This document shows positions 1-64,000 of a DNA stretch of 64,000 bases, piece after piece (position 1 is the first letter of the stretch; the number at the start of each line of letters is the position of its first letter). This stretch comes from a virus. The position numbers and the translations under genes were made by a program. The notes under the pieces are model-generated. The model worked only from the letters and a program-made list of their open reading frames with translations, made no database searches and was not told where the DNA came from. The stretch lies in the IMG/VR virus record IMGVR_UViG_3300045988_132703; one strand, written 5' to 3'.

Positions 1-80
1 ATTTTTTTTTGTATCAAAAGTTAGTTGAGACTAATCCGCCCGGGCAAGTTAATCATGCCTAACTCAAGGTAAAATTAAAA

Positions 81-99
81 CCGCCCATCTCTGGGCGGC
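81..99 (-). terminator. Rho-independent terminator after the 105..251 gene
   Basis: Hairpin CCGCCCA/TGGGCGG. On the minus strand it is followed by TTTTAATTTT. Confidence 0.6.
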
Positions 100-104
100 T
101 AGCT

Positions 105-251
105 CTAATCTCTGTTGATTTGGGCGCGGGTTTCGTTTTTCTGCGCCTTGCGGTCATATGCGGTTTTCTTCTTAAAACGAGCAGGGCGTACACCCACAAA
201 GGTCTGACGCCGTGCGGCTCGCTCTTTTTTCTGTCGATTCTTTTCAAGCAT
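105..251 (-). CDS. small, very basic early protein (48 aa)
   Basis: ATG at 251 is preceded by AGAGGTGA. The protein MLEKNRQKKERAARRQ... is Lys/Arg-rich. It stops at TAG 105-107, directly in front of the terminator hairpin. Confidence 0.6.
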   Translation of the reverse strand: MLEKNRQKKERAARRQTFVGVRPARFKKKTAYDRKAQKNETRAQINRD

Positions 252-423
252 GATAATCACCTCTGATATGTACATCATAGACGGACAGCGTTTCCAACGG
301 GTGGCGATTCTGCACAATCTTGGTCGCGCTTGCTCCATCGGAAGCCCACGCACTTTCAATCAGCAATTCATTGTCCTTATTGTAGTAGACAACATCATAG
401 CAATTCAGTTCCTTAACACTCAT
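244..423 (-). CDS. hypothetical early protein (59 aa)
   Basis: This uses an internal ATG of the 244..483 track ORF, preceded by AGAGAGGTAA (MSVKELNCYDVVYY...). Its TGA stop overlaps the next start (ATGCTTGA). Confidence 0.6.
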   Translation of the reverse strand: MSVKELNCYDVVYYNKDNELLIESAWASDGASATKIVQNRHPLETLSVYDVHIRGDYHA

Positions 424-454
424 GGGGTTTACCTCTCTTTCATTTTCTATATAT

Positions 455-483
455 ATTATAGCATAGATTTTTGCGTTTGTCAA
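455..483 (-). promoter_or_regulatory. early promoter, TTGACA-17-TATAAT
   Basis: On the minus strand, TTGACA (483-478) is separated by a 17-nt spacer from TATAAT (460-455). The conserved leader ATATATAGAAAATGAAAGAGAGGT follows. Confidence 0.75.
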
Positions 484-782
484 GATTCAAAGAACAAAAA
501 AGTTAAAAGAAGATATAAAGGATAGAGGACAATCTGAAGTGCCGCAATCAAAATTGTTTTGAGTGCGAAAAGAGGGACGCGCAAGCCGCACTTTAAGCCA
601 TCTAAAACATCTTTACTTGTGATTTTATCACGATGATGAATTACACAATGCGCAATCTGAAGAAACCGCGCGAAATTTCCGAGGACATCGCCCATGAAGA
701 AATGAGAGGTAAAATCCCATTTCTTATCGCAGAATTTACAAGTGTAGACAACATGAGAATAATTCAAACCATCGTAAATCAT
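480..782 (-). CDS. hypothetical early protein (100 aa), Cys/His-containing
   Basis: Track ORF with RBS GAAAGGTA upstream of the ATG at 782. It contains CKFCDKKW...HCVIHH. Confidence 0.5.
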   Translation of the reverse strand: MIYDGLNYSHVVYTCKFCDKKWDFTSHFFMGDVLGNFARFLQIAHCVIHHRDKITSKDVLDGLKCGLRVPLFALKTILIAALQIVLYPLYLLLTFLFFES

Positions 783-817
783 TTTTAATACCTTTCTTTC
801 TCTCTTGATTTGTATAT

Positions 818-846
818 ATTATATCATAAGATATATAATTTGTCAA
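818..846 (-). promoter_or_regulatory. early promoter, TTGACA-17-TATAAT
   Basis: The plus strand shows ATTATA 818-823 and TGTCAA 841-846. The conserved leader AATCAAGAGAGAAAGAAAGG follows on the minus strand. Confidence 0.75.
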
Positions 847-921
847 TACCATAAATCGGACTTTCAAAGCGCCCGGGCGCACGAGTTAGCTATGTTTAAC
901 TTTAAATCAAAAAAAGAGAGG

Positions 922-1122
922 TTAATAACCTCTCAATTCCATCCGCACAATGCGGTCTGCCACACAGCGGGCAAGGGACTTTTTATTCCAGTCCCTGCTC
1001 TTGAGCAGATAAGCAATATTCCCAGGGTCAGATGCTCAGAAGCCACGCTGGACACCTTCAGCGATGATGCCCGCTTTCGTGAGCTTCATCAGGCGGTCAT
1101 ATTCGATTTGGAACATATTCAT
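922..1122 (-). CDS. small early ORF with one in-frame TGA (28 aa, or 66 aa if read through)
   Basis: ATG at 1122 follows AAGAGGTAA (MNMFQIEYDRLMKLTKAGIIAEGVQRGF). TGA lies at 1036-1038. The same frame continues for 37 codons to TAA at 922-924, inside the terminator hairpin GAGAGGTTATTAACCTCTC. Confidence 0.35.
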
Positions 1123-1158
1123 GGTAGTTACCTCTTTCTTTCTCTTGATTCTGTATAT

Positions 1159-1186
1159 ATTATACCACAGATTTTTATTTTGTCAA
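1159..1186 (-). promoter_or_regulatory. early promoter
   Basis: The plus strand shows ATTATA 1159-1164 and TGTCAA 1181-1186 with a 16-nt spacer. The same leader block appears as at 781-823. Confidence 0.7.
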
Positions 1187-1252
1187 TACTTTTTATGGGA
1201 CTTCTTGGCGCCCGGGCGAAGATTGTTAAATAAATAACTTTTGATTTTCCTC

Positions 1253-1280
1253 TTGACAAAATAGATTTATATGATATAAT
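1253..1280 (+). promoter_or_regulatory. rightward promoter for the 1317..1901 gene
   Basis: TTGACA 1253-1258 and TATAAT 1275-1280 are separated by a 16-nt spacer. Confidence 0.7.
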
Positions 1281-1316
1281 ATAATCAAGATAAGAAATGG
1301 AGAGAGGCAAATAAAA

Positions 1317-1901
1317 ATGGAAGATTACATGATTTATGAAGTATGTGATGATATTCTTTATATTCCGCGAGGAATTCAGACATGGCTTGCAAATCGTCCC
1401 ATGGAAAAGAAAATTTTTGAAGAATGGTTAGTTCAAAAAAAGAAACGCTATTATGTCCATTATATCGCGCTTAGTTCTTTTGGGACAAGAAAATATGGAC
1501 AAAGAACGATGCATATTAAGAAAAGAAATACTTCTTTTCACGCAGATGGAAACAGTGATGCCGATAAAGTCCGCCGAGAGCTAAAAATTGGTGGTGGTTA
1601 CGCTTATGTTATGGTCTTTGAAGGCGGTTTTAAAGTTGGTTTGACTAATGATTTAAAGCATCGCCGCAATCAGCTTAACGCTACTCACGACCATCATTAT
1701 GAAATTGCTTGGAGTTCTTCTTTTTCTACCTATGAAGCCGCCGCAATGATGGAATGTGATTTGCATTACTACTATAAAAAGTTGTATCCTAACAACTTCA
1801 TTCCTAATGACCATTTTAACATTGACGGTTTTGACGCTAGGCGCGATGTAAGAAAACTTAACAAAATGGCGGAAGAGTGTGAAGCACGTTATGCCGCTTG
1901 A
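1317..1901 (+). CDS. T5orf172 / GIY-YIG-superfamily-like nuclease domain protein (194 aa), free-standing
   Basis: It has the motif GGYAYVMVFEGGFKVGLTNDLKHRRNQL. It is the only plus-strand gene inside the minus-strand early block, with its own promoter, RBS GGAGAGAGG and terminator. Confidence 0.55.
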   Translation: MEDYMIYEVCDDILYIPRGIQTWLANRPMEKKIFEEWLVQKKKRYYVHYIALSSFGTRKYGQRTMHIKKRNTSFHADGNSDADKVRRELKIGGGYAYVMVFEGGFKVGLTNDLKHRRNQLNATHDHHYEIAWSSSFSTYEAAAMMECDLHYYYKKLYPNNFIPNDHFNIDGFDARRDVRKLNKMAEECEARYAA

Positions 1902-1922
1902 GGGCTTATGCCCTCTTTTTTA
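1900..1922 (+). terminator. Rho-independent terminator
   Basis: Hairpin GAGGGC-TTAT-GCCCTC is followed by TTTTTTAT. Confidence 0.7.
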
Positions 1923-1983
1923 TCTTAACTTATTAGTTGTAACTAACCGCCCGGTTAAGTTAGTTAAGACTAACCTGATAGAT

Positions 1984-2008
1984 AAAATAAAAGCCGCATA
2001 AAGCGGCT
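1984..2008 (-). terminator. Rho-independent terminator (minus strand)
   Basis: Hairpin AGCCGC-TTTAT-GCGGCT is followed by TTTTATTTT on the minus strand. Confidence 0.65.
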
Positions 2009-2013
2009 CAAAA

Positions 2014-2247
2014 TTATTTGTATTTAAATTGGACATTAGACGAATTGACATAAGGGGTTGTGTAACTTTCATAATGCCCACCATAAGGGTCAAGATGAAC
2101 ATAAACTCCTGTGTCATGAAGTTCATCCAAAGTCTCTTTGAGCGTGTCAATCAAATCGTGGATCTTTGCTTTTCTTGCTCGTTCTTCACGAGACTTAATG
2201 ATAGCGTCAATATCTTCCTGAGTCAAAGTCATAACATCAATATTCAT
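2014..2247 (-). CDS. hypothetical early protein (77 aa)
   Basis: Track ORF with RBS AAAGGAAG upstream. Confidence 0.6.
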   Translation of the reverse strand: MNIDVMTLTQEDIDAIIKSREERARKAKIHDLIDTLKETLDELHDTGVYVHLDPYGGHYESYTTPYVNSSNVQFKYK

Positions 2248-2251
2248 TTAA

Positions 2252-2578
2252 TTACTTCCTTTCTATCAACCACGAGGTAACGACCATCGGTGTTTCAGTT
2301 TTAAACCCAATTATCATACAGGCGACTTGCTTTTTATTATATGATACTCGAATACCAACTGAAATGATTTCGTTTTCCTCTAACTTTACTTCATAAATTG
2401 TAGCGCGTTTCATTTTTGTAGATGAGATTTTATTTAGGTCAATATTGCGCTCCTCTACTCTGTCTAAAAAATGTCCAGTCCTTGCTAATCTTTCAAAGTC
2501 TACTGTGTCAAGTTTTTCCTGAGCTAACTTAATCAGCGGCTTTCGCTTGGACAGCTGATAGCCGTTATATACCACCAT
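2252..2578 (-). CDS. hypothetical early protein (108 aa)
   Basis: Track ORF with RBS AAAGGAG upstream. Confidence 0.6.
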   Translation of the reverse strand: MVVYNGYQLSKRKPLIKLAQEKLDTVDFERLARTGHFLDRVEERNIDLNKISSTKMKRATIYEVKLEENEIISVGIRVSYNKKQVACMIIGFKTETPMVVTSWLIERK

Positions 2579-2612
2579 TTTCTTTTGCTCCTTTCTCTCT
2601 TGGTGTATCTAT

Positions 2613-2641
2613 ATTATATATCATTGCGCGAGAAATGTCAA
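2613..2641 (-). promoter_or_regulatory. early promoter
   Basis: The plus strand shows ATTATA 2613-2618 and TGTCAA 2636-2641 with a 17-nt spacer. Confidence 0.7.
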
Positions 2642-2782
2642 GAGGAAATTTGAAAGTTAATTATTTAACAAAGTTTGCCCGGGCAGTTAATCCTAACTAA
2701 CTTATACGGCAATAAAAAAAGAGGGTATAAGCCCTCTTAATATCTATAAAATAAAGGAACGATAATAACTTTCTTAGCCATT

Positions 2783-3022
2783 TTACATAACCTCCACATA
2801 AAAAGCACTATAAGTACCGCGCTCACTATCGCAGTTGTAATACTCAAAAGCATTTACCAGCGAATCAAAAGAAGAATAACCAGCATAATAGTTTGCGTCA
2901 CTCTTGTAATTCACAAGAATACCCCAGCGTAACGGGTCTTGGAAACGCGGCACAATCCAAAACTCTTTGCCTTCGTTGAACAGTTTACGAGCAGTGCGCT
3001 TATTGATTCTCTTGACAGTCAT
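2783..3022 (-). CDS. hypothetical early protein (79 aa)
   Basis: This uses an internal ATG of the 2783..3091 track ORF, preceded by AAGAAAGAGGTAAACAAA (MTVKRINKRTARKLF...). The upstream part of the track ORF covers the promoter. Confidence 0.6.
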   Translation of the reverse strand: MTVKRINKRTARKLFNEGKEFWIVPRFQDPLRWGILVNYKSDANYYAGYSSFDSLVNAFEYYNCDSERGTYSAFYVEVM

Positions 3023-3058
3023 TTTGTTTACCTCTTTCTTATCTCTTATCTTGTATAT

Positions 3059-3087
3059 AGTATAGCATAGATAATTCAGAATGTCAA
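3059..3087 (-). promoter_or_regulatory. early promoter (TTGACA-17-TATACT)
   Basis: The plus strand shows AGTATA 3059-3064 and TGTCAA 3082-3087. Confidence 0.65.
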
Positions 3088-3158
3088 GCATTATTTTCTT
3101 AAAGACCGTTTTATTGGACTGCGCCCGGGCCAGTTAGCTACAACTAATTTTTAAATTT

Positions 3159-3329
3159 TTATTCAAACGCTGTTCTTTCTTCATCCTCACAGATGAAATC
3201 GTCATCTTCATCCCAGAACAATACGAAATCGTCACAATCAGTAAGTGGATTTTCAATCCCGCATTCTCCGTTTTTGTAGTACGGACAGTCCCAACCATTA
3301 GCAGGACAATAAATTTTTCCTTTTCTCAT
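3159..3329 (-). CDS. hypothetical Cys-rich acidic early protein (56 aa)
   Basis: This ORF is below the track size cut-off. ATG at 3329 follows AAAGGTGA. The protein is MRKGKIYCPANGWDCPYYKNGECGIENPLTDCDDF..., ending at TAA 3159-3161. Confidence 0.5.
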   Translation of the reverse strand: MRKGKIYCPANGWDCPYYKNGECGIENPLTDCDDFVLFWDEDDDFICEDEERTAFE

Positions 3330-3341
3330 AGTTATCACCTT

Positions 3342-3581
3342 TTAGCAATCGTAGGTAAAACAGCCTGCATAGGGATCAAAGCCTTCATCGCTGTCAATAT
3401 CGTCAGGCTCGTCAGGCTCATCGTCTTCATCAGGCTCATAAGCAAGAAAGAAGATTCTTGCACCCTTATGCTGAGCTGCAAGATCACGGGCTTCTTCATA
3501 ACTCGTACACGGCACACCTGCATATTCCCCGTTATTCTTAACGACAGCCCACAAAGCGGAATTGAAATCGAAATCTCTCAT
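3342..3581 (-). CDS. hypothetical early protein with acidic tail (79 aa)
   Basis: Track ORF with RBS AGAAGG upstream. It contains a DEDDEPDEPDDIDSDE stretch. Confidence 0.6.
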   Translation of the reverse strand: MRDFDFNSALWAVVKNNGEYAGVPCTSYEEARDLAAQHKGARIFFLAYEPDEDDEPDEPDDIDSDEGFDPYAGCFTYDC

Positions 3582-3614
3582 AATTGGAACCTTCTTTCTT
3601 TTGATTGTGTATAT

Positions 3615-3643
3615 ATTATATCACGCATAGCTTAATTTGTCAA
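3615..3643 (-). promoter_or_regulatory. early promoter
   Basis: The plus strand shows ATTATA 3615-3620 and TGTCAA 3638-3643 with a 17-nt spacer. Confidence 0.7.
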
Positions 3644-3710
3644 TAGGTGTTTTGAAAGTTATTTATTTAACAAGTTCGCCCGGACAGTTAAACGTAACTA
3701 ACTGATAGGC

Positions 3711-4055
3711 AAAAAGAAACCGCATCGGATTTGATTCGTAAACCCCTGCAGTGGTTTAACATTTATCCGATACGGACAAGTATGGTGCTTGTTTGGCGGC
3801 GCATTCGCCCATCAATAGCGCAATAAGTAGATGCTAAGTGAATCCAGTATAATACATTCTAAATACCTTCTAAATTACAATAAAATTTTAGGCTCAGTCG
3901 CTAAGTAAATCCCGTATAATATTTCATAGGGCCTCCCACCGCAACCGATTATTACGGCTTCGTAATTTAATTATACACAATATGTTAAAGCGTTTAATCT
4001 TCGGGCGCCACCCCTACGTCCATATCATAGGCATTTCCTTTCTTTCTCTCTTGCT
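3711..4055 (-). ncRNA. candidate non-coding early transcript of about 345 nt
   Basis: It is bounded by the promoter at 4064-4092 and a long terminator hairpin (CCGTATCGGAT...ATCCGATGCGG plus TTTCTTTTT on the minus strand, 3711-3775). The only start behind the leader gives MPMIWT and then TAG. There is an internal direct repeat GCTAAGT(G/A)AATCC(A/C)GTATAATA at 3834-3854 and 3900-3920. Confidence 0.3.
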
Positions 4056-4063
4056 GTGTATAT

Positions 4064-4092
4064 ATAATACCATAGAATTATGGGATTGTCAA
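4064..4092 (-). promoter_or_regulatory. early promoter (TTGACA-17-TATTAT)
   Basis: The plus strand shows ATAATA 4064-4069 and TGTCAA 4087-4092. Confidence 0.65.
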
Positions 4093-4175
4093 TAAGAAAT
4101 TTGAATTTTATAGTCCGATTTATGGGATTTAATTTGCGCCCGGGCAGAGTTAGATAGTACTAACTACCTAACTTT

Positions 4176-4319
4176 TTAAGTATTATTTTCGTGCATGATT
4201 TTTTCAAGACGAGCCGCAGCTTCTTGAGCAATGCGGATGGATTCTTCTTTGCTCGGTATCACGAACTGTGGACGGTAGCCATACTTGTGAACCTGATTTA
4301 CATTGTAATACTTAGTCAT
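4176..4319 (-). CDS. hypothetical early protein (47 aa)
   Basis: This ORF is below the track cut-off. It starts at ATG 4319 (MTKYYNVNQVHKYGYRPQFVIPSKEESIRIAQEAAARLEKIMHENNT) and ends at TAA 4176-4178. Confidence 0.45.
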   Translation of the reverse strand: MTKYYNVNQVHKYGYRPQFVIPSKEESIRIAQEAAARLEKIMHENNT

Positions 4320-4362
4320 ATCTGTTTACCTCTCTTTTGTTTATCTCTCTTTCAGTGTCTAT

Positions 4363-4391
4363 ATTATAGCATAGTGCAAGCGATTTGTCAA
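4363..4391 (-). promoter_or_regulatory. early promoter
   Basis: The plus strand shows ATTATA 4363-4368 and TGTCAA 4386-4391 with a 17-nt spacer. Confidence 0.7.
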
Positions 4392-4503
4392 TCCCATTTA
4401 TGGTACTTTTAACTTGTTATTTATTTCACAATGTTTTGCCCGGGCGAATACTTGTTAAAAATTTAGCAAACTCGCCCAATAAAAAAGAGTGGATAGAATC
4501 CAC

Positions 4504-4677
4504 TCAATCTTTTGTGTATTCGTGAACAGATTCCTGTCCAATCAATTCATAGCTGATGGTATAAGAATCATCGTTGCCGCCCTCATATCGCGCGGACTTG
4601 ACAGCGGCATTAAAACCGAAAATATGAGCAAGGACAACAGCAATCAACAGAACCATAGTATAAAGAATCTTTTTCAT
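4504..4677 (-). CDS. small membrane or secreted early protein (57 aa)
   Basis: This uses an internal ATG of the 4504..4827 track ORF, preceded by AAAAGGAGTG. The N-terminus MKKILYTMVLLIAVVLAHIFGF is hydrophobic. Confidence 0.55.
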   Translation of the reverse strand: MKKILYTMVLLIAVVLAHIFGFNAAVKSARYEGGNDDSYTISYELIGQESVHEYTKD

Positions 4678-4696
4678 TTTGATACACTCCTTTTGA

Positions 4697-4861
4697 TTAG
4701 AAAAGAATCTTGCCGCAGAAGGCTTCGAGTGCGATAAAGTCATCGCCTGCGAACAGGACTTCATCACCGCGGCGGATAGTAACATAGCAGTCCATGGCAC
4801 GCTCCACATCATAGCCCATCTCGTCAAGAGCCATCAGTATTTTATTGATTTTGTTCTTCAT
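4697..4861 (-). CDS. hypothetical early protein (54 aa), paralog of 6536..6715
   Basis: ATG at 4861 follows AAAGAGGTAAACAAAAA (MKNKINKILMALDEMGYDVERAMD...). It shares INK-(I/M)-LMALDEMG-(Y/F) with the 6536..6715 product. Confidence 0.55.
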   Translation of the reverse strand: MKNKINKILMALDEMGYDVERAMDCYVTIRRGDEVLFAGDDFIALEAFCGKILF

Positions 4862-4893
4862 TTTTGTTTACCTCTTTCTTTGTTTCTGTATAT

Positions 4894-4921
4894 ATTATAC
4901 CATATATATTTTATTTGTCAA
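4894..4921 (-). promoter_or_regulatory. early promoter
   Basis: The plus strand shows ATTATA 4894-4899 and TGTCAA 4916-4921 with a 16-nt spacer. Confidence 0.7.
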
Positions 4922-5014
4922 TACCTATTTTAGGAAAGTCCTAATTATGGGACTGTAAAGTCGCCCGGGAATTCAAGTTAATTGAAACTAACTAAAAAAT
5001 AAAGGGCTGATTTC

Positions 5015-5194
5015 TCAGTTCTCTTTATTACTTAATAACCAATCAACATAATCTTTACTGACTTCGCCCTGTTTCGGCAACATTCTACCAAAAGGGTCAG
5101 TATAAACATGATTGACTTTATATTTTCCTGTTTCTGTGCGCTCAACGCTCAAAATTTTGTCGCCGATTGCGCGGTAATACTTTTCTTTTTCCAT
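5015..5194 (-). CDS. hypothetical early protein (59 aa)
   Basis: ATG at 5194 lies 6 nt after AAGAGGTG. The track ORF start at 5203 is a GTG inside that RBS. Confidence 0.55.
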   Translation of the reverse strand: MEKEKYYRAIGDKILSVERTETGKYKVNHVYTDPFGRMLPKQGEVSKDYVDWLLSNKEN

Positions 5195-5206
5195 TTGATT
5201 CACCTC

Positions 5207-5395
5207 TTAAAAATCACGGTCATCAAACATAGGCTGGTCAGCCATAAAATAATGATAGCCAGCCAAAACTTTCGGACTAGAATCTTTCGGATAGTAGTCA
5301 TGCGTGGCTTGATTGAGTTTATCACATTCTTCTTGCGAACCACCATAACGATACAAGAAAGTATTGCCATCTTTTTCCATGTAAATGCACTTCAT
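5207..5395 (-). CDS. hypothetical early protein (62 aa)
   Basis: Track ORF with RBS AAAGAGGTAA upstream. Confidence 0.6.
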   Translation of the reverse strand: MKCIYMEKDGNTFLYRYGGSQEECDKLNQATHDYYPKDSSPKVLAGYHYFMADQPMFDDRDF

Positions 5396-5428
5396 ATTTA
5401 TTACCTCTTTCTTTCTTTCTGTATCTAA

Positions 5429-5457
5429 ATTATATCATACATTTCGGGATATGTCAA
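5429..5457 (-). promoter_or_regulatory. early promoter
   Basis: The plus strand shows ATTATA 5429-5434 and TGTCAA 5452-5457 with a 17-nt spacer. Confidence 0.7.
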
Positions 5458-5529
5458 TAGTAATCAGCCCAATTTATAGGACTTTCTAAATTTTTTAATT
5501 AGTTGAAACTAACTTTACCCGGGCATTTT

Positions 5530-6050
5530 AGGAGTCAATAAAATTATAAGCTGGCCGCGTACAAATAATAGGAAAATTTTTTTAATTAAAAACCACACAA
5601 AATAGGAAAACTAAATTTAATTTTAGGATTTGCTATTGATAAAATTAAAATTAAATTACATAATTTTAGGATTTTTTATTGTATATATGTATATATAAAT
5701 ATATATAATTTATATTAAATGATAGTTAGTTTCAGGATTTTATTTTAATTCTTTTTCTATTGATTAAAATAAAATCAATATAATTTTAGGATAATTTATA
5801 TACATATATATAAATATATACATATATCCAATATAATATATCATTTCGGGAAAACTAATTCCAAAAGTAAAAATCAAATTTTTTAGAATTCAAATTTTAT
5901 TTGATTGCGCCCGGCGGATACCTTGTATAGTTTTAGGATTTTATTATTAGATTTTGCTATTGATTTACAAATGAATCAAAATAAAATCGAGCAACCCTAT
6001 TTCGGGAAACTCGATTTTTTAATTTGAGTATGATTTTGGATGAATCAAAA
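5530..6050. repeat. non-coding, extremely AT-rich repeat region (candidate replication origin)
   Basis: No ORF is present. There are at least 7 copies of TTTTAGGAT-like boxes (near 5525, 5621, 5664, 5731, 5784, 5881 and 5931), two copies of TTGCTATTGAT, two (TA)-rich blocks TATATATGTATATATAAATATATATA / TATACATATATATAAATATATACATATAT, and two copies of ATTTCGGGAAA. Confidence 0.5.
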
Positions 6051-6233
6051 TTAAATCATCCATTTCAAATTCATATAAATCCAATGGGGTATTTCAGCTT
6101 TGCTCATGTTTTTCAACGCAACCTCGTCAAACATTAAACCGCCTTCAACCTCAAAAGCCTTGACACCGTTTTTATTCAGAAGCTCTGCAAATGCTTTGTT
6201 ATCAAACAGACTGTTGGTGTTGTACATTTTCAT
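6051..6233 (-). CDS. hypothetical early protein (60 aa)
   Basis: Track ORF with RBS GAGGAAG/ATGAGGTA upstream. Confidence 0.55.
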   Translation of the reverse strand: MKMYNTNSLFDNKAFAELLNKNGVKAFEVEGGLMFDEVALKNMSKAEIPHWIYMNLKWMI

Positions 6234-6282
6234 AGTAGATACCTCATTCTTCCTCGGTGGTTTTATCTCTTTCAGTGTCTAT

Positions 6283-6311
6283 ATTATACCATGGTGCAAG
6301 CCGGATGTCAA
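6283..6311 (-). promoter_or_regulatory. early promoter
   Basis: The plus strand shows ATTATA 6283-6288 and TGTCAA 6306-6311 with a 17-nt spacer. Confidence 0.7.
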
Positions 6312-6360
6312 TGTTTGGTAGTACTATAAAACGGATTTCTAAATAAAATCATAGTATTCT

Positions 6361-6520
6361 AGTTAGTTATGACTAACTGTGAGTTAGTATAATTGGTTAG
6401 TTATAACTAACCGAACTATGACGCTATTGAGTTAGCTATGACTAACTCTTGCCTGGGTGAACTAGTTAGACATGACTAACTTGCCCGGGCAAACATAGTT
6501 AGCTATGCCTAACCCGGCGG
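6361..6520. promoter_or_regulatory. array of about 6 inverted-repeat boxes AGTTAG-N6-CTAACT with CCCGGG-type palindromes (candidate protein-binding array)
   Basis: The boxes are AGTTAGTTATGACTAACT, GGTTAGTTATAACTAACC, AGTTAGCTATGACTAACT, AGTTAGACATGACTAACT and AGTTAGCTATGCCTAACC, plus one half box. GCCTGGGTG, GCCCGGGC and CCCGGCGG are interspersed. There is no ORF. Confidence 0.6.
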
Positions 6521-6535
6521 AAAAGAAAGAGCGGA

Positions 6536-6715
6536 TTAGTGCTCATTACTAACCCACTTCAAGAGTCCTTCATAAGGCTGGACTGATTTGAAATCGCCTG
6601 TCAGAATCAAATTTTCATTTTCATCAAAGATTTGGACAAATTCATCCATAACTCTCTCTACGATAAAACCCATTTCATCGAGAGCCATCAGCATTTTATT
6701 GATTTCATTCATCAT
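6536..6715 (-). CDS. hypothetical early protein (59 aa), paralog of 4697..4861
   Basis: This ORF is below the track cut-off. ATG at 6715 follows AAAGAGGTAACTAAA (MMNEINKMLMALDEMGFIVERVMD...). It ends at TAA 6536-6538. Confidence 0.55.
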   Translation of the reverse strand: MMNEINKMLMALDEMGFIVERVMDEFVQIFDENENLILTGDFKSVQPYEGLLKWVSNEH

Positions 6716-6806
6716 TTTAGTTACCTCTTTCTATTGGTTGATTAGTTGATTGATACACAAGGATTAGGGCGGCCCACCCCGAAGGGTGGGCTTTTCAGCC
6801 CCTCTC

Positions 6807-7277
6807 TCACTTGGAGAGGTTCCGCAGGGAACTCTCGGTGCAGAATGTTGCTTTCTGGAATTTTACCTGATAAGCGATTCCATCAGCTTCGATGTCGCCC
6901 GCTTCGGTGAACGGAACATTATCTTTCGTCCAAGTCTGTCCGAAGTACTCGGTCATGAGCATTTCGAAGATTTCGCCCTTGTTGTACTTGCTGGTCTTAA
7001 CCATCTCATTGAACTGATCTTCTGAACAAACCGCAATCAGCTTGCCGGCAGTCTTGAGCATTTCCTTCTGTGCCTTGTTGGGGCTAAACCGGACAGAGTA
7101 ACCGCCGCCATTCTTGCTGGAGGCGCGGTCAAGGGTCAGTGCATAGGGCAGAACGCTAGAATCAGTGATAACAGCATAAACAACGCCGCGATCCGTAAAG
7201 CCAAAAATGTAGTTGTGAGTGAATGCCAGTGCGTTGTAGCGGTCAGTCATAGTCTTGAGCATGGTCAGGTTGGTCAT
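6807..7277 (-). CDS. hypothetical early protein (156 aa), possibly nuclease-like
   Basis: Track ORF with RBS AAAGAGGT upstream. The segment AGDIEADGIAYQVKFQK loosely resembles a PD-(D/E)xK core, which is weak evidence. A GC hairpin GCCCACCC-TTCG-GGGTGGGC lies downstream at 6773-6792. Confidence 0.5.
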   Translation of the reverse strand: MTNLTMLKTMTDRYNALAFTHNYIFGFTDRGVVYAVITDSSVLPYALTLDRASSKNGGGYSVRFSPNKAQKEMLKTAGKLIAVCSEDQFNEMVKTSKYNKGEIFEMLMTEYFGQTWTKDNVPFTEAGDIEADGIAYQVKFQKATFCTESSLRNLSK

Positions 7278-7326
7278 AGTGAATACCTCTTTCCGGGGTT
7301 GCGCCCCTCTTTGTTTCTATGCCTTT

Positions 7327-7355
7327 ATTATACACTTATCCGGTTTATTTGTCAA
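7327..7355 (-). promoter_or_regulatory. leftmost-module promoter (first early promoter)
   Basis: The plus strand shows ATTATA 7327-7332 and TGTCAA 7350-7355 with a 17-nt spacer. Confidence 0.7.
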
Positions 7356-7430
7356 TGCTTTTTTGCAATTTTTTTTTCGTTAAAATGCACAACGTTTTAT
7401 ATAATTTTTTGTGCATTCTGCCATATAAAC

Positions 7431-7560
7431 AGAGCGACTGATCCGAGCGCCACTTGTACGCGGTACACGGTCAAGTGCACGCCGACCGCGGACAATATGG
7501 GGTGTACGCCGACCGCGCACACTTGACCGCGACCGGGGTGTGTATTCAGGACGCGAACAG
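7431..7560. repeat. GC-rich non-coding island with imperfect direct repeats
   Basis: The repeats are GTGCACGCCGACCGCGG (7475-7491), GTGTACGCCGACCGCGC (7502-7518), CACTTGTACGCGGTAC (7451-) and CACTTGACCGCGACC (7519-). The composition contrasts sharply with the AT-rich flanks. It sits in the divergent control region between modules 1 and 2. Confidence 0.5.
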
Positions 7561-7593
7561 ATTGACAAATTTTTAACAGGCCGGGCCTAGTTA

Positions 7594-7684
7594 TCACTGT
7601 ATAGAAATTACTCAAATTAAAATTCCAAATTTTACCATTTTCACTGTACAGAAATTACTCAAATTAAAATTCCAATTTTTACCA
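7594..7684. repeat. two tandem 44-bp direct repeats
   Basis: TCACTGTA(T/C)AGAAATTACTCAAATTAAAATTCCAA(A/T)TTTTACCA occurs at 7594-7637 and 7641-7684, just upstream of the rightward promoter. Confidence 0.8.
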
Positions 7685-7726
7685 AATTTAAACTCAAATC
7701 CTTGAGTTCCACTCCTACTCATCTAC

Positions 7727-7755
7727 TTGACTTCTCCCTCTAACTCTGGTATAAT
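7727..7755 (+). promoter_or_regulatory. rightward promoter of the structural module
   Basis: TTGACT 7727-7732, a 17-nt spacer, and the extended -10 TGGTATAAT ending at 7755. Confidence 0.7.
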
Positions 7756-7885
7756 TTAATTAGAAAAGTTAGATGAAAAGATATTCATTTTACTTGTTAA
7801 TTTTTTAACAATTATCTTCTCATTATTATTCAAGGAGAAACAATAATTTGATTTGGTTTCGCCAACTCAAATTGCTTAACAACCA

Positions 7886-9049
7886 ATGTTAGATTTTGAT
7901 ATTTACTCAGATACAGACCGCGCCACCGCAGTCAAAGATGAATTATCCAAACTTACTAAACCACCCACTCAATCTCAACTTGAAACAATGGCCAATTATA
8001 TTCTTTTTGGTAAAGATTCTAATGGGCAAAATGCAGTTGACCGTGGTGAAGTTCAAATTCAAACTAAATATTCATCTTATCGCAAAAAGAAAGAAGAGTC
8101 TCTCGATGAGCTTACCGAGTCTCCTACTTTCAATGAAGCTGAACTCAAACCCATTCATCGTTCAGTTTATAAAAATCCTAAACCAGAGCTTGATCGTTCG
8201 CTTCCCGAACTCCAGCCTCTTCTCACTACCATTGCGCAATATGAATCGTAGTTAGAAGATTTAGAAAAGCTCCCGCAAACAAAAGACGTCAAAGACCGTA
8301 TCTATAATTTGAAACATTTAGTCATTTCACTTAAAAAAGAGCAATATTCACTTTAGGAAATTGTGCGCCCGCCGCTTCAATTAATGAGTTATAACCGTCC
8401 TGCGCCAGAACCTTTCGTAGACAATCTCTGCGAGAATATTGGTCCTCTCGGCTTAAAAATTGGCAATCTAACTCGATTTACTAATCCAAAAGAAGATCAT
8501 AATCAATCTCAACTTTCAGATTTTTATGATCCCACGCGCAAAGGAATTAATCTCGAAGACCCTACTCATATTTATTTTCTCATCGAGGCTTATGAGTCTC
8601 TTTATGAGAGGGGGCTAGATAATCCGTATATTAATGCTAAGTACCTAATTGAAACATTGGACTGGTATATAGATTAGGTTCCATTTGACCAGAATCGTCT
8701 GGATATTATTGCGCTCAAAAAACGCCATTGCCCCAATAGCCAAATTCGTAAATATCTTAATGAGAAATATGGATTTAATTATAGCGAAAACTATATTAGT
8801 ACAATTTACACTAAAGAAATTTGTAAAAAGATTGCGGCGCAAGTTAGTTTGCATAAAGAGAAATGGGAAAGACGTTTCGAGCCAGGAGTTTGGAAAAAGT
8901 GTTCTTGCTGCGGCGAATGGAAATTAAAAGATGCCCGCGAATTTGTAAGACGAAAAAATTCAGAAGATGGATTTACTTCTCGTTGTAAAATGTGTGATAG
9001 AAAGAAGAAATTAGCCAAGAAAATAGAAGAAAATAAACCAATAAAATAA
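7886..9049 (+). CDS. hypothetical DNA-binding-like protein with C-terminal zinc ribbon (387 aa with 3 TAG read as sense)
   Basis: Track ORFs 7886..8251, 8363..8677 and 8849..9049 are in one frame, separated only by TAG. The C-terminus has CSCCGEWK...CKMCDRKK. There is no obvious SD before the ATG at 7886. Confidence 0.55.
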
Positions 9050-9062
9050 AATAAAATTAATG

Positions 9063-9187
9063 ATCGTCGCGCAATCAAAAGCAAAACAAATGTACAAATG
9101 GTTGAAATTAGTCCATTTCAACTAGAATATCAAATTTCTGCCAATTTGAGCTTAATTTTGCTTTTGATTGCGCGACGATTTTTTTTG
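9063..9187 (+). terminator. long perfect inverted repeat plus T8 (terminator or structured element)
   Basis: A 24-bp perfect stem pairs ATCGTCGCGCAATCAAAAGCAAAA (9063-9086) with 9156-9179. The loop is 69 nt and contains its own hairpin. T8 follows. Confidence 0.65.
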
Positions 9188-9204
9188 TATAGGAAGGATT
9201 TAAA

Positions 9205-9375
9205 ATGAAATGTAATTTTAAAAAGAAAATTCAAGAAAAGAAAGTTCGTCCCGATTTTATGACAGCTTTTAATCGAGCTTTTGTAGATGGAGATTTTAAA
9301 GATTTAATTGCGCCGGAAGCAATGAATAAATCTTTACTCCAACTTTTGAAAGATTAGAGTTCTCTTTGCGAGTGA
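9205..9375 (+). CDS. small hypothetical protein (56 aa if TAG 9355-9357 is sense, 50 aa if stop)
   Basis: RBS AGGAAGGA, then ATG at 9205 (MKCNFKKKIQEKKVRPDF...). Confidence 0.45.
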
Positions 9376-9403
9376 GACTTAGTCAATAAGGAGGGATTTT
9401 ATT

Positions 9404-10357
9404 TTGAAAAAAATTAAATTCAAAATGAGAGCTTGCCCTTGCTGCGGGAATATGCTTGGCGCAAGTTCCTATCCAGAAACTAAATCTCCATTTTTCCCCG
9501 ATGGTCATTTAACTATTTGCGGCAATTGTTTAGATGAACAATTAGTTGATGTAAATGGTGAATGGGCTACAATGGATTATATTTGTGAATGGGCAGATGT
9601 TCCATTTATTCCAGAGCAGTTCACGAAAGTATGGGATTCTTGCCCAGAACATACCGCGTCCTAGTATTTAAAACTGTTTGGACAAGCTGAATATTCAAGA
9701 CTCCATTGGGCAACTTATCAAGAGAGATGGAAGAAAGCAATTGAAGATGGACAAGATAAATTACTTCATCCTTTATTTAATCAAGAAGAACTTGACCGTT
9801 TGCGAAAATCTTGGGGTAGCACCTATTCTGATGAAGAATTATATCAATTAGAAGATTTGTACACCGGTATGAAAAATAGCTTTGGTATTTCTGATCCAAC
9901 CAGAGAAGATAATGCTAAGAAGATGTGTAAAATTTCTAAAGAAATAGATAGGTGTATCGCCAATGGCGGAGCAGGACTAGATAAGCTAGTAAACTCTTAC
10001 TCTAAACTCCAAGATATAGGTGAATTTTCTTCAGAAAATGCAAAAGACTTTAATAACTTTGGTTCTATTTCTGAATTAGCCTTATACTTAGAAAAAACCG
10101 GCTGGAAGAAAAAATTCCATAATGATGAAACTCATGACGTTGTAGATAATACAATGAAAAACATTCAATCTTATAATAGAAGATTATATCAAAGTGAATC
10201 TACTATTGGTGATTAGATTGATGATGTCTTAGCGGCCAAAGCAAGAATGGATGCAATCGAAGATAAGATTTTAGATTCAGAAATGGATTAGTTTGACGTC
10301 AATGCTCTTAAATTAGATGATGAAGATTCTACGGAAGAATTTTCACCAAATATATGA
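9404..10357 (+). CDS. zinc-ribbon protein immediately upstream of terL, possible small terminase subunit (317 aa with 3 TAG as sense)
   Basis: RBS AAGGAGGG lies 10 nt before TTG 9404. Track ORFs 9404..9664 and 9800..10216 are in frame. It has CPCCGN...CGNC. The function is assigned only from position. Confidence 0.4.
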
Positions 10358-10365
10358 GGTAAAAT

Positions 10366-13300
10366 ATGGGTAAATTTAAACCGGAATTTAATATTCCAAA
10401 GAACGTTAAACTAACGGAAGAATATGTAGAATAGAATAGAAAAGAAGTAATAGGGATGATGGAGCATTTTCTTAATTATCCAGATGTGTTTTTAGATATG
10501 ATTACTCCTTCTTATTCTAATTTCTAGTTATATTTTTACTAGAGGATTTTTCTTAGGGCGGCAATTAGATATAGATACCTTTATGTTGTTGCGCCCAGAG
10601 CGTTCTCTAAATCGTTTTTATCAATTTTAGCGGGATTTCTTAGATGTATGTTCTTGCCAGGTAGTAAATTCTTTATCGTGGCCCCAGGCAAGTCTCAGGG
10701 CGCAAAAATCGCAAAAGAAAAACTTGATGAAATTTTTTAGAAATTCCCACTACTTAAAAATGAATATTTGAAATACAATTGTAGTCAAGATTACGTAACT
10801 GTGGTATTTAAAAACGGTAGCGTATTTGACGTCGTTGGTGCACTCGATAGCACCCGAGGCGGAAGAAGGAACGGTTCCCCTAGAAAAATCAAAATTTTTT
10901 GATTTCATAACTTCTTTTAGAAGACCAGAAAAAAGAATTTGCTGATAATTTAAAAACTGCCGTTCTAAAATCGCGGAATTAAGCGGGAACGCTAAAGTTT
11001 TATATTCTAAAACCATGCCAACCCGAACCGAAGGCTTTATAGCCAGGGGCAACGCATAGGGAATGAAATAATTTCCCCACGAGGCCGCGACATCTAAAAA
11101 GATGAAAAGATATGCTGAACTTATAGGAAACTATAAGAACTATAAGATAAAAAACTTATAGGATAACAATTTGGGTATTATTGACGAAGTGCGTAAAGTC
11201 ATGGATTGCGCACTAAAAATTTCCTTAATTGCTGGAAACTCTCTTTGAGACAATCAGCAGCCAAGCCGCGAAAGTGGAAGGTTCAACGACTAGCTCCTAT
11301 TGAGCGTAGTGTCAAGTGACACGAAACAGGAAACGTTTTTATAACGATGATATAGTCTAATCTTATGGGCGACCATAAGCAGCGAAAGCGGGATAGGATT
11401 AACGACCCTATTTGAATATTTTGGACCATGACGGTACTATGTTAACCGAGGTAGTTCTCCCTTAGAACTTAAAATAGGGGGCTTAATAGAGTAATCTATT
11501 ATGAAAAAGATGGTGAACGCAAGAAAAAGCGGTGTGGCGAAAGCTGCTAACGGTGAAATCGAAAGACAATACCGTGCCAAATCATATAATGAAAGGTGTA
11601 GAGACTAATTGTAGGGTAGATTTTATCACTACTCGAAGCGCCATCCAACTATTTTCCTATTTTTTTTATATTCCACTTATATATAAGACACTTATTACAT
11701 GAGGTGAATTATATGTGGAAAATTTTTGAATATGATGGTAAAGAAACTAATTATGAAGTAAGTGACGACGGATAGGTAAGAAATAGAACAACTAAAAGAG
11801 TATTGAAATAGCAGACCTCAAAAGATAATTATAAAACAGTTTCTTTATCAATAAATAAAAAACAAAAAAACATGAGAGTGCATAGACTTGTAGCATTAAC
11901 TTATATCGAAAATCCTGATAATAAAAATATTGTTAATCATATAGACGGGAATAGATAGAATAATCTAGTGTCTAATCTTGAATGGGTAACATATTCTGAA
12001 AATACACAGCACGCCATACGAATTGGTCTTATGTTACCTACTAGAGAAAAACAAGTAGATCAGTTTGATATGAATGGAAATAAAATTGCTACATATAAAA
12101 GCATAACTGATGCGGCAAATATAACAAATACTAGTCCTAATAAAATCAGTGACTGTTGTAATTTAAAAAGAAATTCTACGAATTTATTTTAGTGGAGATT
12201 TCATTCTGATGGGTATTAGAGTCTTCCAAAATCAGAAATTCCAAAAACTACTAGAAAGAGAGTAGCCAGATGTGATAAAGATGGAAATATTCTGCAAATT
12301 TATGATAGTTTACATTAGGCCGCAAAAGATGTAAATGGAACGCAAAGTGCAATAACTCATGTATTAAAAGGAGATAAATAGACAATAACTCATAAGGGTT
12401 ATTATTGGAAATTAGTTGAAGAGATAGTCCAATAAAGCTAATGAACGTCGATAGACGCGACATCTAGGGAGACATAGACCCAACAGAACCAAACTAGTAG
12501 TAGATATTCAAAAGAGTATCATTATGCAGAAATGCATAATCCAAAACTTCGTGAATTGCTGGAAAATCTAGAACAGACAATCAGCAGCCAAGCCGCAGAA
12601 GTGGAAGGTTCAACGACTATCCCTATGGGAGTAGATTCAAGCGAATCGAAGTGCGAAGCCCTTAACTCAAAAAGAGAAAGGTGAAGATATAGTCTAATCT
12701 TACGTGGGAACGTAAGCTGCGAAAGCGGAGTAAAATTAGCGACTTTACTCGAATGTTTAATGATATTACTAGTGCCGGAAATAAAGGCTCATACGCATAT
12801 GACCGACTTATAGAACTTTTAGTCCAGTCTATAGTCGCGCCAGATACATCTTTTGTATTCGGATGTGATTATCGAGTCCCGGTTATGCATGGACTTTTAA
12901 ATAAGAAGTTTATTTAGGAGTTAAAATTAAGCGGAACATACCGTGAAGACTCATTCGCACGCGAATATTTGTCCATTAACCCTCAATCCTAGTGGACACT
13001 AAACCTATTTAATTGCTGGAAAATCTCTTTTGAGACAATCAGCAGCCAAGCAATCTAAACATAGATTGAAGGTTCAACGACTATCCAATATGGAGTAGAT
13101 TATAAGCTTATGATAATCGAAAAGGTAGGGTATCTTATAATTTATAAGATATATGATATAGTCTAATCTATATAGTAATATATAGCAGTCTAATAAACGA
13201 TATCTGCTTTGCGCGCAGATATGAATAAAAATGATGGACCGGAGGGTCCTCTGAATCTTGGATAGACTATGACAAATTATCAAAATATAGAACTATAGTT

Positions 13301-14320
13301 AATCCAGAAAAAACTTCTAAACTTCAAGCTGGAGACAAGAGTTACTACTATATATCTGTAGACGTAGCTCGTAAAGGCGTGAATACTTCTGTTTAGATAT
13401 TTAAAGTGCTTCCTCAAGAAACTCGTTTCCTCAAGAAACTTGTGAATTCTTTAACATTCCATGATATGCACTTCTAGCTTCAAGCAATAGAGCTTAAAAA
13501 GTTATATCAACGCTATCATCCAAAAGAAATGTGTATTGATGGAACAGGGTTAATAACTAGCCCCTTTAGTTAGAAATGACTATCGAATAACTCTTTTAAT
13601 TGCTGGAAACCTTTATAAGGCAATCAGCAGCGAAGCTCTATATAGAGAACGTTCAACGACTAGTCGAAAGACGTAGGCTCAAGTGAGTCGAAATGGAGAG
13701 CATCCAAAAGGATGAAGATATAGTCTAATCTTATAAGCAATTATAAGCTGCGATTTATTCGCGGGGTAGGCTTAACGAACCTATCTGAATGTAATGTAGG
13801 AGTTGGCTTGATGGATTTCATGGTTATTGATTAGCTTGGTGAGGATGGCGTTATGTATCCTGCGCTAAGTTGCATTAATGACGAAGATTATAAAAAATAT
13901 TCTGGACCTAAAGTAATTTATTTATTAAAAGCTAACGCAACTGAAAATAGTTTAATTCACTCAAACTGTTATACTCAAATTGCGAATGGTTCAGTTAGAT
14001 TCTTAATTTCAGAATAGGAAGCTAAAGTTAAACTTTTAAGTACAAAGAAAGGGCAAAAAATGAAACCAGCTGAACGTTTGGTCCGTCTTGCTCCGCATAT
14101 TGAGACAACTCGTTTGTTTGAAGAAATTTGTAACTTAAAAGTTAAGAATACTGGAACTAATACCGTAGTTGAACAGATTAGCTCTAAAATCAATAAGGAC
14201 CGTTTTTCTGCTTTTGAATATGCGCTTTGGCGTATTAAAGCTGATGAAGATGAATACTTCCGTAAAAAACGTTATAAGAATAGAAGTTTAAGTAAATTTA
14301 TGCTCTTTACGAAGAAATAA
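10366..14320 (+). CDS. terL: terminase large subunit, 7 exons / 6 group I introns (545 aa)
   Basis: Exons are 10366..10875, 11174..11194, 11424..11462, 12468..12507, 12763..12976, 13261..13550 and 13797..14320, summing to 1638 nt in frame. The spliced product reads ...APRAFSKSF...STRGGRRNG|GIIDEVR|DHDGTMLTEVVLP|GDIDPTEPNQQQIY|ITSAGNKG...FAREYLS|M IDYD...YYISVDVARKG...CIDGTGL|GVGLMDF...KDRFSAFEYAL. These are the ATPase and RNaseH-like nuclease motifs. About 12 TAG codons are read as sense. RBS is GAGG. Confidence 0.85.
10876..11173 (+). mobile_element. group I intron terL-A (family V)
   Basis: It follows exon AACGGT. AACGGU can pair with GCCGTT (about 10964) with a U.G at the splice site. It ends in G before GGTATTATT. 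Its 3' half (GCAACGCATAGGGA...CCACGAGGCC...AAAAAGATGAAAAGATATGCTGAACTTATAGG...TAGGATAACAATTTG) is nearly the same as the intron at 60150-60378. Confidence 0.7.
11195..11423 (+). mobile_element. group I intron terL-B (family I, T4 td-like core)
   Basis: P1 is GTGCGT|...GCGCAC with a U.G at the splice site. Core blocks are AATTGCTGGAAA, CAATCAGCAGCCAAGC, GGTTCAACGACTA, GATATAGTCTAATC and TTAACGACC...TTGAATATTTTG, with a terminal G before GACCATGAC. Confidence 0.8.
11463..12467 (+). mobile_element. group I intron terL-C carrying an HNH homing endonuclease gene
   Basis: It follows exon CTCCCT (UCCCU can pair with GGGGG at 11476-11480). Its 5' half has GCTAACGGTGAAATC...AATACCGTGCC, as in the family IV introns of the polymerase gene. 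It ends ...CGACATCTAG before GGAGACATAGAC. The 3' boundary is inferred from frame continuity. Confidence 0.65.
11713..12435 (+). CDS. intron-encoded HNH homing endonuclease (240 aa, 7 TAG as sense)
   Basis: RBS GAGGTGA, then ATG at 11713. The protein is MWKIFEYDGKETNYEVSDDG(Q)VRN...HRLVALTYIENPDNKNIVNHIDGNR(Q)NNLVSNLEWVTYSENTQHA..., an HNH core. It has repeated ...ATYKSITDAA... / ...LQIYDSLH(Q)AAKD... modules typical of NUMOD/IENR-type DNA-binding repeats. It ends at TAA 12433-12435. Confidence 0.75.
12508..12762 (+). mobile_element. group I intron terL-D (family I)
   Basis: P1 is GATAT|TCAAAAGA GTATC with a U.G. The same core blocks as terL-B are present. It ends CGAATGTTTAATG. Splicing joins ATA T|AT ATT to give QQQIY-ITSAG. 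Confidence 0.8.
12977..13260 (+). mobile_element. group I intron terL-E (family I)
   Basis: P1 is GTCCAT|...GTGGAC with a U.G. The core blocks are AATTGCTGGAAA, CAATCAGCAGCCAAGC, GGTTCAACGACTA and GATATAGTCTAATC. It ends CTGAATCTTG. Confidence 0.75.
13551..13796 (+). mobile_element. group I intron terL-F (family I)
   Basis: It follows exon ...ACAGGGT (GGGU pairs with GCCC). The core is AATTGCTGGAAA, CAATCAGCAGCGAAGC, CGTTCAACGACTA, GATATAGTCTAATC and TTAACGAACCTATCTGAATGTAATG. Splicing gives GGG T|TA GGA, i.e. DGTGL-GVGLMDF. Confidence 0.8.
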
Positions 14321-14336
14321 AAGGAGGTCTATATAA

Positions 14337-15896
14337 ATGTAGGATATTAGCACTAAATTTGATATAGCTGAAAAATTTAAAGCTAAGAATTACGACCTCG
14401 CTCATTTTAACAAAATTGTAAAACAAGTCTCTAAAACTCAAGAACGTCCTTATCCTAGATGGGGAGATATTGGCGGACTTCCAAGAATCCAAGCACATGG
14501 TTACAAATATACAATAGAAGATGTAACTAATGCTCTTGATAACTTGAGTCTCGTTGAAATGAGAAGAATTAGTCGTTATTTTTATAATACTAGTACTTCT
14601 TATAGACGTTAGATTGACCATTTCGCACAATTGTATAAGTATTATTACGTCGTTGATTTTAAGCGCGCGGCGTAGACAAAAAAGAAAAATACTTTGCTCA
14701 AGATTTATAATGAGACTCTTGATTTTCTTGACTCAATTAATATCCGCGATATATTTGGTTATATCACTTAGAAAGTATTAATTGACGGTACATTTTTTGG
14801 GTACATAAATAAGTTTGATGATAATAAAATTACAATTACTTAGTTGAATCCTAATTACTGTCGTTCAAGAGATACAAGTGCTTATGGGACAGCTTGTGTG
14901 GAATTTAATGTCCAATATTTCACGCGCTATCAAGATAAAGCTGATTTGGAAAAGACTTTAAAGAATTTCCCAGCTGGTGTACGTTCTTATTGGAATGCTT
15001 ATCATGCAGGCAAGGTAATTTCTCCTTGGGTGCGTTTGGCAACAGAATCTTCTTGCGCTTTCTTTATGGATAATAAGTGTATTCCGCCAATTTATAGTAG
15101 CATTATTGATATTATGAATTTTGGTGACTACAAGAACATTGAGAAAAAACGTGATTCGTCAGAATTGGAAAAATTACTTGTCTAGCAATTTAAACTTGAT
15201 GAAGATGGCGATTTGGATGTCTTGATGGAAGAAATGGCTGGTATGCATGAAGCCGTTTCTCAAATGATGAATAGTCATGATAATATTGATGTTTTAACGA
15301 CCATTGCAGATAATGTCGATTTAAAAGATACTCAATCTAATACTAATCGTTCTGGTGAAACTAATCTTCAAAAAATGCTACTTCCAAAATATGAAAATGC
15401 TGGACTTAGTTCTGAAATTTTCTATGCTACTGGTGGCACAACTTTAGAGTATTCCGTAAATAATGCTACTTCCTTTATGAGTCAATTGATAGACAAATAT
15501 TCAACTTGGCTCTCAATGTTGTGTTATAGTCAATTCAACTATGGTAAGATTATTCCAATAGTAACCATTCTGCCAATCACTTGGTACAATCAATCAAAAA
15601 TGGCTGATATGTATATCAAGAACTCTCAGTATGGCTTCTCTTGGATTCTTCCATATGTTGCTAGTGGTAAAAAGCAATCGACACTTCTTGACAATGCTTA
15701 TATTGAGCAAGAAGTTTTGAATCTTTCTGAGGTTATGCGCCCATTGAGTTCTTCTTTTACTTAGACAGATGAAGGAAACGGTAATGGTAATAAGACTTCT
15801 ACTCAGAAGAAGCCTGCTGGTACACCAGGACGCCCTGAAAAGCCAATAGAAGAAAAGAGCGATAAGACAATAGCAAACATAAATGCTCAATAGTAA
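14337..15896 (+). CDS. portal protein (519 aa, 8 TAG as sense)
   Basis: RBS AAGGAGG, then ATG at 14337. Track ORFs 14844..15185 and 15213..15764 are in frame with it. The only in-frame stops are TAG until TAA 15894-15896. The assignment rests on position after terL and on size. Confidence 0.7.
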
Positions 15897-15913
15897 TAGG
15901 CGAGGAAGTCCTT

Positions 15914-17350
15914 ATGGAAAAGAAAATCCCTACTACATTCGTTGGTGAGATTGCTGAGGAACTTACACAAGTTTCTCCCGAAATATCTAAAACACGATTA
16001 AGAATTTTCTATAAAGGATTTAATCGTAACTAGGGATATATTACTGACGAATTTGCTGAAAAGTTATTAAGTTCTCTACCTTATACTCCCGTAGTTGGCA
16101 TATTTAATGATTTGGTCAAAGATTTTGGCGGCCACAATCAAGACCGAAATGTTGCTAAAATGTATGGTGTGGTGCCGCAAGACCCACACTTTGCTTGGGA
16201 AGACCATTTAGATTCAGATGGTGTAACGAGAACTTATGCTTGCACGGATGTGTATTTGTATACTGGGCGCTATGACGCTGCGAAATTGATTCCTGGTAAA
16301 CAGCAATCAATGGAGTTAGATACAAAAACAATTCGTGGTGATTGGCAAGTTATAAACGAATACGGTCAAGAGGGTTTTGTTTATACCGATGCGCGATTTA
16401 TTGGTTTAAGCGTGCTTGGAGATGATAAAACTCCTTGTTTTGAAGGCTCCGCATTCTACGAACTTGTTAGTCAATTTAATGATTTTATGGCCGCTAAAAC
16501 TTCAAATGGAGGAAATGATATGGCATTAGAAATTACTAAGCCTGTCGATGGTTCTGATCAAATAGAATCAGAGATTGATGCAGCTACTTCTGCAACTCCT
16601 GCGGAATCATCTGGTCCATCTACTGAGCAAACCGAAGACACAACAGATTCTACTCCTTCTAATGAATCTGCGGCCGAGACAGCTGATGAAACTCCTGATG
16701 GAGACTCTTCTACTGACGATAAGAAAGATGAAGAGTCTGCCGATGACAAAAAGGATGAAGAAAAGCCGGCTGACTCTGAATCTAACCCGGACGAGGACAA
16801 GAAAGAAGAGGACAAGCCCACTGATTCTGCTTGTAAAGATAAGAAAGCAGATGCTGAAAAAGAAGAGAACAAATCTGCCGATTCTGTTTGCGGAAATAAG
16901 AAAACAGATGCTGAAGCTCAAGAGAAAAAAGAAGAGAACAAATCTGCCGATTCTGAATTAACTCCTTCAAATTTTGAAAATCTCAATAACAAAATTTTAG
17001 AGCTAAATCAGCAATTAGCTACTTATGAAGCAGAAGCAAATAAATTCAAAAATTTGTATACTGCTCTCAAAGCAGATTACGATGTTTTAGTTGCAGAGAA
17101 GAACAAAGAGTTAGCCGCGCAGAAAGACGCGAAACTCCAAGAGTACACTAGTTACATTAGTGATGCTGTAAAGCAAGATTTTGAGTCTCGCTTGGATTCT
17201 TACTCTACTGTTGATGATTTAGAGAAAGACCTTCTTTTTGCGGCTAAGCCTTCTTTATTTGCTAAGCACGATGATTTCGCTCCTACTTCAACTTATGAGG
17301 TTGATGAAGATGAAATCACTGCACTCATTAAAAAGAGTATGAAACATTAA
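15914..17350 (+). CDS. scaffolding-like protein with an acidic low-complexity linker and a C-terminal coiled coil (478 aa, 1 TAG)
   Basis: ATG at 15914 is in frame with track ORF 16112..17350. The middle part is rich in D/E/K/S/T (DDKKDEE... repeats). The C-terminus is heptad-like (LNQQLATYEAEANKFKNLYTALKADYDVLVAEKNKELAAQ). It lies between portal and capsid genes. Confidence 0.55.
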
Positions 17351-17370
17351 TTTTACCGGAGGTAAAAGCT

Positions 17371-17922
17371 ATGGCTATTCAAAGACTAGCCCATATTGGA
17401 TACGGCGTTATCGAGCGTAACCGTGTTAATGCCGAGAATATGGAATCTGCTTGCGAGTTGGATGCTACTAAGTTCCCCGATGGTGCAGAGGTTGGCCGTA
17501 TTGTCGGCGTTCGTAAGGATTTGGGCAAGGTTGTTCTTGCTACCGACCCTCTCGCAGTTAAGGGCGTTCTTAACAACTCTGAGAAGATTTATGATCAATT
17601 CCATCAGGGATTGAATCAATACAAAGTTAAGGGTGGCAAGATGGCTGCTGTTCTTTTAGTTGAACAGGGCAATACTTTCACTACTAATACTATTTGCTAT
17701 GACACTGGAGAGTTTGCAAATGACGAAGCAGTAAAGAAAGCATTTAAGAGTTTGGCTACAACTCCTCTTGCTTGCGTTCCTTCTACTGTTGCCGGTTATG
17801 AGGGTATTCTTCAGTTGACTAAGAAAACTGAAGGCGCTCCTTTTACTGCTGTTGAGTATAAGGTTATGCCTGATATGTTTAACTATGGCGTTAAAGTTAT
17901 GAAAAACGCCGTAGCAATGTGA
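17371..17922 (+). CDS. head protein (decoration or second capsid component), 183 aa, no TAG
   Basis: RBS GGAGGT. It lies directly upstream of the capsid gene, has no amber codons, and stops at TGA. Confidence 0.5.
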   Translation: MAIQRLAHIGYGVIERNRVNAENMESACELDATKFPDGAEVGRIVGVRKDLGKVVLATDPLAVKGVLNNSEKIYDQFHQGLNQYKVKGGKMAAVLLVEQGNTFTTNTICYDTGEFANDEAVKKAFKSLATTPLACVPSTVAGYEGILQLTKKTEGAPFTAVEYKVMPDMFNYGVKVMKNAVAM

Positions 17923-17944
17923 TTTCAAGGGGAGGTATTAAACA

Positions 17945-19075
17945 ATGGCTTTTAATAAGAAAAATGCTTTGACCCTTGGTATTAAGGCTGCTTTACGTCA
18001 AGGTTATACTGATGGCACTTCTAATTTCTCTTGTGAGAATGTTAATGATGCTTTCCGCGACCAAGTTAAAGAGTTGGTTGGCGATTATTCTTTGTTCCGC
18101 CGCAATAAACTCGACTTTTTTGAGTTGATTGAGGAAATTTACGCAGAGGTTCTTCCTCAAAAGGTTCTTCAGAACTACGGCGTTCTTGCTGAGGTTCAGA
18201 CTGTTGGACATGGTCAGAAGATTACCTTTAAGAAGAAATTGGGTCGCGCTCGTGGTAAGTCTTTCGTAACTCGCGTTGGCTTGGGCGGCGTATTTGAGAC
18301 TTTCCGTTTGGATAGCACTGAGTTCACTATTGAGACTGAGGCTATCGGCGGAGCTACTGCTATTGACTTTGAGCGCTTCTTGGCTGGTCAAGAGGATCTT
18401 GCCGAGCAAGTTGATATTTTGATGGAAGGCATGGACGAGGAAATCTACGTCATGCTTGCTAAAGCTATCAATAACTCTGCTAAGTCTGTTGGCGTTCAGT
18501 CTACCGATGGCTCTACTTTTGCTAAGTATGATGCTAAGGGCGAGTTGGTTCCTAATCGTGACATGACTAACGGTAATAAGACCTTTGTCGAGGTTTCTAA
18601 GTTCGACCAAGTTAGCTTTGATCAATTGATCAATACTGTTCGTTACTATGGCAATCCTATTATCGTTTGCACTCATGAGTTTGCTGATAAGATTCCTTGC
18701 AACTATCTTGCAGTAAATGATACTGCTACTGGCGCAAAGGGACTTCGTATCAGCGAGCAAGATGTTGCTGATATGCGCACTTATGGCGTATTGAAGATGT
18801 ATAAGGGATGCCCAATTGTTGTTCTTCCTCAGAGCTTTGAGGATGAGACCAACCAACGCGTCGTTATGAATCCTGCTTATTGCTACATTATCCCTGGTGA
18901 TGGCAATAAGTTGGCTCGTATCGTCTTTGAGGGTGGCCCTGTTGCTAATACTTATGAGCAGAAAGATCGTTCTATGGAGTTCTCAATGTATCAAAAAGTT
19001 GGCATTGCTATTCTCCATTATAATAACTGGGGCTTGTATCACGACTCTGAATTGGACACCGATTCTGTGGTTTGA
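17945..19075 (+). CDS. major capsid protein (376 aa, no TAG)
   Basis: RBS GGGGAGG. The call rests on position after the scaffold gene, size, absence of amber codons and a strong terminator downstream. It is made by synteny, not by a recognised motif. Confidence 0.65.
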   Translation: MAFNKKNALTLGIKAALRQGYTDGTSNFSCENVNDAFRDQVKELVGDYSLFRRNKLDFFELIEEIYAEVLPQKVLQNYGVLAEVQTVGHGQKITFKKKLGRARGKSFVTRVGLGGVFETFRLDSTEFTIETEAIGGATAIDFERFLAGQEDLAEQVDILMEGMDEEIYVMLAKAINNSAKSVGVQSTDGSTFAKYDAKGELVPNRDMTNGNKTFVEVSKFDQVSFDQLINTVRYYGNPIIVCTHEFADKIPCNYLAVNDTATGAKGLRISEQDVADMRTYGVLKMYKGCPIVVLPQSFEDETNQRVVMNPAYCYIIPGDGNKLARIVFEGGPVANTYEQKDRSMEFSMYQKVGIAILHYNNWGLYHDSELDTDSVV

Positions 19076-19085
19076 TAACTAATAG

Positions 19086-19120
19086 AGGGGTGAGATAAGA
19101 TTCTCACCCCTTATTATTTT
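19086..19120 (+). terminator. Rho-independent terminator after the capsid gene
   Basis: Hairpin GGGGTGAGA-TAAGATT-CTCACCCC is followed by TTATTATTTT. Confidence 0.7.
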
Positions 19121-19143
19121 ATTGAGTAAGGAGTAATTTTATT

Positions 19144-19623
19144 ATGGATAATAAGAAAGTTTATATTAAGAATATCAGCAATCATACTATTATTGTTGTT
19201 GAGCCTTCTATTAGATTGCGCGCTCAGCTTCGCCCTATGGCTCATTTCCCTGTTAAGGCAGAGGATTTTGACATTCTTGCTAATGACGATGGTTTTATTC
19301 ACCTCGTCCGCGCAAAGAAGCTACAGGTTGAAGATGTTGAAGCTGGACTTGAAACTGGTTTAATTGACCAAGAGGAAGTTAAGCAGGATAAAGATGGCAA
19401 CCTTGTCCAAGAGCATACCGAAGATTACATTGCAATTCGTAAGTTGCTCGAAAAGGGAACTGATCTTGAAGTCAAAGAATTGCTTAATGCTTCTTCAAAA
19501 GAGCGCAAAGAAATGATTGCTCAAATTGCAATGGACTGCAAAGATATTTCTTATAACAAGACCAAGTTAGTTTCTAATGCAAGCGGCATTGATATTGAAA
19601 AGGCAAGATCTTTGGAGAGATAA
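19144..19623 (+). CDS. hypothetical head-associated protein (159 aa)
   Basis: Track ORF with RBS AAGGAG. Confidence 0.55.
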   Translation: MDNKKVYIKNISNHTIIVVEPSIRLRAQLRPMAHFPVKAEDFDILANDDGFIHLVRAKKLQVEDVEAGLETGLIDQEEVKQDKDGNLVQEHTEDYIAIRKLLEKGTDLEVKELLNASSKERKEMIAQIAMDCKDISYNKTKLVSNASGIDIEKARSLER

Positions 19624-19626
19624 TCT

Positions 19627-20070
19627 ATGACAGACTACGAGGATGTTTTTCAAGCATTTACAGCCAAAATTACCGATCGTGACCGTGCGATTATGGATGA
19701 TGATGTAAATGAACAGGATATGATTGATTTATTAAATGCGGCTATTCCCAAGTTTAGACTTCCTCATGTTAGTCTATCTAAAGATGATGACACAGAGACT
19801 TTTGATGCCGACTTGGGACAAGATGAAATTCAAATTCTTGCTAACTTAATGAAGCGTGAATGGTATCAGCGTTTCATCTATGATACAGATGTCATTGAAC
19901 AAAAGTACGCAGAAAATGATTTTGAATTTCACTCTCAAGCCAATCACCTAAAAGCACAAGTTAGTGGAATGACTGAGCTTTTAGATAAAGAAATCAAAAA
20001 AATGATTAGTGATTACAGCCGCACTCCTAATCATAAAGTTTTTGATTATTCACGACTTGCGGGGAAATAA
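19627..20070 (+). CDS. putative head-tail connector/adaptor (147 aa)
   Basis: Track ORF with RBS GGAGAG. The call rests on position only. Confidence 0.45.
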   Translation: MTDYEDVFQAFTAKITDRDRAIMDDDVNEQDMIDLLNAAIPKFRLPHVSLSKDDDTETFDADLGQDEIQILANLMKREWYQRFIYDTDVIEQKYAENDFEFHSQANHLKAQVSGMTELLDKEIKKMISDYSRTPNHKVFDYSRLAGK

Positions 20071-20071
20071 A

Positions 20072-20341
20072 ATGAATAGATAGAGTAAAAGGACTGCTGA
20101 GTATAGAGAGTATTTAAAAGGCAAGTATTACGGAATGCTCCGTGACTACGAAAAAGGCTGGGATTATGAGAAGTTACTCAATCAACTCGAAACCGAGATT
20201 CTCGGTACTTTTAATGAATTTGATGGAGAACTTTTAAACAGTCTTTATTCTAAAACTTGTTCATTAAGATTTTTGAGATATAAGTATTTTCGTGAAAACG
20301 TAATGCTCTGTATGAAGCTAGTGGATAAGATTTTTGTATAA
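20072..20341 (+). CDS. hypothetical protein (89 aa, 1 TAG)
   Basis: ATG at 20072 is in frame with track ORF 20135..20341 (MNR(Q)SKRTAEYREYLKGKYYG...). Confidence 0.5.
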
Positions 20342-21549
20342 TGCCTTATCTTGATCAGTATAAGGCAAGGGTTTTAGCTTTTGGTCAAACTGATTAGGAA
20401 GTAATTGAGAATAAGTCTGCAAGAGATTTTGAAGCGCTAAAGAAAAAGAGTCCAGATAGGTGCGAATTTACCTATAAAGGTAAAACCTATATAGGAGTCC
20501 TTTCCTCTGGTGCGCGAAGCGCTGCACAGACAGAAAGTAAAATTATTTTCTATTTGAGAGCGGCCAAAGATATTCCTTTGCCAGAAGGTGCCGTTATTAC
20601 AACTCATGATAGAGGATTCGATAAGACTCGTTATTGGATCGTGATGAATCAAGAGGTTCATCCTTATTATGGATATTTCAAGTATAAGATGCTTGAATTA
20701 GACTATATATTAAAATATATAGGCACAGATGGTAAGGAACATTCAATTCCTTGCTATATCAACGGCACTGGCACATTTGATATAAAAGAATATTTTAAAT
20801 TCTCTAATAAGAATTTAGTCCAAAAACCAAATCGCGCACTTAATACAGTTTGGGCAACAACAGACGATATTGATACTAATTGTCGTTTTATTATTGGCAA
20901 AGAAACTTGGCGATATGTAGATGATGATAGAATTAGTATTCCTGGTATTTCCTATGCTACTTTAAATCGAGTTGGCATTGATGAAAGTCAAGATTCTGTT
21001 AAAGAACAAGTTGCGGGAACCTCTCGTTTGGATTCAATTTCTATCATTACTAATTATGGCGCTGGGCTAGATGGAGAAGAAATCTCTATTAATGACGAGT
21101 TCGAGGATTTGGCTTTCTACCTTATCAAAGATGGTCAGATCGTAAAATCTAGCTTCTCTTATGAGATTAGTGATGGTTTCGCTAATTATAATGAAGATAC
21201 AAACAAATTTGAATTACTAGGTAATGATGGCAGTATTACTGTAACAGACAATATTACTGGTTATTCTTAGAAATTTGATTTTGTTATTGATTAGATTAGA
21301 GAGTATTTCTATATTATTGGTAATAGTGTTATTGATGTTTTTGGAACTAATTATTATACCATTAATAGTGATTACACTAATATAACTTTTGAATTTGACA
21401 AAGATAAAGTTGCAGTTGTAAAAACTAAAGATGGTAAAATCAAAGTGGTCGCGCGGAGTAATCTTGGAGACACTCAAATTAAATTTAAGTCAGGAGATAA
21501 GGAAATTGGCACTCTTGATTTGAAGATTAAAACCGCCTGGAGGAAATAA
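20341..21549 (+). CDS. structural protein with C-terminal Ig-like segment (402 aa, 3 TAG)
   Basis: The TAATG overlap gives a start at 20341. It is in frame with track ORF 20554..21270 and continues through 2 TAG codons to TAA 21547-21549. The C-terminal ...VAVVKTKDGKIKVVARSNLGDTQIKFKSGDKEIGTLDLKIK resembles bacterial Ig-like (Big_2-type) repeats. Confidence 0.5.
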
Positions 21550-21551
21550 TT

Positions 21552-22034
21552 ATGTCTGCATATTTATTTGAAGACCTTGGGCGTGCGCTCAATAAGATTG
21601 CACAAAAGTTAAGTAAAAACGAAGATTTGTGTCGTCTATTGACTGATATGAGCGAAACACCTCTCGACAAGAGTAAGGATTATGATATTACCAATCCCTT
21701 GCTTGAAAAAAACATTAGAATTAAACCTAAAGTTAATCCTAATGAATGTACCGAGGCTTTTGTTGTAGTGTCAATTCCAAATTTTGAGCCAGGTGATAAT
21801 GTTGATTTTAATGACGCAACAGTTGCTATTGACGTTATTTGTCCAATAGATAAATGGTTAATAGATGACATTTGCCCGCGCCCATATAAAATAATGAGTC
21901 AAATCTATGAGGAACTTCAAGGCTCAAGAGTTACTGGTATTGGTACTTTGTAGTTCATTGGAGAGTAGCAAAACGTAGTTTATGAAGATGTTACAGATAA
22001 CCAAATGGTGTTTATGGTGACAGCTAATGGCTAA
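21552..22034 (+). CDS. hypothetical head-tail joining protein (160 aa, 2 TAG)
   Basis: RBS GGAGGA. Track ORF 21552..21953 is extended through TAG to TAA 22032-22034. Confidence 0.5.
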
Positions 22035-22773
22035 TTATTCTAAATCAGATTTGCTCTCTAAAGCTCCTCTTGATTTTCATGGATTAGCCATTTATAAACC
22101 TACTCTTGATGAAATCCAATAGATAGGATTTGATAATTATAATCGTTACACCGCGCGCATAACACTTTCGATTTTAGATATAGCTAAATTCCTAGAAGAA
22201 TAGAGAATAGGTGGAGATGTTCCCTCTCCACTTCATTTTACTATTGACACTTGTAACGGGAATCCAATTGCTTTTTTGGAGTTACAAATTGCTTTTTTTA
22301 CTTATTTAAGGAAGCCGATAGAAATATCGGGAGATACTATTGTTATAATTGACGAATAGCCCGATAAGAATTTTGTTCTTGATGAATCAAATTTCAATGA
22401 GTTCCAAGAAGTAATTTTAATGATTAATAAAATGTATGATGTTGAGGAAGAGCGAGAAATTATTTCGCCCAATGAAAAACTCAAGCAGAAGTTTATTAAA
22501 GCAAGATTGAAATTACGCGAAGCGAAGAAAAGAGAGCGAGAAAAAAATTCTCAAAAAGGGGACGGAATTACTTTGCCAGACATTATTTCATCCCTTTGTG
22601 CTTATGGCATTGGTTATACGATGCTTAATGTCTGGGATTTAACAATTTATTAGCTTTACGATTAGTTTGAAAAAGTAACTGGCAAAGATAGGTATGATAA
22701 AGATTATGCCGCAATCTTAGCAGGTGCTGACGCTAAAAAGATAAAGTTAAAGAATTGGATGACTAATCCTTAA
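22027..22773 (+). CDS. hypothetical protein (248 aa, 5 TAG)
   Basis: ATG at 22027 overlaps the previous stop and is in frame with track ORF 22420..22653. It ends at TAA 22771-22773. Confidence 0.5.
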
Positions 22774-22786
22774 AGGAGGAAATTAA

Positions 22787-23599
22787 ATGGCTAGTATTCT
22801 TGATATGTACGGTATTAAGGAAGTTGCTGACGTAACATTTTACCGTATTGATGGAAACAACAAGTACACCCCAGTCCTTTATCTTGATACTTTGAAAGTA
22901 TCTACTATTGAAGAGACTGCTTCTAGTACTGATGCTACTGGTGGTAAAGGTAACGCTAAATTGATTACCTGGGACTATGGTAAGGAAATCACCATCACTC
23001 TTGAAGACGCTTTGTTCTCTATGGAGTCTATGGCTCTTATGCATGGCGCTGCTTCTTTGCCTGGTGTTGATAAGAAAGGTGAAATTACTGGTTTAAAGGA
23101 CGGCTAGAAGTTTATGCTTCGTACCGCTCGTTGCTTGGGTACCAGTACTGAAGGTACCGATCTTGCAACTCGTGTAGCTTTGCCTGCTGGCATTGATGAA
23201 AAAACTAACGTTACCTATTATGGTCCTCAAGGTGAGAAAATTGCCACTGGTGCTTTTAAAGAAGGCGAATGGTATATTGCTCAATGGAAGGTAAAGGCTG
23301 GAGATAGCGCAAAGACCATCGAGATTAGTGCTTCTAACTTCCCTGGCACTTATCGTATTGTTGGTACTACTTACGCTCGTGATTACTCAACCGGTACTGA
23401 CAAGTTCTTTGAGTTTGAAGTTCCGATGGCTAAGATGGACCCTGCTCAGACAATCACCATGCAAGCCGAGGGCGATCCTTCTACTTTCTCTATGACTATG
23501 AAAGTTCTTCGTCCTTCTGATGGTGTTATGATGCGTTTGACTGCTTATCCTGATGTTGATGTTAGCGCAGCAGGCGAGCTTGCTAATGGGGAAGGTTAA
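22787..23599 (+). CDS. major tail (tube) protein (270 aa, 1 TAG)
   Basis: RBS AAAGGAGGA. Track ORFs 22787..23107 and 23114..23599 are in frame across one TAG. A terminator follows. The call rests on position upstream of the tape measure gene. Confidence 0.55.
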
Positions 23600-23617
23600 T
23601 TAATATTTAATCATTCA

Positions 23618-23650
23618 AGCCTATTCCGAGCCGGGATAGGCTTTTTCTTT
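23618..23650 (+). terminator. Rho-independent terminator
   Basis: Hairpin AGCCTATTCCG-AGC-CGGGATAGGCT is followed by TTTTCTTTT. Confidence 0.7.
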
Positions 23651-23671
23651 TAAGAGTAAGGAGTAATAATT

Positions 23672-24469
23672 ATGGATAATAATTATGGAATAAAAGATTT
23701 GTATAAAGGTTATTTGTTGGCAGGAACAAAAACTACTGTTAATGGTCAAGTATATGAAGAGAATGAAATTATCCTTGAATTTGATAATATTCAGTAGATA
23801 GCTTTTGGAGAGGATATTTAGTCTATTTCAGCGCGCGGTGGCTGTTAGAATCCAGTCTTAATTAACTGGGAAACCGCGCGTAATATGTATGGTGCAATTA
23901 ATATGGGGCGTGTTTCTCCAAATGGTTTTGCGATGATTGCACGTTCAAATATTAATTCGGTAGAGGAAGGCACTAAATCTCTTCCTTATTCTCAAGAAGT
24001 ATATATTGATTCTGATGGGATTTTTACTTTCGATCATTCGCCTAATACATCTTATCCACTTAAGGTATGGGCGCTTTCAAAAGGCAAAAAGACGAGAGAA
24101 ATTGTGGACTATATAATGTAGGATGATACTCTAATTTTAGAAGATACAGATATAGACGTACTTGTTACCTATTGGTATGATGTAGATATTGATTATTAGA
24201 CAGTGAATGTAGGTGCCAAGGACTTTAATGGGTATCTCAAGTTTGTCGGTAAGTTTTATTATACCGATGAGAATACGAGCAATCGTAAAACGGGGATTAT
24301 TGAAATTCCTAAATTATTAATTCAAAGTAATTTTAATTTGAATTTTGGAAGGAATACCAGCCCATTAATATCGGTTCTACAATTCGCGGTTATTCCTGAT
24401 GGCTCTCGTTACAAGAGAAAGTCCATTTAGGTAACTTATCTTGACGATGATATAGATGCGGATATATGA
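23672..24469 (+). CDS. tail protein (second tube-like or assembly protein; 265 aa, 6 TAG)
   Basis: RBS AAGGAG. Track ORFs 23885..24121 and 24203..24430 are in frame with the ATG at 23672. It stops at TGA 24467-24469. Confidence 0.45.
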
Positions 24470-24475
24470 TATTAA

Positions 24476-24505
24476 AGACTGGTAAGCATTTACCAGTCTT
24501 TTTTA
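24476..24505 (+). terminator. Rho-independent terminator
   Basis: Hairpin AGACTGGTA-AGCAT-TACCAGTCT is followed by TTTTTTAT. Confidence 0.7.
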
Positions 24506-24520
24506 TTTGAGGTGAAAGTG

Positions 24521-27500
24521 ATGGCTACAAAAGGCAATATTAATTTATAGCTAAACATAAATACCCAGTTTACTAATGTAAAATCTGCGGTTGACGCTTT
24601 TCAAAAATAGCTGTCTAATATAAAGATAGATACTAATTTTAGCAATAGTAAAGGATTAGCAGATAATTTCTCTAAATAGGCCGATTAGATTAGAATTAAG
24701 TTACAAGAAATTAATGATTTTGATTTTAATACTGATTCTTCTAAAAATTATGCTGCTTTATTACAAGACGTCAGAACTTAGTATGCGCAATTATCTGCGG
24801 CTGTTAATGATTATAAAGTTTCACTTGGAAAAGAAAAAAGTGAAGTTCAAGATAAATTAAAAACAGAATAGGAAAATCTCCAAGCTTTAAAAGAAAAAAG
24901 TAAAACTGAGAAAGAGTACATTGATGGGTTTCGGGATTATCATAAAGTTTTAGCAGAAGCAAAAGCATAGAATCGAGAATTAACTGACGATGAAAAATTA
25001 TTAGTTGCGACTTATAGTTCTGAAACTAAAACTATGAAGCAGCTAAAAGAAGAACATAAAAATACTAATCAAGCCAAAAGGGATTCTTAGGCTGAAATTA
25101 AAAAATTATAGGCGGCAGATAAATCTTATACTGCTTTATTAAAAACTGAAAAAGAAGTTCAATCTCAAGTTAAAACTGCGATTGATACTACCACTAAAGC
25201 AAGAGAAGATGAATATACCGCTGCGCGAAACCAAGAAGCTATAAATAAAGCTAATGCAGCATAGTCTCAACAACAAGTAAAAAACAATTAGAAAATAGCA
25301 GAGTCTGCAAAAAAGGCTGCAGATGAGGCTGCAAGAATTTAGCAAGAATGGAATATCACTTCCGAAACTTTTTCTTCTAACTTCGAAGCCGCGGCAACCA
25401 GTTCGAATAAATTAACTTCAGCTCTTGAAAGTCAAATTACAAAATGGACTTCTTTAGGTTTTATAGTCCATACTACTATAAATGCAATTCGAGATATTGT
25501 TCAAACATATCAAGAACTTGATGATAATTTAAGCGCAATTTCTGCTGTTAGCGGGATTGCAACAGAATCACTTTGGGGCAATATGCCACAAATGATTGAT
25601 AATGCTAATTCATTAGCATTATCTGTTGATGATTTAACTAATGGCATGTTATTATTCTACCAGCAAGGTTTAAGCACAGAAGAAACTGAAATTCGTCTTA
25701 ATGCTGCTGGTAAGATGGCTGCGATTTCTTAGCAAGATTTAGCTACAGCCGTTGATCAATTAACTTCTACCATGAATGCTTTTGGTATGGAAGGCGACGA
25801 TGCAGCTAGTGTTGTTGATGTTTTTGCCAACATGGCTGGTAGAACTGCAACTGACGTTGAAGAACTTGCAACAGCTATGGCTCGTACCGCTTCTATCGCA
25901 AAGAACGCTGGCATGAGTTTTGAACAAACGACTGCTTTCATTGCCACAATGGAAGAAACTACTCGTTTGAGTGCTGAAACAATCGGTAACTCCATGAAGA
26001 GCATTATTGCTCGATTCCAAAAATTAAAGACTGATCCTGATTCTTTATTGGAAGATGGGGTTAATGCAAACGATGTCGAAAAAGCATTAAAGAAAGCAGA
26101 TGTTGCACTTCGTGATACAGAAGGTAATTTCCGTAATATCGGTGACGTTATTATGGAATTGTCTGCTAAGTGGGATACATTAGATACTAACACTTAGAAG
26201 TACATTGCGACGATGGCAGCTGGCACTCAATAGTCTTCAAACTTTATCGCATTAGTTAGTAACAATCAATCAAATATTGATAACCTTGCTTATGCTATGG
26301 ACGCTGCTGGAGCAGCAGAAGAACAATTTGCAGCAGTTAGTACAAATATTAGTTCTGCATTAACTCGATTAGATAATAATTGGATTAAATTAAAGACTTC
26401 TTTTAACGATGGAAGAAACATTATCGTAGATGTTATTAATGATTTAAGTTCTTTAGTTGGTTTTGTAGCTGATTTAGGTCCAGCTTTTACAACTGCAACA
26501 GCAGCTATTGGCCTCGCGGCAATCAAAATGGCTTTGTTTACTACTAAAAGCGCAAGACAAGTCTCAATTCAAGAATTAAAAAATACTATTACTAAATCAG
26601 GAATGGACTTAGATAAACAAGATAAGTTAATGACAGATTTAGTTAGCGCCGCGAAAGAGAAACAAACTAAAAGAGTTATTGAACTTAGAATTGCTACTGA
26701 AAAATTATCTGATGCAGAGAAAAAGCAAATTGCAGATGCTTATGAATAGGCAACAGCAAATAACGCTTCTTTATTAACTTGGAAGAATTTAAAAGCGTCT
26801 ATTGGAGATGCTGCAAATCAATTATTTGCTTTTGTATCAACTCCTATAGGAGCCATTTCTGCCTTAGTTGCAGTTATTACTGCTATTACTTGGGCAATGG
26901 ATAAATTTGGTATTTCTGTTAAAGGAGCAAAAGAACAATTAGAAAATACTCGTTCTGAATGGCAATCTACTCAATCAGAACTAGAGAGTACATAGACTCA
27001 ATTAGATAGTATTGCTTAGAAGATTGATGAAATTAATAGTAAAGATGTTATTACTTTATCTGATGCTCAAGAACTTTCAAATTTAACTTTAGAAAATATA
27101 AAATTACAAGAGCAAGTTGATTTACTAAAACAAAAAGCTGATTTACAAAGAGATCAAACTATTAAAGAAGAAAAAGATTCTTTTGATGCTTATAAAAATA
27201 AAGAAAATATAAAGAATGCATTTTTAGGAACTAAAGATAGTTTAGACAGTAAAATTGCAGAATACAGTGGGATAAAAGATAAAGATTGGTCTGGCTAGTT
27301 TGATGAGAAACTTAATGAATGGTATCGAAATAAGTTAAAAGAAGAATTAGTTGCACGAGAAGAACTTGCTATTTAGACAATAAAAGATCTTGATGACAAA
27401 ATGACTGCAGAAGGAAAAGATTCTCTTACTCAAAGAGAACAAGAACTTTATGCAGAAGCTAAAGAATGGCGCGATAAAATTTAGAAAGAACTATCTCCAG

Positions 27501-30500
27501 AAACTTATGTTAGAAACGCTATTGCTGATACAGTTTTTGCAGATCCAGAAACTTTAGTTGCAGTTCAAAATGCAGGTAAAGAAATAATGGACAATCTTGC
27601 TAATGGGATGATAAGCGATAGTGAAGCATAGATTCAAATAGGAGACCTTTTAGGCGAATATCTTACTAATCCAGAATTGCTCAATAAAATTGGAGCAACA
27701 GAAGACGATGTACAGACAATGTCCGATGCATTAATTGAGTTAGCTTTAAACGAAGGTAATGCTCGAGATAATTTAGTTAGACTAAATTCATCTGTCCAAT
27801 AGTACGGTAATATTGCTAATAATTCTCGCCAGATTATAACTTGGAATAGTGAAGCGATTCAAAAATGGGGAGATGCTTTAGCAAGTTGGCAAATGAATGC
27901 CGACGAATTTGAAGGATCAATTTCTACTGCCCTTGGAAGTTTTGATTATATTAATGAAAATGGTTTCTCTGACGCTTCTAATGGTATAGCAATTGCTTTT
28001 ACTCCAATTTTAAATACCGATGATGGTCCAAAAGTCTTATCCAATAGCGAAATGAATAATTATTTGCAATAGATATATGCTAATGCAAATGGAGATGCCA
28101 ATAAACTATTGGAAGAAGACGCAAAAGGCGTCAAAATGGTCGTCAATAATCAGCTAGTTGAAGTTAAAAATATGCTAGCGGGTGCAGAAGGAGCTATTGT
28201 TGATGGAGTAAAAGAAACGGCTGAGGACTGTGCTGGAATGTCTGGAATGGCAGCAGAAGATATTAAAGCGCAATTTGGCGAAACTGGACGCTATGCAGAA
28301 GATTCTATGCACTAGGTTCAAGAAGCTTTTATTCGTGCCTAGGAAGCTCTTTCAGAAACTAATCCTTTCCTTGCAATGGCTCTATAGCTTATTATGCAAA
28401 TGTCTGGATTAGATTTTTCCTCTTTAGATGATGGATTAAACGATGCTGCTGATGCAGCAGATAATGCAACAAATGCAGTGTCTTCTTTAAAAACTTAGAT
28501 GTCAGAAGTTAGCAATGCGGCTTCTGATTTAAAAAATGCTGCAAGTGATCTTTCAGGAGTTGCAGATGCCTATAAAACATTAACTACTGCAATTAAAGAT
28601 TATAACGCTGATGGGAATATTACTCTTTCCAATCTTGAAAGTTTGCTTTCATTATCTCCAGAGTATCTTTCTTGTTTAGAGATGGAGAACGGTCAATTAT
28701 CTCTAAATACAGAAGGATTAAAAGGCATTGTTTTAATGCGAATCCAAGCTGCAAAAGCAGCTGCCTATCAATCAGCAATGGAGTAGATTCAAGCAATTAC
28801 AATGTCATCGTCTGCTACTGCTGCGAGTACAGCTGGTGAAGCAATTGCAGGAATGGAAGCTGCAACTTCAAATGCTGCAACGGCAATGTCTACAGCATCT
28901 AATACAGCAGCAACTTCAACTGGCACGATGGCTAATTTAGCTTAGTCTGGTTATACAGTAGCCGCGGGTTTTGACACTGCCGCATCTTCAGCTGCTAATT
29001 TTAATAATGTTTTAGCTAATAAATTAACTGAAGCAGGAACTGGTATTAAATATACAGCAGAAGATGTCGCAAGCATGATTGCTGGAGATATATCTGGGAT
29101 TACTGATGTTTTAGGGGATGCTGTTGGCGATGTAGTAACTGGTTTGCAAAGCCAACTCTCGATGCTTGACAATTTAGAGAATCAAGTCAATTCAATGGAT
29201 TTTGGTTCTTTTATTGGAAAGTATGGTGGTTCAAGCAAAGGTGGTTCTGGTGGTTCTGGCACTAAAGGTGCAACGGAAGCATCTAACGAATTAAAAAATG
29301 CACTTGAAGCGCAAAAGAAAGCTCTTTAGGAACAACAAAAAGAGCTTGAAAAATCTAAATCAGCAATTGAGGAATAGAAAAAAGCTCTTGAAGATCAAAA
29401 GAAAGCTCTTGAAGAAACTAACAAACAACTTCAAGAGAACTACAAACTTTATGTCGAGTTAATCAAGTCTCGCCTTAATGACGAAATCGACCGTCAGACC
29501 ACTCGCATCGAAGCCTTTTACGATGCAATCAAAGATACCATTCAATCCGAAATTGATTCTTTCAATGACCAACTCGATGCCCTTAAAAAGCAAGCTGATG
29601 AACTCAAATCTAAAGCCGACGAACTTCAAGATGCAGCAGACCAACAAGAGGATTCTCTCAACAAACTCTATGACGCTGCCCAAGCCTACTATGATGCTGC
29701 TCAAGATGGTCTCGATAATCAAATCGACTCTTACGATAAAGTAATTGACCGCAACAAAGAGCACATCGACCTCCTTAATGAGCAAAAAGACGCTATTCAA
29801 GACCAAATTGATGCACTTGATACTGCGGCTGATAGTGAATCAAAACTTCTTGCTCTTGAAAAAGCTCGTGATGCTTTAGCTAACGCTCGCAACCAAAAAA
29901 CCCGTATGGTTCTTACCAACGGTGGTTGGCGTTTACGTACTGATAAGTCCGAGATTTCTAATGCTCAATCTAATCTTGTATCTGCTCAGCGCGATTATTA
30001 GAAAGAAATTCTTGAACGCCAACAAAAGAAAATCGAGGAACAAACTGATGAAATCGAGAAACAGAACAATAATCTTGAAAATATTAAGTCTGACCTCGAA
30101 GACCAAAAAGACGCTCTCGATGATATTAAAGATCAATGGGATAAAGCTCAAGATGCTCTTGGCAAGACCACATCTGAACTTGAAGAATAGACTAATTTAA
30201 TTCGTCAATTCCAATATGGAAACGATGCAAGTCGTCAAGATCAACTTTCAAACTTTTCTGGACAAGTTTCAAATAATAATCAATAGCAACAAGCAGCGTC
30301 TGATGCAACTAACCGTGCAAATGAAGCATCTAATAAATATGACCAATAGAGTAATGAAGATGTCCAAGGTTCTATTGCTGAAGCTATTAAAAAACTCGAA
30401 GAACAGCAAAATCAAGCCGATGAAGCCTTAAAACAATATTTCGAGAATCAACTTTCAAATAATGCTGAAACTGCTCAAATTCAGCAAGAAATGAAAGATT

Positions 30501-31483
30501 TGATTAATCAAATGGTTAATGGCTAGATTGGTCAATTAGAGAATTTTGCATAGTTCTATGAAACAATTAATGGCGCGCTTGAACAAGCTAACACCAATGC
30601 AAGTCAAACGGCAGATTATATTAATAATATAAATGCTGCGATTGATCGCTATGATGAATGGTCTAATCGTTTAGATATGACCACTGATGAAATTAATCAG
30701 CGTCAAGCGATAATGAATGAAATCAATAATGCTACTCTTGGTTCTTTACTTGAAGGCGGTTCTACTTTTGGACAACTTCAAGGACAGTATGAGCAAATTG
30801 TTAGGAATAATGATGAAGCTGAAAGAATTCAAGATCAGATTGACGGACTTGATGAACAAGCTAATGTTATTCAAACATAGATTAATGCATTAAAAGAACA
30901 AGAAAATAAAATCTCTGAGCAAGAAAAAGAGTTAAGTAACGCTAATAGCAATAAAACTGCTAACGCTGCAAAAGCTGCTGGCAATACTGCTGCTTCTGGC
31001 GCAAAAGCTGCTGGCTCTGGTATTCGAACTAACGCAGATAAAAATACCGCTAGAATTATTGATGCCATTAATAGCAAAGATATTTCTGTTACAATTTAGG
31101 AAACATCTAAGGGTTCTGGTGGCGGTTCTGGAAAGTATCTAATGGCCAGGTATAATACTGGTGGCATGTTAGGGTTTTCTCATGGAGGAGTTGATGATGT
31201 TACAACTGTTGCGGCTGTGCATGGTTCTAAAAATCGTCCCGAACTTGTCCTCAACAATTCTCAATCAGCTGCTTTGTTCAAATACATAGACAGTATGACA
31301 AGGATTCCTACTTTATCTTCAGCAGGAAGTGCTCGAAATGCTCTTATGGGCTTCGGCACAACCAATAATACAAACAACAACGGAACTAATTTCACTAATT
31401 GTGAATTTAATGTTGAGAGTAATGCTGATAACTTAGACTCCTTGGTTCAAGACTTGAAACAAAGCGCTTCAATTAGGAGATAA
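24521..31483 (+). CDS. tail tape measure protein (2320 aa, dozens of TAG as sense)
   Basis: RBS GAGGTGA. Track ORFs 25772.., 26297.., 28109.., 28499.., 29075.., 30677.. and 31142..31483 all share the frame of the ATG at 24521, and there is no TAA or TGA in that frame. The core ...LSAISAVSG...MNAFGMEGDDAASVVDVFANMAGRTATDVEELATAMARTASIAKNAGMSFEQTTAFIATMEE... is the canonical tape-measure region. The flanks are long coiled coils and hydrophobic segments. Confidence 0.85.
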
Positions 31484-31488
31484 TATAT

Positions 31489-31527
31489 TAAAGCTTTACT
31501 CTAAATGGGTAAAGCTTTTATTTTTTT
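31489..31527 (+). terminator. Rho-independent terminator after the tape measure gene
   Basis: Hairpin TAAAGCTTTAC...GTAAAGCTTTA is followed by a T-run. Confidence 0.6.
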
Positions 31528-31541
31528 ATTGAGGTGGACAA

Positions 31542-34500
31542 ATGATTAGAGAACCATATAATGTAAGTCCATATAATGAAGCTAAGGATTTAAGTCAAAA
31601 TCCTTAGTTCTCTTTTACTTTTGGCGGCGACGCGCTTGTTGGTTACGATTATAAAATTTTAGATAATAGTAATAAAAATAATATTCTAAAAGATTGGAGT
31701 TCAGTTGCTTCGACTGTTACTGGAGAAAATATAAAATATTTGCCCACTATTGATTCTGGAGCAGTTGCTATACCAACAACTCAATTAGGACAAACTGTTA
31801 CTATATATAATGATGAAGATTATTATTTTGATTGCGCAAATATATTAAATTCTGATCTTTATACTAATAAAGGTTTGGTCTGGAAATTGCGTTTATTTGA
31901 AGATAATACTACTCCATCAAATATTATTCAATCCGGTGAAATCATAAATGTTTTGTCCTTACAAGATGACGAAGCCATTGTAAAAGGAACTATTACTGGT
32001 TTACTTGAAGAATCAGACTCTTATGTTTTTAAGAATAACCCCAACTATTCTCCAACTCTTTATCCTGACCCAAATGACGAAAGCCAAAATATAGAAGGAT
32101 ATATTCCAGATAGATGGACAAGAAATGTTTTAAAAATAGGACAAAATTCTTTTCCAATTAACGATTATGAGACTCATACGGAGCAATATTATAATACTCA
32201 AAAACCAGATACTTATTTTGTAGGAACAAAAGCAATAGGTAACGGTAATTCAGAAGTTTATTATACACCTGTCAAAAATTTAAGTTACTATACTTATAAT
32301 TATTCTTATGATGCGAGTAATAAGACTTATCAATGTATTGCCTCAAGTCACGCATCTGCTTCTACTCTTGTTAGAAGTAATATTTCTGGCATTGTTGAAA
32401 ATGCAATAGTAAAAGATTCTACTGGCGCGATTGTATCTATTTCAGACAAAGTTACCGGACGAGATTTATTTAATGCAACAAATAATAATAAATCTATTTC
32501 CTATTCTCTAGGCAGCACATCTATAGTTACTGAACAAGTTACAAATAATGGAGTATAGGATATTGTAAATGCCACTTATGACATTGTTTGGGGTTCAACA
32601 GGAGAAAATAAAAAGAATAGTAATTTATATAATTTTACTGTAAAGCAAGAAATAACTTCCTATGATTCCAACGGCGCGCCAATCGTTACAGAAAACATTC
32701 TTACTGGTACTCGTTCTTTACTCGGAATGAGCAATTTACTTTATATTGACGCAAAAACGGGTAGTTATCGTAATGGTTCTTCTTATCTCACAGAAGAAGA
32801 AATTGCGGCAATTTAGGGCAAAGCATTAGCAAGTACAACTATTGATTTACTTAACAGTTCAACTTATTCTACTTTAAGTGAAGAAGATATTGATTTTAAT
32901 AAAGATAACGAAACTACAATTTATACTGTAGAATTAGAAGATGAAAAAATTCAATATAATAAAACTACTTCTACTAATGAAATACTTACTCGTGAAAAAG
33001 CGAAAAAGAAAGGAATTATTGATAAAAATGCAGCTGATATTTTAATTATTTTAAGTTCAACAGATTCTTCTGTTGATTCATCAAATACTTTTTTTACCTA
33101 TGATGAAATTTCTAATATCAAAGATTCAGATTACGGATTATATACTTTGGGACGAGGATTGTCTGATGATAAATTAAGTTTAATTAGTCCTAAAGATTCA
33201 ATTAATCAAATTGGTGAATTAACTGGTAATTAGGTTCTTTATTTTACTGTCTTAAATAATTATTATGATAGTAATTATTACTATTTTACTAATTAGAAAT
33301 AGCCAGATATAAATTTTTAGATTAATGATGTCCCATATTACTCTTTTTTAGCTTATTCTGAATAGATTGCTGCGGGTAATAAACCTACCTCTTCTGAACA
33401 CGGATTATTAAATCATTTTACTTTTTAGAAGTCAAAAACTCAGATTTTACCTTTGTCAAATTCGTCTGTTGGTTCTGAAGACAATCCGCTAGTAACCTTG
33501 CAGAGATTTTTCCCTATTGTTTCTTCTCTTGCGGGAATGCCTTATAATTTTAAATATTACAAATTTAAAATTCAAGGTGGAACAATCAATGAAAAAGGTA
33601 CGGTTATTTATAATAGTGCTCCTCTTTATGAGTCGGGAAAAATCTTCTCTCGTAGTATTTTAATTGATTATAATAATTATGTCACCGATTATGATAGATA
33701 TAGAATAGAATTAATGTTAGCTACCTCTGAAAATGGTTTCTATTATTATTATACTTATTTATATCCTACAATTGATATGTTCCAAGACGATGAAAAAGAC
33801 GACCATTTTGCTTCTGTTTCTTACGATGAAGAAAAAGGAGCGGCAAAAATTTCTTGGACTAAAGATAACGCTTATCCTCCAGCATTAAAAGGAGTAGAAA
33901 TTACTGAATATGGTACTTATATCACCAATGGTAAAAAATTCCCATTAAAAGCATATAAGATTTCAAAAGATGGGTATATAACTTACTATCATAAAGGTAG
34001 TGAAATTTTAAATATTAATCCACTTCATGATTTTCAAATTAGTTTTACTATTGATAAGGTTTTAAAAGGACTAGACAAAATAACTATCGATCCTCTTATA
34101 GCTTTTAATAACACTCAAAATGCAACTGTCATTAGTCTTTCAGTAGAAGATAATATAATTGAATTAATGGAAGATAATGTTACAATCAAATCTTCTAAAA
34201 ATACAATTATTGAAACTGTTCAATCTTTTATTGATTGGGATGATGATGATACACACAAAAATCAAATTTTCCAATATCGTCTACCAGAAGCTACAAATAA
34301 AACAGAAGATGTTTTATTACCAACCAATGGTGTTCTCGCGCCAACAGAACAAAACTTATCTAAGTACTGTTTCCACTTTTATTTATTCCCCTGGTCTACA
34401 AAAGGCTCAAATGAAGCAAAAGCTTCTTATAAAATTACTCGTTTTTATAATGTAGACAGTTGTGCGACAAATGAACTAATCATGGAATCTGAAGATGAAT

Positions 34501-35852
34501 GGCGTTTAGGTTTCTATGGCGAAGGCGCAGGTAATAATGCGGATTTAAGCAATGGCAGTAATAATTTACCATCTGGCCCAACCAAAACTAATTTTGATAC
34601 TTCAAAGTACATTTCTGTTTCTTATCTCTTAAGCGGCGGACGTCCCACTTCCCAAATGTTAAATGGTTTAAGTAAAATTAATCTCTATGGCGAAGTTCTT
34701 TATTATGGAATTTTAGATATTAACCGCCGAGGCATAATTGCAAGTGAAGATAATTTTATTTTAAATTTTAATGATAGTAATGTTGGATTTTCTTCTTTAT
34801 CGCGCGAAGTATACGGTTATAGAATTTTCCGCAATGTTTATGAAAATGACAATGTAAATAGTAGAGATATAGCTCTTGATTTTATGCGCCAAATGGATAC
34901 TGTTTATGCTTCTATCTGTGGTGCAATTACACTAGATGATTCAAACCATAGTCCTCTTGGTAAATATGAAAATATTGTCGATACCGCAACTTATGTTCAA
35001 GGCTGGGATGAAAATGGAAATGCTATCGGATATATTCGTGGAGCAGATTTAAGAGCATTAGTAAATGATAGTTTCACCGATTTAAGACAGGCGATGGATG
35101 AATATTTTGCAGGAAAAGATTTAAGTTTTAATTTTAATACTGAGCCTTTTGATGAAATTTATAGCTTACTTGACGGCATTCAAACTCCTAACATGATTGC
35201 TAATGATATGATTGCGGACATTAATATTTTTAATTATACAATATCGGAAGAAGCTGGACAATATTATATCTATGATTATAACATTCCAAGTAATGGCTAT
35301 TTTAGATATTAGATTGTTCCTTTATTAAGAGATAAAACTTATAATGTTTTAATCGCCAAAACTAACAATAATGGTGAAACCATTATTTATATAGATGATG
35401 AACAATGGCATATGACTGACATAAAGAAACGTGCTGACGGTAGTTATGCTCCCGGCGATACTTGGAATTTCCTTTTAGGAGTCCAGAGTGCGCAATATAC
35501 TCAAAACTTTACAAAAACTCTTCAAACTGGTTTTGCCCCATATCCTAAAGTCATGACCAGTATGGCTAATTACAAGACAACTCAATTTACTGGTTATTTA
35601 GGTAAATTTAGTTTTAGAAATGGTGGCTCTAACGTATATGAAGATACCATCGATCGTATTGAAAAATGGAATGAATTTGCATATGCACGCAATCAAATTT
35701 TAGTCAAAGATCCAAAAGGTCACGTTTTCATTGCCGCAATTTCTGCAACCTCTGACATTAGCGATGCAGCAATTCCAGAAATGCCAACTCAAGTTACCTG
35801 CACCTTAACTCAAGTTGGAGATATTGATTCGTTTAAGGTATATTCTCTGTGA
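31542..35852 (+). CDS. giant tail-tip/distal tail protein (1436 aa if all TAG are sense)
   Basis: RBS GAGGTGG. Track ORFs 31740..32558, 33453..35312 and 35412..35852 share one frame. There are only TAG codons between them and no SD before 35412. It stops at TGA 35850-35852. Confidence 0.55.
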
Positions 35853-35861
35853 GGTGTTCAA

Positions 35862-37085
35862 ATGGAATATTTTAACTACACAGGGAAGGAGTATAGAGTA
35901 GCGGTTCAATCTGCTACTTTATATCCCGTTATAAAGGTTGAACTACTTGATTAGTTTGAAAATGCTTACGCCGAAATTTCAGAAGAAATTACAGATAATA
36001 GTGGCTCAATTCAGTCAACTTTATAGCAAGGAGTTCGTAATACAGTTTCTTTTTCTATTTTTGATCCAGCGGGAAAATTTATTCCAGATGCAAATAATAA
36101 TTTGTTTTGGGTTAGAAAAAAATTTAAATTATATGTCGGACTTGCGACTGAACAAAAAGCAATTTAGCTTAATGGTCAAACCACTGGAATTTCTGGAGAT
36201 ATATTTTGGTTTTCTAAAGGCGTTTACATCATTACTGATATAAGCGCGCAAAAAGATAGTTCTGGCAATCAGACAATTTCTTTTACTGGCGTTGACAAAT
36301 ATGGAGCTTTTACTAACGATACTGGTTATGGCGAAATGATTGGAACTTTTTCTTTTGATATAGGAATGTCAATCTCTTATGTCATTAAAAATGTTCTTAA
36401 ACAAGATATTGGTAATGGTCAAATGCTTGATCCTCTTGAACCAATTATTGATCCAGACCTTCAAGAATATAAACTTCAACTTGCTTTTAGTAAAGGTCCC
36501 GGCTCTTATATTGGAGACCTCTTAAATGATTTAGCTACTACTCTTCATGCTGATATTTATTATGACATGGATGGACATTTGAATGTCAAAAAGTCATTAA
36601 ATTTTGATGAATATAAAAATGTCCAAAATCAATGGGATTTTACAGAAGGAAGTGCAGAGTATATCTCTGCGCAAGTAAATTATTAGTTAAAAAATATTGC
36701 TAATTATATTTATGTAATTGGTGATAATCCTCTTGGGGGACAAATTCCTGTCGCAATAGCTGAAAACAATGACGCTCGCTCACCATTAAGTATCGCAAAA
36801 ATAGGACGTAAATCTCGTTATATCGAGAAAAGTACTATTTATTCTCAATAGGAAGCTGAAGATTATGCACAATATATTTTAAAAACCGCTTGTCTTTTAG
36901 GTAATCAAATTTCTTTTACTTGTACTTTAATTCCTAGTCTTGAACTTGATAATACTTTTTCTTTAACAGATTCTTACTATCAATATGATAGACAAGAATT
37001 TATTATTACTGCAATTACTTATCCTATTGGCGTTGGTACAATGTCTATCAGCGGCAGTAGCATAAAAGAATTACCGGAGAATTGA
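35862..37085 (+). CDS. tail-associated/baseplate hub-like protein (407 aa, 5 TAG)
   Basis: RBS GAGGTG. It is in frame with track ORF 36336..36686. Its position and the ...ISFTGVDKYGAF... region are reminiscent of siphophage tail-tip (Tal N-terminal) proteins. Confidence 0.5.
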
Positions 37086-37087
37086 TT

Positions 37088-37654
37088 ATGGCTTTAAATA
37101 AGTATGGAAGATAGATTATTGAAGTAATAGATTAGAGAATTGATTCCTATATAAAAGAATCAAAAATTACAGTCCGTTATATTGGGCAAATAAAAGAAGT
37201 TCTTGGAAATAATAGATATAGAGTATAGCTTGTTGGCTATGATACTATTTACACTTTTCCCGCACGCCCCTATGTTGATTCGATTGTAAATGATTATGTT
37301 TATATTGAAAGCAAAGCTGGAAATATTGATAATGGTATAATTATTGATAAATTAAATGGTAGTTATGGTTATATTTACAATGCCAATGGTTCAGTAGACC
37401 AAGATTTAAATAGTCAAGGCGCAATGTTAAAATCAGTTTATGACAGAGACAACAATGGTATCGTAGATAATGCAACTCGTGTTAATAATCATACAGTTCA
37501 ATCTGATGTTCCAGCCAACGCGCAATTTACAGATACTACCGATGCTTCCGGTATCCGTATGGCAAATGGGCAAACTGTTGAGCAAATTATTAATTCTATA
37601 AGCGCCGCTGTAGGCAACAGCGATTCTATTGACGAAGGCTTTTACTATAATTAA
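37088..37654 (+). CDS. tail fibre/spike-like protein (188 aa, 3 TAG)
   Basis: It is in frame with track ORF 37424..37654. It has the motif KSVYDRDNNGIVDNA, which recurs in phage tail fibre proteins. Confidence 0.5.
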
Positions 37655-37660
37655 AATTAA

Positions 37661-37692
37661 AATAAGGGTCAAATTTCTGATCCTTATTTTTT
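37661..37692 (+). terminator. Rho-independent terminator
   Basis: Hairpin AATAAGGGTCA...TGATCCTTATT is followed by a T-run. Confidence 0.6.
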
Positions 37693-37773
37693 TTAAATTT
37701 CATTGGCAAATTTTGCCAAAATTTTATAATTCTCAATTAGGCTTTTCGCTTTATAGATGAAGGGGTGAGATAG

Positions 37774-37995
37774 ATGAATGATAAATTTCTTGATGCAATG
37801 ATTGAGCAAAGTATTCAAATGATGACCGATGCTTGTCATGGAAAAACATTAAGCAAAGATGAAATGGCATTTATTATTGCTACACAAAAAGCAGAAGATA
37901 AAAGAAAACGTGCTCAAATACTACCAAATTTGATTAAAAATTCTCAAAATATTTTACCACTAATTAATTCATTATTTGGCGGTGGAGGTAATTAA
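37774..37995 (+). CDS. hypothetical small protein (73 aa)
   Basis: Track ORF with RBS GGGGTGAG. Confidence 0.5.
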   Translation: MNDKFLDAMIEQSIQMMTDACHGKTLSKDEMAFIIATQKAEDKRKRAQILPNLIKNSQNILPLINSLFGGGGN

Positions 37996-38486
37996 TGAAT
38001 AATCTTTATCAGAATATGCAAGGATAGCAATTTAATCCTGCGACAATATCTTCTATACCCTATAAACCTATTACTTTTGAAAAATTATCTAATGTAATTG
38101 GAATGACTTATAATTTATCTGCCATTGAAAATATGAACACTATTTCTCTTCCTCGCGGTGGAGAACAACAAATTTTCTTTGTTAATAACGACGATAGAAT
38201 TTATACGCGAGCTTTTGACAACAGCATTGGCATTATTGCCTATAAACAGGACTATGTTGAAAGACTTCAAAAAGAATTAAATGAAGCACAATCCCAATTA
38301 CACGAAATTTTTGAATCAGTTACTCAAAATGAACAAAGTAATGAAACTTCTCCTTTTGAAGAAAGACTTTCAAAAGTAGAGCAACAATTAAATGAACTAA
38401 TATCTAAACAGGAGGTTGTTTCTAATGAACATCCAGAATCTAATAAAGCTATGGCCGCAATATCAAAATTGGCTGAAACAAAATAA
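37995..38486 (+). CDS. hypothetical coiled-coil protein (163 aa, 1 TAG)
   Basis: The TAATG overlap gives the start. It is in frame with track ORF 38103..38486. Confidence 0.5.
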
Positions 38487-38739
38487 TATTACTCCTAATA
38501 ATATCCAATAGAAGATTCCAGAATTTGTTCAATAGGTACGACAAAATCCTGAAGATTCAAAGCGCTTAGATTCCTATTTGTCTAATCCAAATTTGACAAA
38601 AATTGCCAAATCATAGTTTAATTTAACTGATGATTAGATAAATAAAATTAAAGAAGTTGCAGGCGTAAATCAAACACCAGTAGGTTCTGGAAATTTAACT
38701 CCAGAACAATTAAATTTAATTAAAAAGTTTAGAAAGTAA
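38425..38739 (+). CDS. hypothetical protein (104 aa, 4 TAG)
   Basis: RBS GGAGG lies 9 nt before the ATG at 38425. The frame is open except for TAG until TAA 38737-38739. It overlaps the previous gene by 62 nt. Confidence 0.4.
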
Positions 38740-38795
38740 GTGCGCATTAACCGACTAAACTTTAAATAAATAAAATTTTTAAGGAGGATTCATTT

Positions 38796-39515
38796 ATGGA
38801 TTCTATTGGCTTAGGCGACATTCTTGCTGTTATGAACCAAAAAGATAATGACGGTTATGGTTGGGGTGGCTCTTGGTTTTGGGTTATTATCCTTTTCTTC
38901 TTCTTTGCTTTCTTTGGTCGCGGATTCGGTGGCTATGGAGATTCTGGTGCATTAACTCGCGCGGAACTTTATGACGGTTTAAACTATACTCAATTGCAGA
39001 ATGGCATTCGTGAAAATCAATCTACTATGCGCGAAGGCTTTTATGACAATGGTATGAACAATATGCAAGGTTTTAATGTAATCCAGAAAGACTTATGTCA
39101 AGGCTTTAACAGCGTAAATTCTAATATAAGTCAAGGATTTGATGCTGTATCAGCACAAATGGCTCAATTAGGCTATCAGCAATAGAGCTGCTGCTGTGAC
39201 ATTGAACGTTCTATTGATAATGTTCGCGCAGAAAATTATAAGAACACTTGCGAAATTACTAATGCTATTCATTGTGAAGGAGAGCAAACTCGCGCATTAA
39301 TTAATGCTAATACTATGCAAGAACTTCGCGATCGTTTAGCAGATCGTGATCGCGATTTGCTTACTGCTAACTTCCAGCTCAGCCAGCAAGCCCAGAGTGC
39401 TAACATTATTAGTACTCTCCGCCCATTCCCACAACCAGCTTATATTACTTGCTCTCCTTATGAAAGCGTATATGGTAATGGCTGTGCTCACGTGAATGCT
39501 GGTTGCGGCATCTAA
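38796..39515 (+). CDS. single-pass membrane protein with Cys-rich C-terminal part (239 aa, 1 TAG)
   Basis: RBS AAGGAGGA. Track ORFs 38796..39185 and 39315..39515 are in frame. The transmembrane segment is WFWVIILFFFFAFFG. The C-terminus has CCCD...C...C...CSPYESVYGNGCAHVNAGCGI. Confidence 0.55.
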
Positions 39516-39534
39516 TTATTAAAGGAGGAATAAC

Positions 39535-39945
39535 ATGGTAAATAGTTATACTAATACCAGTGTCGCTGTTGCTAGTAACGCAGCTATTCCTTTTGTTAAT
39601 AATAGATATGTAGTTGGTTGTGGAACCAGTCATACAGCTGGTTCTCCAACCGTTACTTTAAGGAAAACTGGATATTATTTAGTTAATTTCAGTGGTGTTT
39701 TAAGTGCAGCTAGTACTGGTTTAGTCTCAACTCAATTATATAATAATGGAGTTGCAATTCCTGGTGCGCTAAGCTCTATAACAATTGACACCGCTGGAAG
39801 TCTTAAAAATGTTTCTTTCTCAACAATAGTAAGAGTTCTAAATTCTTGTGCTTGCATAGACAATACAGCTAATCTGACAGTTGTTAATACTGGATTAGAA
39901 GCTACTTATTCTGATGCTGAAATTACTATCGTAAGATTGAATTAA
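39535..39945 (+). CDS. BclA-C-terminal / C1q-TNF-like jelly-roll domain protein (136 aa)
   Basis: RBS AAAGGAGGA. The pattern IPF-x-NN...G-x(4)-T-x(3)-TGYYLVNFSG...VRVL...LTVVNTG...ITIVRL resembles exosporium BclA C-terminal domains. This was recognised by eye only. Confidence 0.45.
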   Translation: MVNSYTNTSVAVASNAAIPFVNNRYVVGCGTSHTAGSPTVTLRKTGYYLVNFSGVLSAASTGLVSTQLYNNGVAIPGALSSITIDTAGSLKNVSFSTIVRVLNSCACIDNTANLTVVNTGLEATYSDAEITIVRLN

Positions 39946-39956
39946 GGAGTGTTACT

Positions 39957-40253
39957 ATGGAAATAGAAGCTCTGTTAAAAACAATGATGGATGAGCTAAA
40001 AGACGCATAGATGATGTATGATTATGCTTGTGGTTCTAAAAAATACGGCCATGATGACCTTATGACTTTTTATATCACTCGCGCAGAACAACGTTTAAAA
40101 ATGTTTGATGAAGATCATGCTATCATTCTTCGTGAAATAGGCAAGAAAGAAAAAGAAGGATATTTCGCAAAGGAAGGGAAATGGGATTATCTTTATGACT
40201 ATTACATGGATCAAAAATGCGATTTAGCTAATAAAGTCAAAAATTTTAAATAA
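39957..40253 (+). CDS. hypothetical protein (98 aa, 1 TAG)
   Basis: RBS AAGGAG. The ATG at 39957 is in frame with track ORF 40011..40253. Confidence 0.5.
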
Positions 40254-40261
40254 ATAAAAAA

Positions 40262-40291
40262 AGAGAGAGGACTCTTAATTGAGTCCTCTCT
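40262..40291. terminator. bidirectional terminator at the convergence of modules 2 and 3
   Basis: Hairpin AGAGAGAGGACTC-TTAATT-GAGTCCTCTCT is flanked by an A-run on the left and a T-run on the right. Confidence 0.75.
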
Positions 40292-40298
40292 TTTCGTT

Positions 40299-41045
40299 TT
40301 ATCCCCATTGAAACATTTCAACAGGTTTACAGTTCCTAGTTCCATAACGCCCAATACAAATTGCATCTGCTTCATCTTCAGTAACATTTATATCGAACCA
40401 ATCTCTTACATGAACCTAAGCACTTCGTTTTTTATCAGTCCTTGTTTTACCTTTAATTCCAACATCAGCGCGCCAGGTAGACGAAGACACAACTTTAAAA
40501 TCTACGCCCTACTCGCGCAAAGAAACTTGAAGAACTCCGAGCAATTCAGCCAAAGCTTTATAAACAGTAACCCCATTTACGGCCTCGCCATTAAAAACTG
40601 ATTTTCCTTCAATTTTCTATTGATACTAAATATCTTCAAGTAAAACAATATCTGGTTTATAATTAATAATTAAATTAGTTAGCCACTAACGAATTTCAAC
40701 TAATCTATCAACAGTGTCTTTTGATTTAGCTTTAAAAACACCATACCGCAATAAAGTTTCGTCGTCCCATAATGACCAACCACTTATTTTTGTAGCCTAA
40801 TCTAGCGCGAGAATACGTCTAGCTTCCGTTTTTTGAATAGGAGACATATCCATTTTTTTCAAAGGGTTGGAATTACATATTGGACACTAAAATTTATTTC
40901 TAATTTTTTTATATGGCGCAATAACTAAATGACCTTCTGGGCATTCAAACTCCATGTCTGTTGATAAATTAATATATTCTTCGCTTCTAACTTTCCAACC
41001 TTTCTCAGCTAGATCAGAACGAATCTAATCTAGTGTTATTTTCAT
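40299..41045 (-). CDS. ruvC: RuvC-like Holliday junction resolvase with N-terminal zinc-finger region (248 aa, 8 TAG as sense)
   Basis: It does not appear as one ORF in the track because of the TAG codons. ATG at 41045 gives MKITLD(Q)IRS...CPEGH...(Q)CPICN...RILALD(Q)ATKISGWSLWDD...IVLLEDI(Q)YQ(Q)K...EDEADAICIGRYG. The D...E...D catalytic layout matches phage RuvC-type resolvases. It ends at TAA 40299-40301. Confidence 0.7.
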
Positions 41046-41050
41046 TTTAA

Positions 41051-41827
41051 TTAGCGGCCTGATGAACCAAAGCCAGCTCCTCTATCAGTGGAATATTTTT
41101 CAAACTCTTCTTCAGAAATTTCTTGAGCCTGCATTTTAGGAGTTTGTTCAAGAATCATTTGTGCAATTCTGTCACCTTTTTTAATAACATAAGGTTCAGA
41201 ACCAGTATTCCAAACAATGACTCCGACCTCATTACGATAAGTGCAATCTACTGTACCTGGCGCATTTGCAACTCTAATGCCAGTTTTTAGACTCATACCA
41301 CTACGGGGGACTACGGAAATACGATAACCACCAGGAATAATCATTTTAACTCCAGTGTGAATAATCATTGTTTCACCGGGTTCAACAACTGCATCTTCAT
41401 TAGAATAAATATCTGCACCCGCGTCACCAATAGACTGATAAGCAGGAATAATTGCATCAGGAGTAACTTTACAAAATTTAACTGGAACCTTTTGGAAATA
41501 ACCATTAGTTTCCTTAATTTCTTTAAACATGGCTTGGCAGCGAGCCATAAATGAAAGAATCATTTCCTTTTTCTTGCCGGTACCAAAAACATTTTTTCGA
41601 GCCTGATCAACCCATTCATCAAATTGCTTATCATAATGATTAAATTCTTGAGGATTATTCGCGCGAGAATCAACAAGTACGCGAACAAAATCTTCACTAT
41701 TCATAATAGTTTCAATCAAAGAATTAATTTCAGTAATATCTCTACCGTCTTCAAAAGCTTGATCGGGAATCTGGACAAAATCATCAAAAAGTTTCAAAGG
41801 ATTGTCTTGTAAAAAATTCTCATTCAT
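41051..41827 (-). CDS. dut: dUTPase with N-terminal extension (about 258 aa)
   Basis: The C-terminal half has AYQSIGDAGADIYS...VVPRSGMSLK...GTVDCTYRNEVGVIVWN...GDRIAQMILE...RGAGFGSSGR, the classic trimeric dUTPase motifs. The ATG at 41827 is preferred over the TTG at 41839. Confidence 0.85.
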   Translation of the reverse strand: MNENFLQDNPLKLFDDFVQIPDQAFEDGRDITEINSLIETIMNSEDFVRVLVDSRANNPQEFNHYDKQFDEWVDQARKNVFGTGKKKEMILSFMARCQAMFKEIKETNGYFQKVPVKFCKVTPDAIIPAYQSIGDAGADIYSNEDAVVEPGETMIIHTGVKMIIPGGYRISVVPRSGMSLKTGIRVANAPGTVDCTYRNEVGVIVWNTGSEPYVIKKGDRIAQMILEQTPKMQAQEISEEEFEKYSTDRGAGFGSSGR

Positions 41828-41981
41828 AAGAGTTTTCAATCTCCTTTAGTTCTTGTAAAATTTTTCTTACTCCTTCTCGCCACATTGGCATATCAGGAGA
41901 ATATTCTCCATTTGCAATAGAAATATTTATCTTATTTTGAAGCTGTTTTAATTCAGCTTGTAAATCTTGAATAGTTTTCAT
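41820..41981 (-). CDS. small hypothetical protein (53 aa)
   Basis: This ORF is below the track cut-off. ATG at 41981 overlaps the upstream TGA (ATGA). The protein is MKTIQDLQAELKQLQNKINISIANGEYSPDMPMWREGVRKILQELKEIENSYE. Confidence 0.4.
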   Translation of the reverse strand: MKTIQDLQAELKQLQNKINISIANGEYSPDMPMWREGVRKILQELKEIENSYE

Positions 41982-43054
41982 AATCTAGGTCTCCATTTAC
42001 CACTATCTCGAACTTGGCGAACATTTAAATTAGCCAATATATACAAATTACGGTCAGCTTGGATTGTTTGATTTATCAATTTGCATCGCTCTTTGCCAGC
42101 AATATGATAAACTTCATCCATAACTGTTTTATTAGAAGTAGGATTCAATTTATAAGTAAGAATATTTGAAAAAGCTCTCATTAAAATCTCATAAACAGTT
42201 GCTGCACCATCCCAATCATCTGGTTTTAAATCCACTTTTATAGGAATTTTTACATTGCGCGAGGCGCCATAAAAATAAATATTTAATGCAGCAATAAGAG
42301 CTTTTCGACTAGTAGGTTTCTCATTTAAAGGCACATGATAACCACAGTAGCAATTAAAACAATCTATATATTTCATTAATTTAGTAATAGGTATCCCATC
42401 ATTATGAACTAAAAATAACGCCTATCTACTATCAGTTATTGCTTTACTATTGGAAGAATAATAAACAAATAAATCTAAATCTTTTATCTAGCTGCTGTGT
42501 AAAAATAATAATTCATTTCCTCTTGAAGTAAAATAGTCAAATATTTCTTTTGCATAAGAGCTATTATAAAAATTATAATCATATAAAATGATTTTTTGAT
42601 TAGAATAATTTAGTTTAGTATAATCAATTAATAACTCATTTCCATTTGTTATTCTTAATAAAATAAAATCTTCGCTTAAAATTTTCTTAACTATCTAATT
42701 TTTAGTTCTAGTGGTAAATACATTTTCGTGAGTTTTTACAAAAGTAGAATAAAATGTCCTATCAGGAGGACTATGTTCAACTTCTTCTGGAAGTTTTACA
42801 TAATTACCAGTAAAGCCTCTACCTACCCATTGTAAATTACTTTGCAATAAAAAAGAAGAAGGAAAGTCCTTCTAAGAAAGACTTTCCCTAGAAAGATAAA
42901 GTATATCATATTTTTCACTATCTTCAAAAGATAGGACAAATTCTACTATATCTCCTCTTTTTTTATGATAATAGGACAATTTCATCAATTCAAGAGATGG
43001 ACAAAACTTCGCAGGATTTAAAAGAATATCCTAATCAAATATTCCAATATACAT
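41978..43054 (-). CDS. hypothetical protein (358 aa, 5 TAG as sense)
   Basis: ATG at 43054 overlaps the polymerase stop (TAATG). It is in frame with track ORF 41978..42376, with only TAG in between. Confidence 0.5.
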
Positions 43055-46000
43055 TAGTCTGTCCTCTCTGTTCTTAAAGTTAAATGTCCTGTTGAATAAT
43101 CAATATCTGAAATCAACGTAATTGGTTTATAGGGTGAAGTTTTATATGCTTTAGGAATTGCACTATCTCCACGACGAATACACTGAATAATAAGTTTATT
43201 TCCTCTTGTAAACCATGATTTTTCAGTAACCGTTTTTTTACCAGTTACTTCGTCTTTAATAAAAGACTGTTTATCATATTTTACAAATTGAGGTTTATAA
43301 ATTTTAACTTTTACAACTCCATACTGAGTTAATAGAGTTACAATGTTTTTCAGTTTATTTTTTTCAATTACTGTTCCTGCAATATTATGCAATTTATAAA
43401 TTGGAATTTCTTTTCCCTCTTTTGAAGTAAATATCGTTTCTGGAACTGGATCTTCTGGAAGATTAAAGAAATTATCAATTTCCCTTTCTTCAAAATCTAC
43501 TCCATCAAGTTCATGCGCACCATCATAATAACCAACGCTGTCCATTTCCCATTTAGGAATGAAACCAGAACAATATTTATTCCAAATCTCGTCAATGATT
43601 GCTTTATTTAAACTCTCTAAAACTTTAGGCTTTTTCAACCACGGACGAATTTTATCCATGTAAGCCTTATATATTTTTTCCATACGAGTTTGTTCAATCA
43701 TTGCTCCACTCTCTCCAAACTTAACTAAGTCTGGATTAAAATGTGCATTGAAAAATTCAAGAGAATAATCGTCAAGCAAATAATAAAGACCAGATTTACA
43801 ATTCTTTTTTAAGAATTTATTAAAATTATAAACTGCTGCAACATCTTGGTATTTATCTGGAATAATACCATACTTAATCAAAGTTGGCATATTAGCGAGA
43901 GTTAATTTATTTTTCGTTTCTGCAATACTTTCAATATAATTACGAAGAAGACTTTCGCGCGGGATAGAAGAAATTTTATCAAATGCTCCACATTTAATTA
44001 AATTAATAACTTGAAGTTTTGTACTTTTAACTTTCTTCAAGAAATCTTCAAAAGAATTATATGGCCGATTATCAATAATTTCATTTGCATAATCTGCACT
44101 AACTCTTGTGATACCTTTTAATCCATAAATAATTTTATGGTGCGCAACATCTGGAACAAAAGTATAATTTGAAGCATTAATGTCTGGAAGTTCAACATCG
44201 ACACCAAAATTCTTCATCTTGCCAATGGCAGAGCTAATTTTACCATATTGAACAGTTTTTGAAGATTTCTTTTTAGTATCTTCTTCATCTTCTAATTCAT
44301 CTTCAATATCATTGCCTAAAGTATAATCTTCATCTTTTGGATTATCTTCAAGACCACCACTATCAACAATTAAACAAGCCGTATCCCAATAAATTGGGTC
44401 ATAAAAATATGCCAAATTTAATTCTTGAATTGCTACTGTTGAATAAGCTATGGTATGAATAATACTAACTTGCCAAACATAATTTCTTATGCCATTTAAA
44501 ATGTTTTGGTCTGGACTATACCATCATCTTTAAGAAAAGATGTCCTTATTATAGTCTCTGAACGTCTATCTCAATTTAATATATTTTCTATAAAAAATAT
44601 ACTATTGGATATTTCGCTGCGTTTGATTATCCAATCTTAAACGATTTTACCTTACCGTTCCCATTACTGAACGCCGCAAATTAATTACTTAATTTGTTTG
44701 GTTGTTTAAGCTCTAAGGAGTTCCCCGCAATTTAAAGGATTTTCGATATACATCACTGTATAAAGTCGCTTAATTTTAACGAATAACCCATCTGCTTTTC
44801 GGCTTGAGACCAAATCCAATCAATAATGTCTTTAGAAGTTCCTAATTCTTTTCCCCGTTGATACAAATTTTCTTTTAAAGATGCAATTTCTTTAAATTTC
44901 TTTTTAGCAACAGTTTTACGGACTTTATTTGCTTCATCAACATTATAATTTGTAAATGGTAACATAACCGCGCGCATAAGAGATTCTTGGCTGTCCAATA
45001 CACCACCAAATTCCTTCATAAACTCATAAAGTTTATCTTTTTCTTCAGTAGTAGCATTAAGATTATAAATATCTCTTTTTAATTTTTCTGGATGCTCTTG
45101 GTATTCAACAAATTCCTCAACAGGAGTTTTTTGTCCTTTTTCTGGCATTAATCGCATCAAACTATTTGACTGCGCAAGAGTAAGCAAATTTTTTGGTTTA
45201 ATCTGTTTCGCTGTTTGCAATCCAACAGGAGTATCAAATTGGAACAAACTAATAATTTTATTGTCGCCAACAAGCTTCCACATTTCCGGATTATCGTAGT
45301 CAATAACATCTGGATTTAGATATTTCATATAAGTAGCTTTTAAAGAACCTTGCCACTCCATTAAACCATCATTAAGAAGTAATTCCATTGTGGTACGGAT
45401 TCTATCCAAACCATCAATAGTTAAGAACCTTTATACCCTCGGTTTCCCGATATTTATTAGGGGAGTAGACTATCTCTTCATCCTATTGCTAGGAGTCTCG
45501 CACTTCGATTTAAAGGGATTTCACCTACCAGAGTTTCACTGGCCCTACTTCTATTGACATTTATAAAGCTGTCTAAAGAATAGTCGTTACACCTTCTAGA
45601 TTAATCTAGCTTGGCACGGTATTACCATATTATTTAACTTAGGCTTTTACCGTTAGCCGCAAAGCGACACCCTTAAATAAGGTTCACGAGATTATAATAT
45701 ATTATTACTAATATATCAGACATTTGATATATTTAGAAATTTTAGCATATCTTGAGTTTTTCTTTCTAGAGTAATTTCTGAGTTAGTTGAAAGTAAATAC
45801 TAAACAATATTTTTAGTTCTAATATACTAATCATCCATAAATATATACCTTTATCGTACTTAATATGACCCGCGTACTCTTCATCATGTAATTCCCATTG
45901 GCTACATTTTACTCCTTTAGGACTCTTCATCGTCGCGCCAAGTTCTGTAAATTTATCGTTTGTTAAGATAATACCAGAAGCATGAACTCCACGGCGACTA

Positions 46001-48512
46001 ATCAATCCCTCAATGTTTTTTGCAACATTCCAAATATCTTCATGTTTGCCCATTTCTGCAATAAATTGCGGAATAGGCTGATACCCCTTTTCTTCGTCTC
46101 CGTAATAACATTGCTGTAAACTTCTAACAAAACCGCGGTCAATAGGAATTAAAGAACTAAGAAAACTTCCTAATTCTGGTTCGTATCCTAAACCACGTGC
46201 AGCAGTTTGCAATGCTGCTTTTGAAGTTTCAGTGCCAAAAGTTGCGACACTCGTTAATTCTCCGCCAATGGACTCAAAGTAACGACGAACTGCTTCAATA
46301 AATCTTTCACGCTTGGATGCCTGAGAATCAATATCGACCTTTAATTACCCTCGGTTTCCCGATATTTATTAGGGGAATAGACTATCTCTTCATCCTATTT
46401 CTAGGAGTCCTGCGCTTCGAACGGTGATTAAATCTGCTCTACTACTTAGTCGTTACACCACATCTATCCTATAATCTTTACAATGTCCATATTTTCTTAA
46501 AGAAGATATGCTACAGTCAAAATATTCTTTAGCATATTCTGCGGCAGCTTTCTTATTGTCGAAGATTTTTATAATAGAGTTAGTTGAAATTTGAACTAAT
46601 GCACATTTTATCTAATTGCGTGCTGGTCCCATTGTAGAATAAGAATCATATAAATTATATTTTCTATCACACCATTCAAGATTTTCTAATTTATTATTGC
46701 TTCTATTCTTATCTTTATGATTTACCTCTGGTAAATTATCTGGATTAGGAATAAAAGCTTCTGCAACAAGTCTGTGAACAGCGTAATGTTTTGCTATATT
46801 ATTTTCACATAAAGAAATATATTGATAACCAGCCATATTTGTCCAAGCAGACATTTCTTTAGGCTTTTTATATTTATATGAAATAACTCTTCCATCATCG
46901 GTTATCCCATAATCTTCGTGATTTTTAATTCTTTTTTCCATTAATTTTCACCTCTAATCAAGAAGTAAAAATTTATCAACTTTCCTCTAAGAAAAATAGA
47001 TACGGCACGGTATTATCTTTTCGGATTTCCACCGTTAGCCATTTTAAATGACACGCGATAATCAATCGCTTCACAGGATTTTCTATTATGATATTACTAT
47101 CATAAGCGGACTATGATATAAGTTAATCCGCGAGTTCTGCACGTCCTCTTGAACAAAATCTCCAATAAGGAAGTGCAGTTGGACTTTTCAATGGATCGCG
47201 CTGAATAATGTCCATCAAATATGCGCTTAACATTGAACCTACTGAACCACGCCAAGGACCGACTAAAGAGTCACCATCTGTCCAAGCAATATCAATAACT
47301 TTACGAACGGTGATAAAATAAGCACTTAAACGCTCTTGAATTTTTTCGGATACAATCCACATTTCTTGAAGTTCTTCTTCAAGTCTATCAAGATGAATTT
47401 TGTCTAAACAATCTAATTCAAGCCCTTTTTGAATAATACTATAAAGAAAGAATTTATCTTCTTCATATTCACTATTCAAATACTTATTTAAATATTCTCG
47501 TTCGCCAATGATTTTTTGTGGCTCACAGTGGATTAAATGCCAATCAAGAGGAATACGAGGAACAATTTGCTTATATGCCAAATCATATTCTTCAATCATT
47601 GAACAAACTTTATTACTATTTTCAAAAATTTGAGTAATAAAATCGTCATCAAAATAATTAAGTTTCTCTCGAATTTCCTCTGCACTCATCATATAAGTGT
47701 AAGCGTAGAAATCATCAGTCTCTCTATCTCCATCGCCAGAATTAAGAAAACTCTTATGAATTTCTCTATCCTCTTGACGTAAATAGTGGCTATCAGTCGT
47801 AACTGTGATATTAAAATGATTCTTTTTTGCAAACTGCGCAGCTAAAGTATTAAAAGTAACTTGTTCTTTACTCAGCCCAGGCTGAATTTCAATAAAGAAA
47901 TTTTCTTTACCAAAAATTTGTTCACACCAATGGCAAAAATTTAATGCTTTTTCATACTGTTGATTTAAAATCAAATAATCGAAAAAACTACCTAAGCAAG
48001 CTGTTTGTGCAACCACATGTCCAGAATTATTTCCGATAATTTCTTCAATGTCTGAATAATAAGTTGGAACACGTTCCATAAATTGATAAAAACTTCTATT
48101 CCAAGCTCTTGAAGATAATTCTCGAAGTTGTTTATTTCCTATTTTATCTTTTGCTAATAAAATAAAGTGCCAAAATTTATCTTCACCTTTAATAAAGTTT
48201 TTTGCACTTAAATTATCACGGCAAAGATAAATCTCATTTCCTAATACAAGTTTAAAATTTTTAACTTGATTAGCCCATTTATCATTTGGTTCTGTCTCTA
48301 AAATCTTTTTCGCCTTTGATTTTAAAGATTTCATGTATTTTAAAGCTTTGATATAACCGGAAACACTCTCGTGGTCAGTGATTGCTACACCCGTTAAACC
48401 CAATTCCAAAGCATAATCAATTAATTTATCTTCTTTGATAATACAATCGAGCATACGAATGTTAGACCCACTAAGAATAATGGGTATGATTATGTCCACT
48501 AAAATATCCCAT
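43054..48512 (-). CDS. dnaE: DNA polymerase III alpha subunit (DnaE-type, PHP N-terminus), 4 exons / 3 group I introns plus a frame change near the start
   Basis: Exons on the minus strand are 47126..48499 (or from ATG 48512 with a 10-nt gap), 45853..46338, 44779..45427 and 43054..44492, summing to 3948 nt in frame from 48499. Motifs include HNHTHYS / NIRMLDC...AITDHESVSG (PHP), ...RFCSRGRAELAD|VDIDSQ..., HIKYD|FLTIDGL and ...HTIAYSTVAIQELNLAYFY. Confidence 0.8.
44493..44778 (-). mobile_element. group I intron pol-a (family II)
   Basis: The minus strand has AAATTGCGGGGAACTCCTTAGAGC, GCGGCGTTCAGTAATGGGAACGGTAAGG, CAAACGCAGCGAAAT, GTTCAGAGACTATAA and GGTATAGTCCAGACC, ending ...TTTTAAATG. P1 is UCGU/GCGA. 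Boundaries are good to within a few nt. Confidence 0.7.
45428..45852 (-). mobile_element. group I intron pol-e (family IV, ORF-less)
   Basis: The minus strand has GCGGCTAACGGTAAAAGCC, GGTAATACCGTGCCAAGC, GTAACGACTA, AGATAGTCTACTCCCC and CGGGAAACCGAGGGTATAAAGG. Splicing joins ...KYD to FLTIDGLDRI. Confidence 0.75.
46339..47125 (-). mobile_element. group I intron pol-f (family IV) carrying an HNH endonuclease gene
   Basis: P1 is GCGGAT|TAACTT...GTCCGC with a U.G. Core blocks are GGCTAACGGTGGAAATCC, AATACCGTGCC, GTAACGACTA, AGATAGTCTATTCCCC and CGGGAAACCGAGGGTAATTAAAG. Confidence 0.8.
46453..46941 (-). CDS. intron-encoded HNH homing endonuclease (162 aa, 1 TAG)
   Basis: RBS GAGGTGAAAA. Track ORF 46612..46941 (…HRLVAEAFIPNPDNLPEVNHKDKNRSNNKLENLEWC...) continues through a TAG to TAA 46453-46455. 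Confidence 0.75.
48464..48473 (-). other. 10-nt coding gap (candidate translational bypass or +1 frameshift site) in the polymerase gene
   Basis: The minus strand reads ...CAT ACC CAT TAT TCT TAG TGG G TCT AAC ATT CGT ATG CTC GAT. The take-off UCU is followed by TAG. An identical UCU 10 nt downstream is in the frame that continues as NIRMLDC... Confidence 0.45.
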
Positions 48513-48584
48513 TATTTCTTAGAATCACCTCTCTTTCTAATGCTTTCAATAAAGTAATTTGATATTATTTCCATTTCTATAAAT

Positions 48585-48613
48585 ATTATATCACATTTTT
48601 GCGCAGAAATCAA
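48585..48613 (-). promoter_or_regulatory. middle-class promoter (TTGATT-17-TATAAT-ATTTATAGAA)
   Basis: The plus strand shows ATTATA 48585-48590 and AATCAA 48608-48613, with the conserved TTCTATAAATATTATA block. Confidence 0.6.
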
Positions 48614-50671
48614 AACATTGCCCTACCATTTTCAAGCTCATAATCTTCTATGATAACTTGAGGAGTATAATTACCCATAAATTGATTTAAATTCATTTTA
48701 CCATAAACGGTAATTGCACCAATAGAATAAGACTGAACTTTTTGTGCAAAATCGGCATCTTTAAATTTAACAAAAGCAATCCCATCTTTTTCAATTTTAA
48801 CGGAATCTTTATTTTTGCCCATGATAAACACATCATTTTGGGTAAAAAGAATTTTATTGACAATAACTTTAGGTTCTTCAACACCTTTGCCATAAACATT
48901 TTTTATGGCGTCCAAATCAACACAAATAGATTCAATATCGCCGCAGAAATTTCCATCAAATTCAAAATCTACAAGATAGCTGTTTTCACCCAAATTGATA
49001 TTAGCCAATTTCTTATTACAGTATTTAATAAATTTATTCAAATTCTTTTCTGCAATCCCAATACCTGCCGCGCTTTCATGTCCTTCAGCATATTCGACCA
49101 ATCCACTCTTAGTACAAAAATCCTTAAAATTTGCAAGAGGACTATTTGAATTAACCCTAAAAGAACCTTTAAATACATTATCATCTGCTAAGCGAATTAC
49201 AATAGCAGGACGGTTATACATTTGACAAAGCTTCATCGCAATTAAGCCAGTTAAATTAGGATTGACATATCTTGATTCGTCGTCATCAAGGGCAACTAAA
49301 AGAACTTTGTTTTCATCTAAACATTCTTTTTCAATTTTCCCACAAAGAAATTGGACACTTTGGTCAATCATTTTATTTTGATGATTACGTGCATTAGTGG
49401 CGATTCGTGCGGCTTTATCTGCAATGACTTCTGTATCGCCAGGCTTTGCCCCACGTTTGGTAGATGGTTCAGTATCATTCGGACCGCTAATAAATGCTTT
49501 AAATAAAGTTTCTTTTTCTTCCATTGTCCCTACACGAATTACCGCATTAACGAGTGGCGCGATGAAAAAAGAAACATCTGTAGGAGTAATATCATCAATA
49601 TTTCCTATCGAGAAAGATTGTTTTAAAGCAAATCGAGTCAAACCATAATTCTTTAAATTTGTTAAACCTTGACTGATAATATATCTTGTCTCAAGATTTC
49701 TTAAATCCATCATGTCACCAACGATACCCATTGCTGCGAGATCAAGGAAATTGTCAGCGTAATTATAACCATATTTTATATCAAAATATTTAATAAATTT
49801 ATAGACAACTCCAGCACCAGATAAATCTCGGTTAGGATATTTCCCTAATTGATTATTAATAACAATCGCATTTTCGCTTTCTGCTTCACACAAGTGATGG
49901 TCAAGAATAAGAATATCAAAACCTTGTTCTTTTAATATTTTATGTTCTTCATATTGATTAGAACCTGCATCTGGAATAACAATTAACTTCGCTTCATGAG
50001 GAACTTTATCTAACTCAACACCATGCTATTTCCCAGAGTGCATAGACCAAAGAATTTGAATATTCGGTTTAATCAATTTTAAATAATTATAAAGAATAGC
50101 AGAAGATGTAACTCCATCCTGATCAGACATTACTACCCCGACTTTTGTCGTATTTATTCAGCAATTGCTGAAATTTATTATACTTTCTATTTAAATAAAA
50201 AGTATAAATTTTAAGGGATTAGACTATACAATCTCTTTCGAGTCGGTATTATAGTCGTTGAACGTTTCTCTTATTTATTACTAGACTTAGAGACTTCGCT
50301 GCGTTTGATTACCCAATCTTCAATGTTTTTACCTTACCGTTCCCGTTACTGAACGCCAATATAAAATTTCTTATATATCTTGGTAATTGAAGTTCTAAGG
50401 GACTCCCCGCAATTTAACCGATTTAACGTGGACTCAGACTTTTAGGTTAATCCACTACGTCATAAATAATTGAATTAGCATCTAAATGCTTCTTTAAAAG
50501 TTCCGCGCCAGCATCTATATTCTTCAAAAGAAGTGGCGAATAGAGAACTTCTTTCGAAGGTTTCAAATATTGAATCATTTCATCGTGATTCAATCCTCTT
50601 GCACGCAATAAAGTTTCGACATAAGATTCATTTGGCAAATGATTAATTTTACTATTTAATACATATTTCAT
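48610..50671 (-). CDS. recJ: RecJ-like DHH-family single-strand exonuclease, 2 exons / 1 intron (579 aa, 1 TAG)
   Basis: Exons are 50450..50671 and 48610..50127. The junction is ...IIYDVVD|SDQDGVTSSAIL (DHH motif I/II region). Other motifs are ...LILDHH... and ...GHESAAGI... Confidence 0.7.
50128..50449 (-). mobile_element. group I intron recJ-b (family II)
   Basis: P1 is GTGGAT|TAACCTAAAAGTCTGAGTCCAC. Core blocks are AAATTGCGGGGAGTCCC, GGCGTTCAGTAACGGGAACGGTAAGG, CAAACGCAGCGAAG, CGTTCAACGACTATAATACC and GTATAGTCTAATCCC. It ends ...GTAGTAATG. Confidence 0.8.
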
Positions 50672-51735
50672 TTAACAAAAACTCTCCTATTGAATAGTTT
50701 TTCAAATATCTCTACTCCACTATCAAAAGGAGCAGCTTTATATTCCAAAATTCCATCTGTATCAAAAATAAAAGAAAAATTAGCATAGTTCTTATATTTT
50801 TGGCACATAGAATAAAGTTTATTAAAATATACTTTTTGAGATATTTTATCATGATTCATACGGTCATAAGCCACAATTATATCAGTAACACCTAATTTAA
50901 CTAATTGCTTTACTAAAAATTTATTAAACTTATCACCGCAAGTTGCGACAACGCAATTATTATCTCCATACCAACCATCAGCAATTAAAGAACTTTTTTC
51001 ACCTTCAGCTAAAATTGCTAAATGATTCTTTTGGATAGCTTGTTTATTAAAATTTAATCCATAAAGATTATACATTAAAGGATGAGTATAAAATTTTCCT
51101 TGAATATATGCCGGCATATATTTACCACCATGATCAATTTTATATTCATCCAAATTTCTAACTCTAATCCCAATTAAATCTCCATCAATATTGTAATGAG
51201 GAATAATAATTTGATTATTAGCTTCAGAAAAAAGTATATGATATTTTTTCATACTCTTTATTGTAATTCCATCATTTATCCATTCGATAGGATAGAGTTC
51301 ATGAAAACAAGCAAGAACTTTACTATCATATATTTTATAAACAGGTTCTACATTGCCATTTACATATCGGTCACTAATGCTTTTATAAGAATCCGCGCTT
51401 TCAACTTTTTCAAAAAATACATCGGAATATTTACTAATAACATTAAAAACTGATGCGAAATCATTTGGCAAATTGCGTAGTTCAAGCATCTTTTTAACTA
51501 ACTCATAAATATCAAAGCTACCGCAATGAGTATAACAATGAAATAAATGAGTGTTAAAATAATAATATAATTTTTTACTACCGTCCTCTTGCTCAAGATT
51601 ATGGCAGATAGTTGGTAAAATCAGACAACCATTTGAAGTATTTTCTTCATAATTCAAATCTGGAATAAAATGTTGGATGATTTTTATTATATCATCTGGT
51701 TCAAGTTCCTCTTTTATTTTATCATAATCAATCAT
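50668..51735 (-). CDS. dnaG: DNA primase (CHC2 zinc finger + Toprim), 355 aa
   Basis: It has ICHNLEQEDGSKKLYYYFNTHLFHCYTHCGSFDIYELV (CHC2-type zinc finger) and LAILAEGEKSSLIADGW...DRMNHD (Toprim-like). ATGA overlaps occur at both ends. Confidence 0.7.
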   Translation of the reverse strand: MIDYDKIKEELEPDDIIKIIQHFIPDLNYEENTSNGCLILPTICHNLEQEDGSKKLYYYFNTHLFHCYTHCGSFDIYELVKKMLELRNLPNDFASVFNVISKYSDVFFEKVESADSYKSISDRYVNGNVEPVYKIYDSKVLACFHELYPIEWINDGITIKSMKKYHILFSEANNQIIIPHYNIDGDLIGIRVRNLDEYKIDHGGKYMPAYIQGKFYTHPLMYNLYGLNFNKQAIQKNHLAILAEGEKSSLIADGWYGDNNCVVATCGDKFNKFLVKQLVKLGVTDIIVAYDRMNHDKISQKVYFNKLYSMCQKYKNYANFSFIFDTDGILEYKAAPFDSGVEIFEKLFNRRVFVK

Positions 51736-53758
51736 AATAAACGAGAACTCACTTTCTTAATTTTAGGTTTCTTTTGAAAATCTATTTCGTTTTCAATATA
51801 AGTTGAACTTTCTGCGGAAGTAATAGTTAAAGGGCTGTTAAAAGGAGGCAATTCTTCTTTTGGCTCTTTAAAATCTTCTCTTGTTGCAACCACTTCTTCA
51901 TTCACTTCCATATTTTCGTTTTCTTGCTCTTCATTGCCTAAACCAATTTCAGGAGTTAATTCAGTTTCATTAGATTCTTCTACTGAATTTTTAAGTTTTT
52001 CAGTATTAACAAAATAATCAGTTTTAAATTTAATTTCTTTAAAATCTTTTATTTCTTCATAATCACCAGTCGTGATAAGAATATCTTTTTCGCGGCAAGT
52101 ACCCAAATCAAGTATTGTCCAAATTTTTACTTGATTATACCTACTACGACGATTCTTATAAACATCAATAACATGAGTAGGCATTGGCAAACCAAGAGAT
52201 TCAATTAATGGAGAAATAGTTGCTTTCTCTTCATCACTAATTCTAACCATGATACAACCAACATCAGCTTTATCTGCCACGGCTTTTGAAGAACGAATAA
52301 AACTTTGATCACGCACTCCTCGACCATTTTTAAAATCGCCACTTAACTGAGTTGAACTTGACATAAAAATATGAAGTTCAGTAGCTAAATCTTTTAAAGC
52401 AGTTGATAGCAAGAAAAGTTGAACCGTTTAATCCAATGTTTCCATTGGCACTGACTATCTCTTAACTGTATTAAAACAGCTATACCCATTTCGATTAGCG
52501 TATCAATAGTTAATCTACTTCCTCTTGACAAGGAATAGTCGATACAGGATTTTATTCCCACGGGATTGCCCACAACTTTGCTTGTTTGGGTTTCCCCGTT
52601 AGCCATTTACATGACCCCGCTGATTAACGGAAAAGGTATATAAGAGGACATTCGTTTACACATATCCTCGCGCAGATTATTTGATTTAAATTCAGTCAAA
52701 AGTCCTGGACTTGAAAAAATATAATCATAAAAAACATACTCTATCTAATCAACTTGCTTATGATTTCTTACACAAGCTTCAATTTGATTAATAGACGGGT
52801 CTGGAATTTTATCCAAAATAAAATTATCGTTAAAACATTCAATTACATCAAGTGCTTCATCAATAATTTTTTCTTCGAGAAAATTACATTCCGCATTTAA
52901 AATTTTATCTTCATTAACACCAGATACATTTGCCAATAGCATTGTTTGGACTTCATCTCTATCCAACTCTGTTGTAATAAATAAAATTTTATTATTTAAT
53001 CCAGTATCAACCCAACATTCTTTATGCCAATCGTAATATTTAGGGATTGCTAATCTACAAGCATCTCCTACCGCAAGACGTGTTTTGCCTACGCCACTTC
53101 CTGCACTTCGAATATAATATTTACCTAATCTTGCGCCAGATACAACTGTATTATAAATAGAACCAGATAAAGGTTGCCCAATTTCTGGTTTCTTTTTTAA
53201 AGATTGTACTAACTCGCGCAAACCAACAGAAGCACCGGCGGAAGTATTCAAATCACTGGTATTATATTCTTTTTCTACTATTGATAAACGTTTTTTAACT
53301 TCATCAAAAATTGTAGAAATATCCGCCTGCTCAAAACGTTCTTGAGTTTCTTTGTAATTTGCAGCTAAAGGATTATCGCAATAAAAATAACTTATATCGA
53401 AGCCGCTCTTTTTAAGAGAACGGAGCAAAGAGTATTTTTTTAAACGATTATAATAATAATCAAAAGTATCTAGATTACTTAATCCTTCGCAGTCTTTAAT
53501 ATATTCAAGTCCATTGCGCTTTTCATATTCACTTTTTATTTCTTGGCGCTCTTGAAAGAAATTATCTAAATCGACAACACTAATCGTTCTCGCGCCAGAA
53601 GCATAAAAATTCTGAATTGCTTGATAAATATACCTATTCAACAAATCATCAAAATCTGTAAAATTTATATCGTATCTATCTGCTTGAGAAAGGATTGTCG
53701 TGTTTTTCATTAAGCATCCAATAACTTGCATCATTGAATTCTTATCAGACAATGGCAT
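51732..53758 (-). CDS. dnaB: DnaB-like replicative helicase, 2 exons / 1 intron (1 TAG)
   Basis: Exons are 52664..53758 and 51732..52424. Walker A is SAGSGVGKTRLAV. TAG at 52742-52744 is read through (…KQVD(Q)IEYVFYDYIF...). The junction is NLRED|VQLFLLSTALKDLATELHIFMSSSTQLSG. Confidence 0.7.
52425..52663 (-). mobile_element. group I intron dnaB-g (family III, T4 td-like)
   Basis: P1 is GAGGAT|...GTCCTC with a U.G. Core blocks are GGCTAACGGGGAAACCC, GGCAATCCCGTGGGAAT, GTATCGACTATTCC and AGATAGTCAGTGCC. The P9 hairpin is CCAATGGAAACATTGG, and the intron ends ATTAAACG. Confidence 0.8.
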
Positions 53759-53762
53759 TTAA

Positions 53763-54551
53763 TCACTCCAAATCTTTATAAAGTTCTGGGTTCGAAAAAC
53801 TTAAATCCCATCCATGAATACTTGCAATTCGTTGCTTCTTTTCATCTTCTGTTTCTACTTTCTTTTCTTTTGAAAAATCAATATCTACAATTTTAGAACC
53901 CATTTTAAAAGTAGCTGGGTTTATTTTTTGAGACGACTTTTCTATTGATTTAAAATATTCATTGGCATCTTCATAAATATATGGAACAATACCAATACCG
54001 CCATTAGCTTTTTCAATACTTTTATTTTTTACAATATACCAATAATTAAGAGCATTGTAAATGTCTTCATTGGTAAGTCCTTGCTTTATAAAAGTTATTC
54101 TTTGACGTTCTATTTTTTGGAAATCATATTTGCCAAAAGCAACTTTTAAAACACTATAAAGTTTATCAATCCATTGATCGTCTGCGCTAAAGTATTTTTC
54201 GTAACACTCTTTGTGCGCCCAACGAGTACCTACTCCAACCAAACAAGCATCATCAGTGTCTAAATCAATCATTTTATTACAGTATAAGCATTTTTTTGTT
54301 TTTGCCTTTTGCTCTGTAACAGTTCTACCATTTTTTTCAGCTTCTTCTTTTATCTTTTTAGCTGTTTTTAAACGATTAAATTCAGTAACTGGCATCCAAT
54401 TATATTGCTCGCCACAGTGTTGATGCGCATAACGGCGTGGATTTAGTTCTGTGCTGCCAAGCTCTTTAAGAGGACGTCCGTAAGGCTCAGTATTTCTATC
54501 AATAGGAAGTTCACAATAACAGCATTTTACAGGAGCTAATTTTCTTGCCAT
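53763..54551 (-). CDS. zinc-finger protein, possible replication initiation/helicase-loading factor (262 aa)
   Basis: Track ORF with two CxxC...HxxC-like clusters (CCYCE...HQHC and CLYCN...HKEC). The functional guess rests on position upstream of the helicase only. Confidence 0.4.
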   Translation of the reverse strand: MARKLAPVKCCYCELPIDRNTEPYGRPLKELGSTELNPRRYAHQHCGEQYNWMPVTEFNRLKTAKKIKEEAEKNGRTVTEQKAKTKKCLYCNKMIDLDTDDACLVGVGTRWAHKECYEKYFSADDQWIDKLYSVLKVAFGKYDFQKIERQRITFIKQGLTNEDIYNALNYWYIVKNKSIEKANGGIGIVPYIYEDANEYFKSIEKSSQKINPATFKMGSKIVDIDFSKEKKVETEDEKKQRIASIHGWDLSFSNPELYKDLE

Positions 54552-54583
54552 AATTTATTCCTCTCATATTTTCTTCTATAAAT

Positions 54584-54612
54584 ATTATATCATAACTAAA
54601 AACTTTTGTCAA
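54584..54612 (-). promoter_or_regulatory. middle-class promoter
   Basis: On the minus strand, TTGACA (54612-54607) is separated by 17 nt from TATAAT (54589-54584), followed by ATTTATAGAAG. Confidence 0.7.
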
Positions 54613-54613
54613 T

Positions 54614-54641
54614 AAAAAAGGAGAGAACTTGCGTTCTCCCC
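54614..54641 (-). terminator. Rho-independent terminator
   Basis: On the minus strand, GGGGAGAAC-GCAA-GTTCTCTCC is followed by TTTTTT, abutting the -35 of the next promoter. Confidence 0.7.
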
Positions 54642-54651
54642 AGTAATCTAT

Positions 54652-55635
54652 TTATAGAGTTTTATATAAATCTTCCAAATCAGAAACAGTAAGCTCAAGT
54701 GCATCCTGTTGTGCCGGAGTAGTTTGAGAAAGAAGAACTTGGGAACCAAAATTCTTCTCAATAATATGATTCATCTCACCAACGGTGGTATCTGAATCGT
54801 TCTTTTCAAGAATTTTAATCCAAATGTCTTTTGCTTCTGCCATCACTTCATCAAAAGGACGAACTTCAGATTGATAGAAGTTATCTCCTTTTTCAACAGT
54901 TCCCTCAGAGCCAACTTGCTTATCAATAGCATCATTAACGGCATCAACTAATTCTTGATAACCAAATTTTGCTTTGTCAGGAATATAGCGGAAACGAGAA
55001 CCGGCTTGCATATGTTTATTGCCTTTAAAGTACATATAGCGAGTACCAATTTCATCTTCCGCACTGCTATATTCAATGCCAATATAGATAATAAAATCGA
55101 CTAATTTATTTACGATGTTTGCGGCGATAGATGGACAAGCAGGGATAATTCGAGGATATTCTTCTCCATTCTCCTTAATAGTTTTTTCTTGCGCGTGGCT
55201 GATAAAAATAATACCATAACCCATCATTGCAATGTCGCGGAAAATTTTAGAAAACTCTTTCTTGAGTTTTGTCCAACCACCGCCATAAGGAATATCGCCA
55301 ATAGATTGAACTCCATTAGTACTGCAAATATATTGTTCACAAAGATCATAAGCAATATCTACGGTATCTATTGAAACAAAATCAAATTTCTCTTTTACTT
55401 TATCATTGGCCAACTGCTTTACCGCAAGTTTAAAATCTTTCCAAGAAGTAATATTAATTTTATAAATATTATTCAAGCCATTAGTACCTGGCTCAAAAGA
55501 AAAAATCAAAGACTTCGGGAAAGAAGCTACAAGACTAGTCTTTCCAATTTTAGGAAGGCCATAAGCTAAAATATATTTGCCTTTAAGGTCTCTTGAAATT
55601 TTAGTAGGTTCCAAATTTAATAAATCAATAGCCAT
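54652..55635 (-). CDS. AAA/RecA-like ATPase (Sak4-type), 327 aa
   Basis: Walker A is GLPKIGKTSLVAS, and the Walker B-like segment is DFVSIDTVD. Confidence 0.6.
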   Translation of the reverse strand: MAIDLLNLEPTKISRDLKGKYILAYGLPKIGKTSLVASFPKSLIFSFEPGTNGLNNIYKINITSWKDFKLAVKQLANDKVKEKFDFVSIDTVDIAYDLCEQYICSTNGVQSIGDIPYGGGWTKLKKEFSKIFRDIAMMGYGIIFISHAQEKTIKENGEEYPRIIPACPSIAANIVNKLVDFIIYIGIEYSSAEDEIGTRYMYFKGNKHMQAGSRFRYIPDKAKFGYQELVDAVNDAIDKQVGSEGTVEKGDNFYQSEVRPFDEVMAEAKDIWIKILEKNDSDTTVGEMNHIIEKNFGSQVLLSQTTPAQQDALELTVSDLEDLYKTL

Positions 55636-55672
55636 GTTATTTACTCCATATATTATATCTCAACTTTCATTT

Positions 55673-55702
55673 TAAAATAAAAAGGAGTGGATTGCTCCAC
55701 TC
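55673..55702 (-). terminator. Rho-independent terminator
   Basis: On the minus strand, GGAGTGGAGCAATCCACTCC is followed by TTTTTATTTT. Confidence 0.7.
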
Positions 55703-55713
55703 CCTAAAATTTC

Positions 55714-56601
55714 TTAGAAACCGCGGCTTAAACGATTTGCGTTAGCTTTAGGAGCAGCAGTTTGAGTATTCTTTAAACGCTCTTCAGTTACGCGCTTCTT
55801 TTCATTTAGTGCCGGAGCAACTTCGTCGATGTTATAAGCATTATCTTCGTCATACGGTGCGGAACCAGCAGTTACAATGAACTCGTGAATGTTACGAGTG
55901 CGAACTTTAGTAGGAGCTTCACCGAAAGCAGTTACATCAGCACTAGTAACTTCAACAGTTTCAGAACCATAACGAATCTTACCGCTCAATTTAACGGTGT
56001 TCTCTGGCTCCCAATTCTGCTCAATATAAGAAACAGCTTGAGGATTCTCAACAATATAACGAATCTTATCGGGAGTACCGTTATACTGAATTACAAGACC
56101 ATCAACCAACATACGACCAGTGGTCTCTTCATTCTTAACTTCATCTGCGACATTGGCAATGACAATTTCCTGCTCAAAAGATGCATCCTCTTCCTCTGCC
56201 GCAACGCCAGAACGCTTAGAGAAAAAAGAACCATTAATTACAGTAGTGGAAACAATAGTACCATCGCGTCCAAGGAAATTATTTTCCTGAAGACGACAAT
56301 TGCACTCATAAGAATCTGCCTTAGTCGGATCACCAGTTGCTGCAACAGAAATACCCTTAGTCATCAAATCTTTTGCATTCTGATATGCAGGATTAGGTTT
56401 GCCAGCATTGGTTTTCTCAAATGCGAAAACACGAACTGGAATAACTTCAGTTTCCTCAATATCGCTTACCATTTGATTGACAAGGAAAGTAACATCACCG
56501 CTGATATAATGGCGGCCGTCCTTTGAACTGTCACGCTCCTGCAAATTAATTTCATTGAGTCTGCCGAGAATATGTACATTATTATATGCTTGCTTCAACA
56601 T
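55714..56601 (-). CDS. putative single-stranded DNA-binding protein (295 aa)
   Basis: Track ORF in the replication module, with strong expression signals and an acidic/aromatic-poor C-terminal tail. The assignment is tentative. Confidence 0.35.
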   Translation of the reverse strand: MLKQAYNNVHILGRLNEINLQERDSSKDGRHYISGDVTFLVNQMVSDIEETEVIPVRVFAFEKTNAGKPNPAYQNAKDLMTKGISVAATGDPTKADSYECNCRLQENNFLGRDGTIVSTTVINGSFFSKRSGVAAEEEDASFEQEIVIANVADEVKNEETTGRMLVDGLVIQYNGTPDKIRYIVENPQAVSYIEQNWEPENTVKLSGKIRYGSETVEVTSADVTAFGEAPTKVRTRNIHEFIVTAGSAPYDEDNAYNIDEVAPALNEKKRVTEERLKNTQTAAPKANANRLSRGF

Positions 56602-56636
56602 AAAACTTTCTCCAAATATTTTCTTTTTATAATTAT

Positions 56637-56665
56637 ATTATATTACAATATTATATTAAAGTCAA
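56637..56665 (-). promoter_or_regulatory. promoter TTGACT-17-TATAAT
   Basis: The plus strand shows ATTATA 56637-56642 and AGTCAA 56660-56665. Confidence 0.6.
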
Positions 56666-56673
56666 AATTTTAT

Positions 56674-56700
56674 AAAAGAAAAGGGGAGTAAAACTCCCCT
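56674..56700 (-). terminator. Rho-independent terminator
   Basis: On the minus strand, AGGGGAGTTTTACTCCCCT is followed by TTTCTTTT. Confidence 0.7.
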
Positions 56701-56722
56701 AAATTATATTTTGGTGTATCTA

Positions 56723-57046
56723 TTACTCAGCGCTCTTTGCAGCCTTAGCAGCAGCCTTAGCAGCTTTCTCAGCAGCCTTACGCTCGGCTTCCTCAGCCTC
56801 AGCCTTCTCAGGATCGAAAGCCATGCCCTCGTCAGTCAAAGCAATATACTTAACAGTGGTCTTCTTACCCTCAACCTCGATAACATCCTCGGTACGAACG
56901 GCATAGCCCTTACGAACAAGACCATTGACAGAACCAGTAACAGCAGAAACGGTAATGCCGAGCTTCTCAGCAATCTCGCCAGCAGTCAAATTAACATCAT
57001 GATTGTCGTGAAGAAAATGAAATACATTCTTAGAATTCTCAGTCAT
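56723..57046 (-). CDS. winged-helix DNA-binding protein with Ala/Lys/Glu-rich tail (107 aa)
   Basis: It has LTAGEIAEKLGITVSAVTGSVNGLVRKGYAV (HTH-like). The C-terminal tail is AEAEEAERKAAEKAAKAAAKAAKSAE. Confidence 0.55.
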   Translation of the reverse strand: MTENSKNVFHFLHDNHDVNLTAGEIAEKLGITVSAVTGSVNGLVRKGYAVRTEDVIEVEGKKTTVKYIALTDEGMAFDPEKAEAEEAERKAAEKAAKAAAKAAKSAE

Positions 57047-57124
57047 AATAGAATTACTCCTTAAACTTAAATACTTTTTAATTTATAAACATTTTAGAAA
57101 ACCTTTTCTTGATTTTCTATAAAT

Positions 57125-57153
57125 ATTATAGCATAAACATTATTGAAAGTCAA
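57125..57153 (-). promoter_or_regulatory. middle-class promoter (proximal of two tandem copies)
   Basis: TTGACT-17-TATAAT-ATTTATAGAAAA on the minus strand. Confidence 0.65.
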
Positions 57154-57234
57154 TTATTTAATAGCTTTTATTTTCAAAATTTAATTTTGAATAAATTTAA
57201 TATTTAATTTTCTATCTCTTAACTTTCTATAAAT

Positions 57235-57263
57235 ATTATAGCACATCGCGCGGTAAAAATCAA
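57235..57263 (-). promoter_or_regulatory. middle-class promoter (distal copy)
   Basis: TTGATT-17-TATAAT-ATTTATAGAAAG on the minus strand. The -35 overlaps the upstream stop codon. Confidence 0.55.
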
Positions 57264-57583
57264 GTAACTGATTTGTCAAGTTCCTCAATAAATTTTGTGA
57301 CTAGAGGAATTGTTAAATCAACTTTTTCCTTTTGAGTATTAAGGACGCGCAGACGATGTTCCATAATCATTTTTAATTGTTTTTCATTATAATCAGAAAT
57401 ATCATCATTGATAAGTTTATCCATCAAACTTTTATATTCTTCTATTGTATTACGAATCGTTTCTTTTGGACTATCTTTCAAGCCAGTATCTTTTGCGCTC
57501 TCAAGAAAGTTTTCTAAGTCTCGAATAGTAGTTTCAATAGACATAGTTAAAAGACCAAAGTTGTCTTTAATACACTATTTCAT
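57260..57583 (-). CDS. hypothetical protein (107 aa; TAG at codon 3)
   Basis: RBS AGAGGTG lies 6 nt before the ATG at 57583. ATG AAA TAG ... is in frame with track ORF 57260..57544. If TAG is a stop, the start would be 57544, which has no SD. Confidence 0.5.
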
Positions 57584-57614
57584 CGGAAACACCTCTGTTT
57601 GATTTTCTATAATT

Positions 57615-57643
57615 AGTATAACATACAAAACAAAAAAAGTCAA
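57615..57643 (-). promoter_or_regulatory. promoter TTGACT-17-TATACT with its -35 inside the terminator stem
   Basis: The plus strand shows AGTATA 57615-57620 and AGTCAA 57638-57643. Confidence 0.55.
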
Positions 57644-57662
57644 GGTAATGACACCTTGACTT
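57632..57662 (-). terminator. Rho-independent terminator after the topoisomerase A gene
   Basis: On the minus strand, AAGTCAAGG-TGTCATTA-CCTTGACTT is followed by TTTTTT. Confidence 0.7.
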
Positions 57663-57668
57663 AAATAT

Positions 57669-60588
57669 TTATTCGACAATTAATCCGGTTACATATTGCC
57701 CATCTTTAAGATTAATAGATTTTACGCCAACCGTTGCACGACTAGTAGTAGGAATTTCATTCAAAGAAATTTTTATAATTGCTCCTGTACTAGCAACAGA
57801 AACAGTTTTTGAATCTTCGCGCACGGGTGCAAAGCCAGCTAATTTATCCCCATCATTTAGCTTATGAATAATTGCTCCTTTTGCTGCGCGGGAAGTAACT
57901 GAAAATTCATCTAAATCAGTCTTTTTAACTTGTCCTGCTTCAGTTACGGAGATAAGCTCCTTAGCATCTTTTCTAATGACACAAGCGTCACAAACTTCAT
58001 CACCAGGGCGCAGAGTAATTCCACGGACACCGATAGTATTTCTACCTTGAGTATTAATTTCAGTTAATGGGAAAATAACGACATAGCCGTTTTTGGTAGT
58101 GATCGCGAGATTATCTTTATTATTCACAATCATTACTCTTTTAATAAAATCACCATCAGTTAATTTAATCGCAGAAACGCCTTTAATACGCTTAATATTA
58201 TATTCTCTTAAAAGAGTCTTTTTAACAGTTCCCTTTTGAGTAACAAAAAGGACTTCTTCTCCTTGAGATTTATCTGTATCGCTGACAATATAAGTAATTG
58301 TCTCGTCAGGCGCGAGTTCAAGGATTGTACTAATTGGAGTTCTGCAATCAAGAGTGAGATTACTTAGTGCAAGATTGTATACTTTACCAAGAGAACTAAA
58401 AAGTAAAAGATTATTTAGATTAGAATCTTTTACCGTTTGAATAATTTGCTCATTATTGCCTAACTTAACTTTCATACCTCTGCCGCGACGTGCAGTGATA
58501 AGAGTAGTATCTTCATAAGCGTAAAGAGTATTTAAATTAGTTAAATGAACAACCATTTGTTTCTTTTCTATTGGCTCATCGGTCTCTTCATTAATGGTTA
58601 AATTCATAATTTGAGTGCGACGTTCGTCACCAAACTTTGATGCAACATCCTGCCAACCTTTAATTAATTGTTTATCAAATTCTTCTTCATTATCAAGAAT
58701 ATATCTTAATCCATCAATTTTTGCAGTAAGTTCTTCAGCTTCTTTTTCAAATTTCTCAACTTCCATGTGCGCTAAGCGAGAAAGTTTAATATCAAGAATT
58801 GCTTTAGCTTGAATTTCATCAAGTAAAAAGTTAGATTGCAAATTTTTATTTGCCTCTGCCGTTGAAGAAGATTTTTTGATTACTTCAATAACTTCTTCGA
58901 TTCGTGCAAGCGCAATTAAAATGCCTTCAACAATATGAAGTCTTGCTTCTGCTTTTGCTAAATCATATTCATAACCACGACGATAAACTACTTTCTCATG
59001 GTCAATATGAGCTTGAAGCAATTCTCTCCATCCAAATACTCTTGGGAAACGGCCATTATCAAGCATCGTCATATTAATGCTAAAATGATGCTGTAAAGAT
59101 GTTTCTTTATAAAGAATCTGAAGCACTTTAGAAACATTGGCTTTTTTAGTAAGATAAATTTTAATATTAGGAGTAGAACCTGTCAAATCATTATAGCGCT
59201 CAATACCAGGACAAAGTCCTTCATTTAAAATTCTATCAAGCTCTCCACGAATTGTTCCAGTATAAACGCTATAAGGGATTTCTTTAACAATTAAACAATT
59301 TTCACTCTCGTCATACTCAATAACAGAGCGGAGTTTGCAAGCTTTACCAACACCATTCTTAATACTTTCTTTTACTTCGTCAGCATTAAGTAAAATTGCT
59401 CCAGTGGCGAAATCTGGCGCGCAATAAATTTCATCAAAATCGCAGTCTGGATTTTGAAGCAAAGTAATTAAAGCGTTATTTACATCTTTAATATTAAATT
59501 GAGGACAACTAGAGCTTGCGGCGACCATGCCGCTCCACCATTTCGGGTGGCACTGACTATCTTTTACTTTCTATAAATAGAAAGGACACCATTTCAGACT
59601 GTGTACCAATAACAGCCTTACTCCCCCGATTCGGGGATAGTCGATACAGGATTTATTTTAATATGTCTATATCTTCGACCGCAATATATATCATTAAAAT
59701 ATTTCCCACGGGATTGCCTTCTAATTGTAAAATGCTATTCCAATTCCAAAACTTTAATTTTTAAATTAAATTTGGCATTACAATCGTTCAGGTTTCCCCG
59801 TTAGCCACATTAAGTGACCCCGCTGGTAAGCGGTAAAGTGTTACACAGGCAATTCTTAATTACCAATTCCACTAGTGCCATTGACAATATTAAAATAGCC
59901 CTTTCCAGTTAAAACGGCAGGATATTGTTCTGTGTCATCGTAATTATCTCGCCATTCTTTAATGGTATTTTTTTCAATATCTTTGAATAGATATTCAGCG
60001 AGAGGGGACAAACGTGCAGAAGTATAACGAGGAGCAGACCAGTTTCCGCTTTCTGCGAGAGTACCGTAAGCGCCATCTACTTCAACCAAAGGATAGCGCA
60101 TAGAGAATGGTTGCCCCGCACGCATAATAACTCCAACACAAGATGAGTCCAAAATGTTATCCTAAAAGCTTTTTATCTTTTAGTTCTTACAATTTCTTGT
60201 AAGTTCAGCATATCTTTTTAGCTCGCGCTATCGGGGCCTCGTGGAGAGATTATATCTTTTCACTCTCTATGCGTTGCGGCTGGCTATATTAAATATAGCC
60301 TTCACCTCTGATTAGCTTGACTTAAAGTTTTAGCCTTCCAGATTTTTTCCCCAATTTAACCACGGCAATTCAATCTTTACCGTGGATATACATTCTCATT
60401 GCTGAGCCTACTGCTTTCAAAGTCTTTTTAAAAGGCTTATCAGCAGTAAATTTATCTGTTTTCATACAGTAGAAAATTTGCCGAGCGGACGGTTTCAAAA
60501 AATCTCGCGCATCCACGAGAGCGCGAGACTGCAAAACCGCACCAGAATATTGAGCAAAACTTTCTTCAATAATCGGTGTTAGTTCCAT
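57669..60588 (-). CDS. type IIA topoisomerase subunit A (GyrA/ParC-like), 3 exons / 2 introns (784 aa)
   Basis: Exons are 60379..60588, 59862..60149 and 57669..59525. The spliced product reads ...SRALVDARDFLKPSARQIFY...MRMYIHG|DSSCVGVIMRAGQPFSMRYPLVEVDGAYG...APRYTSARL...NGTSGIG|VAASSSCPQFN... The C-terminal part has repeated beta-pinwheel-like blades. Confidence 0.8.
59526..59861 (-). mobile_element. group I intron topoA-h (family III)
   Basis: The minus strand has TGGCTAACGGGGAAACC, GGCAATCCCGTGGGAAAT, GTATCGACTATCCCC and AGATAGTCAGTGCC, with a P9 hairpin CCACCCGAAATGGTGG. The 3' boundary was set by analogy and by frame. Confidence 0.7.
60150..60378 (-). mobile_element. group I intron topoA-j (family V)
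   Basis: P1 is CCACGGT|AAAGATTGAATT GCCGTGG with a U.G. The 3' half GCAACGCATAGAGA...CCACGAGGCC...AAAAAGATATGCTGAACTTACAAG...TAGGATAACATTTTG matches terL-A. Confidence 0.8.
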
Positions 60589-60589
60589 A

Positions 60590-63500
60590 TTACTCCTTTA
60601 TTTCTGAAAAGTCAATTTTACTAAATACAAAATCTTTACGAGGTTGAACATCCTCGCCCATCAAATCATAAAGCATTTGAATAGAATCATCATCTGAGAC
60701 AAGAATATCCATTCGTTGATTCTCAGGATTAAACATAGATTCTTTTGCTTTTGCTGCACTCAATGCGCCCAAGCCTTTTTCACGACTAACATCGCCTTTA
60801 ATTTGCGCTCGAGCTTTGTTAAACTCTTCATCGCTGTAAAAATAAGTGTGTTTCTTACCATTTGTAACAATGTAAAGAGGAGAGCGTAACCAGCATAGTC
60901 TATGCTCTTGAATGAACTCAGGAGCAAGATATTGTAGTGCAGACATAATAAGCAAACCAATATGATAACCATCGGACATTTATACCCTAGCTTTCGCTAT
61001 ATTTCAAGGGATTAGACTATACAATCTCAGTAGAGTCAGTATTATAGTCGTTGAACGTTTTTCCTTTTAAGGAAACTTCGCTGCGCTTGATTACCCAATC
61101 TTCAATGATATTACTGTACCGTTCCCGTTACTGAACGCCACCAAAATAATTACTTACTTGGTTTAGTTATTGAAGCTCTAAGGGACTTCCCGCAATTTAA
61201 CTGATTTAGTGCGGACTCAACTTTTGGTTAATCCGCATCCGAACAAATAGCAATTCGTCCATAACGTAGTTTAGAAGAATTGTATTTTCCGGGGATAATA
61301 TTCATCGCACTTAGGAGCAATTTAATTTCTTCATTTTCAAAAATTTTATCCTCGCTATTGGATAGGCAATTAATAATTTTCGCGTAATCCATTATTTCTA
61401 ATGGTGCTGACTATCTTTTAATAGAAAATTCTATTACAGCCATTTCGAACTATGTATCAATAATAGTCCTACGAGCCGATTAAGGCATCTAGTCGATACA
61501 GGTATTTTATTCCCACGGGATTGCCTTGCCTGCATAGGTTTAGGTTTCCCCGTTAGCCGCAATGAGCGACCCCACTGATAAGTGGCAAAGCTGTATTAGG
61601 GCAATTTTGTTTACCCCTAATGGCCAAAATTCCGTAATGCTTTTCATCTCGCGCAATGGCCATAGCTGCCGCAGCAGAATTTCCTTCTACAATTAAGAGA
61701 GTTGAATCTTGCCCAAGATATTCTGCATCAGACAATTTATCAGAAGAAAAAACTTTTCTCTTTTGATTCTTCTCAATATCTTTAGTTGCATTTAGAACAG
61801 CTGTTCTTGCTTTTTCTGCTGCTTTTTCTGCTTTTTCTTCCTTGGTAAGAAAATCTTCAATTTTCTTTTCTTCATTGGGATATTGTAAGCAGAACTTCTC
61901 AAATCCTTCGCTAAAAGCTTTACTTGCAAGACTGCGCAATTCTGGATTGTTAATCTTCGTTTTTGTTTGATTAGCGAAAGAAGGATTAACAACTTTACAA
62001 CTAACTGCATAAACCAAACCAGTTCGTGCAAGCTCGCCAGTTAAACTTTTAATTTTCTTTTGAAGAGTTTTAGTAATTGAAGTTTTTAGACCAGTGATAG
62101 GAGTACCACCTTCAGCATTAGCAACACCATTTGTGAAACAATAAAAATGTTCATTGCGCGCTTTCGTCCAAACACAAGCAATTTCAACTGAATTTGTTCC
62201 ATCGCTTAAAAAGTAAGAAATCGGATTTTCATGAACTTTATTTGCAGCTTTTTGCATAACCAAATCCATAAGACCATTTTCACTTTTATAGGTAATACTT
62301 TGTGCTGGAGAGACAGTTTCATCTCGAAGTTCAAAAGTCAATCCTTTGGTTAGAAAACTTAAATTTTCACAAGTCTTACATAAATGCTCAAATTTAATTT
62401 CAATAGGCTCAAGATTAAAGACTTGCGCATCTGGCTTATATTTTACAAAAGTACCGTTGGGCAAATTTTTATCATTATTCACTTCGGTATAATCAATCAT
62501 ATTTCCGCGTTCAAAACAAATTGAAGCTACTCGATTATCACGAACTGACACAACTGAAAATTCTTCAGATGAAAGGCAAGTAGCTTTCGCTCCAATCTTA
62601 AATATTCAACAAGAGTCGTTAATTCCTGCCCGCGACTTTACTCGCTGCTCATAGTTTCCTATGAGAATAGACTATATCTTTTTCAATCCCATTTCGACTC
62701 ACTTGAGTCTACTCTACTAATTATCTCTTGATAATTTATACCTAATAATTTATTCCAATCTGGACATTTATTTTCAAGAAGATATTTTTCGATAGTCGTT
62801 GAACTTTCATCTATAATATAACCAAATTCTCTCATTTTGTTAATTCTAAAAAGTATTGCTTGGCGTAGCGCTTCGTCTGCGCCGTATTTTCCAATTGAAA
62901 AACTTTTTTGTTTTTGCAATTTTCTTTTGTCATTATATCTGGTATCATTTTCAAAAGTAGACCAGCGAACCCGGATTCTTGGAGTTCCTCTAGCCCCTTT
63001 TTCTATGCTAATGCCATTAAAATTAAAAGAATTTGATTTAATTGGTTTAGAGTTCTTTTTATTTTCAGAACAGGTAACTAATCTTAAATTGGACTTTTGA
63101 TTATTTAATCCATTGCCATCTATGTGATCAACTATGATTTTAGGATTGGTTACTTTCATAATATAACGATGTGCTTTTCCATAAGTATCATGCTGAGCAT
63201 AATCAGTTCTTGAATTATGCAATTCTTTTGGTACCAAATACCAACCACTCTTAGGAAAAGTTTCATAATCCTCATCGTCTAAAAGAATCTCTTTTCCGCA
63301 TTTCATTAAAAATTTTTTCATCTATAACCTCTTTATAGGGTTATATTATAGATGCTTAGCTGCGTTAGGTTATCCAATCTTTAACGATTTTACTATACCG
63401 TTCCCGTTACTGAACGCCATTTAATTATTACTAATTAAATTTAGTTGTTAAAGCTCTAAGGAATTTCCCGCAATTAAAGATTTTTTAGAACAGCTATGAA

Positions 63501-63843
63501 GTCAACCGTTCAAACCAACTGCAAACTGATAATCTTTTGATGTAAATTTACCGCCAGTATGCGCATGAGAATAAATAGCTTCAAGAACATTTTCGCCATT
63601 TTCTCTTGTTCCAAAAGGAACTCCACGCCCATAATCTCTTACAGAAATGTAATTATCAGGATAAAGTACAATTTCAATTTTATTACCAAATCCCATAATA
63701 AATTCGTCAATTGAATTAGAAATAATTTCTTGGATGCCGTTGTACACGCCTTCCATATCGTTGGAACCAAGATACATCGGGATTCTCATACGAACAGCTT
63801 CCTTAAATTGAAGCGTTTCGATAGAGTTTATATCATAACTCAT
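60590..63843 (-). CDS. type IIA topoisomerase subunit B (GyrB/ParE-like), 4 exons / 3 introns (619 aa)
   Basis: Exons are 63505..63843, 61613..62596, 61231..61380 and 60590..60976, summing to 1860 nt. The spliced product reads ...AVRMRIPMYLGS...HTGGKF...AVGLNG|IGAKATCLSS...LLIVEGNSAAAAMAIARDEKHYGILAIRG|KIINCLS...ENEEIKLLLSAM...LRYGRIAICSDAD|SDGYHIGLL... Confidence 0.8.
60977..61230 (-). mobile_element. group I intron topoB-c (family II)
   Basis: P1 is GCGGAT|TAACCAAAAGTTGAGTCCGC. It is nearly identical in its core blocks to recJ-b. It ends ...GGGTATAAATG. Confidence 0.8.
61381..61612 (-). mobile_element. group I intron topoB-i (family III)
   Basis: It follows ATTAGGGGT. Core blocks are GCGGCTAACGGGGAAACC, GGCAATCCCGTGGGAAT, GTATCGACTAGATGCC and AGATAGTCAGCACC, with a P9 hairpin CCATTAGAAATAATGG. 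It ends ATTACGCG, and splicing gives RG|KIINCLS. Confidence 0.7.
62597..63504 (-). mobile_element. group I intron topoB-d (family II) carrying an HNH-AP2 endonuclease gene
   Basis: P1 is GAACGGT|...GCTGTTC with a U.G. The 5' half has TTAATTGCGGGAAATTCCTTAGAGC, GGCGTTCAGTAACGGGAACGGTATAG and CTAACGCAGCTAAGC. The 3' half has GGAATTAACGACTCT and GATATAGTCTATTCTC. It ends ...TATTTAAG. Confidence 0.75.
62683..63321 (-). CDS. intron-encoded HNH endonuclease with AP2-like DNA-binding region (212 aa)
   Basis: The track ORF has [40 protein letters not shown] (HNH) and [19 protein letters not shown]... (AP2-like). Confidence 0.75.
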   Translation of the reverse strand: [212 protein letters not shown]

Positions 63844-63864
63844 TTTATCACTCCTTTTACATAT

Positions 63865-63893
63865 ATTATATCACATAATAGAAAAGAAGTCAA
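63865..63893 (-). promoter_or_regulatory. promoter TTGACT-17-TATAAT for the topoisomerase operon
   Basis: The plus strand shows ATTATA 63865-63870 and AGTCAA 63888-63893. The -35 lies inside the 3' arm of the hairpin at 63885-63913. Confidence 0.65.
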
Positions 63894-63913
63894 GAAATAA
63901 TATCTTGACTTCT
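63885..63913 (-). terminator. terminator-like hairpin overlapping the promoter
   Basis: On the minus strand, AGAAGTCAAGA-TATTATT-TCTTGACTTCT is followed by TTTCT. Confidence 0.5.
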
Positions 63914-64000
63914 GAAAGTAGTTATTTTCTTTTTAATTCTTTAAAAATTAAATTATTTGGAAGAAAATTTCTACAAATGTAGATGCTCCCAAATGACGCA

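What the first reader, a model, noticed from the sequence alone, without database searches (positions are those of the whole stretch)
6361..6520. A recurring GCCCGGGC plus AGTTAG-N6-CTAACT motif between early genes, expanded into a six-box array
Between most early cassettes, about 35-45 nt upstream of the next -35, there is an 8-bp palindrome GCCCGGGC (or a close variant) next to an 18-bp inverted repeat AGTTAG-N6-CTAACT. Examples are at 19-64, 871-901, 1933-1975, 2677-2702, 3123-3148, 3677-3703, 4138-4165, 4962-4994 and 5498-5524, with degenerate copies near 1208, 4438, 5905 and 7574. At 6361-6520 five to six boxes are packed at a spacing of about 20-35 bp with three CCCGGG-like elements and no ORF. 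The stems are too short and AT-rich to be good terminators, and the spaced half-sites look like binding sites for a dimeric protein. Possible roles are operators for a phage regulator of the early promoters, a partition or packaging recognition array, or an initiator-binding array next to the AT-rich region at 5530-6050. I cannot tell which.
Basis: seen in the sequence. Interest (0 to 1): 0.65.

Follow-up and report, generated by a model that had tools for sequence, protein, structure and literature searches.

The report
Boundary palindromes between phage early genes
Two short mirror-symmetric DNA sites mark the end of almost every tiny early gene unit of an uncultured ~176-kb gut/rumen phage. 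They most likely bind paired proteins that fence the units off from one another. Strain comparisons show that these repeated modules are also where the phage swaps gene cassettes.

Summary
AGTTAG-N6-CTAACT (BOX) gives 22 hits against 3.4 expected, and GCCCGGGC (PAL) gives 14 against 3.0. All good copies lie in 1-7586, the minus-strand early region.

The "six-box array" is a tandem duplication of a 33-35-bp BOX+PAL unit. It holds 5 boxes, 1 intact PAL and 2 decayed PALs. It sits in the same terminator-to-promoter slot as the single copies.

- **PAL** is conserved across the whole phage family. Relatives whose early regions share no other alignable DNA, apart from one marker gene, carry 10-14 exact copies each. 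PAL sits at every unit boundary (tandem, convergent or divergent), 11-98 nt from the next -35.
- **BOX** follows unit 3' ends, not promoters. It is adjacent on 147/191 non-promoter sides of PAL and on 17/121 promoter sides.
- Both elements are dyad-symmetric down to their flanks and spacer. BOX shows no clear covariation, weak hairpin energy and no U-tract.

They therefore look like double-stranded binding sites for dimeric proteins, not terminators.

Cassette indels between strains are flanked by these repeated modules. That matches the PeSL elements of T4-type phages.

The binding proteins and the exact role (boundary/insulator or early shut-off) are inferred, not shown. I found no support for a partition, packaging or origin role.

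The parts
6361..6514 (.). Array of five BOX copies (6361-6378, 6395-6412, 6430-6447, 6464-6481, 6497-6514). It also holds one intact PAL (6483-6490), decayed PALs (6451-6458 GCCTGGGT; ~6513-6520) and an orphan half-site at 6382. It is a tandem duplication of a 33-35-bp BOX+PAL unit, lying between terminator 6558-6530(-) and promoter 6311(-).
19..64 (.). BOX (19-36), PAL (38-45), BOX (47-64): a convergent-type junction with a box on each side of PAL. The minus-strand terminator lies at 100-79.
871..901 (.). PAL 871-878 and BOX 884-901. Terminator 934-916(-) lies upstream and promoter -35 at 846(-) downstream.
1210..1217 (.). PAL alone, with no BOX, between divergent promoters 1186(-) and 1253(+).
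1931..1975 (.). Convergent junction: degenerate BOX 1931-1948, decayed PAL 1949-1956 (GCCCGGTT), BOX 1958-1975. It is flanked by terminators 1900-1915(+) and 2009-1991(-).
2677..2702 (.). PAL 2677-2684 directly abutting BOX 2685-2702. Terminator 2738-2719(-) upstream; promoter 2641(-) downstream.
3123..3149 (.). PAL 3123-3130 and BOX 3132-3149. There is no separate terminator; the box follows the stop codon of the 3159-3329(-) gene. Promoter 3087(-) downstream.
3678..3703 (.). PAL variant GCCCGGAC 3678-3685 and BOX 3686-3703. Promoter 3643(-) downstream.
4138..4165 (.). PAL 4138-4145 and an exact BOX 4148-4165. Promoter 4092(-) downstream.
4438..4445 (.). PAL without BOX. A Rex-like inverted repeat (4452-4469) lies on its 3'-end side. 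Terminator 4505-4487(-); promoter 4391(-).
4963..4993 (.). PAL variant GCCCGGGA 4963-4970 and BOX 4976-4993. Promoter 4921(-) downstream.
5497..5524 (.). BOX 5497-5514 and PAL variant ACCCGGGC 5517-5524, in the inverted order (PAL then BOX in the sense direction). It forms an inverted repeat with the module at 6476-6500 and bounds the AT-rich region.
   Evidence: I7
7579..7586 (.). PAL variant GGCCGGGC at the outer edge of the early region, between the divergent early (7355-) and + strand (7727+) promoters.
455..7355 (-). Thirteen near-consensus sigma-A-type promoters (TTGACA-N16/17-TATAAT, 11 of the 13 with an extended TG). Their -35 starts are 7355, 6311, 5457, 4921, 4391, 4092, 3643, 3087, 2641, 1186, 846 and 483 on the minus strand, plus 1253 on the plus strand. 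They drive tiny ORFan units and form the promoter half of each module.

Best explanation
**Setting.** The window comes from an uncultured ~176-kb tailed phage. Its late genes read TAG as a sense codon, and the host is probably a member of the Clostridia. Positions 1-7400 on the minus strand (continuing beyond the left edge of the window) form a host-takeover-like early region. It holds many tiny ORFan units, each with a consensus sigma-A promoter, a strong ribosome-binding site and usually its own intrinsic terminator.

**What the motif is.** It is the boundary module of these units: [terminator]-BOX-PAL-[upstream element]-promoter.
- PAL (bbGCCCGGGCvv, about 12 bp) is a dyad-symmetric site found across the whole phage family. 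It marks every junction between units, whatever their relative orientation.
- BOX (AGTTAG-TYATRA-CTAACT, 18 bp) is a second dyad-symmetric site, 0-6 bp from PAL on the side of a unit's 3' end. It is abundant in this lineage and sporadic in others, which use other boxes of similar design.

**Most likely mechanism (inferred).** Each element is bound as double-stranded DNA by a dimeric protein. The bound boundary then delimits neighbouring, very strong early units. It could block read-through or act as an insulator. It could also be a landing site from which the immediate-early class is shut off while the PAL-free promoters of the replication module keep firing.

**Shown.** The repeated modules are the homology patches at which cassettes are gained, lost and replaced between strains. 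The array at 6361-6514 is a tandem duplication of the BOX+PAL unit in the normal slot. It could be a reinforced boundary or sink, or simply a slippage product.
For: **Shown**
- Both motifs are enriched and confined to the early region.
- PAL is exact in 326 non-redundant contexts from 51 family loci, and mismatches fall mainly at the outer bases.
- Lineages whose marker protein is only ~60% identical carry 10-14 exact PALs per locus, in the same slot. Only the marker gene aligns at the DNA level between these lineages.
- PAL flanks are constrained in mirror image: A is at 1% just 5' of PAL and T at 3% just 3' of it, although the neighbours on the two sides differ.
- PAL occurs at tandem, convergent and divergent junctions. 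BOX is adjacent on 147/191 non-promoter sides against 17/121 promoter sides.
- BOX arm spacing is 6 bp in 233 of 234 copies.
- Spacer composition is mirror-symmetric even when every box is oriented BOX->PAL: T6/A11, Y7/R10, A8/T9.
- There are no compensatory doubles at pairs 1-16 and 5-12.
- Promoters of the replication module (for example 57150 and 54612) lack both elements.
- Strain indels are flanked by 9-97-bp direct repeats. These are BOX-PAL-upstream-(-35) modules, promoter-leader-SD modules, or the SD alone.

**Supporting context**
- Another upstream element matches the clostridial Rex operator TTGTTAANNNNTTAACAA, with a perfect copy at 7794-7811 (consensus from PMC9600882). This suggests the modules carry sites for transcription factors.
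- A MarR-type winged-helix protein is encoded at 56723-57046.
Against: - No binding protein is identified.
- The conserved 156-aa early protein has a confident model but no structural neighbour.
- The MarR-type protein has only 66 homologues against 1038 for the marker protein, and nothing links it to BOX.
- Within the array, box arms and PALs vary between strains about as much as the flanking DNA: 0.20 and 0.25 against 0.22 variable columns. Individual array sites are therefore not under visibly stronger constraint, although the sample is small.
- The BOX-to-PAL gap varies over 0-6 bp, so the two are not one rigid composite site.
- Two boxes at convergent junctions, where one palindrome would serve both directions, fit inheritance with the cassette, or a signal read during transcription, as well as they fit a roadblock.
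- Pair 0-17 shows a mild excess of G-C doubles (22 against ~12.5 expected). Pair 2-15 shows 5 T-A to G-C doubles against 3+3 single changes; I did not inspect these and they may be related by descent.
- No RNA data could be used.
Confidence: 0.5

Rival explanations
1. BOX, and the hairpins that abut PAL in other lineages, act as single-stranded structures at the 3' ends of transcripts. This would resemble REP/BIME elements or the PeSL stem-loop: a back-up attenuator, a guard against 3' exonucleases, or a processing site. PAL would be a signal read after the hairpin during transcription.
For: - BOX follows unit 3' ends and is doubled at convergent junctions, in the order hairpin then PAL from each side.
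- In 80% of oriented junctions a hairpin ends 0-5 nt before PAL.
- In relatives the slot is filled by diverse GC-rich hairpins, many without a T-run.
- Some units (3132-3149, 4148-4165) have no other terminator, so BOX would be transcribed.
- Single-side variants on the sense strand lean towards G.T over A.C, 30 to 19.
Against: - BOX hairpins are weak and lack U-tracts, and the scan never calls them terminators.
- Most lie downstream of a canonical terminator.
- The arms are conserved in sequence, with no compensatory change at pairs 1-16 and 5-12.
- Loop composition is mirror-symmetric (Y7/R10, A8/T9), which a loop does not need.
- PAL flanks are mirror-symmetric, and PAL also stands alone at divergent promoters.
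- There is no Rfam match.
Confidence: 0.15
2. The elements have no biochemical role of their own. They are passengers of cassette duplication and homologous recombination: repeated junction DNA that persists and spreads because it promotes its own exchange, as a purely PeSL-like or selfish repeat would.
For: - Indel ends are the repeated modules, including parts with no PAL such as the SD alone or the promoter plus leader. Recombination is therefore driven by homology and is not specific to PAL.
- The array is a simple tandem duplication.
- Array sites evolve as fast as their flanks.
Against: - An exact 8-mer with mirror-constrained flanks recurs 10-14 times per locus in lineages where no other intergenic DNA aligns. 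Drift plus hitch-hiking should not keep 8 of 8 bases while everything around them turns over.
- BOX keeps a strict 6-bp spacer and symmetric spacer preferences across lineages.
Confidence: 0.15
3. PAL is the target of a sequence-specific enzyme rather than a regulator. The enzyme could be a symmetric nuclease or nickase, a methyltransferase, or a ParB/Noc-like clamp loader. On my recollection, GCCC/GGGC is the SrfI site, CCCGGG is the SmaI/XmaI site, and the Noc site is ATTTCCCGGGAAAT. Such an enzyme would create or mark cassette ends and allow orientation-free joining.
For: - PAL is a perfect 8-bp palindrome at every cassette boundary.
- Inverted cassettes are bounded by PAL on both sides, for example 1210...1949.
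- Several mosaic boundaries fall at the PAL edge.
- The core CCCGGG is the firmest part of the motif.
Against: - Indel ends are not specific to PAL.
- No nuclease, methyltransferase or ParB-like gene was linked to it.
- The idea that the marker protein is a PD-(D/E)xK nuclease found no structural support.
- The similarity to SrfI, SmaI and Noc sites rests on memory and was not tested.
Confidence: 0.1
4. The array at 6361-6514 is a centromere-like, packaging or replication-initiator site that works together with the AT-rich region at 5530-6050.
For: - It is a regular array of inverted repeats with a 33-35-bp period. From memory, this resembles the F-plasmid sopC centromere array.
- An AT-rich, repeat-rich stretch lies 300 bp away.
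Against: - The unit repeated in the array is the ordinary junction module, in the ordinary slot between a terminator and a promoter.
- BOX is dispersed over at least 15 junctions.
- The AT-rich region has different repeats, and gene 6051-6233 and its promoter separate it from the array.
- Other lineages have arrays of other boxes upstream of the marker gene.
- No partition genes were seen in the window.
Confidence: 0.05

Closest known systems
PeSL (promoter-early stem-loop) regulatory cassettes of T4-type phages (Arbiol et al. 2010, PMC2839356; Comeau et al. 2014, PMC4122927)
   Same: - Repeated composite modules with a strong sigma-70-type early promoter, an AT-rich upstream stretch and a stem-loop.
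- Concentrated between small ORFan genes in plastic regions.
- Indels and replacements between close strains have their ends in the modules.
   Different: - The phage group and host are unrelated.
- Here separate intrinsic terminators exist.
- The module carries two extra sequence-conserved, dyad-symmetric sites, one of them (PAL) invariant across a whole family. PeSLs are not described as having this.
- PeSL mini-circles could not be looked for.
SPBRE, the repeated operator of the SPbeta master repressor MrpR/YopR (PMC10516654)
   Same: - A short motif repeated in about ten intergenic promoter regions of a large Firmicutes phage, bound by one phage protein that controls the lytic genes.
- The window's structural genes are distantly SPbeta-like (YonG_N, YonB and YonD_N domains).
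   Different: - The sequence is unrelated. SPBRE as derived here is ...ACAAATAC-AAAAAATATGTAT-ATA, and SPbeta has no CCCGGG in 100 kb.
- In the seven copies derived here SPBRE lies 29-97 nt upstream of the start codon, next to or within the promoter. BOX follows gene 3' ends, and PAL has no fixed distance to the promoter.
REP/BIME intergenic palindromes of enterobacteria (from established knowledge, not tested here)
   Same: - Sequence-conserved imperfect palindromes placed after genes, at co-directional and convergent junctions but not between divergent promoters.
- Often clustered in arrays with conserved linkers.
   Different: - REPs are about 35 nt, GC-rich, stable hairpins that are transcribed, chromosomal, and mobilised by RAYT transposases.
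- BOX is 18 bp, a weak hairpin, symmetric in its spacer, and phage-borne.
Host-takeover module of Bacillus phage SPO1 (from established knowledge; cited in PMC6873191 and PMC10531801)
   Same: A cluster of about two dozen small early genes, with many strong sigma-A promoters and strong ribosome-binding sites.
   Different: To my knowledge no conserved boundary palindromes are described there. This was not tested here.
KorB/OB and KorA/OA global operator network of plasmid RK2 (from established knowledge)
   Same: Short palindromic operators scattered at variable distances from many promoters, bound by dimeric global regulators that act at a distance.
   Different: It is a plasmid system, and the ParB-family protein is known there. 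Here no such protein has been found, and BOX tracks 3' ends.

Membership tests
PeSL-type regulatory cassette | Strong sigma-70-type early promoter with an AT-rich upstream region in each repeat | tested here: met
   13 promoters match 11-12 of 12 positions, 11 of them with an extended TG and AT-rich upstream elements
PeSL-type regulatory cassette | Stem-loop in the module that acts as terminator or attenuator | tested here: inconclusive
   Canonical terminators are predicted just 5' of BOX. BOX itself is a weak hairpin without a U-tract. Function was not measured.
PeSL-type regulatory cassette | Concentrated in a plastic ORFan region, upstream of ORFans | tested here: met
   Nine of the ten early proteins tested have no family match. 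The tenth, the T5orf172-like endonuclease, gave a PHROG endonuclease match and Pfam hits below cut-off. Gene content differs between strains that share an identical marker protein.
PeSL-type regulatory cassette | Indel and replacement end points between close relatives lie in the modules | tested here: met
   Indels are flanked by 9-97-bp repeats made of BOX-PAL-upstream-(-35) modules, promoter-leader-SD modules, or the SD alone
PeSL-type regulatory cassette | Excised mini-circles formed between neighbouring modules | not testable with these tools
Intrinsic (rho-independent) terminator | GC-rich stem followed by a T/U-tract | tested here: not met
   No BOX is called by the terminator scan. BOX folds at -1.7 to -6 kcal/mol (one at -9.6) against -10 to -11 for neighbouring terminators. 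BOX is followed by GC-rich PAL, not by T's.
SPBRE / MrpR operator of SPbeta | Match to the SPBRE motif | tested here: not met
   The SPBRE derived from seven MrpR-bound promoter regions is AT-rich and unrelated. BOX and PAL are absent from the first 100 kb of SPbeta.
Dimeric transcription-factor operator (double-stranded DNA) | Dyad symmetry with fixed half-site spacing, sequence rather than pairing conserved, symmetry extending into spacer and flanks | tested here: met
   One caveat: mild excesses of double changes at pairs 0-17 and 2-15.
Dimeric transcription-factor operator (double-stranded DNA) | A cognate binding protein | not testable with these tools
   The candidates are only a MarR-type protein at 56723-57046 or a host factor. 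No link has been shown.
Classical promoter-proximal activator or repressor site | Fixed position or helical phase relative to the -35/-10 | tested here: not met
   The PAL-to-(-35) distance runs 11-98 nt without phasing. BOX is on the 3'-end side of PAL.
Iteron origin or centromere (parS/sopC-like) array | Array adjacent to initiator or partition genes, with sites restricted to that locus | tested here: not met
   The sites are dispersed over at least 15 junctions. No partition or initiator gene lies beside the array. The AT-rich region uses other repeats.
Integron attC cassette array | Promoterless cassettes in one orientation, long imperfect attC hairpins, adjacent integrase/attI | tested here: not met
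   Every cassette has its own promoter, and both orientations occur. BOX is 18 bp. Indel ends are homology-driven. No integrase was seen in the loci.
Known RNA family (Rfam) | Covariance-model match | tested here: not met
   No match with E <= 1 in 1-8000

The most novel reading that the evidence does not exclude
PAL is a family-wide 'standard junction'. A dedicated symmetric protein, from the phage or the host, would recognise bbGCCCGGGCvv at every early-unit boundary. Candidates are a ParB/KorB-like clamp, a degenerate nuclease or a new fold such as the conserved 156-aa early protein. With lineage-specific partner boxes (BOX, CTTTA-N6-TAAAG) it would make early genes insulated, orientation-independent, exchangeable parts. 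That would be a boundary-element system not described for phages.
Probability: 0.2. Interest if true: 0.8.

Novelty: new variant of a known kind. Interest (0 to 1): 0.55.

Why it matters
Early 'host-takeover' regions are where phages keep and trade their least understood genes, including anti-defence and host-shut-off genes.

A conserved boundary code would matter in four ways:
- It would explain how dozens of consensus-strength promoters can sit head to tail without interfering with each other.
- It would explain how the immediate-early class can be told apart from the other sigma-A promoters of the same phage.
- It would explain why cassettes move so freely between strains.
- It gives a simple sequence handle, GCCCGGGC next to a consensus promoter, for finding early regions and unit boundaries in a large family of uncultured Clostridia phages from gut and rumen.

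The dyad-symmetric sites are also ready-made baits for identifying the regulators.

Tried and rejected
1. **crAss-like phage with virion-RNAP hairpin promoters.** Rejected. The 2336-aa ORF looks like a tape-measure protein, and the structural genes are SPbeta-like.
2. **Near-identical known phage.** None found. The portal protein is at most 32% identical to cultured Enterococcus, Lactococcus and Bacillus phages, and the marker protein is absent from them.
3. **The 156-aa conserved early protein as a PD-(D/E)xK-like PAL binder.** The model is good (pLDDT 91), but there is no PDB sequence hit and no fold neighbour in the PDB or BFVD. Unsupported.
4. **A PAL-specific recombinase.** Rejected as the main driver, because indel ends include the SD alone and promoter-only repeats.
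5. **SPBRE identity.** Rejected.
6. **Purifying selection within the array, measured between strains.** The first attempt was confounded by repeat register. The anchored alignment shows no difference between sites and flanks.
7. **Linking the MarR-type protein to BOX through its distribution.** It has only 66 homologues, and none could be matched to contigs of the box-poor lineages. Inconclusive.
9. **Literature search for GCCCGGGC plus phage.** It returned only primer sequences.
10. **Rfam.** No match.
Full report
**What the window is**

Standard translation leaves the plus-strand genes at 7880-40000 fragmented. Reading TAG as a sense codon nearly doubles the summed length of long ORFs, from 7971 to 15372 codons. 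It restores a 2336-aa tape-measure-like protein, a 1440-aa protein and a portal protein. The minus-strand genes at 40-64 kb encode a replication module: DnaB-like helicase, AAA_24, Pol III alpha-like pieces, GyrA/GyrB-like proteins, dUTPase and HNH endonucleases.

Relatives carry SPbeta-type structural domains (YonG_N, YonB, YonD_N). Related IMG/VR contigs reach 176-179 kb. There is no close cultured relative. Promoters are TTGACA-N17-TATAAT, 11 of the 13 with an extended TG. Shine-Dalgarno sites are strong. Contigs carrying the motif are binned in Clostridia and Acutalibacteraceae MAGs. This points to a Clostridia host, which is an inference.

**The early region**

Positions 1-7400 carry about 20 tiny minus-strand genes. 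Nine of the ten tested have no family match; the tenth is the T5orf172-like endonuclease. They are grouped into units, each with a 11-12/12 consensus promoter and usually a predicted intrinsic terminator. One unit, a T5orf172/GIY-YIG-like endonuclease at 1317-1901, is inverted.

**Checking the observation**

BOX (AGTTAG-N6-CTAACT, up to 2 mismatches) gives 22 hits against 3.4 expected. Sixteen lie in 19-6514, and the other six are all two-mismatch hits elsewhere. PAL (GCCCGGGC, up to 1 mismatch) gives 14 hits against 3.0 expected, twelve of them in 38-7586. CCCGGG occurs 10 times in the first 7.7 kb and never in the remaining 56 kb.

In the direction of early transcription the order is terminator, BOX, PAL, an upstream element, then the -35.

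The array has five boxes starting at 6361, 6395, 6430, 6464 and 6497. Tandem Repeats Finder describes it as a 33-bp unit made of BOX plus PAL. It lies between terminator 6558-6530 and promoter 6311, which is the same slot as a single module.

**PAL and BOX are two different things**

The 156-aa protein at 6807-7277 served as a handle. It retrieved strains with an identical protein but different cassette content (L001-L016), and lineages with only ~60% identity (L017-L025).

In the distant lineages nothing but the marker gene aligns at the DNA level. Even so, each locus carries 10-14 exact GCCCGGGC copies. Each copy lies just after the preceding gene's hairpin and 9-60 nt before the next TTGACA.

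Across 51 family loci there are 326 exact and 223 one-mismatch non-redundant contexts. Mismatches are concentrated at the outer bases. The flanks are constrained in mirror image: A is almost absent at the two positions 5' of PAL and T at the two positions 3' of it, although the two sides have different neighbours. PAL is therefore a symmetric site of about 12 bp on double-stranded DNA. Its distance to the -35 ranges from 11 to 98 nt with no phasing, which does not fit a classical promoter-proximal factor.

BOX is abundant in the window's lineage. It occurs only here and there in two other lineages, always next to PAL, and is nearly absent from two more. Those lineages use other inverted repeats of similar design, especially CTTTA-N6-TAAAG with the same 6-bp spacer. 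They also have arrays of such boxes upstream of the marker gene.

**BOX is a symmetric double-stranded site, not a hairpin signal**

- Arm spacing is 6 bp in 233 of 234 copies.
- When every box is oriented BOX->PAL (n=175), the spacer composition is mirror-symmetric: T .57 / A .46, Y .83 / R .84, A .46 / T .47. A loop has no need for that.
- At the inner arm pairs that vary enough to test, single transitions are common but compensatory doubles are not: 0 at pair 1-16 and 1 at pair 5-12. The outermost pair shows a mild excess (22 against ~12.5 expected), and pair 2-15 shows 5 T-A to G-C doubles that I did not follow up.
- On the sense strand G.T is only modestly preferred over A.C, 30 to 19.
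- As RNA the boxes fold at -1.7 to -6 kcal/mol (one at -9.6) and have no U-tract. The adjacent true terminators fold at -10 to -11.
- There is no Rfam match.

**Where BOX sits**

Each side of each PAL in the window's lineage was classed by whether a promoter points away from it. BOX is adjacent on 147 of 191 non-promoter sides and on 17 of 121 promoter sides. Junctions with no promoter within 125 nt on either side of PAL (convergent gene ends and the tandem arrays) have a box on both sides in 42 of 58 cases. Divergent promoter pairs have none in 19 of 23 cases. In the window, 19-64 and 1931-1975 are BOX-PAL-BOX, and 1210 is PAL alone between two promoters.

BOX therefore belongs to the 3' end of a unit, not to the next promoter. 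PAL belongs to the boundary itself. The BOX-to-PAL gap varies over 0-6 bp, so these are two neighbouring sites, not one rigid composite.

**Cassette shuffling (shown)**

Pairwise comparison of 14 strains gives dozens of insertions and deletions of 170-2700 bp. Their ends are direct repeats of 9-97 bp, of three kinds:
- BOX-PAL-upstream element-(-35);
- promoter-leader-SD;
- the SD alone.

Replacements also begin at the PAL edge and end at the -35. This is homologous exchange between repeated regulatory modules, as described for PeSLs in T4-type phages. It is not specific to PAL.

**What the sites most likely do (inferred)**

The mirror symmetry points to dimeric proteins. Four observations point to a boundary or class-control role:
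- the sites are restricted to the immediate-early class;
- they are absent from the sigma-A promoters of the replication module;
- they occur at all three junction types;
- they have no fixed geometry relative to the promoter.

Such a role could be blocking read-through and interference between very strong neighbouring units. It could also be providing landing sites from which the early class is silenced later in infection.

Another element between PAL and the -35 matches the clostridial Rex operator. A perfect copy lies at 7794-7811, downstream of the plus-strand promoter 7727-7755. Four of the six hits with two or fewer mismatches fall in the first 7.8 kb (consensus from PMC9600882). This suggests the modules carry transcription-factor sites, some perhaps for host factors.

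The only recognisable sequence-specific DNA binder in the window is a MarR-type winged-helix protein. Nothing links it to BOX. The conserved 156-aa early protein gives a confident model without any structural neighbour.

**The array**

Because it repeats the ordinary BOX+PAL unit in the ordinary slot, the simplest reading is tandem duplication of a boundary module. Among eleven strain variants its arms, spacers and PALs vary as much as the surrounding DNA (0.20, 0.27 and 0.25 against 0.22 variable columns). So I cannot show that the extra copies are selected.

The AT-rich stretch at 5530-6050 has its own repeats (TTTTAGGAT, TA tracts). A gene and a promoter separate it from the array. A role for the array in replication, partition or packaging is not supported, though it is not strictly excluded.

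**Comparison with known systems**

The architecture and the evolutionary behaviour match PeSLs, in an unrelated phage group. SPbeta's SPBRE/MrpR system is the closest example of one operator repeated across early promoters of a related kind of phage, but the sequence and placement differ. REP/BIME elements share the 3'-end placement rule and the clustering.

The apparently new feature is a pair of dyad-symmetric boundary sites. One is invariant across a large uncultured phage family, and the other is lineage-specific. I found no description of them.

**Verdict**

- The dimer-binding idea is supported by sequence evidence.
- The reading of BOX as a promoter operator is contradicted.
- The partition and origin ideas are unsupported.
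- The biochemical function remains inferred.

Noticed in passing
window 7880-40000 (+): The late/structural genes are broken by in-frame TAG codons. Reading TAG as sense nearly doubles the summed ORF length and restores proteins of 2336 aa and 1440 aa. The early and replication genes on the minus strand do not need this. No suppressor tRNA was found in the window.
   Followed up: partly
window 7794-7811; also 4452-4469, 2654-2671, 4414-4431, 1223-1240, 3656-3673: There is a perfect match to the clostridial Rex (redox repressor) operator TTGTTAANNNNTTAACAA, about 35 nt downstream of the plus-strand promoter 7727-7755. Weaker Rex-like boxes lie close to PAL at several early junctions, most of them between PAL and the -35. 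L024 has an array of about 7 such boxes (3900-4100). The phage may tie its transcription to the host's redox state.
   Followed up: partly
window 5530-6050: An ORF-free, very AT-rich stretch carries about six TTTTAGGAT-type repeats, long TA tracts and several inverted repeats. It is bounded by inverted BOX-PAL modules (5497-5524 and 6464-6490). It is a candidate replication origin.
   Followed up: partly
window 3715-4092 (-): A consensus promoter (-35 at 4092) is followed by about 340 nt without a normal ORF. There is only a tiny ORF that hits TAG after four codons. The region folds with z = -2.2 and has no Rfam match. It is shared by most strains and may be a non-coding RNA or a recoded micro-ORF.
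   Followed up: partly
window 7400-7700: The divergent control region between the early and plus-strand genes contains a GC-rich stretch with inverted GGTCAAGTG/CACTTGACC and repeated GTACGCCGACCGCG. It also holds a 47-bp tandem repeat (7594-7684, 1.9 copies, 95% match).
   Followed up: no
window 6807-7277 (-): The 156-aa first early protein is the most conserved early gene, with 1038 homologues at about 60% identity. Invariant residues include E102, E105, D119, D128, Q137 and K139. AlphaFold2 gives pLDDT 91, yet there is no structural neighbour in the PDB or BFVD. L022 carries two paralogues.
   Followed up: yes
window 1317-1901 (+): This inverted cassette encodes a T5orf172/MUG113 (GIY-YIG-like) endonuclease with its own promoter (1253) and terminator (1900-1915). 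It is bounded by PAL 1210 and decayed PAL 1949. The segment 487-2250 is replaced by other DNA in all the related strains compared.
   Followed up: partly
whole window: GATC (61 observed against ~177 expected) and GAATTC (4 against ~19) are strongly avoided outside the early region. This suggests pressure from host restriction systems. CCCGGG is not avoided but is concentrated at unit boundaries.
   Followed up: no
window 4697-4861 (-) and 6536-6715 (-): Two small early proteins are paralogues that share the N-terminal motif INKxLMALDEMGxxVERxMD. The second ends immediately before the box array.
   Followed up: no
window 46612-46941 (-), 62683-63321 (-): HNH endonuclease genes, one with an AP2 domain, sit among the Pol III alpha-like pieces and the GyrA/GyrB-like genes. 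The Pol III alpha-like gene is in several pieces. Related strains also carry many GIY-YIG, HNH and NUMOD genes next to the early region (L001-L007).
   Followed up: no
L020 17250-17420 (and L024 6338, 11811; L023 16281): In some relatives a consensus promoter on the opposite strand fires directly into PAL, then a box, then a terminator. That would give a transcript of only about 100 nt, possibly a small RNA containing PAL.
   Followed up: no

What the first reader, a model, noticed from the sequence alone, without database searches (positions are those of the whole stretch)
10366..14320. The large terminase gene is split by six group I introns, leaving micro-exons of 21, 39 and 40 nt
Only about 41 percent of the 3955-nt terL locus is coding. 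Each proposed junction restores a conserved terminase segment: GGRRNG|GIIDEVR|DHDGTMLTEVVLP|GDIDPTEPNQQQIY|ITSAG..., then FAREYLS|M.., then DGTGL|GVGLMDF. Every 5' splice site follows a U that can form a U.G pair in a P1 helix, for example GTGCGT/GCGCAC, GATAT/GTATC and GTCCAT/GTGGAC. Every intron ends in G. The exon lengths sum to a multiple of 3. Four introns share the blocks AATTGCTGGAAA, CAATCAGCAGC, GTTCAACGACTA and GATATAGTCTAATC, which resemble the P3-P4, P7 and P7' cores of T4 td and Tetrahymena introns. Two adjacent introns are separated by a 21-nt exon that encodes the Walker B segment. I do not know of a terminase gene described with this architecture.
Basis: partly seen in the sequence, partly recalled or inferred. 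Interest (0 to 1): 0.9.

Follow-up and report, generated by a model that had tools for sequence, protein, structure and literature searches.

The report
Phage terminase gene with six introns
The DNA-packaging (large terminase) gene of a roughly 179-kb gut phage that reads TAG as glutamine is interrupted by six self-splicing-type group I introns, an unusually heavy load of a well-known kind of mobile element, and the load ranges from zero to six among near-identical phages.

Summary
The core claim holds: window 10366-14320 (+) is one terL gene interrupted by six group I introns.

- **Intron evidence.** Four introns pass Rfam RF00028 (73-98 bits). The other two (29 and 22 bits) were confirmed through same-site homologues, with 98.7% of cells paired and 16/47 and 20/56 compensatory pairs.
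- **Corrections.** Two junctions were wrong. Intron 3 ends at 12437, not 12467, which restores the conserved LMNVDRRDIQ. Intron 5 ends at 13233, not 13236, which restores IW. Exons are 510, 21, 39, 70, 214, 317 and 524 nt, giving 1695 nt and 564 aa.
- **Gene integrity.** The product aligns without gaps at every junction to 120 uninterrupted homologues. The DNA aligns junction for junction with an intron-less allele. TAG encodes Q: 13 in-frame TAGs, several at invariant Q positions.
- **Fold.** A model of the 88%-identical intron-less homologue matches solved large terminases.
- **Population variation.** Among phages sharing an identical major capsid protein, terL carries 0, 1, 2, 4 or 6 introns. 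Relatives have endonuclease-containing versions at five of the six sites.
- **Novelty.** Modest. terL genes with two or three group I introns, small internal exons and exon skipping are published, as are intron-dense recoded phages. This is an extreme member of a known kind.

Splicing itself is inferred, not shown.

The parts
10366..10875 (+). terL exon 1 (510 nt, aa 1-170; ends ...GGRRNG)
   Evidence: The ATG is at 10366. The exon is collinear with the intron-less allele L001 up to 10875. Against L001 it has 59 synonymous and 31 non-synonymous codon changes.
10876..11173 (+). Intron 1 (298 nt), an ORF-less group I intron. P1 is AACGGU/GCCGUU, with the guide sequence at 10959-10964 and a loop extension of about 75 nt. 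P7 is GCAUA/UAUGC.
   Evidence: RF00028 scores 28.8 bits, below threshold. The same-site family in L082, L087, L104 and L106 shows 98.7% pairing and 16 of 47 pairs with compensatory change, including P3 and P7. The minimum-energy fold recovers P1, P3, P8 and P9. In L087 and L106 the P1 loop carries a GIY-YIG ORF.
11174..11194 (+). terL exon 2, a 21-nt micro-exon (GIIDEVR; Walker B hhhhDE with the catalytic Glu)
   Evidence: It is contiguous with exons 1 and 3 in intron-less L001, and with exon 3 in L082. Of its 7 codons, 5 differ synonymously and 1 non-synonymously from L001. D174, E175 and R177 are invariant in the homologue alignment.
11195..11423 (+). Intron 2 (229 nt), an ORF-less group I intron. 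P1 is GUGCGU/GCGCAC (11208-11213).
   Evidence: RF00028 scores 73.2 bits, E 1.2e-16. It is absent from the close relative L082. Same-site introns carrying a GIY-YIG ORF occur in L094 and L103.
11424..11462 (+). terL exon 3, a 39-nt micro-exon (DHDGTMLTEVVLP)
   Evidence: It aligns to L001 1780-1818 and runs directly on to 12438 aligned with L001 1819.
11463..12437 (+). Intron 3 (975 nt), a group I intron with an HNH ORF in the P8 loop. P1 is UCCCU/GGGGG (11477-11481). P8 is 11647-11657 paired with 12407-12417. J8/7-P7' (GAAGAGAUAGUCC) is at 12418-12430. Only AAUAAAG follows P7', so there is no P9 hairpin.
   Evidence: RF00028 scores 21.6 bits on the 5' part only. Family alignments with the ORF removed (L098, L099, L125) show 98.7% pairing and 20 of 56 compensatory pairs. 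The corrected 3' end is fixed by protein and DNA alignments.
11713..12435 (+). Intron-3 homing endonuclease ORF (240 aa; NUMOD4, HNH_3, NUMOD1 and I-HmuI NUMOD-like domains). It has 7 in-frame TAG codons and its stop codon lies 2 nt before the 3' splice site.
   Evidence: Pfam hits have E values from 4.6e-11 to 4.8e-7. PHROG phrog_59 (HNH endonuclease) scores 1.6e-46. ORF scan, coordinates.
12438..12507 (+). terL exon 4 (70 nt, LMNVDRRDIQGDIDPTEPNQQQI plus the first base of Y).
   Evidence: Three consecutive TAG codons align with Q in homologues.
12508..12762 (+). Intron 4 (255 nt), an ORF-less group I intron. P1 is GAUAU/GUAUC (12516-12520).
   Evidence: RF00028 scores 85.6 bits. The homologue in L082 is 98.7% identical but carries an extra segment of about 850 nt encoding a GIY-YIG ORF near its 5' end.
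12763..12976 (+). terL exon 5 (214 nt; (Y)ITSAG...FAREYLS plus the first two bases of I)
12977..13233 (+). Intron 5 (257 nt), an ORF-less group I intron. P1 is GUCCAU/GUGGAC (12992-12997). The corrected 3' splice site is after G13233.
   Evidence: RF00028 scores 78.9 bits. Same-site homologues with an HNH ORF in P8 occur in L017, L023 and L056, with identical splice-site geometry. The IW junction matches 120 of 120 homologues without a gap.
13234..13550 (+). terL exon 6 (317 nt; (I)WTGGS...IDGTG plus the first base of L; start of the nuclease domain)
   Evidence: 91.8% nt identity to L001; 16 synonymous and 4 non-synonymous changes.
13551..13796 (+). Intron 6 (246 nt), an ORF-less group I intron. 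P1 is GGGU(UA)/(UA)GCCC (13558-13563).
   Evidence: RF00028 scores 97.5 bits, E 6e-24. It is absent from L082, which reads GGAACAGGACTTGGAGTT across the empty site, and present in L172 and L175.
13797..14320 (+). terL exon 7 (524 nt, ending in TAA at 14318-14320)
   Evidence: 97.7% nt identity to L001.

Best explanation
Window 10366-14320 (+) is the large terminase gene (terL) of a phage of about 179 kb with an SPbeta-like head and tail module. The phage reads TAG as glutamine in its late genes.

**What is there.** The gene is interrupted by six group I introns belonging to three sequence families.
- Introns 2, 4, 5 and 6 form one family. They resemble IA-type phage introns and carry extra helices (P7.1/P7.2) between P7 and P3'.
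- Intron 1 is a second family.
- Intron 3 is a third family. It carries an I-HmuI-like HNH homing endonuclease gene in its P8 loop.

**How it most likely works (inferred).**
- The gene is transcribed as one pre-mRNA.
- Each intron folds. Its guide sequence pairs with the last 4-6 exon bases to form P1, with a U.G pair at the splice site. Guanosine attacks there, and the freed exon end then attacks after the terminal G of the intron.
- Six such events join seven exons (510, 21, 39, 70, 214, 317 and 524 nt) into a 1695-nt reading frame encoding a 564-aa TerL.
- The insertion points lie in or next to the most conserved ATPase and nuclease motifs: Walker B GGIIDE, DHD, PLMNV, ITSAG, IWTGG and IDGTGLG. 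These are the sites that homing endonucleases typically target.

**How it arose.** The introns arrived by endonuclease-driven homing. Related phages carry the same sites empty, occupied by an ORF-less intron, or occupied by an intron encoding a GIY-YIG or HNH endonuclease. This genome has accumulated the full set, and five of its six introns have lost or never had their endonuclease gene.

**Shown versus inferred.** Shown here: the RNA folds (by model scores and covariation), the exact boundaries, the integrity and selective constraint of the spliced frame, and the presence/absence polymorphism. Inferred: actual splicing, its order and efficiency, and endonuclease activity.
For: **RNA evidence**
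- RF00028 scores 73-98 bits for introns 2, 4, 5 and 6.
- RNAalifold on those four introns recovers P3, P4, P5, P6, P7.2, P8, P9 and P9.2. Of 48 predicted pairs, 28 show compensatory changes.
- The intron 1 family shows 98.7% of cells paired and 16 of 47 compensatory pairs, against 29-43% paired in slid controls.
- The intron 3 family, with the ORF removed, shows 98.7% paired and 20 of 56 compensatory pairs, against 30-47% in slid controls.
- All six introns follow a U and end in G, and each has a P1 helix with a U.G pair.

**Boundaries**
- DNA alignment to the intron-less allele L001 is collinear at every junction.
- The close relative L082 (89-99% nt identity) lacks introns 2, 3 and 6 precisely.
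- The corrected protein has no gap at any junction against 120 homologues.

**Gene integrity**
- There is no in-frame TAA or TGA. The 13 in-frame TAG codons fall at Q positions, for example aa 59 (Q in 120/120 homologues) and aa 212 and 464 (109/120 each).
- Divergence is mostly synonymous in every exon, including the 21-nt exon.

**TerL identity**
- PHROG terminase families match.
- The AlphaFold model of the 88%-identical homologue P0001 (pLDDT 83.9) matches T4 gp17, Sf6 gp2 and D6E large terminases at E 1e-13 to 4e-16.
- The gene sits between YonG-like and portal/YonD/YonB-like genes.

**Mobility**
- ORF-containing same-site introns occur in relatives.
- Phages sharing an identical major capsid protein carry 0, 1, 2, 4 or 6 terL introns.
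- Intron 3 encodes an HNH endonuclease with NUMOD domains.
Against: - No RNA data: splicing of any of the six introns is unproven.
- Introns 1 and 3 score below the Rfam gathering threshold (28.8 and 21.6 bits against 50).
- Intron 3 has no room for a P9 hairpin. Only 7 nt follow P7', and the endonuclease ORF overlaps P8', J8/7 and P7'. Its exon-ligation competence is therefore uncertain.
- Intron 3 also has a conserved 34-nt two-hairpin insertion between P3 and P4, which I could not place in standard nomenclature.
- Six sequential splicing events and 21- and 39-nt exons invite exon skipping, as reported for SIOphi terL (PMC11878797). Skipping would delete Walker B.
- Pfam gives no hit to the spliced protein at E <= 0.01. 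A profile search of PDB sequences also found nothing. TerL identity therefore rests on PHROG matches, fold and gene context.
Confidence: 0.88

Rival explanations
1. This is a defective or partly crippled terL allele. At least one insertion no longer splices; the P9-less intron 3 and the divergent intron 1 are the candidates. The six-intron genome would then be non-viable, or would rely on a co-infecting relative for terminase.
For: Intron 3 lacks P9, and its ORF overlaps the ribozyme core. Introns 1 and 3 are sub-threshold in Rfam. Same-site relatives L098, L099 and L096 appear to end in A rather than G, which hints that members of this family may be decaying.
Against: All exons are intact, in frame and under purifying selection. 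The core helices of introns 1 and 3 are 98.7% paired with many compensatory changes across relatives. The allele sits in a 178.7-kb assembled genome that is 100% identical to the window over 21 kb. The ORF-less relative L125 shows that the intron 3 fold is maintained.
Confidence: 0.07
2. Some of the insertions are not group I introns but other interrupting elements: inteins, group II introns, free-standing endonuclease cassettes, or programmed translational bypass regions. TerL would then be made by protein splicing or as separate polypeptides.
For: Two insertions fail the Rfam threshold. crAss-like phages combine inteins with TAG recoding in terL (PMC7886860).
Against: Every insertion hits a TAA or TGA in the exon frame within 21-79 nt, so none is an in-frame intein. 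No Hint or intein domain and no reverse transcriptase is present; the only ORF is an HNH endonuclease. No other Rfam family scores in the region. The 7-aa and 13-aa exons have no start codons and cannot be separate proteins. All insertions have group I cores supported by covariation.
Confidence: 0.03
3. This is an assembly artefact. Repeated intron cores caused a metagenome assembler to stitch copies into terL, or to build a chimera of several strains.
For: Four introns share conserved cores. The population is highly polymorphic at exactly these sites.
Against: The four related introns are only about 69% identical to one another, with unique flanks. Each intron is also found at the same site in independent assemblies from other samples: L082, L172, L175, L017, L094 and L098. 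The exon order and frame are perfect.
Confidence: 0.02

Closest known systems
Group I introns in terL of Bacillus Bastillevirinae phages (SIOphi, phiAGATE and others; PMC11878797)
   Same: The host gene is the same (large terminase). The introns are IA-type group I introns carrying HNH or GIY-YIG endonucleases. There are several introns per gene, small internal exons, and insertion in core motifs. Splicing was shown in vitro and in vivo for those phages.
   Different: That study reports at most three introns per terL, and only 5 of 52 terL genes were split. Here there are six, with adjacent 21-nt and 39-nt exons, in a TAG-recoded phage from an unrelated, uncultured lineage. Nothing has been tested experimentally here.
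Staphylococcus phage Twort orf142 (three group I introns, exon skipping; Landthaler & Shub 1999, PMC22036, as cited in PMC11878797)
   Same: It is a single late structural gene carrying several closely spaced self-splicing group I introns.
   Different: It has three introns rather than six, sits in a tail-tube gene rather than terL, and uses the standard genetic code.
Intron- and intein-dense crAss-like phages (Zeta and Delta groups; PMC7886860) and Jug phages (PMC12880540)
   Same: These are gut phages whose essential genes are fragmented by many group I introns. Examples include an MCP gene in five fragments, up to 14 introns per genome, and terL in 2-3 fragments. Some combine this with TAG recoding of late genes. 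Jug phage splicing is supported by metatranscriptome reads.
   Different: The phage lineage is different: an SPbeta-like morphogenesis module, not Crassvirales or Jug. Intron density is higher in a single gene (six). At least 12 RF00028-type hits lie in 64 kb.
Intron-encoded I-HmuI-type HNH endonucleases of Bacillus phage SPO1/SP82 DNA polymerase introns (recalled from memory; the domain family is Pfam PF22083)
   Same: The intron 3 ORF has NUMOD4, HNH_3, NUMOD1 and I-HmuI NUMOD-like domains. It lies inside a peripheral loop of a group I intron.
   Different: Here the ORF runs through P8', J8/7 and P7' to within 2 nt of the 3' splice site. The intron lacks P9, and the ORF contains seven TAG (Gln) codons. 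Cleavage activity and target are untested.

Membership tests
Group I intron (Rfam RF00028) | The covariance-model score reaches the curated gathering threshold (50 bits). | tested here: inconclusive
   Met for introns 2, 4, 5 and 6 (73.2, 85.6, 78.9 and 97.5 bits). Not met for intron 1 (28.8 bits) or intron 3 (21.6 bits). The low score of intron 3 is explained by the 750-nt ORF splitting P8. The ORF-containing intron 5 homologues in L017, L023 and L056 likewise give no gathering-level hit.
Group I intron (Rfam RF00028) | A conserved core (P3-P7 pseudoknot, P4-P6 domain, P8) maintained by compensatory substitutions. | tested here: met
   Introns 2, 4, 5 and 6: 28 of 48 RNAalifold pairs are compensatory. 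Intron 1 family: 98.7% paired, 16 of 47 compensatory, including P3 and P7. Intron 3 family: 98.7% paired, 20 of 56 compensatory. Slid-partner controls give 29-47% paired.
Group I intron (Rfam RF00028) | The 5' splice site follows a U that forms a U.G wobble in P1 with an internal guide sequence, and the intron ends in G (omega G). | tested here: met
   All six introns have T at position -1 and G as their last base with the corrected boundaries. P1 partners lie at 10959, 11208, 11477, 12516, 12992 and 13558.
Group I intron (Rfam RF00028) | Precise excision restores the host reading frame. | tested here: met
   In silico only. The spliced frame of 1695 nt is collinear base for base with the intron-less allele L001. 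It is gap-free at all six junctions against 120 homologues.
Group I intron (Rfam RF00028) | Guanosine-dependent self-splicing of the RNA. | not testable with these tools
   This needs in vitro transcription with GTP, or RNA-seq or RT-PCR.
Subgroup IA (IA2-like phage introns) | Extra helices P7.1/P7.2 between the 5' strand of P7 and the 3' strand of P3. | tested here: inconclusive
   All six introns carry a 20-45 nt insertion at that position. P7.2 (introns 2, 4, 5, 6 and the intron 3 family) and P7.1 (intron 1 family) show compensatory changes. No subgroup-specific covariance models were available, so the subgroup is not assigned formally.
Large terminase subunit (TerL) | An N-terminal ASCE ATPase domain plus a C-terminal RNase-H-like nuclease domain, with Walker A/B-type motifs. 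| tested here: met
   The model of the 88%-identical homologue P0001 (pLDDT 83.9) matches full-length T4 gp17, Sf6 gp2 and D6E TerL at E 4e-16 to 1e-13. It also matches isolated ATPase and nuclease domains. PHROG phrog_9 scores 4.5e-11 and phrog_5909 scores 1.7e-6. GGIIDE is invariant. There is no Pfam hit at E <= 0.01 and no PDB sequence hit.
HNH homing endonuclease (I-HmuI-like) | An HNH catalytic motif plus NUMOD DNA-binding modules, encoded inside an intron. | tested here: met
   Pfam hits: NUMOD4 1.1e-9, HNH_3 2.7e-8, NUMOD1 4.6e-11 and I-HmuI_NUMOD-like 4.8e-7. The ORF at 11713-12435 lies inside intron 3. Nuclease activity and target site were not tested.
Intein | An in-frame insertion translated with the host protein and carrying a Hint domain. 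| tested here: not met
   Each insertion meets a TAA or TGA in the exon frame 21-79 nt after the junction. No Hint domain was found.
Group II intron | A domain V/VI RNA structure, usually with a reverse-transcriptase ORF. | tested here: not met
   An Rfam scan of 10300-14400 at E <= 10 found no group II family. No RT ORF is present.

The most novel reading that the evidence does not exclude
Accumulating introns at all six homing sites may be adaptive rather than mere parasitism. Each occupied site destroys the recognition sequence of one of the GIY-YIG or HNH endonuclease families circulating in this phage population. A six-intron terL would then be immune to cleavage by every one of them during co-infection. 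Its own intron 3 HNH could still cut intron-less rivals. Because that ORF carries seven TAG codons, it would be translated only once TAG is decoded as Gln late in infection. The 0-to-6 polymorphism among phages with identical capsid genes would then reflect ongoing interference competition at the packaging gene. The 21- and 39-nt exons could also allow exon-skipped, inactive TerL isoforms that tune packaging.
Probability: 0.2. Interest if true: 0.7.

Novelty: new member of a known kind. Interest (0 to 1): 0.45.

Why it matters
**Annotation.** Gene callers report this terL as fragments: a 178-aa ORF, an HNH gene and a 169-aa ORF in the identical contig L170. The corrected exon map gives a usable 564-aa TerL for phylogeny and taxonomy of a widespread gut phage. 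Its exact capsid protein is indexed in 282 blocks of the assembly collection.

**Biology.** This is a natural series of alleles carrying 0, 1, 2, 4 or 6 introns in otherwise near-identical genomes. Across the wider terL family, sites are seen empty, occupied by an ORF-less intron, or occupied by an intron with an endonuclease gene. That is an unusually complete snapshot of the homing cycle. It is also a good system for several questions:
- How many ribozymes can one essential mRNA tolerate?
- How do adjacent introns share a 21-nt exon for P1 and P10 pairing?
- Does exon skipping occur?
- How does stop-codon recoding interact with intron and endonuclease expression?

None of this changes current understanding of group I introns.

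Tried and rejected
**Searches that found nothing**
- Pfam on the spliced TerL: no hit at E <= 0.01.
- Profile search of PDB sequences with the TerL alignment: no hit. Fold comparison was needed instead.
- Megablast of 9000-16000 against INPHARED phages: only short intron-core matches, so the phage is not in that collection.
- Exact-pattern scans for the exon 2 junction in IMG/VR and in JGI metagenome contigs: none.
- tRNA scan of the window: none, so no suppressor tRNA lies in these 64 kb.

**Inconclusive**
- Host assignment from GTDB genomes. The 15 relatives sit in gut MAG bins of inconsistent taxonomy (Muribaculaceae, Methanobrevibacter, Mollicutes, Clostridia and others), which probably reflects mis-binned phage contigs.
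- An Rfam gathering scan of relatives whose introns contain ORFs missed them. Low Rfam scores therefore do not exclude ORF-split introns.

**Rejected**
- Intein, group II intron, pseudogene and assembly-artefact readings (see the rival explanations).

**Not attempted**
- Subgroup assignment with subgroup-specific covariance models, which were not available.
- Building my own covariance model.

Full report
**1. What is in the sequence**

Reading 10366-14320 on the + strand with TAG as a sense codon gives seven coding segments separated by six non-coding insertions.

An Rfam scan of the whole window found four RF00028 (group I intron) hits above the gathering score. All lie in this locus on the + strand: 11185-11379 (73.2 bits), 12498-12716 (85.6), 12888-13185 (78.9) and 13541-13747 (97.5). 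At a permissive threshold the other two insertions also hit RF00028 on the + strand: 10908-11137 (28.8 bits) and 11460-11714 (21.6 bits). No other family scored credibly.

**2. Exon-intron boundaries**

The best is P0001, at 564 aa and 88% identity. Aligning these showed two errors.
- Ten conserved residues (LMNVDRRDIQ) were missing after ...EVVLP.
- One residue was wrong and one missing at ...YLS(M)-TGG, which should read ...YLSIWTGG.

Both are repaired by moving a 3' splice site to another G. Intron 3 ends at 12437, so exon 4 is 12438-12507 (70 nt). Intron 5 ends at 13233.

With these changes the exons are:

| Exon | Coordinates | Length (nt) |
|---|---|---|
| 1 | 10366-10875 | 510 |
| 2 | 11174-11194 | 21 |
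| 3 | 11424-11462 | 39 |
| 4 | 12438-12507 | 70 |
| 5 | 12763-12976 | 214 |
| 6 | 13234-13550 | 317 |
| 7 | 13797-14320 | 524 |

The sum is 1695 nt, giving 564 aa, the same length as P0001.

The DNA of the intron-less allele (L001, the contig encoding P0001) aligns collinearly across every junction. For example, window 11462 aligns with L001 1818 and window 12438 with L001 1819. Against 120 homologues no junction has a gap. All six introns follow a T and end in G.

**3. Is the spliced frame a real, functional gene?**

- The spliced frame has no in-frame TAA or TGA.
- It has 13 in-frame TAG codons. They sit at positions where homologues have Q: aa 59 (Q in 120/120), aa 212 and 464 (109/120 each) and aa 210 (88/120). 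TAG = Gln is therefore well supported.
- Across the window, in-frame TAGs are concentrated in + strand structural genes, with 40 in the tape-measure gene. Most replication-type genes on the - strand have none or one, although three - strand ORFs have five to eight.
- Against L001, every exon has more synonymous than non-synonymous codon changes. Exon 2 has 5 against 1 in seven codons, exon 4 has 13 against 4, and exon 1 has 59 against 31. All segments, including the micro-exons, are therefore translated in this frame and under purifying selection.

TerL identity rests on four lines of evidence.
- PHROG terminase families match: phrog_9 at 4.5e-11 and phrog_5909 at 1.7e-6.
- An AlphaFold model of P0001 (pLDDT 83.9) has large terminases as its best PDB matches, both full-length and as separate ATPase and nuclease domains: T4 gp17 at E 3.7e-16, then Sf6 gp2 and D6E.
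- GGIIDE is an invariant Walker-B-like motif.
- The gene lies between a YonG-like gene and portal/YonD/YonB/YomW/YomV/YomU-like genes, which is an SPbeta-like morphogenesis module.

Pfam and PDB sequence searches were negative.

**4. Are all six insertions group I introns?**

*Introns 2, 4, 5 and 6* are one family, with a mean column identity of 69%. RNAalifold, run without prior structure, recovers P3, P4, P5, P6, P7.2, P8, P9 and P9.2. Of 48 pairs, 28 keep pairing through changes on both sides.

*Intron 1* has these elements:
- P1 is AACGGU/GCCGUU, closing a loop extension of about 75 nt.
- P3 is UCGCGG/CCGCGA, and P4-P6 are present.
- P7 is GCAUA/UAUGC, which is doubly compensatory relative to GACUA/UAGUC in the other introns.
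- P7.1, P8, P9 and P9.1 are also present (and by reading the sequence).

Same-site introns from four other contigs were aligned to it. My stated structure, including the P3/P7 pseudoknot, is 98.7% paired with 16 of 47 compensatory pairs. Slid-partner controls give 29-43%.

*Intron 3* scored poorly because its HNH ORF sits in the P8 loop.
- P8 is AACUAUUUUCC (11647-11657) paired with GGAAAUUAGUU (12407-12417).
- The consensus-like J8/7-P7' sequence GAAGAGAUAGUCC lies at 12418-12430, inside the last codons of the ORF.
- The 3' splice site follows 7 nt later.

With the ORF loop removed, it was aligned to same-site introns from L098 and L099 and to the naturally ORF-less L125. The structure is 98.7% paired with 20 of 56 compensatory pairs, against 30-47% in slid controls.

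The same ORF-in-P8 layout explains why the ORF-containing intron 5 homologues in L017, L023 and L056 were invisible to Rfam at the gathering threshold.

I conclude that all six are group I introns from three families.

Two features of intron 3 remain odd. It has no P9 hairpin, whereas L125 has a 4-bp mini-P9 and L098 a 7-bp one. It also has a conserved 34-nt pair of hairpins between P3 and P4.

**5. Mobility and population context**

The window is 100% identical over 21,131 nt to ENA assembly ERZ28595307, scaffold_48 (178,663 bp). The exact major capsid protein of the window is indexed in 282 blocks of the assembly collection.

terL intron content in ten contigs that share this exact capsid protein:

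| Contig(s) | Introns | Sites occupied |
|---|---|---|
| L173, L176 | 0 | none |
| L177 | 1 | site 5 |
| L168, L169, L171, L174 | 2 | various |
| L172 | 4 | sites 1, 4, 5, 6 |
| L175 | 4 | sites 2, 4, 5, 6 |
| L170 (identical to the window) | 6 | all |

The IMG/VR relative L082, which is 89-99% identical in nucleotide sequence, has introns 1, 4 and 5. It lacks introns 2, 3 and 6 exactly at the predicted boundaries.

In more distant terL relatives, 30 of the 152 loci then held were split. The insertion points recur at aa 170|171, 177|178, 190, about 214, 285 and 390, plus at least two further sites.

Relatives carry endonuclease-encoding versions at five of the six sites:
- GIY-YIG at sites 1, 2 and 4 (L087 and L106; L094 and L103; L082).
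- HNH at sites 3 and 5 (L098 and L102; L017).

The P1-loop extension of intron 1 in the window lies where the GIY-YIG ORF sits in its relatives. This is the classic homing cycle of empty, ORF-containing and ORF-less sites, seen at six sites of one gene.

The sites coincide with the most conserved motifs: Walker B, DHD, PLMNV, ITSAG, IWTGG and IDGTGLG.

**6. Mechanism**

*Shown:* the folds, the boundaries, the constraint on the exons and the polymorphism.

*Inferred from established group I chemistry:*
- Guanosine attacks at the U.G pair of each P1, and exon ligation follows after the terminal G. This happens six times on one pre-mRNA.
- The 21-nt exon must supply the P1 strand of intron 2 (GUGCGU, its last 6 nt). 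Any P10 pairing for intron 1 would use its first bases.
- Exon skipping, documented for Twort orf142 and SIOphi terL (PMC11878797), is a real risk. It would remove Walker B.
- In the unspliced RNA, ribosomes entering an intron meet a TAA or TGA 21-79 nt in. For introns 3, 5 and 6 they first read through one or two TAG codons.
- The intron 3 endonuclease ORF has seven TAGs. It can therefore be made only when TAG is decoded as Gln, as proposed for a recoded intron endonuclease in Agate phages (bioRxiv 10.1101/2021.08.26.457843).

**7. Comparison with what is known, and novelty**

Group I introns in phage terminase genes are established (PMC3984707). The closest published cases are these:
- Bastillevirinae terL genes carry two or three introns, with a small internal exon and exon skipping shown experimentally (PMC11878797).
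- Jug phages have terL in two or three fragments, with splicing supported by metatranscriptomes (PMC12880540).
- crAss-like Zeta phages have an MCP gene in five fragments, up to 14 introns per genome, and TAG recoding (PMC7886860).

I found no report of six introns in one phage gene, or of adjacent 21- and 39-nt exons. The searches cover only the held library.

I therefore file this as an extreme new member of a known kind. Its secondary points of interest are the 0-6 polymorphism, the P9-less intron whose ORF overlaps the ribozyme core, and the combination with recoding.

**8. Verdict**

- The novelty claim is overstated.
- Confidence that these are six group I introns whose removal yields a functional 564-aa TerL is 0.88.
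- Interest is 0.45.

Noticed in passing
window 43054-48454 (- strand); RF00028 sub-threshold hits at 44496-44788 and 45446-45736; HNH-like ORF at 46453-46941 with a J8/7-like motif at about 46388: A DNA polymerase III alpha (DnaE-like) gene also appears to be split. Pfam hits cover two fragments: PHP plus the pol3-alpha NTPase domain at 47123-48454, and the finger domain at 44753-45388. ORFs at 45742-46053 and 43054-44217 may be further fragments, but I did not test them. Two sub-threshold RF00028 hits and an HNH-like ORF followed by a J8/7-like motif lie between the pieces, suggesting about three group I introns. One may carry its ORF in P8, as terL intron 3 does.
   Followed up: partly
window 57669-63843 (- strand); RF00028 hits at 60995-61285, 61388-61622 and 62650-62681; similarity to an intron 1-type element at 60157-60320: The gyrase/topoisomerase genes are likewise fragmented. 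The pieces include an N-terminal fragment (63502-63843), a GyrB domain (61553-62500), a fragment at 60590-60979 and GyrA (57669-59528). Several sub-threshold group I hits and an HNH-like ORF (62683-63321) lie between them. Another partial hit lies at 50242-50424, between the 355-aa ORF at 50668-51735 (no Pfam hit) and the RecJ-like gene. Together with terL this makes at least 12 RF00028-type hits in 64 kb.
   Followed up: partly
whole window; e.g. 24521-31483 (+): TAG is used as a sense codon (Gln) mainly in + strand structural genes. The 2320-aa tape-measure gene has 40 TAGs and terL has 13. Most - strand replication genes have none or one, though three - strand ORFs (40299-41045, 41978-43054 and the reverse-strand ORF at 12146-12475) have four to eight. 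No tRNA gene, and hence no suppressor tRNA, lies in the window.
   Followed up: partly
terL exons compared with L001 and L173 (window 10366-12976 against 13234-14320): Divergence is mosaic. Exons 1-5 are only 67-82% identical in nucleotide sequence to the intron-less allele. Exons 6-7 and the downstream genes are 92-98% identical, and the capsid protein is identical. The 5' half of terL therefore exists as two diverged allele classes within one phage species. This could reflect recombination or co-conversion linked to intron homing.
   Followed up: no
L098 about 9540-9570, L099 and L096 (same-site relatives of intron 3): In these relatives the intron 3-type intron seems to end ...AUUUAAUA|CUCAUG. 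The last base would then be A, not G, if the protein junction is P|LMNV as in all homologues. An alternative G-ending splice site would add three residues (YLI). I could not decide between these readings.
   Followed up: partly
window 11520-11553 (intron 3); homologous positions in L098, L099 and L125: There is a conserved pair of small hairpins (CGC...GCG and GUGGC-GAAA-GCUGC) between the 5' strand of P3 and P4, both with compensatory changes in relatives. I do not know a standard group I element at this position.
   Followed up: partly
L104 (terL 8001-12170) and L122: More distant terL relatives carry insertions at further sites not occupied in the window, near aa 226 and aa 253-269. L104 has at least four insertions. 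This terL family therefore has at least eight distinct insertion sites.
   Followed up: no
L168 15081-15632: In one phage with the identical capsid protein, an HNH/NUMOD4 ORF lies between the YomV-like gene and the first tail-tube (YomU-like) gene. That first YomU-like gene is called shorter there (256 aa) than in the other loci (270 aa). Intron or endonuclease polymorphism may therefore extend to tail genes as well.
   Followed up: no

What the first reader, a model, noticed from the sequence alone, without database searches (positions are those of the whole stretch)
43054..63843. Ten more group I introns sit in five replication genes, making 16 introns in five sequence families within 64 kb
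PolIII alpha has 3 introns (44493-44778, 45428-45852, 46339-47125). The RecJ-like gene has 1 (50128-50449), and the DnaB-like gene has 1 (52425-52663). Topo-A has 2 (59526-59861, 60150-60378), and topo-B has 3 (60977-61230, 61381-61612, 62597-63504). The apparent stop codons that end the track ORFs are the first nucleotides of introns, for example GCGGAT|TAAC. The families are defined by shared blocks. Family I is AATTGCTGGAAA/CAATCAGCAGC (terL B, D, E, F). Family II is AAATTGCGGGGA/GGCGTTCAGTAACGGGAACGGTA/CAAACGCAGCGAA (pol-a, recJ-b, topoB-c, topoB-d). Family III is GCTAACGGGGAAACC/CAATCCCGTGGG/AGATAGTCAG, which is td-like (dnaB-g, topoA-h, topoB-i). Family IV is GCTAACGGT/AATACCGTGCC/CGGGAAACCGAGGGTA (pol-e, pol-f, and the 5' half of terL-C). 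Family V is GCAACGCATAG/CCACGAGGCC/ATGCTGAACTTA/TAGGATAACA (terL-A, topoA-j). By my boundaries the introns total about 6.3 kb, roughly a tenth of the window. Families are shared between the late and replication modules, which implies intragenomic spread.
Basis: partly seen in the sequence, partly recalled or inferred. Interest (0 to 1): 0.9.

Follow-up and report, generated by a model that had tools for sequence, protein, structure and literature searches.

The report
Sixteen group I introns, one phage
Five DNA-replication genes of an uncultured gut phage are interrupted by ten self-splicing (group I) introns, plus six more in its DNA-packaging gene; this density is exceptional even for phages, and close relatives lack these introns or carry them with homing-endonuclease genes.

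Summary
The finding holds. All ten intervening sequences are real, precise insertions. For each one, relatives 85-99% identical in the flanking exons carry an empty site, and my predicted 150-nt ligated junction aligns to it without gaps. The PolIII intron at 44493-44778 actually ends at 44469.

All ten align end-to-end or partly to Rfam's group I model on the coding strand, but below its gathering score. All ten obey the exon-U / intron-G rule. Most have a guide sequence matched to the local exon. Three families show compensatory base-pair changes, including the P3/P7 pseudoknot.

The five families and their sharing between late and replication modules are confirmed. Six terL introns are confirmed too, giving 16 introns, 6302 nt, 9.8% of the window.

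The genome reads TAG as glutamine, which explains two leftover in-frame stops. Relatives carry the same ribozymes with LAGLIDADG, GIY-YIG or HNH endonuclease genes. These genes are TAG-rich although they sit in TAG-poor early genes.

Intron-dense gut phages are already known (crAss Zeta, Jug phages). This is a new, unusually extreme member of a known kind. Splicing itself is inferred, not shown.

The parts
43054..48499 (-). PolIII alpha (DnaE-type) gene. Four exons: 47126-48499, 45853-46338, 44779-45427, 43054-44468. The exact start codon is uncertain.
   Evidence: Pfam PHP, DNA_pol3_alpha, finger and HHH_6 domains appear in order on the fragments. The spliced protein aligns to Taq/E. coli PolIIIalpha. 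The 3924-nt spliced CDS aligns gaplessly to the uninterrupted genes in L045-L047, 92-96% nt and 97-98% aa identity.
46339..47125 (-). Intron pol_3 (787 nt, family IV), inserted in the catalytic motif ELAD|VDIDS. It carries an HNH ORF.
   Evidence: Empty site in 8 close relatives at 92.6-99.3% identity, plus one partial distant match. RF00028 17.4 bits over the 3' core. P1 of 6 bp with U.G, guide sequence at +15. The 3' 75 nt is 93% identical to pol_2 and 88-97% identical to introns in 210 Firmicutes phage records.
46453..46941 (-). HNH homing-endonuclease ORF inside pol_3: 162 aa, with one in-frame TAG at 46612-46614.
   Evidence: Pfam HNH_3, E = 1e-9. The same 162-aa ORF with 1 TAG occurs in L001 and L048-L050.
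45428..45852 (-). Intron pol_2 (425 nt, family IV), inserted at HIKYD|FLTID.
   Evidence: Empty site in L045-47 and L051, gapless 150/150. RF00028 38.2 bits, E = 1.2e-6. Boundary uniquely fixed and obeys U/G. P1 is unresolved: only a 4-bp guide at +185, after an AT-rich stretch of about 180 nt.
44469..44778 (-). Intron pol_1 (310 nt, family II), inserted at GYS|FSIIH, phase 1.
   Evidence: Six close relatives match the 44469 junction gaplessly at 93-97%; none match 44493. The protein is restored to match GYGFNKSH. RF00028 42.9 bits. P1 4 bp plus P10 5 bp. L048-50 carry the same ribozyme with a LAGLIDADG ORF, 1133 nt.
48610..50671 (-). RecJ-like gene. Exons 50450-50671 and 48610-50127. It has an in-frame TAG (Gln) at 50026-50028.
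   Evidence: The spliced protein gains a DHH domain of 57.6 bits that spans the junction. Syn:nonsyn 140:24 against intron-less alleles.
50128..50449 (-). Intron recJ (322 nt, family II), inserted in DHH motif DVVD|SDQDG.
   Evidence: Empty site in 9 loci and 15. RF00028 44.2 bits, E = 1.8e-8. P1 6 bp with U.G. Covariation including P3. Variants of 266 nt and of 1125 nt with a LAGLIDADG ORF occur in relatives.
51732..53758 (-). DnaB-like helicase gene. Exons 52664-53758 and 51732-52424. It has an in-frame TAG (Gln) at 52745-52747.
   Evidence: The spliced protein scores DnaB_C 53.6 bits over residues 204-466, against 19.9 bits for the fragment. Syn:nonsyn 122:18.
52425..52663 (-). Intron dnaB (239 nt, family III).
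   Evidence: Empty site in 8-10 relatives. RF00028 28.7 bits, full-length alignment, when searched alone. P1 6 bp plus P10 4 bp. Family III covariation in 25 of 61 pairs.
57669..60588 (-). Type IIA topoisomerase A subunit (GyrA/ParC-like). Exons 60379-60588, 59862-60149, 57669-59525.
   Evidence: Pfam DNA_topoisoIV profile positions 1-49 | 50-144 | 147-428 on the three fragments. Gapless alignment to S. aureus GyrA across both junctions. Uninterrupted at 99% aa identity in L009-L014. Syn:nonsyn 119:8.
60150..60378 (-). Intron topoA_1 (229 nt, family V), inserted at YIHG|DSS (the GyrA HPHGD motif).
   Evidence: Empty site in 8 relatives. RF00028 23.7 bits, E = 0.005 in a 4-kb search. P1 7 bp with U.G. 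Family V covariation in 22 of 54 pairs. L042 has the same ribozyme plus a LAGLIDADG ORF, 1076 nt.
59526..59861 (-). Intron topoA_2 (336 nt, family III), inserted at TSGIG|VAAS.
   Evidence: Empty site in 7 close relatives. RF00028 15.5-15.7 bits. Family III covariation. Relatives have the same ribozyme plus a GIY-YIG ORF (1015 nt) or a remnant of it (685 nt).
60590..63843 (-). Type IIA topoisomerase B subunit (GyrB/ParE-like). Exons 63505-63843, 61613-62596, 61231-61380, 60590-60976.
   Evidence: Pfam HATPase_c, DNA_gyraseB and DNA_gyraseB_C on the fragments. Gapless alignment to E. coli GyrB across all three junctions.
62597..63504 (-). Intron topoB_1 (908 nt), inserted at GLNG|IGA in the ATP-lid motif. 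It is chimeric: the 5' ~150 nt is family II and the 3' ~170 nt resembles terL_F (family I). It carries an HNH-AP2 ORF.
   Evidence: Empty site in 8 relatives. RF00028 23.8 bits on the P9/3' core. P1 7 bp. The chimerism comes from blastn. L001 has the ORF-less 396-nt form, 98-99% identical in both arms.
62683..63321 (-). HNH + AP2 homing-endonuclease ORF (212 aa) inside topoB_1.
   Evidence: Pfam HNH_3 (2e-7) and AP2 (8e-6).
61381..61612 (-). Intron topoB_2 (232 nt, family III), inserted at LAIRG|KIIN.
   Evidence: Empty site in 10 close relatives. RF00028 36.3 bits, with P1 containing U.G and a P7.1/P7.2 insertion visible in the alignment. Covariation. Among the fetched loci it is present only in the window-identical contig L002.
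60977..61230 (-). Intron topoB_3 (254 nt, family II), inserted in the Toprim motif SDAD|SDGYH.
   Evidence: Empty site in L009 and in two distant relatives. RF00028 42.5 bits, E = 1.2e-8 in the 4-kb search. P1 7 bp. Covariation including P3.
10876..11173 (+). terL intron A (298 nt, family V).
   Evidence: Boundaries from restoration of the uninterrupted L065 TerL. RF00028 28.8 bits. P1 of 8 bp, guide at +84.
11195..11423 (+). terL intron B (229 nt, family I). It follows a 21-nt exon (11174-11194) encoding GIIDEVR.
   Evidence: RF00028 73.2 bits, above gathering. Boundaries. P1 7 bp.
11463..12437 (+). terL intron C (975 nt, 5' part family IV). It holds an I-HmuI-like HNH ORF at 11713-12435 (240 aa, 7 TAG). 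It follows a 39-nt exon (11424-11462).
   Evidence: RF00028 21.6 bits. Boundaries. Pfam NUMOD4, HNH_3, NUMOD1 and I-HmuI_NUMOD-like.
12508..12762 (+). terL intron D (255 nt, family I). It follows a 70-nt exon (12438-12507).
   Evidence: RF00028 85.6 bits. Boundaries.
12977..13233 (+). terL intron E (257 nt, family I).
   Evidence: RF00028 78.9 bits. The flanking exons are contiguous in L065/L066. Boundaries.
13551..13796 (+). terL intron F (246 nt, family I).
   Evidence: RF00028 97.5 bits. 100% restoration of the L065 protein across the junction.

Best explanation
The ten intervening sequences in the PolIIIalpha, RecJ-like, DnaB-like, GyrA-like and GyrB-like genes, and the six in terL, are group I self-splicing introns. 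They sit in a TAG=Gln-recoded phage of about 176 kb from the human gut, of the large Bacillota siphophage type.

Mechanism, inferred from the anatomy:
- Each gene is transcribed as one pre-mRNA.
- The intron's internal guide sequence pairs with the last 4-8 nt of the upstream exon (P1), with a U.G wobble at the splice site.
- An external guanosine bound in P7 attacks that site.
- The terminal intron G then takes its place, and the freed exon attacks the 3' splice site, in some introns aligned by P10.
- This rejoins exons inside highly conserved catalytic motifs and restores full-length enzymes.

The introns are mobile at the DNA level. Two in this module (and one in terL) carry HNH endonuclease genes. 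Four of the eight ORF-less introns here are the ORF-less state of ribozymes that carry LAGLIDADG or GIY-YIG endonuclease genes at the same site in relatives. Spread is by endonuclease-triggered homing into empty sites during co-infection.

New sites were colonised within the lineage by ribozymes of the same five families, whose guide sequences are matched to each new exon. Paralogous introns also recombine with each other.

Shown: precise insertion and empty-site polymorphism, group I structure signals, matched guide sequences, purifying selection on exons, and endonuclease ORF presence/absence. Inferred: actual splicing, homing, and the direction and route of spread.
For: 1. Empty sites. All 10 predicted ligated junctions align 150/150 without gaps to relatives. 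L009 has the whole gyrB-gyrA-dnaB-recJ module intron-free at 95% identity, and L046, L047 and L051 have an intron-free polIIIalpha.

2. Protein continuity. Junctions are gapless in conserved motifs of solved GyrA, GyrB and PolIIIalpha. DHH and DnaB_C domains are restored.

3. Rfam RF00028. Hits on the coding strand for 10/10: 44.2, 42.9, 42.5, 38.2, 36.3, 28.7, 23.8, 23.7, 17.4 and 15.5 bits. There are none anywhere else in 64 kb.

4. Boundary rule. Exon-U / intron-G holds in 10/10. Six boundaries are fixed independently by the empty site.

5. P1. U.G wobble with at least 5 exon-side bp in 13/16 introns, against 21% of shuffled controls. Guide sequences differ between paralogues in step with the local exon.

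6. Covariation.
- Family III: 25/61 pairs changed on both sides, with P1-P9 and P7.1/P7.2 recovered.
- Family V: 22/54.
- Family II with an explicit P3/P7 pseudoknot: 96.7% paired, 15 double changes against 5.7+-1.9 in shuffles (0/500) and 1-3 when partners are slid.

7. Selection. Syn:nonsyn codon differences to intron-less alleles are 119:8 (gyrA), 256:35 (polIIIalpha), 140:24 (recJ) and 122:18 (dnaB).

8. Endonucleases. HNH ORFs sit in the window's introns. LAGLIDADG and GIY-YIG ORFs sit in the same ribozymes at the same sites in relatives.

9. Similarity to known introns. The 3' cores of pol_2 and pol_3 are 88-97% identical to introns in 210 Firmicutes phage records. Family I matches a type found in 486 phage records.

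10. Independent assemblies. A separate assembly (Logan ERR414483, L002) is 100% identical including the introns it covers.
Against: - No RNA or protein data: splicing is inferred.
- All ten replication-module introns score below Rfam's gathering cut-off of 50 bits. Three score below 24 bits, with E-values near or above 0.01 in the full-window context.
- pol_2 has no convincing P1: only 4 bp, 185 nt from the 5' splice site. It may need a protein cofactor or an alternative fold.
- Each covariation test rests on only three sequences, and the tested structures were derived from those same sequences.
- In family III the covariation-supported long-range helix that abuts P8 has its 5' strand upstream of two hairpins rather than next to P4. 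That is not the textbook order and I did not resolve it.
- Family IV was not tested by covariation.
Confidence: 0.93

Rival explanations
1. They are group I-derived insertions, but some are no longer autonomous ribozymes. A subset (pol_2, pol_3 and topoA_2 are the candidates) may splice only with phage or host protein help, splice inefficiently, or undergo exon skipping. In that case the elements partly act as regulators or burdens rather than neutral passengers.
For: These elements have the lowest RF00028 scores: 15.5-17.4 bits for topoA_2 and pol_3. P1 is unresolved in pol_2. In Bastillevirinae, four of eight spliced genes spliced only in vivo, and exon skipping occurs in multi-intron terL and pol genes (PMC11878797). 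terL here has exons of only 21, 39 and 70 nt.
Against: Exons are under strong purifying selection in the intron-bearing genome. These are essential replication genes present in single copy in the window. Low Rfam scores are expected when large peripheral insertions or ORFs interrupt the core. topoA_2 shares covarying helices with its family.
Confidence: 0.25
2. The gene fragments are expressed as separate polypeptides that assemble without RNA splicing. They would be split genes created by endonuclease-gene insertion, as in T4 gp39/gp60 or 'fractured genes'. Alternatively, the interrupted genes are pseudogenes.
For: Standard gene callers report the fragments as separate ORFs. Split topoisomerase genes do exist in T4-like phages (one search lists the gp39-gp60 structure).
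Against: - Many fragments lack start codons or ribosome-binding contexts and begin mid-motif. Examples are the 54-aa GyrB piece and the 21-nt terL exon.
- Eight of the ten inserts have no ORF at all, yet they have group I structure with guide sequences matched to the exon.
- Breakpoints cut through catalytic motifs (DxD of PolIIIalpha, Toprim DxD, HPHGD).
- dN/dS-like ratios exclude pseudogenes.
Confidence: 0.02
3. The insertions are inteins or group II introns rather than group I introns.
For: Inteins are common in DnaB, GyrA, GyrB and PolIIIalpha of bacteria and in crAss-like phages (PMC7886860, PMC4760082). Group II introns were recently reported in phages (PMC12350094).
Against: - The host reading frame hits a stop within a few codons of most 5' junctions (for example GAT|TAA, GGT|TGA).
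- No Hint/intein or reverse-transcriptase domain occurs in any fragment or intron ORF.
- Most inserts are 229-336 nt, too small for either.
- Rfam finds no group II family in the window.
Confidence: 0.005
4. The insertions are assembly artefacts or chimeras from mixed strains in a metagenome.
For: The population is highly polymorphic for these elements, a situation that can confuse assemblers.
Against: The same introns at the same sites, 96-100% identical, recur in independent assemblies from different samples and pipelines: ENA ERZ28656892, seven Logan runs, and IMG/VR. L002 is 100% identical over 14.4 kb including seven introns.
Confidence: 0.01

Closest known systems
Group I introns of Herelleviridae phages (Twort orf142, SPO1/Bastillevirinae DNA polymerase, terL and RNR genes)
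   Same: - Self-splicing group I introns in Firmicutes phages, inserted in conserved motifs of DNA-metabolism and terminase genes.
- HNH (I-HmuI-like), GIY-YIG and LAGLIDADG endonuclease ORFs in peripheral loops.
- Several introns per gene.
- Direct sequence similarity of the cores (PMC11878797).
   Different: - Those phages have at most two or three introns per gene, and 45 introns in total across the 37 species surveyed. Here one terL has six, polIIIalpha and gyrB have three each, and 16 lie in 64 kb.
- Host genes here include gyrA, gyrB, a DnaE-type polIIIalpha, recJ and dnaB. I found no report of introns in these genes for phages.
- This genome uses TAG=Gln.
Intron/intein-dense crAss-like phages of the Delta and Zeta groups (Yutin et al. 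2021, PMC7886860)
   Same: Uncultured human-gut phages of 145-192 kb that combine stop-codon recoding in late genes with a very high load of self-splicing introns in core genes such as terL, MCP and polymerase. Both features hamper annotation in the same way.
   Different: - crAss-like phages infect Bacteroidota, use PolA/PolB and a giant RNAP, and carry inteins as well.
- Their reported maximum is 14 introns plus 3 inteins per whole genome, found through endonuclease domains.
- This phage has a Bacillota-type backbone: TerL nearest to Geobacillus E3 and Enterococcus EF1, with PolIIIalpha and gyrase.
- It has no inteins in the window. Thirteen of its 16 introns are ORF-less, so they would be missed by a domain-based search.
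Jug (jumbo gut) phages (PMC12880540)
   Same: Many short (about 206 nt), mostly ORF-less group I introns fragment terL, nrdD and polymerase genes. Stand-alone and intron-borne HNH, GIY-YIG and LAGLIDADG genes are present. Splicing was verified there by metatranscriptome junction reads for 37 of 76 introns.
   Different: - Jug phages average 18.5 introns per 360-402 kb, about one per 20 kb. Here the rate is one per 4 kb.
- Their terL is split into 2-3 fragments, against seven here.
- Jug phages use the standard code and infect Bacteroides/Phocaeicola.
T4 td / nrdB / sunY introns (subgroup IA2) with I-TevI/II/III
   Same: Family III has the IA-type extra helices P7.1/P7.2 between P7 and P3' and short core motifs like td (ACGGGGAAACC...CAAUCCCGUG). 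The homing-endonuclease life cycle, with ORF-plus, ORF-minus and empty-site alleles, is the same principle.
   Different: No blastn-detectable similarity to T4; the nearest relatives are in Enterococcus phages EF1/EF5 (72% over 119 nt). Subgroup assignment was not testable because Rfam has a single group I model.
phAss-1 group of TAG-recoded PolIIIalpha siphophages (PMC10607447) and Enterococcus phage EF1
   Same: Human-gut phages of about 135 kb, predicted to infect Clostridia. They have TAG suppression in terL and tail genes, a very long tape-measure gene and a PolIIIalpha. EF1 is listed there as a relative, and EF1's terL is itself in three pieces with an HNH gene.
   Different: That paper does not mention introns at all (0 occurrences). 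The identity of the present genome with that proposed genus was not tested.

Membership tests
Group I self-splicing intron | Match to the family covariance model (Rfam RF00028) at or above its curated gathering score of 50 bits | tested here: inconclusive
   The ten replication-module elements score 15.5-44.2 bits, all below 50. Five have E <= 4.3e-6 in a 21.5-kb search. topoA_1 (23.7 bits) and dnaB (28.7 bits) appear only in small searches. Four of the six terL introns pass, at 73-97 bits. All RF00028 hits in the window lie inside the 16 elements on the coding strand.
Group I self-splicing intron | Conserved core helices (P3-P9, with the P3/P7 pseudoknot) supported by compensatory changes | tested here: met
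   Family III: 25/61 pairs. Family V: 22/54. Family II with explicit P3/P7: 15 pairs changed on both sides against 5.7+-1.9 shuffled (0/500), and P3 shows three pair types at one position. Family IV (pol_2, pol_3) was not tested by covariation; it rests on Rfam scores and near-identity of the 3' core to known phage introns. Only three sequences per family.
Group I self-splicing intron | P1 helix between the end of the 5' exon and an internal guide sequence, with a U.G wobble at the splice site | tested here: met
   13/16 introns have at least 5 exon-side bp, against 21% of shuffled controls. Manual inspection adds pol_1 (4 bp + 5-bp P10), topoA_2 (3+4 bp) and terL_A (8 bp at +84). pol_2 is unresolved. 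Guide sequences differ between paralogues to match each exon.
Group I self-splicing intron | 5' exon ends in U and the intron ends in G (omega-G) | tested here: met
   10/10. Six boundaries are fixed uniquely by empty-site alleles, so they form an independent test. The other four have exactly one sliding option that obeys the rule.
Group I self-splicing intron | Precise removal restores an uninterrupted, conserved reading frame | tested here: met
   Gapless junction alignments to empty-site alleles for 10/10. Gapless alignment to solved homologues. Domains restored.
Group I self-splicing intron | Guanosine-initiated two-step transesterification producing ligated exons | not testable with these tools
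Mobile (homing) group I intron | Homing-endonuclease ORF in a peripheral loop, and empty / ORF-less / ORF-plus alleles in the population | tested here: met
   Window: HNH in pol_3, HNH-AP2 in topoB_1 and an I-HmuI-like HNH in terL_C. Relatives: the same ribozymes plus LAGLIDADG (pol_1, recJ, topoA_1) or GIY-YIG (topoA_2); an ORF-less topoB_1 in L001; empty sites for all ten. Endonuclease activity and homing themselves were not tested.
Subgroup IA2 (T4 td-like), claimed for family III | P7.1/P7.2 helices between P7 and P3', and relatedness to td-type introns | tested here: inconclusive
   P7.1 and P7.2 are present and covary. There is no blastn similarity to T4 introns; only Enterococcus EF1/EF5 match, at 72%. 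No subgroup-specific models were available.
Intein | In-frame insertion encoding a Hint domain, removed at the protein level | tested here: not met
   The host frame is closed by stop codons within or just after the junction. No Hint/intein Pfam domains.
Group II intron | Six-domain RNA (domain V) and usually a reverse-transcriptase/maturase ORF | tested here: not met
   No group II Rfam family is hit at permissive thresholds. No RT domain. Most inserts are only 229-336 nt.

The most novel reading that the evidence does not exclude
This lineage may carry the highest density of self-splicing introns described for any virus: one per 4 kb over 64 kb, and six in a single protein-coding gene with exons as short as 21 nt. 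That load may be tolerated because the phage's own code switch gates intron mobility. Intron-borne homing-endonuclease genes lying in TAG-free early genes are themselves TAG-rich (20 TAG in 1448 codons, against 2 in 3889 for their host genes). They could therefore be translated only late in infection, once TAG is read as Gln, that is, after the interrupted replication genes have done their work. Combined with recombination between paralogous ribozymes, this would make the genome a self-contained breeding ground for introns.
Probability: 0.3. Interest if true: 0.75.

Novelty: new member of a known kind. Interest (0 to 1): 0.55.

Why it matters
Annotation. Standard gene calling shatters five essential replication genes and terL into about 25 meaningless ORFs. 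The cause is two stacked features: TAG=Gln recoding, and 16 introns of which 13 have no ORF. Domain-based intron surveys would miss most of them, so intron loads in recoded gut phages are probably underestimated.

Biology. More than 20 near-identical genomes differ mainly by which of at least 13 sites are empty, hold an ORF-less ribozyme, or hold a ribozyme with an endonuclease gene. This is a natural time series of the homing-endonuclease/intron life cycle. It could be used to measure gain, degeneration and loss rates, co-conversion tracts, and ectopic colonisation of new sites.

The TAG-rich endonuclease ORFs inside TAG-poor early genes extend to TAG and to three endonuclease families an idea that Borges et al. 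raised for a single TGA-recoded family: that recoding delays endonuclease expression.

Tried and rejected
- Rfam at gathering thresholds found nothing in the claimed region. Permissive and small-region searches were needed.
- Megablast of 57-64 kb against cultured phages gave no match, so no annotated close relative exists in that collection.
- ARAGORN found no tRNA or suppressor tRNA in the window. The source of TAG decoding is outside the window or in the host.
- I first read the two residual in-frame stops in recJ and dnaB as possible pseudogene signs or extra introns. I rejected that because both are TAG, and TAG is sense genome-wide.
- Orthologous intron copies from relatives were collected for covariation but are 96-100% identical and so uninformative. 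Paralogues were used instead.
- An automated P1 search mis-assigned four introns to distant sites. Three were resolved by hand; pol_2 was not.
- A search for further introns in non-coding gaps of the window found none.
- A direct test of 'td-like' by similarity to T4 found nothing.
- I did not use the large protein-database searches, structure prediction or custom covariance models, because the empty-site alleles settled the question.

Full report
**What is there**

The region 43-64 kb is transcribed from the minus strand. It encodes, in fragments:
- a DnaE-type PolIIIalpha;
- a RecJ-like DHH nuclease;
- a DnaB-like helicase;
- the A and B subunits of a gyrase-type topoisomerase.

The fragments carry consecutive pieces of the same Pfam profiles. 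For example, DNA_topoisoIV positions 1-49, 50-144 and 147-428 fall on three neighbouring ORFs. An all-against-all blastn of the 16 elements reproduces the five families.

**Splicing in silico**

It leaves a single in-frame stop in each of recJ and dnaB. Both stops are TAG, and homology continues across them.

TAG is a sense codon throughout this genome:
- Reading it through creates ORFs of 2336 and 1440 codons in the late module, with 40 and 10 internal TAGs. Treating TGA or TAA as sense does nothing comparable.
- At the window's in-frame TAG positions, relatives keep TAG 317 times. Where they substitute it, CAA/CAG is used in 20 of 34 cases.
- So the code is TAG=Gln. No tRNA gene lies in the window.

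With splicing plus TAG=Gln, RecJ gains a DHH domain of 57.6 bits across the junction. DnaB_C rises from 19.9 to 53.6 bits.

**Junctions against homologues**

Junctions in GyrA (HG|DS, SGIG|VA), GyrB (LNG|IG, IRG|KI, DAD|SDG) and the first two of PolIIIalpha (LAD|VDID, KYD|FL) align without gaps to solved structures, inside catalytic or strongly conserved motifs.

Moving the 3' splice site from 44493 to 44469 gives GYSFSIIHTIAYS, which is colinear with GYGFNKSHAAAYS. The new 3' exon start can also pair with the guide region as a P10 helix.

**Empty-site alleles (the decisive test)**

A look-up of an uninterrupted window protein, together with pattern scans of IMG/VR, returned 58 loci from relatives for the replication module. 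A third IMG/VR scan later added 80 terL loci.
- One contig (Logan ERR414483) is 100% identical to the window, including seven introns.
- The others are 91-98% identical in the exons.

For every one of the ten elements, some close relative has an empty site. The predicted 75+75-nt ligated junction aligns to that site over all 150 nt without a gap. For the corrected PolIII intron, six relatives match the 44469 junction and none the 44493 junction.
- L009 has the entire gyrB-gyrA-dnaB-recJ module free of insertions.
- L046, L047 and L051 have an uninterrupted polIIIalpha.

The spliced coding sequences align full-length and gaplessly to these alleles. Synonymous:nonsynonymous codon differences are 119:8 (gyrA), 256:35 (polIIIalpha), 140:24 (recJ) and 122:18 (dnaB). 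The interrupted genes are therefore under purifying selection and are not pseudogenes.

**RNA evidence**

Rfam at its gathering thresholds reports four group I introns, all in terL. With permissive filters, RF00028 hits appear on the coding strand in all ten replication-module elements. Scores run from 44.2 down to 15.5 bits. Five have E <= 4.3e-6 in the 21.5-kb search. topoA_1 and dnaB emerge only when short stretches are searched. A permissive scan of the whole window on both strands finds RF00028 hits only in the 16 elements.

All ten 5' exons end in U and all ten introns end in G. In six cases the empty site fixes the boundary uniquely, so the rule is an independent test there.

A guide sequence that forms P1 with a U.G wobble lies 9-17 nt into most introns:
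- 13 of 16 have at least five exon-side pairs, against 21% of shuffled controls.
- Paralogous introns have different guides that match their own exons.
- terL_A has an expanded P1 loop, with the guide at +84.
- pol_2 has no convincing P1.

Compensatory changes between paralogues support the fold:
- Family III: 25 of 61 RNAalifold pairs, including P7.1/P7.2, which mark an IA-type architecture.
- Family V: 22 of 54.
- Family II, with an explicit structure including the P3/P7 pseudoknot: 96.7% of cells paired and 15 pairs changed on both sides, against 5.7+-1.9 in shuffles and 1-3 when partners are slid.

These tests use only three sequences each, and the structures were derived from the same sequences.

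**terL and the total**

Relative L065 has an uninterrupted 564-aa TerL. The window's terL aligns to it as seven exons. Choosing U/G-compliant splice sites that best restore that protein gives these introns:
- 10876-11173
- 11195-11423
- 11463-12437
- 12508-12762
- 12977-13233
- 13551-13796

Three internal exons are only 21, 39 and 70 nt long. The sixteen introns sum to 6302 nt, 9.8% of the window. The ten in the replication module occupy 4042 of 20.8 kb.

**Mobility**

The window's introns hold three endonuclease ORFs: HNH in pol_3, HNH-AP2 in topoB_1, and an I-HmuI-like NUMOD-HNH in terL_C.

At five sites, relatives carry the same ribozyme (91-100% identical arms) with or without an ORF in a peripheral loop:

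| Site | Window | Relatives |
|---|---|---|
| pol_1 | 310 nt, no ORF | 1133 nt with LAGLIDADG |
| recJ | 322 nt, no ORF | 266 nt; 1125 nt with LAGLIDADG |
| topoA_1 | 229 nt, no ORF | 1076 nt with LAGLIDADG |
| topoA_2 | 336 nt, no ORF | 1015 nt with GIY-YIG; 685-nt remnant |
| topoB_1 | 908 nt with HNH-AP2 | 396 nt without ORF |

Relatives also have insertions at sites that are empty in the window: window positions 61689 in gyrB, 49088 in recJ, 45866 in polIIIalpha (14 nt from the pol_2 site), and a different 1033-nt element 5 nt from the topoB_3 site. This is the classical picture of homing introns cycling through empty, ORF-plus and ORF-minus states.

**Spread**

Families are indeed shared between terL and replication genes (IV and V), and topoB_1 is a chimera of families II and I. 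L001's dnaB intron contains an 82-nt stretch 100% identical to the topoA_2 intron. That shows recombination between paralogous introns.

Paralogues are 79-84% identical over 130-240 nt. That is closer than any intron in 50,697 phage records for families II, III and V (67-74%). Family I belongs to a cosmopolitan phage type. The short 3' core of family IV is 97% identical to an Enterococcus phage terL intron.

Proliferation within this lineage is therefore well supported. Strictly intragenomic transposition, as opposed to import from co-infecting relatives, is not proven.

**Comparison and novelty**

Group I introns in phage DNA-metabolism and terminase genes are textbook material: T4, SPO1, Twort, and Bastillevirinae with up to three per gene (PMC11878797). 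Intron-dense gut phages are also documented:
- crAss Zeta, up to 14 introns plus 3 inteins per genome, which the authors called unprecedented (PMC7886860);
- Jug phages, 18.5 per 360-402 kb, with splicing verified by metatranscriptomes (PMC12880540).

The backbone here is a large Bacillota-type siphophage. Its TerL is 48% identical to Geobacillus E3 and 38% to Enterococcus EF1. It resembles the TAG-recoded PolIIIalpha phages described as phAss-1, a paper that does not mention introns (PMC10607447).

What is new:
- the lineage;
- the host genes (gyrA, gyrB, polIIIalpha, recJ, dnaB);
- the local density;
- six introns in one gene, for which I found no precedent in the searchable literature. That search is not exhaustive.

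I class this as a new, extreme member of a known kind.

**Limits**

- Splicing and homing are inferred.
- All ten replication-module introns fall below Rfam's curated threshold.
- pol_2's P1 and the helix order at the 5' side of family III are unresolved.
- Family IV lacks a covariation test.
- The rest of the genome (about 110 kb) was not examined.

Noticed in passing
whole window; e.g. 24476-31483 (+), 31533-35852 (+); recJ 50026-50028; dnaB 52745-52747: The genome uses TAG as a sense codon, most likely Gln (code 15). Late plus-strand genes are TAG-rich (40 TAGs in a 2336-codon ORF). Replication genes have 0-1. Relatives keep TAG 317 times, and where they substitute it CAA/CAG is used in 20 of 34 cases. 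No suppressor tRNA lies in the window.
   Followed up: partly
46453-46941 (-), 11713-12435 (+); relatives L048-50, L001, L042, L004: Homing-endonuclease ORFs inside introns of TAG-free early genes are themselves TAG-rich: 20 TAG in 1448 codons over six ORFs, against 2 in 3889 codons of their host genes. The density is similar to late genes. This fits the idea that recoding delays endonuclease expression (Borges et al. reported it for one TGA family), but it was not tested statistically across the lineage.
   Followed up: partly
11174-11194, 11424-11462, 12438-12507 (+): terL contains internal exons of only 21, 39 and 70 nt between adjacent group I introns. The 21-nt exon encodes GIIDEVR, apparently the Walker B motif (my reading of the sequence, not tested). 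Such micro-exons invite exon skipping, as reported for Twort orf142 and SIOphi terL.
   Followed up: no
62597-63504 (-); L001 dnaB intron (286 nt): There is evidence of recombination between intron paralogues. topoB_1 has a family II 5' part and a terL_F-like (family I) 3' part. In relative L001 the dnaB intron carries an 82-nt patch 100% identical to the topoA_2 intron.
   Followed up: partly
window positions 61689, 49088, 45866/7, 48575, 60971 (sites empty in the window): Relatives carry further insertions at sites that are unoccupied in the window:
- 1125 nt with a GIY-YIG ORF in gyrB;
- 297-925 nt in recJ;
- 303-1613 nt in polIIIalpha, only 14 nt upstream of the pol_2 site;
- 649 nt between recJ and polIIIalpha;
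- a 1033-nt element 5 nt from the topoB_3 site.
Their nature was not analysed.
   Followed up: no
45668-45852 (-), 5' part of intron pol_2: The first ~180 nt of pol_2 are AT-rich and have no recognisable P1 partner. The only candidate guide (GUCG) lies at +185, directly before the conserved core. This may be a very large P1 loop or the remnant of a lost ORF.
   Followed up: partly
family III introns: 52425-52663, 59526-59861, 61381-61612 (-): The covariation-supported long-range helix whose 3' strand abuts P8 (the position of P3) has its 5' strand directly after P1 and upstream of two covarying hairpins, instead of next to P4. The helix order does not match the textbook scheme, and Rfam's P3 assignment there is poorly paired.
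   Followed up: no
exon flanks of all ten insertion sites, compared with L009: Identity of the 150-nt junction windows to the intron-less relative L009 is 85-95%: topoB_3 85%, topoB_2 89%, recJ and topoA_2 92%. This is at or below the module-wide 95.2%. It suggests co-conversion tracts or target-site divergence around the insertion sites.
   Followed up: no
5' exon ends of the introns: Insertion sites share short sequence contexts across unrelated genes: GGAU|UAAC in pol_3, recJ and topoB_3; (A)ACGGU| in terL_A, topoA_1 and topoB_1. Most introns follow a GGU (Gly) or GAU (Asp) codon. This could reflect guide-sequence-dependent site choice or simply the codons of conserved Gly/Asp motifs.
   Followed up: no
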